From Comamonadaceae bacterium (GTDB lineage Bacteria; Pseudomonadota; Gammaproteobacteria; Burkholderiales; Burkholderiaceae_C): a stretch of 14,872 nucleotides of DNA. How positions within the stretch are numbered: the stretch's first letter is position 1; each line of letters starts with the position of its first letter. The stretch lies in the NCBI GenBank assembly GCA_007279715.1, contig QYPA01000124.1, positions 1 through 14,872 of the forward strand, read 5' to 3'. This document shows positions 1 to 14,872 of the stretch, in pieces. The notes under the pieces were generated by a model. It was not told the DNA's origin. It saw only the letters and a program-made list of their open reading frames with translations, and did no database searches. Made by a program: the position numbers and the translations under genes.

Positions 1-7
1 TGTTTTT

Positions 8-52
8 TGGTGGCCCGGGGCGGAATCGAACCACCGACACAAGGATTTTCAA
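8..52 (-). other. 3' 45 nt of a tRNA-Phe(GAA) gene (anticodon loop through CCA) lacking the 5' half; att-type repeat marking an integrative-island border
   Basis: Minus strand reads TTGAAAATCCTTGTGTCGGTGGTTCGATTCCGCCCCGGGCCACCA. This gives the GAA anticodon-loop context, T-arm GGTGG-TTCGATT-CCGCC, acceptor 3' strand CCGGGCC, discriminator A and CCA. The sequence 5' of it (53-100) has no D-arm and no complementary acceptor 5' strand (GGCCCGG). Confidence 0.8.
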
Positions 53-198
53 CTCTGATTGACCGCTTCGATTTTGTTCTAAATCAAGCGGCTTAAACGC
101 TGAAAACTTTTCGTGTGCGCCAAACCGTATTTTAACACGCGCTGAGCGCGTGCGCCAACAGTCCCTATATGTTACTCGACTCGCGCTCATCTGAGACC

Positions 199-639
199 CT
201 AGCGCTTGAAACCAGAGCGCAGCTTGTTGGCAGCAATCTCAATTTGCGCATCCAATTCACCCGATAAAACTGAAGACTGAATCAGCTCAAGCGTAGCTAC
301 AAGTTCTTTGTCGCTGACCAACTCCACTGCAAATTTTCCTTTTGCAAGTTCCAGCAGCCGTGCACCGTAACGCACGCTCAAAGACAGCTTGCGATTTTCT
401 GCTGTGAACCACCACTGCTTGACCCGTTTGCTGGTTTCCACAAGCTTTCGTAGCCCTGTTTCTTTGTCTGTGATGCTGCGCATTTTGACGGCGGAGAACT
501 GTGCTCCTGTTTGTTGCGCTTTGGCTAAATCAATTTGCTCTTGCAAACGTTTGCTCATCTTTTCCCTGCGTAGCTGTACGGGCGAGAAGTTGGTGGGTTT
601 TACAGCTGCGGTGAGCTTGAGGGTTGCGAAATTGGACAT
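199..639 (-). CDS. hypothetical protein, 146 aa, basic/helical; no assignable function
   Basis: ORF 199-645. The second ATG (637-639) lies about 8 nt after an AAAGGAAA Shine-Dalgarno-like run, whereas the first ATG is too close to it. No catalytic motifs recognised. It is divergent from the 1048 gene across a repeat-rich 400-bp region. Confidence 0.7.
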   Translation of the reverse strand: MSNFATLKLTAAVKPTNFSPVQLRREKMSKRLQEQIDLAKAQQTGAQFSAVKMRSITDKETGLRKLVETSKRVKQWWFTAENRKLSLSVRYGARLLELAKGKFAVELVSDKELVATLELIQSSVLSGELDAQIEIAANKLRSGFKR

Positions 640-738
640 GTGCATTTCCTTTCATTTGTTGTGAATGCACAGTGGATTGTGTGATCAAACGCCATTAAGG
701 ACGACCTCTTTCGCGCTGTCTTGTCAGGTCCATGCGAG

Positions 739-757
739 GTGTCGTTTTGCACGACAG
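739..757. repeat. palindrome family copy C: GTGTCGT-TTTGC-ACGACAG
   Basis: 7-5-7 inverted repeat read directly, in the divergent intergenic region between the 199-639(-) and 1048-1542(+) genes. Confidence 0.8.
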
Positions 758-830
758 TTCAATTTCGCCAAATTACCTACAAAAGACCACGATTAATTAG
801 GCATTTCTTTGTCGAGGGATAAATATTTGC

Positions 831-858
831 GAGTTGCGATGAGTTGCTAAAGAGTCGC
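831..858 (+). repeat. three direct repeats GAGTTGC / GAGTTGC / GAGTCGC spaced 10-11 bp
   Basis: gagttgcgat gagttgctaa agagtcgctg read directly. They carry the same GTTGC core as the adjacent heptad array. Confidence 0.7.
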
Positions 859-870
859 TGAATCAAAAAC

Positions 871-898
871 GTTACACGTTACTAGTTACAAGTTGCTG
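871..898 (+). promoter_or_regulatory. array of four contiguous 7-bp units GTTRC-NN (gttacac gttacta gttacaa gttgctg); candidate protein-binding heptad array
   Basis: Exact 7-bp periodicity read directly. It is the reverse complement of the motif in the 928-969 array. Confidence 0.65.
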
Positions 899-927
899 TA
901 TTTGGGACAAATGAGAAGCCCTGATTG

Positions 928-969
928 GCAACACGTGACTAGTAACTGGCAACCAGAAACGTGCAACGT
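928..969 (+). promoter_or_regulatory. array of six contiguous 7-bp units GNRAC-NN (gcaacac gtgacta gtaactg gcaacca gaaacgt gcaacgt), inverted relative to 871-898
   Basis: Exact 7-bp periodicity. GYAAC is the complement of GTTRC. Further GCAAC copies lie at 992-996, 1008-1012, 1017-1021 and 1028-1032, running up to the RBS of the 1048 gene. Confidence 0.65.
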
Positions 970-1047
970 CTTTTGATCTCTGTGACTTGGTGCAACCCCT
1001 GCACCCAGCAACCAGCGCAACTCCCACAGCAACTAAAGGAGATTGAC

Positions 1048-1542
1048 ATGCTGACCACCCCTGATACCCACACCACAGATACCACCCATACCACCCCCGC
1101 ACTGGCAGTGCGATTGTTTGATAACCAAAAGTACGGAACCACCTACGGCAAAGGCGTCTATCGACGGGCTTTGTACAACGGCACCGTGGACATCATGCAC
1201 CCCCAAGCCAAGTACTTGATTGATCTGTTCTCCTACCAAGACTGGATGAACCAAGCCCGCACAGACCAGCAAATGGCCGCCATTGACAGCGTACAAGAAG
1301 ACAAAGATGCACTGTTTAGCTGGATACAACGCTATGACCCCAAAAGCAAGAGCAAAACACTGGTGTCAGGCGTGTGCGTGTTCAGTCTTGCCAACATGAG
1401 CCTGCAGATGGTGATTCAAGACGATGCCAGTGACCTATGCAACCACTGGCAACTGGATGTTCGCCACTGCCGCCAAGCCGCCACAAACCAAAGCTCCCCG
1501 CAGTTGTTGGCCACCAATACAGACTTGGAGGTATTCAAATGA
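1048..1542 (+). CDS. hypothetical protein, 164 aa, with Thr/His/Pro-rich N-terminus
   Basis: ORF 961-1542. An internal ATG at 1048 is preceded by AAGGAG (1036-1041) at good spacing. The upstream 29 codons overlap the repeat arrays and are probably not translated. Confidence 0.65.
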   Translation: MLTTPDTHTTDTTHTTPALAVRLFDNQKYGTTYGKGVYRRALYNGTVDIMHPQAKYLIDLFSYQDWMNQARTDQQMAAIDSVQEDKDALFSWIQRYDPKSKSKTLVSGVCVFSLANMSLQMVIQDDASDLCNHWQLDVRHCRQAATNQSSPQLLATNTDLEVFK

Positions 1543-1584
1543 ACCCTGCCAAATCTATCAACTCGATCACCAAGGAGCACAACC

Positions 1585-2046
1585 ATGCGCATTGCTGAAA
1601 TTGCAGATCCACAGTCTGCGCTGGGTTTGTGGAAACTCATCAGCGACAACACATGGGCAGCACTTGAACAGCAGGCACAGCAGCAAGCCCAAGAGCAGCA
1701 GCAAAAAAGTGCTGCCAAAGCCAAACACGCCAAGTCCGGGGGTGGCAAACGAACCCCTGCCCGCATACCGCGCGGGCCTAGGCCGCCCGCGACTCCTGGG
1801 CCCAAAGCGCAAAGTGCGCAAAGCACAGATCAAAGTACAGCGCTGAGCAATCCCAGCATGCCCCAGCCTTCAACTGTCACGCACTCTGTCACGCCCACTG
1901 CCCTGCGAAAGGGCCCGTTTGGGGCAACGGGCACGACATTGCCCTCAACAACAGCAGCACTACCCAAACCCACAGCAGCGCAACCCGCTGGAGAATTGGA
2001 CCAACCCGCGCTCAAAGCCATTGCTGGGGGGATGACGCGGGCGTGA
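1585..2046 (+). CDS. hypothetical protein, 153 aa: ~30-aa structured N-terminus followed by a Gln/Lys/Pro/Thr/Ala-rich low-complexity tail
   Basis: ATG at 1585 is preceded by AAGGAG (1573-1578). The composition suggests a largely disordered protein. No family recognised. Confidence 0.6.
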   Translation: MRIAEIADPQSALGLWKLISDNTWAALEQQAQQQAQEQQQKSAAKAKHAKSGGGKRTPARIPRGPRPPATPGPKAQSAQSTDQSTALSNPSMPQPSTVTHSVTPTALRKGPFGATGTTLPSTTAALPKPTAAQPAGELDQPALKAIAGGMTRA

Positions 2047-2337
2047 TTGCTTGGGTAAGTAGAGCTAGCAGCACAGCGCAGAGTGCGTAAAACCACGTTT
2101 GCTGCGCTGATCTAGCCCTGTCAGCTGCCCAACTAGCTGAAATAGCACAGGGCGCTGCTGCGCTTGGTTTGGAGTTTGGGCTAAATAGCTTGACCAAAGA
2201 AAAGCACACTTTTATTAACCGCGTTGATTTCATTGAGGTTTTTAGTCCTGCCATTTCGGCGGGACTTTGGTTGTCCTTTTTTGCAAAAGAAAACACACTT
2301 GTTGATGCGTTTTTTATTTATAAAAAGGAACAAACCC

Positions 2338-2904
2338 ATGTCTCAAGCCAAAACACTGACCCCAGCGGAAATTGATCACCTGCTGACCTACATCGCACAA
2401 CGCAGCTTTGCCATGCGCAATCGCCTGATGTTTTTGACAGGCCTATGGTCTGGCGTTCGCGTGGGAGAAATTGCCAGCCTTAGCGTGGGCGATGTGAGAA
2501 ACGCCGATGGCAGCGTCAAAGCAGAGATACGCTTGACTGCGCAGCAGACCAAGGGACGCCAACCCCGCACGGTGTATTTGCCCCAGAAACTGCGCGATGC
2601 GCTGCAGGAGTATGTTGATCTGCGCAGCACCTGCCCTGCATCCCACCCCTTGTTCATTACAGCGGGGCGCAAGGCATTCACCGCCAATGTGATGTCACAG
2701 CACTTCTTTTGGTTGTTCAAGCGAGCGGGGATTGCAGGTGCCAGTAGCCATTCGATGCGGAGGACTTTTTTAACCTCGTTGGCATCCAAGGGAATCAGTA
2801 TTCGGGTGCTGGCAAGTTTGGCAGGGCACCGTTCGATTCAGGTGACTATGAAATATCTGGATGCATCCGATGACATGAAGCGGCGGGCGGTGGAACTTGT
2901 TTGA
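2338..2904 (+). CDS. small tyrosine recombinase, catalytic domain only (188 aa; FimB/FimE-sized)
   Basis: ATG 2338 follows AAGGAA (2325-2330). The catalytic signature is complete: R in GVRVGE, K in QQTKGRQPRTVYLP, H-x-x-R in HSMRRT, H in LAGHRS and Y in TMKYL. Only ~35 residues precede box I, so there is no SAM-like core-binding N-domain. Confidence 0.85.
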   Translation: MSQAKTLTPAEIDHLLTYIAQRSFAMRNRLMFLTGLWSGVRVGEIASLSVGDVRNADGSVKAEIRLTAQQTKGRQPRTVYLPQKLRDALQEYVDLRSTCPASHPLFITAGRKAFTANVMSQHFFWLFKRAGIAGASSHSMRRTFLTSLASKGISIRVLASLAGHRSIQVTMKYLDASDDMKRRAVELV

Positions 2905-2923
2905 CTGGTCGCGTGGTCATACG

Positions 2924-2942
2924 GTGTCGTGTTGAACGACGC
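2924..2942. repeat. palindrome family copy D: GTGTCGT-GTTGA-ACGACGC
   Basis: Read directly. It starts 20 nt after the recombinase stop codon, between convergent genes. Confidence 0.75.
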
Positions 2943-2964
2943 TTTACGCCGCAGTCGAGTCCTG

Positions 2965-3489
2965 TTATCGCTTGGTAGCAGTGAGAGTGACTTTGGTTTT
3001 TGGGTCAAGGTCTTGATCAAAAACCCAAGTTTTTCCATCGAAAGACTTGGTCACATAGGCTGTGGTCTCACCTTTCATAAATCGATCAGTAAATGATTTT
3101 TCCATACTTGCGATGTCATCTTTATCAGTCACAACTTGGTCATTCACGAGATATTTTTTAATATCAATTTTTCCGTCGATGGTCTTATCAAAAACCGTCT
3201 GGTCCTTCACACTCCAGTCACCAGTAGCCCTGGCGGCGCCCTCTACCTCTATTTTTAGTCCGCCATCTTTTCCCGTCATTGATATTGCCATATCGCATTC
3301 GTGAGTGAGGGACTTGTTGGGGAAGAACTCGCTCACACACTTGAGCACCATTTGACCGTTTATATTTTCGTCAGTCACTGGCTGGGTGATCTCATATGCC
3401 CACTTGCCCACTACATCTTTTTCCAGCGTTTTCCCACATCCTGTCAATACCAAAGCGCCTGCCAATACGATCCAAACGGCTCTTTTCAT
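2965..3489 (-). CDS. putative lipoprotein, 174 aa
   Basis: N-terminus MKRAVWIVLAGALVLTGCGK gives a signal peptide plus lipobox L-T-G-C. GGAG lies 8-9 nt upstream of the ATG. The gene is visibly more AT-rich than both flanks. Confidence 0.8.
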   Translation of the reverse strand: MKRAVWIVLAGALVLTGCGKTLEKDVVGKWAYEITQPVTDENINGQMVLKCVSEFFPNKSLTHECDMAISMTGKDGGLKIEVEGAARATGDWSVKDQTVFDKTIDGKIDIKKYLVNDQVVTDKDDIASMEKSFTDRFMKGETTAYVTKSFDGKTWVFDQDLDPKTKVTLTATKR

Positions 3490-3588
3490 TTCAACTGCTC
3501 CAACGATAGATGATGTAAAAATTTAGCGCCGCAATGTATCAGTAAAGAATGGCAGAGAAGACTTCGCATTTCCGCGTGACACAACGCT

Positions 3589-4590
3589 TCATGCCAATAG
3601 GTCAGTCTCGCCTGCTACAAACTTTGACCAAATTTCAATGAACCTGGGCTCTGTCATTGCCAACCCTGAAGGCAACCTATTCTTCATCTTGATACGGGTC
3701 TCCAGTTCGTGCTGGTAGTTTTCCCTGAGCCAGGCGCGCCAAGGTGAATCCGCATGTGTTTCAGCGCTGGTGGCTTCCAGATACGCCTTGTGATTCCGCT
3801 TGCCAAAAGGATATTGGATGGGCTCGATCTTGGTGGCATTGGGAAACGAGCCTTGCTCTGCATGCAGCACCATGCGCTGCGCTTTGTAGAGAAACCGCCC
3901 AATGGTGCTTTGCATGCGTTCCACAGGGCTTGTCTGCCTGCTAAAGCGCCAGCGCTCCACATCACGCACATTGAGCCCTGGCGCTGCCTTTAGCCTGTCG
4001 CCAATGCGCCATACCGCGATGTTGGGATACAGCAGTCGATACAGCAAGATCCAGTAGCCCCGTTCCAGCGCGGCGGGTGTCATGCGCTTGGTGTGCAGAC
4101 GCCACCGCGCTTGGCTGCTTGCCAGCACATCCAGCGCCCTGCCTTCATGGTGCTGGCGCAGGATCTCGCGAAACTGGCTCACGATGGTTTGCTGGGTGAT
4201 GGTCAAGGGCACTTCAATCACCACGCTCTTGCCAGCGGGGTAGAACACAAACTCGCCCAAGTTCTGCTCATCCACCAAGCGCACTTTGGCTGGACGCTGG
4301 GCTTCTTCCAGCAGCAAGTAGCCCGTGGTTCGCCACCATTGGCGGAAGTTGTCTTGCGTCAAGTCGCCTGCTTGCGTGAAAGTTATGGCGGTTTGGGGAT
4401 CCACAGGCTCCAGCCCGCTGTGTCTGGCATACCAAAACACGGGGCTCAGGCGCAGATAGTTCCACCACCAGAAGTAAGCCGTGCGCGATGCAGCCTCCAG
4501 CACAGCCTCTTCAGAGGCTCTGGTAAAGCCAGGAATCCCCTTGTAAAAGCCTGTTTGCGGACGCTTCATGCTGGGCACTATAACAATCAT
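3589..4590 (-). CDS. hypothetical Trp/Arg-rich protein, 333 aa (start possibly at Met8, 4569)
   Basis: Long ORF with the motif AYFWWWNYLRLSPVFWYA near the N-terminus. It is divergent from the 4699 gene. No enzymatic motif recognised. The antisense shadow ORFs are rejected. Confidence 0.75.
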   Translation of the reverse strand: MIVIVPSMKRPQTGFYKGIPGFTRASEEAVLEAASRTAYFWWWNYLRLSPVFWYARHSGLEPVDPQTAITFTQAGDLTQDNFRQWWRTTGYLLLEEAQRPAKVRLVDEQNLGEFVFYPAGKSVVIEVPLTITQQTIVSQFREILRQHHEGRALDVLASSQARWRLHTKRMTPAALERGYWILLYRLLYPNIAVWRIGDRLKAAPGLNVRDVERWRFSRQTSPVERMQSTIGRFLYKAQRMVLHAEQGSFPNATKIEPIQYPFGKRNHKAYLEATSAETHADSPWRAWLRENYQHELETRIKMKNRLPSGLAMTEPRFIEIWSKFVAGETDLLA

Positions 4591-4698
4591 TACGACTTCG
4601 GCGCAAATGGTGTTATGTGGATTTCAATACTCTTTATCAGCAATGCAACAGACAAATCGTCCTAGCCCCTTGCTGGTGGCTCAACGAAAGGAAATACC

Positions 4699-5559
4699 AT
4701 GAGCAATATCGCCACTCCCGTCGCCGCCCTGCAATCCACAGAGGCATCCACCAACCCCGCCGCACAAGGTGTCGTTTCACACGACACCCCAAACGGCGAA
4801 ACCCTGGTCCAGGGTCACAAGGCAATGCACGCCAGCATCGAACAACTGGTGTTGGAGCGTGAAGTTTGGCAAGAAAACGCCTTTCGCACCAGCAACGAGC
4901 AGTTGTATGGCTTGCTGCAACGCTGCTACGGGCTCTACAAAGCCATGTGCGAGGACTCCGCAGAGGCAAAGGCGCTGCGCGAAGGGCTGCGCACCTACAT
5001 CGGTCTCAAAGGGCATGTGTTCTCCCCCAGCACCCACACCTTGACTCGCATCGTCAAGTGCGTGTTTGGCAGCGACCGCCGTCGCGTGAGCGCCTACAGC
5101 ATCGTGCTGCGCTCTGCGCTGGCACAAAGCGTGGGCGTGATGGATGTGGCGCGGTTCATCCGCGACGCAGGTGGTGTGGAAGAAGTGCGCCTTGCCAAGG
5201 CTCCCAACGCCATGAGCGCCAAGCAGAAGGCGCTGGTGACCAGCAGTGTGCTGGCATACAAGAACATGGGCGTGTTCAGCAGCGCAGCACTCAGCGGCTC
5301 GTTCAACGATGTTGCCAAGGCTGGCACACAGACGGTGCTGATTGGCGTTTGGCAGGCTGATGGCTCTGTGGTGGTGCAGGCAGTGGTGGAAAGTGCCACT
5401 GCGCTGAACGCGGCTCTTGCCAGCCACCACGGCGAGGTGCGTGATGCTGCCAAGAAGCAGGCAGCGCAGGCACAGGAGAGCAGCAGAGCAGACAGCAAGG
5501 ACGCTGCTATCCAAGCCGCCGCTGCCACAGCGGTGATCGCTGAAGCAGTTCCAGCCTAA
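4699..5559 (+). CDS. hypothetical protein, 286 aa (disordered ends, helical Ala-rich core)
   Basis: ATG 4699 is preceded by AAAGGAAA. The 4777-5514(-) ORF and other overlapping ORFs are GC-driven shadows. Palindrome copy A lies in codons 24-30. Confidence 0.75.
   Translation: MSNIATPVAALQSTEASTNPAAQGVVSHDTPNGETLVQGHKAMHASIEQLVLEREVWQENAFRTSNEQLYGLLQRCYGLYKAMCEDSAEAKALREGLRTYIGLKGHVFSPSTHTLTRIVKCVFGSDRRRVSAYSIVLRSALAQSVGVMDVARFIRDAGGVEEVRLAKAPNAMSAKQKALVTSSVLAYKNMGVFSSAALSGSFNDVAKAGTQTVLIGVWQADGSVVVQAVVESATALNAALASHHGEVRDAAKKQAAQAQESSRADSKDAAIQAAAATAVIAEAVPA
4769..4788. repeat. palindrome family copy A: GTGTCGT-TTCAC-ACGACAC(C), 20/20 identical to 6291-6310
   Basis: Read directly. It lies inside the CDS and encodes (G)VVSHDT. 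Confidence 0.85.
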
Positions 5560-5565
5560 AGCCGC

Positions 5566-5598
5566 ACGGGGCAGTGTGATCGCTGCCCCGTTGTTTGA
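5566..5598 (+). terminator. hairpin ACGGGGCAG-N8-CTGCCCCGT followed by TGTTTGAT; possible attenuator or weak terminator between the 286-aa gene and the ATPase gene
   Basis: 9-bp GC-rich stem read directly, starting 7 nt after the stop at 5559. The T-tract is only moderate. Confidence 0.45.
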
Positions 5599-5623
5599 TC
5601 AACTTGATTTGAAGGAGAACTAT

Positions 5624-6313
5624 ATGTTCAGCGATTTTGAGGAGCGTTTTGGTCCCAAGTGCATAGATGACATCGTGTTTGCCACCCAGCAGCACAGGGA
5701 TCTCATTGAGGATCTGATCACGGGTCAGCGTCCATTTCCCATCACGGAAGGCAAATGCGGCATATTGCTGTATGGCATTCCAGGCACTGGTAAGAGTGCG
5801 TTGGCGAAACTACTGCCAGATGCCATGGAGGCAGCGCGAGGAGGCATGAGTTCTGGGGCAATGTATGTGCGGGTGCAGCCAGGCGCTAATGGCTTGAAGA
5901 TGGTCACTCATATAGCCAACGCAGCCATTCTGATGCCGCTGGGCAAGTATCGTTACTTCGTGCTGGACGAGGTGGATCAACTGACCAAGGAAGCCATGGC
6001 GATCCTGAAGTCCGTGATGAACCAACGCGGCACGGTGTGGGTGCTGACCACCAACGACTTCACTGCCATTGAATCTGGCGTGCGGGATCGCTGCCACTGC
6101 ATCCCATTCAACGCAGCACCCGCAGAGCGCTGGTTGCCACTGGCGCGGCGCATGCTTGCTCATGCGGGTGTGAGTGGCGTGAGTGATGCACAACTGGCAG
6201 CGGTGATCCAGCCATGTGCGGGCAGCGCAAGGCAGATCATGGACGCGGTTATCACATTGGCACTTCGGGTGCGGCGTGCCAGTCAAGGCAGTGTCGTTTC
6301 ACACGACACCTAA
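5624..6313 (+). CDS. AAA+ ATPase of the clamp-loader (RFC / DNA Pol III gamma-delta') type, short form (229 aa)
   Basis: ATG 5624 follows GAAGGAG. Motifs present: Walker A GIPGTGKS, Walker B FVLDEVD, sensor-1 LTTN, SRC-like box VRDRCHCIPF and sensor-2 GSARQIMDA. It is too short to carry a C-terminal collar domain. Confidence 0.85.
   Translation: MFSDFEERFGPKCIDDIVFATQQHRDLIEDLITGQRPFPITEGKCGILLYGIPGTGKSALAKLLPDAMEAARGGMSSGAMYVRVQPGANGLKMVTHIANAAILMPLGKYRYFVLDEVDQLTKEAMAILKSVMNQRGTVWVLTTNDFTAIESGVRDRCHCIPFNAAPAERWLPLARRMLAHAGVSGVSDAQLAAVIQPCAGSARQIMDAVITLALRVRRASQGSVVSHDT
6291..6310. repeat. palindrome family copy B: GTGTCGT-TTCAC-ACGACAC(C), 20/20 identical to 4769-4788
   Basis: Read directly. 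It forms the last seven codons (SVVSHDT) of the ATPase gene, immediately before the TAA. Confidence 0.85.
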
Positions 6314-6351
6314 ATCAGCGAACCATTTGATGATTTGAATGGTTCATTCCT

Positions 6352-6387
6352 AGCCCGCTGGGGTAGCGGGCTGTTTCTATTTTGTTT
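6352..6387 (+). terminator. rho-independent terminator after the ATPase gene
   Basis: AGCCCGCT-GGGGT-AGCGGGCT (perfect 8-bp stem) followed by GTTTCTATTTTGTTT. It is preceded by a second hairpin, GAACCATT...AATGGTTC (6320-6345). Confidence 0.8.
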
Positions 6388-6398
6388 ATCTGATCTGT

Positions 6399-6426
6399 AA
6401 ATTATAAATTATAAATTATAAATTAT
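6399..6426. repeat. tandem heptanucleotide repeat (AAATTAT)x4
   Basis: aaattataaattataaattataaattat read directly, at the GC-rich to AT-rich junction. Confidence 0.9.
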
Positions 6427-6464
6427 TTAATGAATGAATCAGGCTGCAATATTATTCGACTAAG

Positions 6465-6671
6465 TTATTTTCTATTAACGCGGACGAATATTTCCTTATC
6501 AATTTCAGAAAATATTTTCTGATAAATTTCCGGACGAGATGTCATGTCATTTTCAGTAACTTCTTGCGATGTCGCACCAAGAAAACCTGTCTTGTAAATA
6601 GTCTCAGTTTCTTTGAGGGCCTCTTTTTGGCTTTGTTGGTTCAAGTTGTTTTCCTTAATGATTTCAACGAC
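6465..6671 (-). pseudogene. possible gene remnant or small ORF (68 sense codons, no ATG/GTG start)
   Basis: Minus-strand frame is open from just after a TAA (6672-6674) to the stop at 6465-6467. It translates as VVEIIKENNLNQQSQKEALKETETIYKTGFLGATSQEVTENDMTSRPEIYQKIFSEIDKEIFVRVNRK. The only candidate start is a TTG at codon 10. No family recognised. Confidence 0.25.
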
Positions 6672-6691
6672 TTAGCGTATTAATACGAAAA

Positions 6692-6730
6692 AACCAAAGC
6701 TAATACATAAAAGCTTTGGTTCTTTATTTA
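6692..6730. terminator. bidirectional intrinsic-terminator-like hairpin
   Basis: AACCAAAGCT-N10-AGCTTTGGTT (perfect 10-bp stem), flanked by an A-run upstream (cgaaaaaa) and CTTTATTTAT downstream. Confidence 0.55.
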
Positions 6731-6857
6731 TGGAAAATATTGTGGGATTTAAGCGACTTTGCTTTTTTACGCTCCCCAAGCTCAACACGCTTTTTTAACT
6801 GTGCCAGCTACCCAATGCTTCGCTCAGTGCTTCTAAACGTTTGTAGCTTGTTTTAGC

Positions 6858-7217
6858 GTGTCAGACTACCGCGACAAGAGCAACCCGGACAGGCCACGGC
6901 ACAAGACGATGACGCTTGGCGCCGATGAGTTCATGCGCCGCTTTCTGCTGCACGTATTGCCCAGTGGCTTTCACCGCATCCGCCACTTTGGCCTGATTGC
7001 CAACAACGGGCGCAAGGAGAAACTGGCGCTGGCTCGTGAGCTCTTGAACCTGAAGCCTGAGCTCAGCTGCGAGGTCAAGGCAAGCGAGACCGCCGATGAG
7101 CTAGCAGGGGCGAACTTTGTGTGTGCGCACTGCGGTGCGCAGATGATGGTTCTTGAGTCGTTGCTGCGCTGTCATTCAATTCGGGGGCCACCTCAATTGC
7201 GAGGTGAACTGTGTTGA
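6858..7217 (+). pseudogene. IS91-family (rolling-circle, HUH-type) transposase, C-terminal ~119 aa only
   Basis: The peptide contains MTLGADEFMRRFLLHVLPSGFHRIRHFGLIANNGRK and a C-terminal CAHCG motif. Both are characteristic of the C-terminal third of IS91/IS801-type transposases (~400 aa full length). The frame is closed by a stop just upstream, at an abrupt AT-to-GC composition switch. Confidence 0.75.
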
Positions 7218-7561
7218 CAAGCGTGCCGCATTGGCTATGTAGAAGACTGACGATGTCACTTGATACGTCAGATGGGGTAGGCTTGCGTCAAACTGCTCGA
7301 GCGGACTTTTTCACACAAATAGGCGGGGCAAATAACGCTCGATTTATTCGCTTGCTGTGCACTTGGCCAGTGGTGTACGCAGTGATCGCGCATCCCGACA
7401 ACAAGTTGGCACTCAACGGCAACATCAAATCGCCATAGCTCTTCTCTGATCGGGGCACTCGCTTGCCCCGCGGTTTCCTCCCTCGGGGCTTGTACGACGC
7501 CCACCCTTACGAATTATCGGGATGCACGTGGCTTGCCTACGCGGGTGGACATCCTACAACC
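6858..7561 (+). mobile_element. 5'-truncated IS91-family element remnant, including the putative ori-type end downstream of tnpA
   Basis: The transposase fragment is followed by ~340 bp of GC-rich non-coding tail. The tail has hairpin CGGGGCA-N6-TGCCCCG (7451-7470) and ends ...GCCTACGCGGGTGGACATCCTACAACC (7535-7561). From memory this resembles the ...CCTAT(A/C)CC termini of IS91/ISCR oriIS ends. Composition drops to AT-rich shortly after. Confidence 0.55.
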
Positions 7562-7726
7562 CTAAACAATTGCAGTCGTTCAGGCAAACCTAGAAAGTCT
7601 TGACGATTTCTCAACAGCAGTCATCCAGGCGTTTGTCAACTGTCTTGATGGAATGCCATAGTCAACAGACGCCACTATCTGCTGTTAAGTGACGCCCGTC
7701 GCGAGTAACGACGTTGTAAAGAGCTA

Positions 7727-9016
7727 TCAGCTTGTTTGTTTGATAGCTCGTTTAGCCCCTTCGATCAGTTTCTTCGCAGCCTCATCAATGGTGATCTTGC
7801 CAAAAGCCAGTTGGTCCGCAATGGGTCTTACTACTCCATTTTCAACCTCGATCGCACCCGCAGGTGAAGCGGGTGGATATGGCATCGTTACTTTTTCAAT
7901 TGATGAAATGAACTCTGCAGACATTTTTTCAATGTCGTTCAAGCTTGTCATGACTTCACTGCGCACTTTCAGGTTGGGAGGTATACCTCGTTCAACTTCA
8001 AGTGCTTTTCCTGCATTGATGTCATTGACAAATAAGTCAATGAACTTAACGGCTGCATCGATATTTTTTGCGTCTCGGCTGATACTCCAAACAAGACTTG
8101 GACGGTAAAAAGTGCCTGAAGGACCACCTTTTTTTGTAATCGGAAAAGTAGCAATACCCAGTTTGGCTTCTGGTAGCAACGTACTGAATGCGTTGAGATT
8201 ATTCGAATACAGCAAGGCGGCTGAGCAACTTCTTTGTGCCATTTCACTGCCGTCAGGAGTCATCAGACCTTTCGTTGAAACGTCTGCTGGTGTGCAACCA
8301 CCGGCTTTGCGAAGGTTTTCCCAATAGGTGTAGAACTCTCTGGCATCATCATAATCAAAACCCAATTTTTGATCTGCAGTGAAATAAAGTTTGCCACGCT
8401 GCATCATCCAAGCCTGCAACACATTTGTTTGGCGTGCACAGTATGGTGATGCCCAGTAGCGTCCACCGCCATTGGCTTTAGTGATCTCAATGGCCTGTTT
8501 TGCATACTCTTCCCAAGTTAATCCAAAAGTAGGCTCTGGAATCCCTGCCTTGGCATAAGCACGTTTGTCATAAATCATGGCAAAGGAATTGAGCGATTGG
8601 GCAATACCCATCATTTTGTTATCCACACGGCCGAGCTCAAGAATTCCTTTGCCCAAGTCCTTGGTCCGGATTGAACCTTTGGAGATGAAATCATCCAGAG
8701 AAATTAAAGCTGAACGGCGCGAGTAATCTGGTAGCGTATTGGGTTCCAGCTGAACAATGTCAGGCATGTTTCCACCTGCCATCATGGTATTTAATTTGGC
8801 CCAGTAGTCACTGGAAGTCTCCGCATTTGCGGTCAGTCCAGGATATGACTTGGCAAAAATCTCTGTAACGGCATTGGTGCGTTTGACACGATCGGGGGAG
8901 CCCCAATACATGATGCGCACATTTACATCAGCCGCTCGCGCAGATGGTGAAACTATGCTCGTGGCCATACTGGCCATGGCCAAACCGCTTTTCAATACTT
9001 GACGTCTGCTTTGCAT
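7727..9016 (-). CDS. ABC transporter extracellular solute-binding protein (carbohydrate type, family 1) with twin-arginine signal
   Basis: 429 aa. N-terminus MQSRRQVLKSGLAMASMATSIVSPSARA gives an S-R-R-x-x-L-K Tat motif plus an A-x-A cleavage site. AGGAG RBS. Last gene of the operon. Confidence 0.9.
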   Translation of the reverse strand: MQSRRQVLKSGLAMASMATSIVSPSARAADVNVRIMYWGSPDRVKRTNAVTEIFAKSYPGLTANAETSSDYWAKLNTMMAGGNMPDIVQLEPNTLPDYSRRSALISLDDFISKGSIRTKDLGKGILELGRVDNKMMGIAQSLNSFAMIYDKRAYAKAGIPEPTFGLTWEEYAKQAIEITKANGGGRYWASPYCARQTNVLQAWMMQRGKLYFTADQKLGFDYDDAREFYTYWENLRKAGGCTPADVSTKGLMTPDGSEMAQRSCSAALLYSNNLNAFSTLLPEAKLGIATFPITKKGGPSGTFYRPSLVWSISRDAKNIDAAVKFIDLFVNDINAGKALEVERGIPPNLKVRSEVMTSLNDIEKMSAEFISSIEKVTMPYPPASPAGAIEVENGVVRPIADQLAFGKITIDEAAKKLIEGAKRAIKQTS

Positions 9017-9095
9017 CGTAATCTCCTGGTTAGAGTGGTGGTAAGGGGAAAGTAGGGAATGAAAATGAATATGAAGGTTCGTTTAGTGGGCTGAT

Positions 9096-10193
9096 TCATA
9101 CGGCTTCAGGTCTTATCTGTTGAATAGTCAGACCGTTGGCATCGAACACATGCAAATGTGAGCGGTCGATAGCGAAAGGAATCTTTTGACCCGCCTGAAT
9201 CGGATGCTGCCCTGGCAGAGACATCGTGAGCGATTGACCATCTGATAACGAACCGTAAAGATAGACTTGGCCACCAAGTTGTTCGGTGTGTGTGACGGCC
9301 AATTCGCCCAGCAACCACGAACCTTCTGTCCAAAGTACAAGATGCTCAGGACGAAGCCCGAGAGTCAACTCCTGCTCATGAATAGTCAGTGCAAAAGGCA
9401 AATCAAAATCAGTACCAGAAAGTGAAAACCAAGCGCGTTCTTGCTCGTGCTTAAGAAATTTAATTTGAACCAAATTCATCTTGGGACTGCCGATAAAACC
9501 TGCAACAAATTTATTCACCGGATGGTTGTAGATCTCCAATGGACTACCTATCTGTTCCACATTTCCGGATCGCAAGACCACAATCTTTTCAGCCAAGGTC
9601 ATAGCCTCCACTTGGTCATGCGTCACATAGATCATGGTCGTACCAAGTTCTTTGTGTAAGGCAGCGATTTCAACCCGCATCTGAACTCGAAGTTCTGCGT
9701 CAAGGTTGGAGAGTGGTTCATCAAACAAGAACACCTTAGGGTCCCGAACGATAGCGCGCCCAATCGCAACACGCTGACGTTGACCTCCCGAAAGTTGTTT
9801 GGGCTTACGTGCTAACAGAGGTCCGATTTGAAGAATATGGGCAACCTTTGTAACCTTTGTTTCAATTTCACTTTTTGCCTCGCCCAGAGTTTGAAGCCCA
9901 AATGCAAGATTTTGGTAAACCGTCATATGGGGATATAAGGCATACGATTGGAAAACCATAGCAATTCCACGCATTGCGGGTGGTGTTTGATTGACGACCT
10001 CGCCATTCATGAGAATTCGGCCCTCACTGACCGTCTCCAGGCCCGCGATCATGCGCAGAAGGGTCGATTTTCCGCACCCAGAAGGACCAACAAAGACGAC
10101 GAATTCTCCGGCTTTGATTTCAAGACTCACATTGCGGATAATCTCATTGCTTTCAAATCGCTTGGTGACTTTATCTAGGAAAAGATCTGTCAT
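9096..10193 (-). CDS. ABC transporter ATP-binding protein, MalK/UgpC/MsmK type (365 aa)
   Basis: Walker A GPSGCGKST, Q-loop, signature LSGGQRQR, Walker B VFLFDEPLS and H-loop VTHD. A C-terminal regulatory (TOBE-like) extension is present. AAGGA RBS. Confidence 0.95.
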   Translation of the reverse strand: MTDLFLDKVTKRFESNEIIRNVSLEIKAGEFVVFVGPSGCGKSTLLRMIAGLETVSEGRILMNGEVVNQTPPAMRGIAMVFQSYALYPHMTVYQNLAFGLQTLGEAKSEIETKVTKVAHILQIGPLLARKPKQLSGGQRQRVAIGRAIVRDPKVFLFDEPLSNLDAELRVQMRVEIAALHKELGTTMIYVTHDQVEAMTLAEKIVVLRSGNVEQIGSPLEIYNHPVNKFVAGFIGSPKMNLVQIKFLKHEQERAWFSLSGTDFDLPFALTIHEQELTLGLRPEHLVLWTEGSWLLGELAVTHTEQLGGQVYLYGSLSDGQSLTMSLPGQHPIQAGQKIPFAIDRSHLHVFDANGLTIQQIRPEAV

Positions 10194-10213
10194 TGTTGTG
10201 TCCTTATCTGAAT

Positions 10214-11101
10214 TTATCGTTTCATGCCGGTAGTTGCTACGCCTTCAATCAACATTCGTTGAAAGAAAAGAAACACGATAAAAACGGGCAGCAATGCCAA
10301 TGTGGACATGGCAAACAAACCTACCCAATCGGAAATCGAAGTTGCGTCAATAAAGGAGCGCAAGCCGAGTTGAACTGTGTAAGACTTCATCTCATTCAAA
10401 TAAATCAGTGGCCCAAAAAAGTCCCCCCAACTCCAAATAAAAGAAAAGATGGCAGTGGTTGCAAGTACTGGCATTGAAAGGGGTAGCAATATTTTTAAAT
10501 AGATGCGCCACGGGCCGCATCCATCCATTTGAGCAGCTTCGTCTAACTCTTTAGGTATGCCCCTGAAAAATTGGACCATTAGAAAAATGAAGAAGGCATC
10601 AATAGCAAAAAATTTAGGGACAACAAGTGGCAGATAAGTATCCAGCCACCCAATTTTCAAGAACATGACGTACTGGGGGATCATCACGGCATGCTGAGGC
10701 ATCATGAGTGTGCCAAGCATGATTGCAAACCAAAAGTTTCGACCCTTGAAGTTCAATCGAGCAAAAGCAAAAGCAGTTACCGAGCACGACATGACATTGC
10801 CAATCACGGTTAACACCGATATGAGCAAAGAGTTCCAGGCAAAGGTTCCAAATGAATAAGTCAGCGCAGACCAGGCTTCTTTGTAATTTTTTAAGTTTAG
10901 AACACTGGGTATAAGAGAAAAATTATTCAAAATTTCCCCATTGGTTCTGAATGAACTTGCCACCATCCAAAGCAGGGGATAGAGCATGAATACTGAAAAT
11001 ACAAGTAAAAGAATATGCAGAGACAATGAGACAAGAAATCCGCTAGATTGGCCATTATTCTTGATAGGGCGCATCAAAAAATTGAGCTTTCTACTCGTCA
11101 T
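10214..11101 (-). CDS. carbohydrate ABC transporter permease (MalG-like), 295 aa
   Basis: Multi-TM protein with EAA loop EAAQMDGCGPWRIYLKILLP. Its start overlaps the upstream permease stop by 11 nt (translational coupling). Confidence 0.9.
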   Translation of the reverse strand: MTSRKLNFLMRPIKNNGQSSGFLVSLSLHILLLVFSVFMLYPLLWMVASSFRTNGEILNNFSLIPSVLNLKNYKEAWSALTYSFGTFAWNSLLISVLTVIGNVMSCSVTAFAFARLNFKGRNFWFAIMLGTLMMPQHAVMIPQYVMFLKIGWLDTYLPLVVPKFFAIDAFFIFLMVQFFRGIPKELDEAAQMDGCGPWRIYLKILLPLSMPVLATTAIFSFIWSWGDFFGPLIYLNEMKSYTVQLGLRSFIDATSISDWVGLFAMSTLALLPVFIVFLFFQRMLIEGVATTGMKR

Positions 11102-12014
11102 AGTGCACCCACAATTTGGATGTTAAAAATGCGATAGCTGTGAAGCTGGCAATGATCACAATGAGAATCCAAGCCAATGCAGAAGCGTTACCCATGCGCA
11201 AATATGCAAATGCTTCTTGATAAAGGTAAAGGGTATAAAACAGAGTGCTGTTGACTGGTTCACCTGTACCCCCACTGATAATGAAGGCCGGCGTAAACGC
11301 TTTGAACGCCTCGATGGTTTGCATCACAGCATTGAAAAAAATGACTGGCGTCAGCAAAGGCAATGTGATTTTAAAAAACTGCCGGACAGGCCCTGCGCCA
11401 TCAATGCTTGCGGCCTCATACATGTCTCGTGGAATTTGTCTTAATCCGGCCAAAAAAATGATCATTGGTGAGCCAAATTGCCATATGCTCAAAATGATCA
11501 AGGTGTCTAATGCATGATCCGGCGTAGTGATCCATCCAGGTCCTTCATAGCCCATCAGTCGCATTAAGTAAGTGGCAAGCCCATCAGTTGAAAAGAATTG
11601 GCGCCAAAGAATTGAAATTGCCACGCTGCCACCCAGAAGGGATGGAAGATAGAAGATGGCTCTGTAAATGGAAAGACCACTAAGCCCTTTATTAAGAATC
11701 ATCGCCACGGCCAATGCCGCCACTAATTTCAGCGGAACAGACAGAACCACATAGACAAAAGTAACATGCAAAGCATCCCGAAATTTTGAATCTTCTGTGA
11801 GGATGCGGGCGTAATTCTCAAGCCCCACCCAAACTGGCGGCCTGGCTAAGTCGTATTCAGTGAAGGAAAGATAAAGTGAAGCAATCGTCGGACCAAATGT
11901 AAAAAGGAAAAATCCTGTCAGCCAGATCATTAAAAATTTATAGCCACTCAATTCATGGACCCATCGATCTGTCCATCGATCTTTTCGGGGAATGTCGGTG
12001 CTTGAGGATTTCAT
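11091..12014 (-). CDS. carbohydrate ABC transporter permease (MalF/UgpA-like), 307 aa
   Basis: Multi-TM protein with EAA loop EAASIDGAGPVRQFFKITLPLL. Confidence 0.9.
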   Translation of the reverse strand: MKSSSTDIPRKDRWTDRWVHELSGYKFLMIWLTGFFLFTFGPTIASLYLSFTEYDLARPPVWVGLENYARILTEDSKFRDALHVTFVYVVLSVPLKLVAALAVAMILNKGLSGLSIYRAIFYLPSLLGGSVAISILWRQFFSTDGLATYLMRLMGYEGPGWITTPDHALDTLIILSIWQFGSPMIIFLAGLRQIPRDMYEAASIDGAGPVRQFFKITLPLLTPVIFFNAVMQTIEAFKAFTPAFIISGGTGEPVNSTLFYTLYLYQEAFAYLRMGNASALAWILIVIIASFTAIAFLTSKLWVHYDE

Positions 12015-12035
12015 GGAGATGCAAGCGAATGCTTC

Positions 12036-13856
12036 TTAAACTTTGCCTATAGATTTATTGACCGGTGTTGTGCAATTTTTTGCCCAATCGGCATAAATCT
12101 CGGAAACTTTTTGAAATGAAATTTTCTTATGCTGTCTGTCGCTTGCAATTAGCCCTTTCAGATTGATACCCCGTTGAAAACTGTTTTGTCGGCGTTCAGT
12201 TCTAAAGTCATAGAGGACCCATGGTGAAATTCCGCGGATGTAACTTGCCTTTTTCAACATCTTTAATTGTGTTTCTAAAATCAAAGATTGGTTCTCCTCT
12301 GAATAACGATCAGAGTGTTCGCCATGCAGACCGGGTAATGCATCTGCACCTGTTTCAGTAATGACGATGGGTTTGGTGGGATTTGAGTTATTCAGCAACT
12401 GAGACAATCCCTCAAAAGAAGGCTCATACCAACCGAAATATTCGTTGATGCCAATGACATCCAGTACTTCACTGAGTCGATCTTGGATTTGAAATGTTTC
12501 CCTGTTAATTAGGCATGCAGCAGAGATCAATCGCGTGTCATCTGCTTTGCGCGCAGCAGCAGCTAACCGTGACATGAAACTCAGTCTCGCGTCAGTGTCA
12601 TGATTTTCATTTCCTACGCCCCAAAAAATGATACTGGAACGGTTTCGGTCACGTCTTATCAACTCTTGCAGTTGATTGTTCGCATCATTGAATGTGTCTG
12701 GGTTACCGAAATCTATTGCCCAATACACAGGGATTTCTGCCCATAATAAGATCCCTAATTCATCTGCAATGCTTGCAACAAGTTCATGGTGAGGGTAGTG
12801 GGATAGTCGAATGAAATTTGCATTCAGTTCTTTGGTATGTCGAAGCATGTCACGTACTGTTTGTTCATTGGATACTTTTCCGATCGGCAGGTTTTCCTCG
12901 TGGACGCTGATGCCACGTAAAAACAAGTCTTCCCCATTCAATAACAGTCGGTCACCATGGCACCTTATTTGACGAAAGCCCACCTGGTCGAGTATCGCGT
13001 CTGTCCCGTAACTAACCTTGATTTCGTAAAGTTTCGGATTGTCCGGGCTCCATGCTTGGAAATCTAAATTGATTTTTTTGACACCCTTCCCCGCGACCAA
13101 CACCATCTCAAATACTTGATCAAGTTCGGGCAATTCAATCTGCGCGACGCCATCAATCGGTTCGGAAAGACAAACTTCGAATTGAATCTCCTTGCGCGCA
13201 GGCTCATTAATCCAGGCAGCGTGGAAGTCTTGAATAAAAACGGCAGGCAGAACGACAAGGCAAACCTCTCGATACAGCCCGCCGTAGTTAAACCAGTCAG
13301 TGTGATTCATGGGCACGCGGTCTGCGCGACAACGGTTTTCAACCTGGATCTGCAGAAGATTGTTCAAAGGTTCCAAGTTCGCGCTGAGTTCGATGAAAAA
13401 TGGCGTGGAGCCACCTTGATGGCTACCCATAAATCGACCGTTCAAGAACACCCGTGCTTCATAGTTGGCTGCACCCACACGCAAGAAAATGCGATCTTTT
13501 TTGGAAGACGGTGGTGAGTCAAATGTTCGGGAATACCATGCACTGCCTTCAAAGTGAAACCACTCGGGACGCACAGTATTCCAGCACGATGGAACTTTGG
13601 TCGTTTGCCAATGGGCATCATCGTAGTCTAGGGGCGGGGAATCCTTTGAGTGGGACTTGTTTTGAATCTCATACCACCGCTGCCTGAGTCCTTCGTCATG
13701 CGGGTCAATCACAAAATTCCAAACGCCATCCAAGCTTACTGTTGCCCGGCCTGCCATGGTGATGAGATTGGCCGCTTGGACTCTGCCAGCAGCAAATGGC
13801 TTCGCATAGTCTTCATCATGCAGATGAGCATAAGGGTCCTTGACGAGCGATTCCAT
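12036..13856 (-). CDS. glycoside hydrolase family 2 enzyme, beta-glucuronidase/beta-galactosidase-like (606 aa)
   Basis: Collinear with the GusA-type layout: LDGVWNF..., HQGGSTPF, NFIRLSHYPH, acid/base region FWGVGNE and nucleophile region VITETGADA. Its length matches ~600-aa GH2 glucuronidases. GAGG RBS. Confidence 0.9.
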   Translation of the reverse strand: MESLVKDPYAHLHDEDYAKPFAAGRVQAANLITMAGRATVSLDGVWNFVIDPHDEGLRQRWYEIQNKSHSKDSPPLDYDDAHWQTTKVPSCWNTVRPEWFHFEGSAWYSRTFDSPPSSKKDRIFLRVGAANYEARVFLNGRFMGSHQGGSTPFFIELSANLEPLNNLLQIQVENRCRADRVPMNHTDWFNYGGLYREVCLVVLPAVFIQDFHAAWINEPARKEIQFEVCLSEPIDGVAQIELPELDQVFEMVLVAGKGVKKINLDFQAWSPDNPKLYEIKVSYGTDAILDQVGFRQIRCHGDRLLLNGEDLFLRGISVHEENLPIGKVSNEQTVRDMLRHTKELNANFIRLSHYPHHELVASIADELGILLWAEIPVYWAIDFGNPDTFNDANNQLQELIRRDRNRSSIIFWGVGNENHDTDARLSFMSRLAAAARKADDTRLISAACLINRETFQIQDRLSEVLDVIGINEYFGWYEPSFEGLSQLLNNSNPTKPIVITETGADALPGLHGEHSDRYSEENQSLILETQLKMLKKASYIRGISPWVLYDFRTERRQNSFQRGINLKGLIASDRQHKKISFQKVSEIYADWAKNCTTPVNKSIGKV

Positions 13857-13875
13857 CTATACAACCTCTGATCTT

Positions 13876-13889
13876 GGTAAACGTTTACC
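13876..13889. promoter_or_regulatory. perfect 14-bp palindrome GGTAAACGTTTACC: LacI/GalR-family operator (or cre-like site) 20 nt upstream of the GH2 start
   Basis: It matches the TGNAANCGNTTNCA-type operator pattern of LacI-family regulators and lies between the putative promoter and the RBS of the operon. Confidence 0.7.
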
Positions 13890-13923
13890 TAAATAATGAT
13901 GTATGTAATCGCATTATTATCCT

Positions 13924-14364
13924 TTAAAAAGACGACATCCTAGTCGCAAAAGATTCAACAAGATCGCCTTTGAATTTAATAACAAGAGTTAGAGTCTTTT
14001 GGCTACTCACTACCCTATTGCCAGATTCGCTTTTACTAGCATCACTTTTTCCACCAATACCGAAAATACCTAAAATACCTATTACACCACCAACGCTCGT
14101 CGAAGCAGAGGCTTCCTCTGCTTTAGTTTCAGTTGTTGAGGAAACCTTGTCATAAATCCAAGTTTCAGCATTTTCGCTGCTGGAAGTTACCATATTCGGA
14201 GATCCAAGTTTTTCGACGATTTGGTCTTTTGTCGCACCTTTAACCACGCTCTGTTGAATCTGCCCGAGTGTCATGTTTCCACTTGATTGACCCAGAGCAT
14301 AAAGGGGGGCGAATAATAATAAGATAAAAATTTTATTTAATATTTTCATACAATTAAATTCCAT
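13924..14364 (-). CDS. small secreted protein with BamE/SmpA-OmlA-like N-domain and a glycine-zipper segment (146 aa; start possibly Met6 at 14349)
   Basis: Signal peptide MKILNKIFILLLFAPLYALGQ. The motif GMTLGQIQQSVVKGATKDQIVEKLGSPN....ETWIYD resembles BamE-type folds. GGVIGILGIFGIGG is a glycine-zipper-like stretch. Confidence 0.7.
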   Translation of the reverse strand: MEFNCMKILNKIFILLLFAPLYALGQSSGNMTLGQIQQSVVKGATKDQIVEKLGSPNMVTSSSENAETWIYDKVSSTTETKAEEASASTSVGGVIGILGIFGIGGKSDASKSESGNRVVSSQKTLTLVIKFKGDLVESFATRMSSF

Positions 14365-14435
14365 TTTAGAGTTAAGGTTAATCGTGAGTTACAACAGATG
14401 TGGAAATTGAAGGCAAAAAACCTCACAAACCTAGT

Positions 14436-14454
14436 GTGTCGGGTAACACGACAA
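14436..14454. repeat. palindrome family copy E: GTGTCGG-GTAAC-ACGACAA
   Basis: Same 7-5-7 geometry, read directly, in the spacer between the BamE-like gene and the integrase 3' end. Confidence 0.6.
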
Positions 14455-14572
14455 CTTGTCTGATCATCAAAATTGGACCATTCACACTATAGTCGATGTC
14501 TTCCATTTTCGAAAAAAAATCTTTTCGCAGTGAATTGGGTTGGGCAAAAATCATGCGCTTAACCCACAAGCA

Positions 14573-14872
14573 TCAAGCCAGCCTCTCCGCAGCCATGGTG
14601 GCCGTAAGTTTCGAGTAGTGCCGCTCAATCATGGCCGCGCTGTTGCCCATTTGCTTGCTGAGGGTGTGGATGTCAACCTCCCCCCGCAGCATCTCCAGCG
14701 TGGCGTAGGTGTGGCGCAGGCTATACAGCGTTCGTGTCTGCCCCTGTTCGTTCTTCTCCAGTCCTGAGTCACGCATCAGTCGCCTGAACGTGCCGTTCAA
14801 GCTGGGGGGTTGGTAGCCATCACTGAACCTGAACAACTTGTGCGTGACTCGGGTTGCGAGCAAGTGTTCAAA
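14573..14872 (-). CDS. tyrosine integrase, C-terminal catalytic portion (gene continues beyond the window)
   Basis: LYSLRHTYATLEML (H-x-x-R box), then MGNSAAMIERHYSKL with the catalytic Tyr. The frame stays open to the last base of the window, so the listed start is an internal TTG. The region is GC-rich like the 60-6390 module. Confidence 0.85.
   Translation of the reverse strand, partial: FEHLLATRVTHKLFRFSDGYQPPSLNGTFRRLMRDSGLEKNEQGQTRTLYSLRHTYATLEMLRGEVDIHTLSKQMGNSAAMIERHYSKLTATMAAERLA

Follow-up and report, generated by a model that had tools for sequence, protein, structure and literature searches.

The short palindrome present in five copies in the 14.9-kb window analysed here, a single MAG contig of a Comamonadaceae bacterium, is a putative duplex-DNA protein-recognition site composed of inverted TGTCGTKT half-sites around a central A/T. 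Judged from sequence comparison, the sites belong to an undescribed family of tRNA-integrated islands in freshwater Burkholderiales. There is about an even chance that modules and cassettes are exchanged by crossover at these sites, with a small tyrosine recombinase as the probable catalyst and perhaps with help from a 286-aa protein and its AAA+ partner. The roles put forward in the original prediction were operators of an island-encoded regulator, recombination or resolution sites for the 188-aa recombinase, and RNA hairpins; the second of these is the best supported.

The palindromes and genes of the window

The window contains most of an island, with a tRNA-Phe fragment at its end (Table 1). 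A pattern search with GTGTCGKNNNNNACGAC found matches at positions 739, 2924, 4769, 6291, and 14436, the five locations originally predicted; the two copies that are perfect palindromes give minus-strand matches as well. The chance expectation for this pattern in the window is 0.00 and it matched in 0 of 200 dinucleotide shuffles. A search for GTGTCGT-N5-ACGACAC allowing 3 or fewer mismatches yielded the same five sites and none additional, therefore the sugar operon is free of sites, as had been claimed for its coding sequence.

The genic contexts of the five sites agree with the original description. The centre of site 1 is in a divergent region and precedes the start of the DUF6641 gene (position 645, minus strand) by 103 nt, and site 2 begins 19 nt past the recombinase stop codon (2902-2904). 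Sites 3 and 4 have a 20-mer in common, which is in the same reading frame in both: in the 286-aa ORF, codons 25-30 (VVSHDT) make up site 3, and in the AAA+ ORF the final six codons (VVSHDT and stop) make up site 4. Site 5 is 118 nt from the integrase stop codon. At the place homologous to the possible sixth site, a second site is intact in the related locus L001, where the window retains only ...CACAACGC/TTCATGCC.

Table 1. Palindromic sites, genes, and other features of the window.
Feature	Position	Strand	Context or evidence
Site 1 (GTGTCGTTTTGCACGACAG)	739..757	.	Distal edge of conserved DUF6641 upstream region
Site 2 (GTGTCGTGTTGAACGACGC)	2924..2942	.	Between recombinase stop and stop of inserted lipoprotein gene
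Site 3 (GTGTCGTTTCACACGACAC)	4769..4787	.	Within 286-aa ORF, encodes VVSHDT
Site 4 (same sequence as site 3)	6291..6309	.	Final codons and stop of AAA+ ORF
Site 5 (GTGTCGGGTAACACGACAA)	14436..14454	.	Cargo/integrase boundary
Possible decayed sixth site (weak)	3569..3588	.	Abuts stop of 333-aa gene
tRNA-Phe 3' 59 nt; island boundary repeat	8..65	-	90% identical to full tRNA-Phe of L004 and L018
DUF6641 backbone protein	199..645	-	Pfam PF20346
188-aa tyrosine recombinase, catalytic domain only; candidate enzyme	2338..2904	+	Pfam Phage_integrase, E = 1.5e-27
Lipoprotein gene, insert at site 2	2965..3489	-	In window and L001; absent in L018, L002, L005, L015
Backbone protein, 333 aa, highly variable, function unknown	3589..4590	-	
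286-aa protein of unknown fold; candidate site-binding factor	4699..5559	+	Helix-turn-helix segment in AF2 model
Clamp-loader-like AAA+ ATPase, 229 aa	5624..6313	+	Always downstream of 286-aa gene
Cargo between sites 4 and 5	6314..14435	.	IS91 transposase fragment, sugar ABC transporter and GH2 operon, lipoprotein
Island integrase 3' end, interrupted by contig end	14573..14872	-	

The catalytic residues of the small recombinase are R41, K72, H138, R141, H164, and Y173; five are invariant among 16 homologues and H164 is present in at least 90%. Its nearest solved relatives in a PDB profile search are XerA (1.8e-21) and XerD (3.7e-14), with only the catalytic domain aligning. The 286-aa protein has no match in Pfam, PDB, or BFVD, and neither its AF2 model nor that of DUF6641 has a fold match in PDB. 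The best-conserved segment of the 286-aa protein, HTLTKIVKCVFGxDRRRVSAYSIVLR, is helix-turn-helix in the AF2 model. The N-terminus of this protein is variable, its sole conserved patch being the VVxN/HDT that is encoded by site 3. Homologues of the AAA+ ATPase terminate in either ...SVV or ...SVVSHDT, even at ~70% identity. The cargo, which has a lower GC content than the backbone, varies from island to island at this position. ARAGORN found no complete tRNA in the window.

Conservation of the sites among related islands

The comparison set combined 120 metagenome contigs, fetched by the motif alone, with 18 related genomic loci; a backbone gene is present in 76 of the contigs. Exact TGTCGT-N5-ACGACA occurs 51 times in 285 kb of related loci and 0 times in 664 kb of unrelated genomes. 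Beyond the tRNA or integrase boundaries there are 0 sites in 35.1 kb, compared with 39 in the 108.7 kb of island sequence inside them. Restriction to the islands and conservation of position, both proposed for checking in the original prediction, were thus borne out, with each fixed position being occupied in 18 to 34 loci.

These positions are centred ~-106 from the DUF6641 start (22 of 41 loci, sometimes doubled with 45 bp between the sites), ~20 nt past the recombinase stop (30 of 47), within the 286-aa gene (34 of 43, median +79 from the ATG), overlapping the stop of the AAA+ gene (18 of 32), and beside the integrase 3' end (26 of 48, across different integrase types). Most coincide with the 3' end of a gene or with the gap between two convergent genes, rather than with promoters. 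Even where the proteins of two islands are only ~50% identical, the positions are kept, and this includes the ones that fall within three coding genes. A second, related palindrome (type 2) is found ~105-130 bp from the type-1 sites in 12 contigs, and contig ends frequently coincide with sites.

Rather than a 7-bp stem with a free 5-nt loop, as in the 7-5-7 architecture originally described, the conserved unit is a continuous palindrome of 19 to 21 bp. Its canonical form is 9-1-9, GTGTCGTGT-T-ACACGACAC, and the consensus across related loci is rGTGTCGT-K-T-W-A-M-ACGACACy, with two independent inverted TGTCGTKT half-sites. In the sequence logo there is information in all 19-21 bp and none beyond. 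The spacing of the arms differs among lineages (7, 8, or 9 nt); the sites of L009 have +1 spacing, although its recombinase is 81% identical to that of the window. Pairs of sites occur in both direct and inverted orientation, and 26% of site pairs from one island have the same centre variant, against 12% expected.

Junctions and module exchange at the sites

Cargo regions are arrays in which sites alternate with intervals of one to three genes (L183, L092, and L129), and sites also separate unrelated cargo genes. There are 241 internal homology breakpoints, 10% of which are within 12 bp of a site centre, compared with 1.2% at random. Against a null restricted to intergenic sequence, 17 of 149 breakpoints are near sites (3.0% expected), and 16 of these 17 are exactly at the site edge, where 1.5 would be expected (maximum 5). 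The enrichment persists in loci from complete genomes, isolates, and probable long reads (6 of 65 versus 0.7%). Approximately 90% of the breakpoints examined are more than 12 bp from any site.

Base-exact junctions are seen where L119 and L144 are compared with L170 (99% over 2.5 kb), and also between L002 and L174 and between L090 and L175. DUF6641 is truncated at its internal site in L176, and 3' fragments of genes, each followed by a site, are present in six loci (L154, L018, L129, L124, L150, and L111). Homology between L001 and L018 stops 4 nt past site 2, where the lipoprotein gene is inserted. The duplication flanking this insert in L001 runs on for ~50 nt past the site and reaches into what remains of the 3' end of the recombinase gene, and a large mosaic block common to the window and L018 begins at the 286-aa ATG, which precedes site 3 by 62 nt. 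The order and orientation of the backbone genes are constant in all loci.

In the favoured explanation, the sites punctuate the island into DUF6641, the segment ending in the recombinase, the 333-aa gene, the 286-aa gene with the AAA+ gene, the cargo, and the integrase, with further sites between cargo genes, and islands exchange, gain, lose, and truncate modules at these points. Site-specific recombination at these points would be the most likely mechanism: a dimer of the island's own 188-aa Xer-like tyrosine recombinase would place one monomer on each half-site and cut around the centre, and recognition of the site or assembly of the complex may fall to the helix-turn-helix-like 286-aa protein with its AAA+ partner.

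The role originally predicted in connection with this recombinase is in keeping with the breakpoints and truncated genes that end at site edges, the site-gene-site cargo, the site after the recombinase stop, and the conserved catalytic residues of the enzyme. The link to the enzyme is weakened by two phyletic exceptions: L017 retains five sites and has no small recombinase, and an Azospirillum relative has the recombinase and lacks the site family. An enzymatic exchange, as opposed to one driven by microhomology, is inferred here, as is the identity of the acting protein. As a counterpoint, an identical 19-bp palindrome could support joins through microhomology or replication slippage, or in rare cases assembly chimeras, with no dedicated enzyme involved. 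Also counting against recombination are the many breakpoints away from sites, the start of the mosaic block, the extent of the L001 duplication, and the +1 spacing in L009. In addition, the half-sites reach the centre with no obvious 6-8 bp free spacer, and sites inside essential backbone genes would risk self-deletion.

Alternative roles for the sites

The sites may instead be operators or anchors for an island DNA-binding protein, of which the 286-aa helix-turn-helix-like protein with its AAA+ partner is the best candidate, although this is considered unlikely. Such a protein would control or silence island genes, or form a complex resembling those of partition, as KorB does at OB sites on IncP plasmids, and the junctions would arise incidentally because short palindromes are repeated. 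Dimeric binders of duplex DNA typically have a symmetric 19-bp palindrome of this kind, fully informative and with independent half-sites, and the sharing of a centre variant within an island would be consistent with this. A site in the 5' end of the 286-aa gene suggests autoregulation. The sites also track the 286-aa and AAA+ genes, both sites and genes being present in L017 and neither in Azospirillum, and the sole locus with an altered half-site, L013, is the sole one with an altered putative recognition helix; however, the phyletic evidence has n = 2 and the covariation n = 1. Of the regulatory role originally predicted, the fixed position at -106 from DUF6641, sometimes doubled, stands in favour, but only site 1 is promoter-like, with most others at gene 3' ends, and some lie between unrelated cargo genes. 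Base-exact breakpoints and truncations would be unexpected for a pure operator, and a search of the backbone proteins for ParB, KorB, or any other known DNA-binding domain or fold was negative.

It is improbable that the sites function as single-strand hairpins, either of the oriT/nic type with the small recombinase as a MOB_M-type relaxase, where initiation and termination at different copies would give site-bounded segments, or as hairpins for RNA processing or stability. The MOB_M relaxases (TcpM, MobK with catalytic Y179, and MpsA with MpsB) are related to tyrosine recombinases and common in chromosomal islands beside integrases, and their oriTs contain inverted repeats (PMC6414798, PMC8152469, bioRxiv 10.64898/2026.01.13.699239), all of which would suit the oriT form. 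The variation in arm spacing could be tolerated by a stem-loop, and the sites have predicted folding energies of -8 to -18 kcal/mol. However, T9 and A11 are retained in 207 of 264 sites though unable to pair around the single central base, and positions 8 and 12 are independent of each other, with no pairing preference (72/64/72/56, Fisher p = 0.62); the originally predicted RNA hairpin or attenuator is therefore disfavoured. No T-run follows the sites in an intrinsic terminator test, canonical intrinsic terminators are found separately after the same genes (5566-5591 and 6351-6373), and an Rfam search returned no match. An oriT would not be expected to recur five to ten times in one island and in both orientations, and no conserved asymmetric flank offers a candidate nic site. 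The recombinase bears a weak likeness to TcpM (hhalign probability 39%, E = 3e-4, 92 columns) and no MobM family is among its NCBIfam matches, whereas XerA and XerD match at 1e-21 and 1e-14.

A selfish palindromic repeat of the REP or MITE type, or no more than a favoured insertion target, that spread within the islands without serving them is very improbable. In favour of this reading, the sites are short palindromes, many of them intergenic, with type 2 palindromes nearby and contig ends often at sites; against it, they are confined to islands, keep their positions at ~50% protein identity, have nothing conserved past 21 bp, and are without a RAYT or transposase partner, no RAYT (HUH Y1) domain being found among the window's proteins. 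A REP/BIME identity, with hundreds of extragenic copies genome-wide, was rejected on the absence of sites from the 35 kb of flanks and 664 kb of unrelated genomes covered and on their presence within coding sequences. The RNA hairpin, terminator, and REP readings are all disfavoured.

Comparison with known systems

In the accounts of pdif modules on Acinetobacter plasmids cited here, XerC/XerD sites flank accessory modules (PMC6449649, PMC13141974). As far as these accounts go, the islands resemble them in having many copies of a short site across a mobile element, bounding the backbone and accessory modules of one to a few genes, and in the presence of modules in different contexts, seen here as site-gene-site arrays and homology ending at site edges. 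The island recombinase is also Xer-like by sequence. Unlike pdif, the site is a symmetric palindrome of 19 to 21 bp rather than a 28-bp 11-6-11 XerC/XerD site, the host element is a tRNA-integrated island rather than a plasmid, and sites are also inside coding sequences. The candidate enzyme is island-encoded and has only a catalytic domain in its 188 aa, whereas Xer-family enzymes have two domains and ~300 aa; it falls below the Xer cut-offs (XerA 81 bits versus 220, XerC 68 versus 335).

Integrons, including CALIN arrays, have in common with the islands single-gene arrays, palindromic separators (attC), an adjoining tyrosine recombinase gene, and variable cargo. An integron integrase was rejected (TIGR02249 43.8 bits against a cut-off of 265; PRK15417 25.6 against 435). 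The island sites are 19 bp, compared with 57-141 bp for attC, an imperfect palindrome with R''/L''...L'/R' boxes; they are without RYYYAAC...GTTRRRY boxes and are conserved as duplex sequence, unlike attC, which is recognised as a folded single strand. Island genes, unlike those of integrons, are in both orientations, and the sites also cut through the backbone.

The R64-type shufflon, with Rci and its 19-bp sfx sites, likewise has multiple sites overlapping gene ends, an arrangement that gives rise to alternative protein termini, as with the two endings of the AAA+ protein. The recombinase also resembles FimB/FimE in being of catalytic-domain size (~200 aa), with an NCBIfam invertase match below cut-off (E = 5e-11). 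In contrast to a shufflon, the island sites are symmetric, form direct as well as inverted pairs, and are spread across the whole island. A shufflon or invertase switch was rejected, since no inversion variants were seen in 138 loci and the invertase models scored 42.6 against a cut-off of 221.

KorB has dispersed OB sites on IncP plasmids. The islands are like KorB-OB and ParB-parS systems in their perfect palindrome, with ~5-12 dispersed copies per element, some far from promoters. The site sequence is unrelated, the island sites coincide with recombination junctions, and no ParB/KorB-family domain was found by Pfam or NCBIfam.

As in MOB_M systems, a small tyrosine-recombinase-like protein is encoded beside an integrase in an island; in SGI1, separate proteins carry the catalytic and the core-binding function (MOB_M literature). 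The islands differ in having multiple symmetric sites rather than one composite oriT. The sequence comparison covered TcpM, by hhalign, with a weak match, and the NCBIfam families.

It may tentatively be proposed that the site, the catalytic-domain-only Xer-like recombinase, and the pair of the 286-aa protein and clamp-loader-like AAA+ ATPase together form an undescribed system for cassette capture and shuffling. If so, the carriers of this cassette system would be the tRNA-integrated islands of Limnohabitans, Rhodoferax, and their relatives, which are abundant Burkholderiales of freshwater. It would be a functional parallel to integrons and dif modules with a minimal, symmetric 19-bp site, one that would also be written into the coding ends of backbone genes.

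Distribution of the palindrome

A search of the window with GTGTCGK-N5-ACGAC gave matches at 739, 2924, 4769, 6291 and 14436 (sites 1 to 5), the five palindromes of the original prediction. None is expected in dinucleotide-preserving shuffles, which excludes a chance origin. No other copy was found in the window with 3 mismatches to the full palindrome allowed, and the sugar operon, said to be free of sites, has none even at this tolerance. The same 20-mer makes up sites 3 and 4 and is read in one frame, encoding VVSHDT both near the N-terminus of the 286-aa ORF and as the final codons of the AAA+ ORF. The GC content of the window is 43-47% in the cargo versus 52-58% in the backbone.

Features of the window, which is the entire 14,872-bp contig of a Comamonadaceae MAG
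Feature	Position	Strand
tRNA-Phe 3' 59 nt, probable island boundary repeat	8-65	-
DUF6641 gene	199-645	-
DUF6641 leader	646-738	
Two small uncharacterised genes	between 645 and 2338	
153-aa ORF	1585-2046	+
188-aa tyrosine recombinase, catalytic domain only	2338-2904	+
Lipoprotein gene	2965-3489	-
Possible decayed site	3569-3588	
333-aa uncharacterised gene	3589-4590	-
286-aa uncharacterised gene	4699-5559	+
Clamp-loader-like AAA+ ATPase	5624-6313	+
Cargo: IS91 transposase fragment, sugar ABC/GH2 operon, lipoprotein	6314-14435	
AT-rich tandem repeat	~6398-6427	
IS91-family (Y2_Tnp) transposase, C-terminal fragment	6858-7217	+
Integrase 3' end	14573-14872	-

The tandem repeat (AAATTAT, about four copies) lies just past the AAA+ terminator, at the transition from backbone to cargo, and the transposase fragment opens the cargo region. 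The 153-aa ORF is of low complexity and rich in Q, A and P; its conservation in the related loci L001 and L018 is limited to the first ~50 residues. The tRNA-Phe(GAA) fragment lacks its 5' part, has 90% identity to the complete tRNA-Phe of L004 and L018 and probably serves as the island's distal att repeat. L012 too has this fragment, adjoining DUF6641. A simple tRNA-integrase-...-repeat model is at odds with how the complete tRNA-Phe is oriented in L018 and L004.

Alignment of AAA+ homologues gave 18 true relatives in GTDB genomes, from Limnohabitans, Rhodoferax, Comamonadaceae and Oxalobacteraceae MAGs and one Aestuariivirga. All 18 have the backbone order DUF6641(-) ... recombinase(+) / 333-aa(-) / 286-aa(+) AAA+(+) ... 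cargo ... integrase, and the palindrome is at the same places as in the window. The related islands adjoin different tRNA genes and have two architectures. A metagenome scan by motif alone identified at least 120 freshwater contigs, with a backbone gene in 76 of 120, and protein searches found ~520 to ~920 homologues per backbone protein.

The expected conservation in related islands was borne out at five fixed positions, each occupied in 18 to 34 loci: the 286-aa gene at its 5' end (34 of 43 loci, median +79 relative to the ATG), just past the recombinase stop (30 of 47, median +20), beside the integrase 3' end (26 of 48, median +23), upstream of DUF6641 (22 of 41, median -106) and overlapping the AAA+ stop (18 of 32). 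Related loci contain 51 exact cores in 285 kb and unrelated loci 0 in 664 kb, which speaks against the generic genome-wide density that had been considered. Beyond the tRNA/integrase boundaries of eight genomic loci there are no sites in 35.1 kb, whereas the 108.7 kb on their island side contain 39. The initial observation is confirmed and generalised to related islands. A phage origin was rejected, the motif being absent from 2.9 million viral contigs and DUF6641 having no tblastn match in phages; no plasmid relatives of the 286-aa protein were found.

An integrase-internal site at the right end of the contig was rejected; the sequence of the related contig L130 runs on site-free. The DUF6641 leader, ~100 nt between site 1 and the gene start, is conserved in ~30 loci, with the motifs CCAATGACCCGCC..., GGTTGCTC and CTGTGCTTTATCAACA, then GAAAGGAAAAGCAC-ATG. 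This conservation ends at the site, and the leader is probably promoter and 5' UTR. In L012 (Limnohabitans lacus, 9380-9908) recombinase aa 1-97 run straight into aa 204-280 from the C-terminal portion of the 286-aa gene, and the 333-aa gene is deleted, so this is a decayed island.

Structure of the site

The canonical site is a perfect 19-mer, GTGTCGTGT-T-ACACGACAC. In a logo of 60 sites the information is contained within 19-21 bp, with none outside. At site positions 8 and 12 the bases change independently of each other (G..C 72, G..A 64, T..C 72, T..A 56; p = 0.62), T9 and A11 are retained in 207 of 264 sites despite being unpairable around a one-base centre, and the centre is A or T at near-equal frequency. 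These features point not to a stem-loop but to two independent TGTCGTKT half-sites, which a symmetric protein would recognise in duplex DNA. The duplex-type conservation argues against the RNA hairpin, one of the candidate roles in the original prediction; site folding energies are -8 to -18 kcal/mol. Rfam gave no match to the site, nor was a known RNA family or tRNA identity found. Intrinsic terminators were rejected, there being no T-tract and genuine terminators nearby: the 286-aa and AAA+ genes each have a separate canonical one downstream.

The constraint on the DNA is visible in the encoded proteins. Homologues of the AAA+ protein terminate with SVV* or SVVSHDT* despite differing residues before, VVxN/HDT alone is conserved within the otherwise variable N-terminus of the 286-aa protein, and some DUF6641 genes have an internal site encoding SVVEHDT. 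Coding sites are always in one frame, GTC GTN NNN NAC GAC ACN, giving V-V-x-x-D-T, in three different proteins at four positions; cases are window 4768-4788 and 6290-6310, DUF6641 of L006, L008, L010 and L012, and around aa 228 of the 286-aa protein in L003, L014 and L015. Most copies read x-N/H-D-T, with x-S-D-T near residue 228.

Variant sites are TTGTCG-N8-CGACAA in L009, GGTCGTGT-TC-ACACGACC and AGTCGTGT-TTG-ACACGACT in L013, and an even 18-bp palindrome in L017. A type-2 palindrome with 8-nt spacing, AGTGTCGG-GTTGAA-CCGACAGG, is found alongside the type-1 sites in 12 contigs. It lies ~105-130 bp from type-1 sites (L077, L092, L097, L105, L121, L136, L153, L183 and others) and in places brackets a type-1 site on both sides, as might a composite site or small repeated element. 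A likeness to the Tn402/Tn5053 terminal repeat (TGTCGTTTT...) was judged coincidental because there is no DDE transposase or TniB match. The site is not known to fit a LexA, Fur or other regulator box.

Proposed recombination junctions

Cargo regions of the islands consist of site-gene-site arrays with mutually unrelated functions. The array of L183 has five single genes with sites between them, four of the sites being identical, and the arrays of L092 and L129 resemble it. Comparison of locus pairs at least 88% identical gave 241 distinct internal homology breakpoints; most fall away from sites, but 10% are within 12 bp of a site centre, versus 1.2% for random positions. Against an intergenic null, 17 of 149 are near a site versus 3.0% (maximum 7.4%), and 16 of the 17 are at site edges versus 1.5 expected (maximum 5). 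With complete, isolate or probable long-read query loci the enrichment is 6 of 65 versus 0.7%.

Individual junctions can be exact. Identity of 99% over 2.5 kb between L170 and both L119 and L144 starts at the first base of a site, homology stops at the last base between L002 and L174 and between L090 and L175, and in L176 DUF6641 is cut off at its internal site, base-exact. A lipoprotein gene inserted just past site 2 sets L001 apart from L018, and the window has the same insert with a possible decayed second site. Fragments of the 3' ends of integrase, AAA+ and recombinase genes, each followed by a site, are frequent. Sites of one island have the same centre variant in 26% of cases versus 12% expected.

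The idea that sites bound every mosaic block holds only in part. The L001 duplication runs ~50 nt past its site, an L018 block begins 62 nt ahead of site 3, and clean indels of the form A-S-B versus A-S-X-S-B are few, most being one-ended. A 19-bp repeat could also yield enzyme-independent joins or rare assembly chimeras.

The palindrome has about an even chance of being the crossover site in a recombination system carried by the islands, one that would exchange backbone modules and cargo cassettes. This is the best-supported mechanism, and with junctions at site edges recombination has the best support among the roles first proposed. In that role the palindrome would work like dif modules and integron cassettes, although the system fails the membership tests for both.

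Candidate proteins

The 188-aa recombinase is nearest to XerA and XerD, but without the N-terminal domain, and scores under every curated family cut-off. Among 16 homologues five of the catalytic residues R41, K72, H138, R141, H164 and Y173 are invariant, H164 being present in at least 90%. A dimer of such catalytic domains would suit a site built from two short arms with a centre between them, and a site follows the recombinase gene. However, L017 has sites and no recombinase gene, and the L009 enzyme is 81% identical to that of the window while its site spacing differs. Plasmid pAB510d of Azospirillum sp. B510, matched by both DUF6641 and the recombinase (44% identity), also has an integrase but neither the 286-aa/AAA+ pair nor a site family.

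This plasmid region (L184, 420-440 kb) is a distant island relative with genes all annotated as hypothetical: integrase, DUF6641, later the small recombinase, then a convergent uncharacterised gene. No repeated palindrome was found in it.

The main rival, in which the sites serve the 286-aa protein as operators or anchors, is rather improbable. In favour of that protein, its most conserved segment, HTLTKIVKCVFGxDRRRVSAYSIVLR, forms a helix-turn-helix in a confident region of the AF2 model (residues 31-160, pLDDT ~90) and differs in L013 alone, where the half-sites are altered as well, a covariation with n of 1 or 2. The models of this protein and of DUF6641 (mean pLDDT 64) had no significant PDB or BFVD match. 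The 286-aa protein is the constant partner of the AAA+ protein, a stand-alone 229-aa protein with best matches to RFC and DnaX/HolB, the motifs DRCHC and GSARQI, and ~920 homologues, mostly metagenomic.

The recombinase could instead be a MOB_M relaxase, as small tyrosine-recombinase-like proteins adjoining integrases can be (PMC6414798, PMC8152469, bioRxiv 10.64898/2026.01.13.699239), but its likeness to TcpM is weak and symmetric multi-copy sites are unlike oriT. A likeness of the 333-aa protein to DUF6499/RovC-type regulators is unsupported by Pfam or PDB profiles.

Implications

Full site sequences, DUF6641 and a description of such islands were all absent from the literature searched. If these are true recombination sites, modular gene exchange would have been solved independently a third time, beside integrons and Xer/dif modules, and in bacteria that rank among the most abundant in fresh water. 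This would explain how the islands assemble diverse single-gene cargo, including signalling proteins, hydrolases and sugar-uptake operons. A recombinase of only 188 aa with a 19-bp target would be of interest as a tool, and DUF6641, the 286-aa family and the 333-aa family, all three uncharacterised, would gain their first lead to a function. Under the operator reading too, the site defines a large unannotated island family.

Follow-up and report, generated by a model that had tools for sequence, protein, structure and literature searches.

In the R1 parC/ParR system and in iteron plasmids that encode a Rep protein, short repeats are grouped in two clusters that lie beside the promoter for the binding protein's gene or extend into it, so that one and the same protein builds a higher-order complex and represses its own gene. 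Attenuation by TRAP or HutP depends on a leader with many short words, closely spaced at a constant interval, and one orientation is needed. In the omega/parS system of pSM19035 the protein binds cooperatively to runs of contiguous 7-bp units in mixed orientation, four units being the functional minimum (PMC9499535). The origins of the SaPIs contain 6-12 penta- or hexanucleotide iterons, one half on either side of an AT-rich centre and pointing in opposite directions (PMC9371898), while the SV40 core origin carries pentanucleotides as inverted pairs with an AT tract at the flank (PMC1779811).

Here we describe an element of about 210 bp that consists of short words at 7-bp spacing, both sides facing inward. 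It lies in a chromosomally integrated integrase island at a tRNA-Phe fragment of a Comamonadaceae bacterium. The window, i.e. the whole stretch of DNA that was analysed, spans 14,872 nucleotides (contig QYPA01000124.1), and its relevant features are listed below.

199-645, minus strand: DUF6641 gene (PF20346, phrog_31551), encoding the divergent 146/148-aa protein; a frequent but not obligatory neighbour
646-1047: intergenic region of 402 bp between divergent start codons
761-774, no strand: near-palindromic AATTTCGCCAAATT (TTTTGCCAAAA motif in relatives), a conserved block located 5' of the arrays
818-828, no strand: invariant AT-rich box GATAAATATTT, which includes the palindromic -10-like hexamer AATATT (822-827)
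831-858, plus strand: outer-left repeats GAGTTGC, GAGTTGC and GAGTCGC (TTGC-N6-TTGC, spacing 10-11 bp)
865-869, no strand: A-run bordering the left array, the mirror of the T-run at 971-974; an A-rich run lies 5' of the left array in all loci
871-898, plus strand: inner-left array of four contiguous, centre-pointing heptads, GTTAC-AC, GTTAC-TA, GTTAC-AA and GTTGC-TG
900-912, no strand: innermost dyad ATTTG-GGA-CAAAT, in which the right half ACAAATGAG forms the best-kept central block, with nearly invariant CAAATG columns
928-969, minus strand: inner-right array of six contiguous, centre-pointing heptads, GCAAC, GTGAC, GTAAC, GCAAC, GAAAC and GCAAC
971-974, no strand: T-run immediately 3' of the right array, with 4-7 T in relatives and present in nearly all loci
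982-1033, minus strand: outer-right copies, GTGAC at 982 and GCAAC at 992, 1008, 1017 and 1029 (spacing 9-16 bp), stopping 2 nt 5' of the RBS
1036-1041: RBS AAGGAG of p164, whose ATG is at 1048
1048-1542, plus strand: p164, encoding 164 aa, a member of a small family that lacks a Pfam entry
2338-2904, plus strand: rec188, a tyrosine recombinase that consists of the catalytic domain only and has no core-binding domain

All coordinates that a preliminary description of this DNA had given for the opposed arrays and their 29-bp spacer hold, its three GAGTYGC repeats to the left and four GCAAC copies reaching the RBS are where it had placed them, and the divergent intergenic region that it had put at about 400 bp is the one measured above. 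The GTTRC words of the inner-left array start at 871, 878, 885 and 892, and the GNRAC words of the inner-right array, a motif that reads on the minus strand, at 928, 935, 942, 949, 956 and 963; the consensus of the unit is wA-GTTRC-Tn. Polarity is strict, with all seven GTYRC copies left of the centre and all ten GYRAC copies right of it. The spacer between the inner arrays (899-927) has an AT content of about 58% and contains the AT-rich dyad ATTTG-N3-CAAAT. The outer-left copies occupy 831-837, 841-847 and 852-858, and the outer pair GAGTTGC (831) and GCAACTC (1017) forms an inverted repeat in its own right. Neither array pattern occurred in 200 dinucleotide shuffles of the window, TRF calls a period of 7 at 871-894, and the 1.64-Mb assembly (57% complete) has no other run of at least three heptads of any of four patterns.

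Single-protein scans with p164 or DUF6641 returned no close relatives, and profile scans were needed to find them. All 23 loci with a p164 homologue share the same array architecture, polarity and 7-bp mode, a mode of 7 being obtained over the 18 loci tallied, and the carriers include Comamonadaceae, Polynucleobacter and Sulfuritalea as well as Phaeobacter and Sulfitobacter. The two alphaproteobacterial loci keep the arrays although their p164 is only about 20% identical (hhalign 97%); scans for further distant p164 subfamilies gave nothing or beta-type loci only. The order of parts is common to the loci: AT-rich box, GAGTTGC copies, A-run, inward GTYRC heptads, ATTTG-N3-CAAAT, GYRAC heptads, T-run and GCAAC copies up to the RBS. 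The number of units varies among relatives, from 3 to 6 in the left array and from 3 to 10 in the right. In the alignment the TAAATA columns of the AT-rich box are invariant in 17 loci, the GAGT.GC columns of the outer-left copies are invariant or nearly so, and the block at 761-774 is seen in this window and in L005-7, L010/13, L014, L016, L018 and L011. The central dyad of L008 and its relatives reads GTTACTGATTTG-AGA-CAAATGAGTAAC, a palindrome at 11 of 12 positions. The element is thus real and strongly conserved, it always lies just upstream of the p164 family in small genomic islands, and its position relative to p164 is fixed across the divergence of alpha- and betaproteobacteria. Loss of the heptad phase in homologous regions, together with no binding by any island protein, had been named beforehand as the sign that the pentamers were compositional noise; phase and polarity are both kept, and this refutation therefore fails.

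The conservation is concentrated on particular bases. Over eight pairs of closely related loci, the fixed G, T and C positions of the pentamers show 7 substitutions in 487 (1.4%), compared with 47 in 327 (14.4%) at the Y and R positions and 146 in 1177 (12.4%) elsewhere; between close relatives the fixed bases vary 9-fold less than the spacers (1.4% vs 12%). Spacers evolve at the background rate while G1, T2 and C5 are frozen, and L056, at 97% identity overall, has no change in any pentamer. Aligned gaplessly, the two arms reach 55-65% complementarity; with gaps allowed, 74.5% of the aligned positions match. Their mismatches comprise 83 transversions, equal to the transitions, and the 47 changes of G·U type against 37 of A·C type reveal no G·U bias. 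Unit numbers also differ between the arms (4 vs 6, 3 vs 7). The poor complementarity of the arms and the absence of a G·U bias thus argue for sequence recognition and not for a hairpin, and frozen pentamer bases among freely evolving spacers, a base-specific purifying selection, are the signature of a recognised sequence and not of pairing.

Among the neighbouring genes, p164 is the only one that co-occurs one-to-one with the arrays. Its family has 121 representatives among 1.84 billion clusters. The AF2 model (pLDDT 83) is mostly beta and has no significant match in PDB or BFVD, with weak hints of OB-type single-strand binders (a phage SSB at Foldseek probability 0.85 and TM 0.39) and a weak match to telomere end-binding protein alpha (E 0.06). 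The protein is near-neutral (median pI 6.0) and has a conserved Gly/Tyr/Lys loop, YGTTYGKG. DUF6641 is strongly basic (pI 10.1, net charge +11), and its AF2 model (pLDDT 81) is built of one helix, a sheet and two further helices and has no PDB match. Fold prediction of these two flanking small proteins, proposed in the preliminary description as a way to recognise the binder, yielded no RHH, HTH or ParB-like fold for either, and profile searches of PDB with p164, DUF6641, p286 and p333 returned nothing below E 0.06. Searches of 72,556 plasmids, 50,697 phage genomes and viral contigs recovered no homologue of p164, which counts against a role as centromere or autonomous replicon.

Both flanking proteins had been put forward as candidate binders, and the comparison of loci separates them: the 164-aa protein gains from its one-to-one linkage, whereas the 146-aa protein loses ground. 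DUF6641 occurs in 26 loci of 15 of the 401 genomes of the order, with arrays only where p164 is also present; at least 20 DUF6641 loci have no array at all, and DUF6641 is therefore disfavoured as the binder. The recombinase gene rec188 adjoins p164 and the array in all 17 betaproteobacterial loci with readable flanks, but in the alphaproteobacterial array loci (6.5-kb loci) it was not found in the roughly 3 kb that flank the gene to the left and right; in L008 and L009 it replaces DUF6641 as the divergent gene and the array is unchanged. Rec188 is disfavoured as the binder by these alphaproteobacterial loci and by the array loci that lack the island's 19-bp palindrome (L011, L016, L008 and L053). 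The arrays hence track p164 and neither DUF6641 nor the small recombinase. PADLOC assigned no defence-system membership.

The conservation of the arrays and their constant place just upstream of p164 make it most likely that they are its putative protein-docking control site. We give close to an even chance to the specific reading that 818-1035 is a conserved nucleoprotein assembly site that controls the p164 module as its operator. We infer that the ligand is a protein on duplex DNA and that the output is transcriptional control, with p164 as the likeliest, though still candidate, ligand. A sequence-specific island protein would read the pentamer G-T-Y-R-C through essential contacts at G1, T2 and C5, and its binding would be cooperative and directional on units at 7-bp spacing. 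Two opposed protein arrays would then extend inward to the central dyad, while the sparser copies at a spacing of roughly one helical turn would carry the complex outward, on the left over the AT-rich box and its back-to-back promoter candidates and on the right over the leader to the p164 RBS. Occupancy would set how strongly p164, the recombinase that follows it and the divergent gene are expressed; binding by p164 itself would amount to autoregulation.

The location suits an operator, since the element occupies the gap between two divergent start codons and its outer-right copies stop at the RBS. A sigma-70 scan of the region found no strong promoter and none that is convincing for p164, and a PWM scan gave moderate candidates only. 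One leftward candidate is recurrent (-35 TTAGCA, 17 bp, -10 AATATT) and lies under the outer-left repeats in 8 of 17 loci. Here its -35 element is the reverse complement of 845-850 and is overlapped by these repeats, which also overlap the TTGCTA of a weak rightward candidate. The arrangement recalls parC/ParR and the iteron-plasmid Rep systems, but the repeats in both of those systems measure 11-22 bp, and those of parC are exclusively direct, whereas the locus described here has pentamers, a 7-bp period and mirror polarity. Moreover, their binders are RHH or winged-helix proteins, in contrast to a candidate binder that has no recognisable DNA-binding fold.

A bolder version of the operator reading, which we put forward tentatively and with appreciably less confidence, is that p164 founds a new class of sequence-specific nucleic-acid binder, beta-rich and possibly OB-like, that forms a directional polymer on 7-bp-spaced GTYRC. 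Its two inward filaments would meet at ATTTG-N3-CAAAT and constitute the self-contained switch, perhaps the origin, of an undescribed family of small islands that predates the split of alpha- and betaproteobacteria. If p164 does bind, it would represent a new DNA- or ssDNA-recognition fold with an unusual reading of DNA at a 7-bp period. The cis element is sharply defined and evolutionarily validated in motif, phase, polarity, centre and borders, and it pairs one-to-one with a protein family that has no annotation anywhere. The result is a protein-site pair that can be tested in abundant freshwater bacteria (Limnohabitans, Polynucleobacter, Rhodoferax) and in marine members of the Roseobacter group, some of them cultured, such as Limnohabitans sp. 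Rim28 (L018) and Phaeobacter marinintestinus UB-M7 (L057). Be it an operator or an origin, the site would, if either is true, explain the control of a widespread and undescribed island family.

Operator, centromere and origin had all been entertained in the preliminary description; the present data favour the operator, keep the origin alive and disfavour the centromere. That the site is an origin of replication like those of SaPI/PICI elements or SV40 is unlikely in our estimate, yet this is the strongest of the rivals. Opposed pentanucleotide iterons would surround a central melting region, and an initiator, p164 or p286 with the AAA+ protein, would open the DNA after excision and also autoregulate. 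The geometry fits equally well with the published origins of SaPIs (PMC9371898) and of SV40 (PMC1779811): two opposed sets of short iterons lie round a centre with A/T tracts at the flanks, the 4 + 6 inner pentamers fall within the range of 6-12, an AT-rich dyad and box are present, and as with SaPIs the carrier is an integrase-bearing chromosomal island. Homologues of p286 and the AAA+ protein accompany p164 even in Alphaproteobacteria, and the weak OB-fold/SSB hints would be in keeping with a protein that binds one specific strand, the GTTRC strand, of either arm. However, several islands with arrays, one of them in a complete genome, lack p286 and the AAA+ gene. The window encodes no helicase, primase or known Rep, its sole ATPase being a clamp-loader-like AAA+ protein, and no protein with an origin-binding domain was found, whereas SaPIs have an adjacent Rep helicase with a winged-helix C-terminal domain and/or a primase. 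In addition, the centre is much shorter than in SaPIs, at 29 bp, and moderately AT-rich. The SaPI origin lies just downstream of rep, whereas the site described here is upstream of the gene for a 164-aa beta-rich protein and within a divergent promoter region. The absence of the module from the searched plasmid and phage collections would also be unusual for a replicon. Were the site an origin nonetheless, it would belong to a helicase-less island with SaPI-like iteron geometry.

Somewhat less probable again is an element that acts as a single strand, either a leader RNA in which a long imperfect hairpin and U-run form an attenuator, or a folded ssDNA substrate. In the RNA form p164, taken as a beta-rich, RNP-like or OB-like protein, would switch the attenuator as TRAP or HutP do, by binding GYAAC/GUURC at 7-nt spacing and masking the copies nearest the RBS. 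The RNA of 862-976 folds at -41.4 kcal/mol, far better than shuffles (z = -5.25), and the natural order of units is slightly more mirror-symmetric and self-complementary than permuted orders (mean z = -0.93, negative in 15 of 17 loci); on these grounds some structural role is possible. The T-run that follows the right array, the words that reach the RBS and a nearby small beta-rich and supposedly oligomeric protein with near-neutral pI, the YGTTYGKG loop and weak similarity to ssDNA binders likewise resemble TRAP and HutP. Against this, the mirror copy is equally conserved here, and the substitution pattern set out above, with its freely evolving spacers, ungapped arm complementarity of 55-65%, unequal arms and balanced mismatches, bears the evolutionary signature of sequence and not of pairing. 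Conserved pairing with compensatory or wobble-tolerant changes, the hallmark of a structured RNA or attenuator, was not seen. A unit-permutation null, a gapless register count, a wobble-asymmetry count and Rfam, which has no family at threshold for the stretch, leave symmetry at the level of the motif only. Furthermore, the candidate promoters overlap the outer-left copies or have them on their upstream side.

We regard it as very unlikely that the heptads are an accessory or synapsis site for rec188, that is extra half-site-like docking units that organise or direct recombination at the nearby 19-bp palindrome at 739-757. GTYRC does resemble the GTCGT arms of the island's palindromes, one of which lies about 70 bp upstream of the arrays and another 3' of rec188. 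The recombinase lacks a core-binding domain and adjoins the array in the betaproteobacterial loci, and gene modules are shuffled among L008, L009 and L012. Accessory recombinase sites have precedents in the direct repeats of integron attI and in the TnpI IRS, but to our knowledge ten to twenty of them are unprecedented for a tyrosine recombinase. Moreover, the alphaproteobacterial loci keep their arrays without rec188, the four loci named above have arrays without the palindrome, and other copies of the palindrome have no arrays.

The reading offered in the preliminary description, an omega-type RHH operator that doubles as a centromere-like partition site, is more doubtful still. Its architectural part stands, since a cooperative array of the omega kind is the closest analogy: the units are gapless at 7 bp, each block has at least four of them (4 + 6), direct and inverted orientations both occur, and the location is a promoter region. 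By analogy, each heptad would take a single protein unit, and the units would wrap cooperatively around the helix. The differences are that the motif is GTYRC-NN and unrelated to the WATCACW of omega, that two strictly polar blocks surround a conserved dyad in a 29-bp spacer where the omega orientations are mixed, that extra outer copies occur at a spacing of 9-12 bp, and that the island is chromosomal and not a plasmid, with no p164 homologue among the 72,556 plasmids searched. Searches with Pfam, PHROG and NCBIfam found no RHH match in the island, and no ParA or ParM partner was found there; given also that the p164 and DUF6641 models have no RHH, HTH or ParB-like fold, membership of the omega-type family is unsupported. 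For p153 (1585-2046) a beta-alpha-alpha arrangement of the N-terminal 45 or so residues is conceivable, but p153 is present in only 4 loci.

The idea of a functionless compositional or slippage artefact, be it a 7-nt microsatellite or a selfish REP-like palindrome, has next to no chance and is already largely refuted: tandem 7-nt arrays are common, with GTYRC-NN x4 matching 51 of the 401 genomes and one genus (g37) carrying 10-48 dispersed GTGAC...GTCAC heptad palindromes per genome, but the array is unique in its assembly where REP/BIME elements have many dispersed intergenic copies, its units are imperfect and its spacers variable around frozen G, T and C, and its place relative to p164 is fixed across the two proteobacterial classes. 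The order-wide search for heptad patterns recovered mostly perfect microsatellites and one REP-like family, and it therefore provides no test of whether an array implies p164. A GTTRC heptad scan of viral contigs gave at least 120 matches, a count that is uninformative because the permuted control was saturated as well; none of these heptad-array loci encodes p164 or DUF6641. The box pattern ATAAATANTTRCGAGTTGCGATGA has no match in viral contigs and nine in genome contigs, all nine of them at p164 loci.

The divergent intergenic region in front of p164, a 164-aa protein, contains opposed arrays of 7-bp repeats whose best-supported interpretation, judging from sequence comparison, is that of a polar and cooperative protein-binding array which would serve the p164 module as its operator. 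The window is the entire 14.9-kb contig (C151) of a 1.64-Mb MAG that is 57% complete, and its closest relatives are the freshwater Burkholderiales Limnohabitans, Rhodoferax and Polynucleobacter. Its features are as follows:

8-52, displaced 3' part of a tRNA-Phe
199-645, minus strand, DUF6641 (PF20346, phrog_31551)
between DUF6641 and p164, intergenic region of 402 bp
818-828, invariant AT-rich box
865-869, A-run, mirrored by a T-run at 971-974
871-898, left array of four GTTRC-NN heptads
900-912, innermost dyad ATTTG-GGA-CAAAT
928-969, right array of six GNRAC-NN heptads
1048-1542, p164, 164 aa, no family
between p164 and rec188, p153, a largely disordered 153-aa protein
2338-2904, rec188, a 188-aa tyrosine recombinase consisting of the catalytic domain only
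downstream module, a 333-aa protein, a 286-aa protein (p286) and a clamp-loader-like AAA+ ATPase
after this module, sugar-uptake cargo
far end of the window, integrase fragment

ARAGORN found no intact tRNA in the window. In a 97%-identical metagenome contig (L056, 1222-2807) a 77-residue ORF and, after it, ruvB follow DUF6641, an order which suggests that ruvB is the chromosomal flank past the left end of the window.

The coordinates that the preliminary description had assigned to the repeats were all correct on re-examination. Neither array pattern occurred in 200 dinucleotide shuffles, and the whole assembly holds no further run of three or more heptads. Forward copies are confined to the left of the centre and reverse copies to its right, and the outer copies GAGTTGC and GCAACTC are mirror images of each other; the stretch from ~818 to 1035 is a single large, graded and imperfect dyad. 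Between a 19-bp palindrome and the AT-rich box lies a near-palindromic block (761-774, AATTTCGCCAAATT; TTTTGCCAAAA in relatives), which is kept in most betaproteobacterial loci.

Homologues of p164 form 48 clusters in a set of 5.8 billion proteins and 121 representatives among 1.84 billion, and none of them, distant members included, matches a Pfam family. Twenty-three loci with a p164 homologue were recovered, including close relatives, so that locus counts are not independent. Three are from genomes of the same order and 14 from GTDB species genomes; the set also includes one near-identical and two other metagenome contigs. Two loci are alphaproteobacterial (Phaeobacter, Sulfitobacter), their p164 homologues being only ~20% identical yet clearly homologous (hhalign 97%). 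One locus labelled Chitinophaga (L015) is probably a binning error.

Upstream of the p164 homologue the order of elements is the same in 23/23 loci: a TAAATA box, GAGTTGC copies, an A-rich run, three to six inward GTYRC units, the dyad, three to ten inward GYRAC/GNRAC units, a T-run, and spaced GCAAC copies up to the RBS. In the 18 loci tallied, ~100/101 forward copies are on the left side of the centre and ~165/179 reverse copies on the right; the spacing mode is 7 bp (29 and 31 cases), with secondary modes of 10-11 bp on the outer left and of 9 or 12 bp on the outer right. The preliminary description had taken loss of the heptad phase in homologous regions, together with no binding by any island protein, as a sign of compositional noise; the phase is kept across the 23 p164 loci. 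Among eight close locus pairs, the fixed bases of the pentamer (G1, T2 or A4', C5) were substituted in 7/487 cases (1.4%), the Y/R positions in 47/327 (14.4%) and all other positions in 146/1177 (12.4%). The region differs from that of L056 by three changes, none of them in a pentamer. In the isolate RE-1 the module is present twice in nearly identical form, on two replicons (L010, OZ248566.1:1422-11850; L013, OZ248562.1); the arrays of the two copies differ at three positions only, with the pentamers unaffected; one copy lies less than 6 kb from the record start of the 651-kb second replicon.

Inverted arrays of this kind could also act through a single-strand or RNA mechanism, which is less likely. 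The RNA fold is far better than that of shuffles (z = -5.25), as is expected of any inverted motif array, and no Rfam family was found at threshold. The arms pair poorly: they are 55-65% complementary in the best gapless register, and 74.5% of aligned positions match with gaps; mismatches include 83 transversions, and 47 of G·U type vs 37 of A·C type. Unit numbers are unequal between the arms, and the natural unit order exceeds permuted orders in mirror symmetry only a little (mean z = -0.93). The signature of selection thus reads as that of a recognised sequence word at a fixed period, rather than a conserved helix.

Only p164 stands in a one-to-one relation to the arrays, since DUF6641, rec188, p286 and the AAA+ gene each come apart from them. 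In species genomes totalling 596 Gb the pattern of the invariant box has nine occurrences, each of them at a p164 locus; viral contigs have none. DUF6641 is much commoner than p164 (at least 895 clusters), and at its 26 loci in 15/401 genomes arrays are present only where p164 is too. At L008 and L009 it is rec188, and not DUF6641, that is divergent from p164, and L012 has DUF6641 on the downstream side of p164; in all three the array is still with p164. rec188 accompanies the array in all 17 betaproteobacterial loci with readable flanks and was not found in the alphaproteobacterial loci, and a recombinase accessory site is a less likely function. The alphaproteobacterial loci carry DUF6641, p286 and AAA+ homologues. 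Several betaproteobacterial loci lack p286 and the AAA+ gene, among them an island within a complete genome. Compared with window positions 199-2904, the shuffled gene modules of L008, L009 and L012 fit cassette exchange between 19-bp palindromes of the island (739-757, 2924-2942), but these palindromes are absent from several array loci. A second DUF6641 gene of the same MAG, on another contig (C44:24527-24898), has neither p164 nor an upstream heptad array. In Phaeobacter (L057, 3597-3995) the p164 homologue is followed by a gene that matches DUF6626 weakly (E 8e-5), in the position that the disordered p153 has in the window.

From linkage alone we infer that p164 binds the arrays; binding by this candidate would control the p164 module. 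One leftward promoter candidate recurs among the loci: the second GAGTTGC repeat overlies its -35 (TTAGCA), 17 bp separate this from a palindromic -10 (AATATT) within the invariant box, and it ranks among the top three candidates in 8/17 loci; a weaker rightward candidate uses the same -35 position. The outer-right copies extend to the RBS and stop there.

Modelled with AF2, p164 (pLDDT 83) shows eight strands with two to three helices, and DUF6641 (pLDDT 81) one long helix, a sheet of five strands and two more helices; neither is the RHH, HTH or ParB-like protein that had been looked for beside the arrays. ParA is not present, and an omega-type centromere, as first suggested from the heptads, is less likely. 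Against the PDB the p164 model gave no match below E 0.08, and it matched an uncharacterised phage protein marginally; the DUF6641 model gave no structural match. Two independent and non-significant hints of an OB-type single-strand binder were a phage SSB (Foldseek prob 0.85) and, in a PDB profile search, the OB-fold telomere end-binding protein alpha (best E 0.06). The p164 model is of low confidence at an invariant Gly/Tyr/Lys loop (YGTTYGKG, residues 29-36). The p164 family is near-neutral (median pI 6.0), and DUF6641 is strongly basic (pI 10.1).

The main rival to an operator is a SaPI-type replication origin. In SaPI origins a central region is flanked by two equal sets of penta- or hexanucleotide iterons, 6-12 in total, which point in opposite directions (PMC9371898), a geometry that closely matches the arrays and resembles that of the SV40 core origin (PMC1779811). 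However, the island encodes neither a helicase nor a primase nor a Rep, and the p164 module is absent from the plasmids and phages searched; searches of 72,556 plasmids, 50,697 phage genomes and IMG/VR gave no p164 homologue. PADLOC returned nothing.

Opposed GTTRC/GYAAC heptad arrays do occur on a few uncultivated viral contigs in IMG/VR (L065 1916-1977; L076 102-232; L116 13243-13320 and 13744-13812; L178 645-719), none of which carries p164 or DUF6641; a permuted-pentamer control indicated that 7-nt arrays are generally common in viral contigs. Two of the three arrays in L116 lie directly upstream of ORF starts on the minus strand. A REP-like family with heptads of like kind but opposite polarity is found in a genus of the same order (g37; genome G028 and seven others), as 10-48 dispersed imperfect-palindrome copies per genome of the form (GTGAC-NN)x4, 30-45 nt, (GTCAC-NN)x4. 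The three copies examined (L314 1990-2075; L315 2010-2110; L316 1925-1955 and 2345-2375) lie in short gaps between long ORFs.

Follow-up and report, generated by a model that had tools for sequence, protein, structure and literature searches.

A short palindromic DNA site recurs through the window, the 14,872-nt stretch of DNA analyzed here, and across the related islands such sites lie where conserved modules meet hypervariable cargo. The palindrome is specific to a family of small islands (about 8 to over 15 kb) integrated at tRNA-Phe in freshwater Burkholderiales, a family that is widespread and has so far gone undescribed. The best explanation of the palindromes, on which we judge the case to be evenly balanced, is that they are crossover sites of the island's own Xer-like recombinase, a protein consisting of the catalytic domain only, comparable to pdif modules or integron sites. 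A fuller picture is put forward more tentatively, with the balance tipping slightly against it: the tRNA-Phe islands of Limnohabitans, Polynucleobacter, and Rhodoferax may possess their own "universal joint," a 21-bp palindrome plus a minimal Xer-like recombinase, that swaps core modules and captures cargo, with sites carried in frame and the overlap homogenized within each island lineage.

The original prediction concerned an exact 20-mer, GTGTCGTTTCACACGACACC, present on the + strand at positions 4769-4788 and 6291-6310 and encoding VVSHDT in both places, which proved correct. The two copies are read in the same codon phase, as GVVSHDTPN in p286 (4699-5559, + strand), a protein of 286 aa, and as SVVSHDT-stop in AAA229 (5624-6313, + strand), a 229-aa AAA+ ATPase resembling clamp-loader, RFC, and RarA proteins. 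They are spaced 1522 bp apart, and recombination between them would leave a 30-codon ORF, as had been stated. None of 200 dinucleotide-preserving shuffles gave a matching exact pair. What had been overlooked is that the 20-mer is itself an inverted repeat, GTGTCGT-TTCAC-ACGACAC, and to its right the likeness of both exact copies continues for about 12 nt (28 of 32 positions identical). We refer to the first copy as S3 (4769-4788), which consists of the inverted repeat plus a C and lies within codons 24-30 of p286, and to the second as S4 (6291-6310), which forms the final seven ATPase codons, is followed by a hairpin and a terminator, and marks the left edge of the cargo region. The exact pair is part of a larger set: the window contains at least five copies of the palindrome rather than two.

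The further copies are less exact. S1 (739-757, GTGTCGTTTTGCACGACAG) matches 13 of 14 arm positions and lies in a divergent intergenic region, 94 bp upstream of the start codon of the gene for a DUF6641 protein (199-645, - strand), a core island gene downstream of the site for which no mention was found in the literature; the S1 position is common to the related loci L001, L002, L003, L008, L012, L021, and L057. S2 (2924-2942, GTGTCGTGTTGAACGACGC, 13 of 14) is located 19 bp past the stop codon of a 188-aa tyrosine recombinase, YR188 (2338-2904, + strand), and forms the left junction of a cassette of about 630 bp that is inserted at S2 and carries a 174-aa lipoprotein gene (2965-3489, - strand). 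A decayed right-hand copy of S2 is found at the far end of this cassette (3573-3595), and in L001 this copy is intact and identical to the left one. S6 (14436-14454, GTGTCGGGTAACACGACAA, 12 of 14) separates the cargo operon from the 3' end of the large island integrase and marks the right edge of the cargo region; the integrase is represented by its C-terminal 99 codons (14573-14872, - strand), as the gene runs past the window end. The left end of the island is the 3' half of a tRNA-Phe gene (6-52, - strand), an attachment-site remnant. The cargo of the window comprises a sugar ABC transporter and a GH2 glycosidase, and that of L022 metal transporters. An IS91 fragment, the sole HUH gene, is unique to the window. 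PADLOC gave no defence system, only weak generic AAA+ matches with E-values of 0.001 or worse, and no exact variants of the window's proteins are on record. Searches of PLSDB and INPHARED returned neither a DNA nor a protein match for p286, which ruled out a known plasmid or phage element.

Across 22 related island loci, the sites matching 12 or more of the 14 arm positions numbered 100, compared with 1.25 in shuffles, and this excess together with the shuffling result for the 20-mer rules out a chance origin. The position matrix built from the 100 sites is palindromic, with 7-9-bp arms around a 5-7-bp centre, and gives the consensus R-GTGTCGT-KTWAM-ACGACAC-Y (19-21 bp), a perfect 9+1+9 palindrome in which T9 and A11 are conserved and the half-sites decay independently of each other. 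The arm sequence is invariant beyond mere complementarity, and positions 8 and 12 vary without covariation. Each island carries 4-9 copies. Among isolates, it is present in Limnohabitans sp. MMS-10A-178, with nine sites, in L. lacus HM2-2, and in Polynucleobacter meluiroseus AP-Melu-1000-B4. The sites are island-specific rather than genome-wide (in L021, all six lie within the island), with about half of the copies non-coding and about half intragenic. Their positions are conserved: upstream of DUF6641, directly after the stop codons of three tyrosine-recombinase paralogues, at about codon 24 of p286, and at the ATPase 3' end. Half of the conserved positions fall between convergent gene ends, away from promoters. 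Pairs of sites in tandem at a spacing of 45-120 bp are common, some of them flanking terminators, and in Limnohabitans each cargo gene has beside it a conserved non-coding element of 160 bp that terminates in a site.

A palindrome of this kind might act as a nucleic-acid hairpin, REP-like at gene 3' ends, that serves mRNA stability or the pausing of transcription or replication with no dedicated protein. Although an 8-bp stem with a 3-nt loop is possible, many copies lie at 3' ends just ahead of terminators, and loop flipping is typical of hairpin-forming palindromes, we regard this explanation as extremely unlikely in view of the invariant arms and the lack of covariation at positions 8 and 12; among the relatives, there were no compensatory arm changes that would keep the pairing. 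Promoters and the 5' end of a coding region harbour copies too, the sites are limited to the islands, and the palindrome has no Rfam match and no U-tract. REP/RAYT palindromes were rejected as well, given the confinement to islands, the intragenic half of the sites, and the lack of a RAYT gene.

The coding copies demonstrate that selection acts on the DNA of the site. The first Val codon of the site is GTC in 17 of 17 copies against a background of 17%, and the Asp codon is GAC in 18 of 18 against 57%. The suggestion that the site has to be tolerated within coding sequence is thus borne out by synonymous positions that are fixed to the DNA motif. S3 keeps its position and phase in all 18 distinct p286 loci, lying at about +70 of the gene in nearly all homologues and sometimes doubled, and the peptide VVx[NH]D[TSNIK] is found in 106 of 120 p286 homologues. 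At the other position, 92 of 120 ATPase homologues end in or just past the site, 62 of 120 have their stop codon inside it, and L001, unlike the window, reads it in frame 1. The phase shared by the two copies had been read as a sign of in-frame exchange, but phase is not conserved at the ATPase tail, and the agreement in the window arises because the in-frame position of the site in p286 is fixed. p286 has held the site in frame since the family ancestor, and the ATPase just runs into it at a dispensable tail. The reading VVx[HN]DT applies to p286 and, within the window's clade, to the ATPase tail. A functional VVxxDT peptide as the primary cause was ruled out by the non-coding copies, the fixed synonymous positions, the frame of L001, and the 62 ATPases with internal stops.

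The original prediction further suggested that the p286/ATPase pair could be a cassette inserted or duplicated through the 20-mer and precisely excisable as 1522 bp. In the window's clade (the window, L002, L021, L025, and L045), S3 and S4 are indeed identical and in direct orientation, with the likeness extending about 12 nt further right, and other small cassettes of the family are bracketed by identical copies; even so, we consider this model very unlikely. The two site positions are ancestral to the island family, with an S3-S4 spacing of 1521-1547 bp in nine lineages whose p286 identity ranges from 40 to 97%. Because both positions are thus conserved in distant relatives, down to about 40% protein identity, the proposed insertion history is contradicted. 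Outside the window's clade, the S3 and S4 copies differ (L001, L003, L009, L010, and L011), often in spacer orientation too, and in L001 and L003 they are inverted relative to each other, so that there was no fresh duplication; non-identical copies at both positions in distant relatives also ruled out a target-site duplication. Moreover, every island has p286 and the ATPase among its core genes, and p286 would be destroyed by excision. Neither a deletion junction nor a circle junction was present among 43 exact 19-mer instances in 39 metagenome contigs, and the flanks of S3 always occur together and were never found recombined. A tie to module and cassette exchange is supported for the site family but not for the p286/ATPase unit.

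Homology breakpoints lay within 30 bp of a site in 87 of 419 cases, against 15.2 expected. A site follows the YR188 stop codon by 4-25 bp and usually also follows the stop codon of the large integrase, and in L021 one site overlaps the 3' end of a 405-aa recombinase paralogue. Through the site, at least 15 different flanks are found joined to the integrase-side flank. On the YR188 side, the partners are the lipoprotein, hyp333 type A, or hyp333 type B, with five of six combinations seen; in the window, hyp333 is a conserved 333-aa protein (3589-4590, - strand) that is divergent from p286. Almost every contig has its own cargo between S4 and S6, ranging from 0.34 to 8 kb. The lipoprotein cassette is absent from L021 and L025, while in L001 the lipoprotein gene has identical direct sites on either side (3909 and 4588), as does a 101-aa ORF in L021 (11593 and 12242). 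The same cassette was not found at different site positions, as the lipoprotein always follows YR188 and the 101-aa ORF always follows the ATPase. The Polynucleobacter locus L015 has the hyp333-p286-ATPase block turned around with respect to the recombinase block, with a site kept at both junctions. Relative to L021, L030 shows a precise deletion, S1 x S6; its coverage is very low, and it could be an assembly chimera at a 20-nt repeat. Within islands, 59 of 257 site pairs have a common spacer, compared with 25.6 expected, and none of 5000 permutations reached 59.

These observations suggest a mechanism in which the core recombination sites would consist of two inverted arms of 7-8 bp, each bound by one monomer, around an overlap region of 5-7 bp. 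The enzyme would be an island-encoded tyrosine recombinase, for which the ubiquitous YR188 is the best candidate. Recombination that joins sites of two islands, co-resident or in tandem, would swap modules and bring cargo in or out, and so would recombination of a resident site with a circular cassette. Because recombining partners would need matching overlaps, a single asymmetric spacer would come to prevail among the sites of one island lineage (TTCAC for the window's clade), and for this reason the copies at 4769 and 6291 would be identical. YR188 occurs in all complete related islands and matches the Pfam family PF00589 (1.5e-27), with the catalytic residues R..K..HxxR..H..Y readable in the sequence. 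Its nearest solved structures are the catalytic domains of XerA and XerD, and it aligns only to residues 165-307 of XerA. The general features of a tyrosine-recombinase core site are present, namely inverted arms of 7-8 bp, a central region of 5-7 bp, and a nearby YR188 with R, K, HxxR, H, and Y, whose stop codon is 4-19 bp away from a site in all lineages.

Several observations weigh against crossover sites. Recombination was not observed directly: the possible traces of strand exchange are evolutionary mosaics with junctions at sites and the low-coverage L030, with no S3 x S4 junction or circle in the 39 metagenome contigs, no inversion of cargo between the inverted S4 and S6, and a single arrangement in 24 contigs from one population. 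Palindromy that reaches the centre of the consensus (T9, A11) fits a dimeric DNA-binding protein better than it fits a free overlap region. The orientation of the spacer varies: at the ATPase end it flips between TTCAC and GTGAA in close relatives sharing both flanks, which suggests that orientation is neutral. The frequent site pairs at 45-120 bp, the placement of S1 in a promoter region, the flanks of S3 that never recombine, and the lack of an N-terminal core-binding domain in YR188 point the same way. The repeats of the cassettes reach 49-280 bp past the palindrome and the S2 joint is a conserved block of 75-85 bp; therefore, ordinary homologous recombination could yield the same mosaics.

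Such features raise the main alternative possibility, which we consider doubtful, that the palindromes are operator, roadblock, or centromere-like sites of a dimeric DNA-binding protein encoded by the island (possibly DUF6641, hyp333, p286, or hyp164), which would coordinate island gene expression in a KorB- or parS-like manner. The junctions would then be incidental: as the sole sequence conserved among unrelated modules, the sites would be where homologous or microhomology recombination shows. This accords with the perfect 9+1+9 palindrome and its independently degenerating half-sites, with the position of S1 in the promoter region from which DUF6641 and hyp164 diverge, with S6 lying upstream of the cargo operon in the window, and with S3 at about +70 of p286. 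The tandem pairs, some by terminators, the neutral spacer orientation, and the site that ends the Limnohabitans element beside each cargo gene fit as well. Four core proteins have unknown folds and functions and could supply such a binder, yet none of the core proteins was found to contain a helix-turn-helix, ParB, or other DNA-binding domain. For p286, which has a disordered N-terminus containing S3 and a helical core (AlphaFold2 model, pLDDT 65), there was no match in Pfam, PHROG, or PADLOC, and none of its 524 homologues is functionally annotated; neither p286 nor hyp333 (AlphaFold2 model, pLDDT 78 and pTM 0.76) had a PDB fold match at E <= 0.001 or a sequence match to solved structures. 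Regulation is also hard to reconcile with the half of conserved positions that lie between convergent gene ends, and no sigma-70-like promoter was found beside S1 or S3. A symmetric binder gives no reason for shared asymmetric spacers at non-homologous positions in one island, and it leaves the sharp cargo junctions at the palindrome and the systematic placement after recombinase genes unexplained. KorB operators of IncP plasmids and ParB-parS systems comprise about 4-12 copies of a 13-16-bp perfect palindrome and need a ParB/KorB-family protein, usually with a ParA ATPase. Like the present sites, they are dispersed, across a mobile element or origin region, in promoters, far from promoters, and inside coding sequence. 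However, no PF02195 domain was found in the nine island proteins of the window or among the genes called in L021 and L022, and an assignment to ParB-parS or KorB-OB was rejected.

If the palindromes are crossover sites, their closest parallels are found among known recombination systems. The pdif sites of Acinetobacter plasmids are 28 bp long (11-6-11) and are used by the host XerC/XerD; these "dif modules" are likewise short palindromic tyrosine-recombinase sites spread over one replicon in both orientations, bracketing gene modules and serving as points of module exchange and of co-integrate formation and resolution (PMC5790767). The sites described here differ in length (19-21 bp with 7-9-bp arms) and sequence, belong to a chromosomal tRNA island, and include copies within coding sequence, and their candidate enzyme is encoded by the island itself and has no N-terminal core-binding domain. 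A Xer/dif site was rejected, since the palindrome GTGTCGT..ACGACAC does not have the 28-bp 11-6-11 layout and presumably bears no resemblance to the dif consensus. Nor is YR188 a full-length Xer recombinase (~300 aa), scoring 67.6 bits for XerC against a cut-off of 335 and 62.6 for XerD against 330.

Integrons share the order of recombinase gene, site, and variable cargo, as well as cassettes bounded by imperfect palindromes at gene 3' ends and 7-bp arms. In contrast to the short, sequence-conserved sites here, attC sites are 57-141 bp long, show conservation of structure and not of sequence, and are recombined in the form of folded single strands, and IntI has a diagnostic extra domain. YR188 scored well below the integron integrase cut-offs (TIGR02249, 43.8 bits vs. 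265; NF011946, 25.6 vs. 435), and attC sites were rejected on the 19-21-bp length and invariant arms. A FimB/FimE-type invertase switch was also dismissed despite the similar protein size (PRK09870, 42.6 bits vs. 221), and near-identical contigs showed no segment in both orientations. In the shufflon sfx/Rci, Gin/gix, and Cin/cix tail-fibre switches, inversion of alternative C-terminal gene segments diversifies one protein. They resemble the present case in placing a short recombinase site in frame within coding sequence, where the peptide is tolerated; here, however, no alternative coding segments follow the sites, intergenic copies are in the majority, and those in coding sequence lie in a disordered N-terminus or a dispensable tail. 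Tycheposons of Prochlorococcus are small tRNA-integrating islands of streamlined aquatic bacteria that combine a conserved recombinase module with nutrient-acquisition cargo exchanged at a rapid pace. They share this layout with the present islands but not the core genes, which are unrelated, and we know of no internal palindromic joint site described for them. In PAISt, a large conjugative element, an 8-bp palindrome doubles as the att site, with one internal and two flanking copies, and the element resembles the present islands in having internal short palindromic recombination sites, with module-wise excision by its tyrosine recombinase (PMC4057263). The present islands use tRNA-Phe as their att site, and the palindrome forms an internal system of 4-9 copies apart from it. 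Broader literature searches found such analogues but no description of the present site system.

The site provides a clean natural example of a DNA element that constrains synonymous codons, as illustrated by the GTC codon used in 17 of 17 copies. Even if the palindromes are operators, a recognition sequence and a regulon are defined for an unknown DNA-binding protein, whose family would be the more than 500 uncharacterised p286 homologues. If they are recombinase joints, the 188-aa recombinase and its 21-bp site would be a possible tool, and near-identical island backbones with different cargo in almost every contig would be explained. The islands would then represent a compact, self-contained system for module shuffling and cargo capture in abundant, genome-streamlined lake bacteria.

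The exact 20-mer GTGTCGTTTCACACGACACC occurs twice on the plus strand: at 4769-4788, where it forms codons 24-30 of the gene for a 286-aa protein (p286; 4699-5559), and at 6291-6310, where it forms the last seven codons of the gene for a 229-aa AAA+ ATPase (AAA229; ATG at 5624, stop at 6311-6313). The original prediction described a same-phase repeat encoding VVSHDT twice, and this was borne out, as both copies read VVSHDT in one codon phase. The exact pair was matched in 0 of 200 dinucleotide-preserving shuffles; the repeat is real and highly non-random. What had been overlooked is that the 20-mer is itself an inverted repeat, GTGTCGT-TTCAC-ACGACAC, and that the window has additional, degenerate copies (739-757, 2924-2942, 14436-14454) as well as a decayed remnant (3573-3595). 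The 20-mer pair is not a two-copy cassette repeat but the visible tip of a conserved, island-wide system of palindromic sites embedded in genes.

The window is a genomic island. A tRNA-Phe 3' half, an attachment-site remnant, lies at 6-52 (minus strand), and the right end holds the C-terminus of a large tyrosine integrase (14573 to the window edge, minus strand). The GC-rich core opens with DUF6641 (199-645, minus strand), followed by two hypothetical genes, a gene (2338-2904) for a catalytic-domain-only tyrosine recombinase of 188 aa (YR188), a lipoprotein gene (2965-3489, minus strand) and the gene for a 333-aa hypothetical protein (hyp333; 3589-4590, minus strand). It closes with p286 and then AAA229, which resembles clamp-loader and RarA proteins. 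Beyond the core lie an IS91 transposase fragment and then lower-GC cargo with a sugar ABC transporter and a GH2 glycosidase. The order DUF6641 ... YR188, hyp333, p286, AAA229 was found again in 20 freshwater Burkholderiales genome loci, from isolates and metagenome-assembled genomes of Limnohabitans, Polynucleobacter and Rhodoferax, and in many lake-metagenome contigs. One complete relative of ~10.6 kb (L021) adjoins tRNA-Phe and has a repeat of the tRNA 5' half on its other side. Homologues of p286 (524) and AAA229 (>900) carry no functional annotation except an automated 'RarA' label, and nothing similar was found in the annotated plasmids and phages searched.

Several further features of these islands were observed. 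tRNA-Phe is used in two ways, as a 3'-half remnant beside DUF6641 (window 6-52 and loci L018, L020 and L036) or as a flanking 5'-half repeat (L002, and L021 at 5633-5694 and 16625-16700); locus L015 holds both island kinds, one on each side of a single tRNA gene (2987-3032, 8791-8868, 18296-18334). The window's intergenic region between DUF6641 and the hypothetical gene hyp164 (820-1010) contains a second repeat system: AGTTGC occurs three times, then GCAAC seven times, and the system includes a 26-nt inverted repeat (871-896 / 928-953); this array could be iteron-, oriT- or operator-like. In the segment 6380-7217, ATAAATT is repeated in a short tandem array (~6400-6430) within an AT-rich stretch, which precedes the C-terminal fragment of the IS91-family Y2 transposase (6858-7217); together these may be a scar from the arrival of the low-GC ABC-transporter/GH2 cargo.

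A search of 22 loci (the window and 21 relatives) for the pattern GTGTCGT-N5-ACGACAC, with at least 12 of 14 arm matches, yielded 100 sites, compared with 1.25 in shuffled sequence, and the position matrix describes a 21-bp palindrome, R-GTGTCGT-K-T-W-A-M-ACGACAC-Y. Five positions are conserved: S1 (739-757) lies ~95 bp upstream of DUF6641; S2 (2924-2942) 4-19 bp past the YR188 stop codon; S3 (4769-4788) at about codon 24 of p286; S4 (6291-6310) at the 3' end of the ATPase gene or just past it, usually ahead of a terminator; and S6 (14436-14454) usually 10-25 bp past the stop codon of the large integrase. A third tyrosine-recombinase paralogue, a 405-aa cargo-side protein of L021 (13933-15150), likewise ends in a site. 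The sites are confined to the islands, with all six in L021 (6/6) falling between the two tRNA-Phe repeats.

Other elements accompany some sites. Immediately 3' of the ATPase-end site, window positions 6320-6373 hold a conserved hairpin (GAACCATT..AATGGTTC) and an intrinsic terminator (6351-6373), and in loci L004, L017 and L022 the terminator itself lies between two sites. In Limnohabitans, a conserved non-coding element of ~160 bp ends in a site and occurs in up to four copies per island, each beside a different cargo gene (L012, 1850-2030, 2553-2733, 16454-16634 and 17855-18035; L008, 2203-2383 and 2704-2884; L013, 4846-5026); its possible roles are cassette leader, promoter and extended recombination site. 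L022 also carries another perfect palindrome, GTGTCGGTT-S-AACCGACAC, related to the site yet distinct from it, at 6522, 16458 and 17842, in and beyond a cargo region with metal-transport genes.

Selection on the site acts at the DNA level. About half of the copies are non-coding. In p286, the site phase is identical in all 18 distinct sequences, the first Val codon is GTC in 17/17 copies (GTC makes up 17% of Val codons in the rest of these genes), the Asp codon is GAC in 18/18 (57% background), and the variable residues of the site peptide map to the spacer, the central 5 bp between the arms. Of 120 p286 homologues, 106 contain the peptide VVx[NH]D[TSNIK], eight of them twice. The palindrome's three frames read V-V-x-[HN]-D-T, V-S-[CF]-x-T-T and C-R-x-T-R-H, and coding copies take the first of these on either strand, for example as SVVEHDT on the minus strand of a Limnohabitans DUF6641 gene; the Cys- or Arg-containing peptides of the other two frames may plausibly contribute to the shared phase. 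Among 120 ATPase homologues, 30 end in VVx[NH]D.. and 62 in '..VV', the latter because a TAA or TGA stop sits in the spacer. A pure hairpin role of the palindrome is scarcely credible, given that the arms are invariant rather than covarying and that Rfam gives no match. A conserved internal p286 peptide, AVV[EQ]SDT, coincides with a 12/14 site match in four loci (L005, 2875; L011, 10656; L020, 10074; L022, 10692); the same position in the window (~5383-5401) falls below 12/14, and the likeness may reflect chance or a third in-gene site.

The shared phase of the two 20-mers had been taken to suggest a cassette-type or site-specific exchange history, or else a site constrained to be tolerable within coding sequence. 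It arises not from in-frame exchange but because the in-frame position of the p286 site has been fixed since the family ancestor, and the ATPase-tail phase is not strictly held, with locus L001 reading ASCNTT. S3 and S4 are 1521-1547 bp apart in nine lineages (p286 identity 40-97%), and the S3/S4 spacers differ outside the window's clade (the window, L002, L021, L025 and L045), reading GTTAC/GTAAC in L001, GTTAA/TTAAC in L003, GGAAA/TTAAC in L009 and GCAAA/TTAAA in L011. The pair is therefore ancestral and does not record a recent insertion or duplication; insertion or duplication of the 1.5-kb unit had been suggested as one possibility. Excision of the p286/ATPase pair as a cassette is very unlikely: the 43 exact 19-mer instances on 39 metagenome contigs included no deletion junction and no circle junction.

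Comparison of sequences among loci indicates that the sites are module joints. Of 419 internal homology breakpoints of HSPs with at least 85% identity between loci, 87 lay within 30 bp of a site (15.2 expected). Homology between the window and L021 starts inside S2 and stops 11 bp beyond S4, while that between L021 and L002 breaks 5 bp past S2 and 1-3 bp ahead of S6. Flank clustering revealed that the integrase-side flank meets at least 15 different partner flanks across the site and the ATPase-side flank three. The YR188-side flank adjoins one of three partners, the lipoprotein cassette or hyp333 of type A or B; YR188 type and partner could pair in six ways, and five of these were seen. The hyp333-side flank is joined to YR188 or another gene. 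Almost every contig has its own cargo between S4 and S6 (0.34 to 8 kb), although the cores are 85-97% identical.

Small cassettes sit between identical direct site copies. The lipoprotein gene of L001 lies between sites at 3909 and 4588 (the right-hand copy is decayed in the window), and a 101-aa ORF past the L021 ATPase lies between identical copies at 11593 and 12242 (the second differs by one base in L002). An integrase-adjacent segment of L002 is flanked by a duplicated site and integrase 3' end, the two copies having different spacers. The Polynucleobacter loci L015 and L019 carry the hyp333-p286-ATPase block in the opposite orientation with respect to the DUF6641-YR188 block, with a variant site at both new junctions. 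In contig L030 (1-540 of 1.1 kb), the S1 flank on the DUF6641 side runs through a single palindrome into the 3' end of the large integrase, equivalent to a precise 8.45-kb S1 x S6 deletion relative to L021; this is one contig of very low coverage, so an assembly chimera at the 20-nt repeat is possible. Separately, Limnohabitans lacus HM2-2 (L020, 9703-10231) has YR188 residues 1-97 fused directly to p286 residues 204-280, with S2, hyp333 and S3 deleted and the junction away from any site.

From the position-matrix frequencies, two independent sites would be identical in an estimated ~0.5% of cases, and identity within islands is far commoner. Ignoring orientation, 59 of 257 within-island site pairs have a common spacer against 25.6 expected, a count reached in 0 of 5000 permutations, and the excess persists without similar-flank pairs (22% versus 11%). 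The rare asymmetric spacer TTCAC occurs in the window's clade at S3, S4, a duplicated S4 copy and S6, and it is also found at S2 in L025 and S1 in L057; other clades have their own preferred variant. From this lineage-specific sharing it follows that sites within an island lineage are being homogenised. At the ATPase end, the spacer flips among close relatives with both flanks unchanged, being TTCAC in 12 contigs and GTGAA in four; the window, L021, L024, L025 and others have TTCAC, and L033, L038, L050 and L055 have GTGAA. This flip, which looks like hairpin-loop inversion, switches the ATPase between a 225-aa form (..VV-stop) and a 229-aa form (..VVSHDT-stop).

The best-supported reading of these patterns takes the palindromes to be core sites for a tyrosine recombinase of the island, with two inverted arms of 7-8 bp that would surround an overlap of 5-7 bp. 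The leading candidate for this enzyme is YR188, which every complete island encodes, whose gene always has a site after it and whose catalytic residues are retained; among solved structures, the catalytic domains of XerA and XerD are its nearest relatives. Binding of the sites by a symmetric regulator or roadblock protein is a less likely alternative. It fits the symmetry of the consensus through its centre, the unconserved spacer orientation (TTCAC/GTGAA flips between unchanged flanks), the frequent close pairs, the promoter location of S1, the S3 flanks, which in the flank clustering never recombined, and the S2 joint, a conserved 75-85-bp block open to ordinary homologous recombination; all of these count against a recombinase. 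However, no DNA-binding domain or fold was found in DUF6641, hyp333, p286 or the other core proteins, and convergent gene ends flank half of the conserved positions.

If the sites do serve a recombinase, matching overlaps would be required between recombining sites. This would explain the lineage-specific, orientation-independent sharing of asymmetric spacers, which would in turn explain the exact identity of the two 20-mers. Equivalent sites of co-resident or tandem islands would recombine, with internal deletion afterwards, which would explain the 49-280-bp flank duplications beside cassettes; tandem remnants are visible in L003, L015, L039 and L059. At ~6070 in L039/L059, 3' fragments of YR188 and of the large integrase abut head-to-head, which suggests recombination between recombinase genes.

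The nearest functional analogues are the pdif/XerCD 'dif modules' of Acinetobacter plasmids (PMC5790767), integron attI/attC cassettes and PAISt modular excision at internal palindromic att copies (PMC4057263). The coding copies find their nearest counterparts in recombination sites that are read in frame, with shufflon sfx and gix as examples. Tests of membership placed the islands in none of the pdif/XerCD, integron, PAISt or sfx/gix-type systems: the sites differ in length and sequence, the island recombinase falls well short of the family score cut-offs, and neither ParB nor KorB proteins were found in the island.
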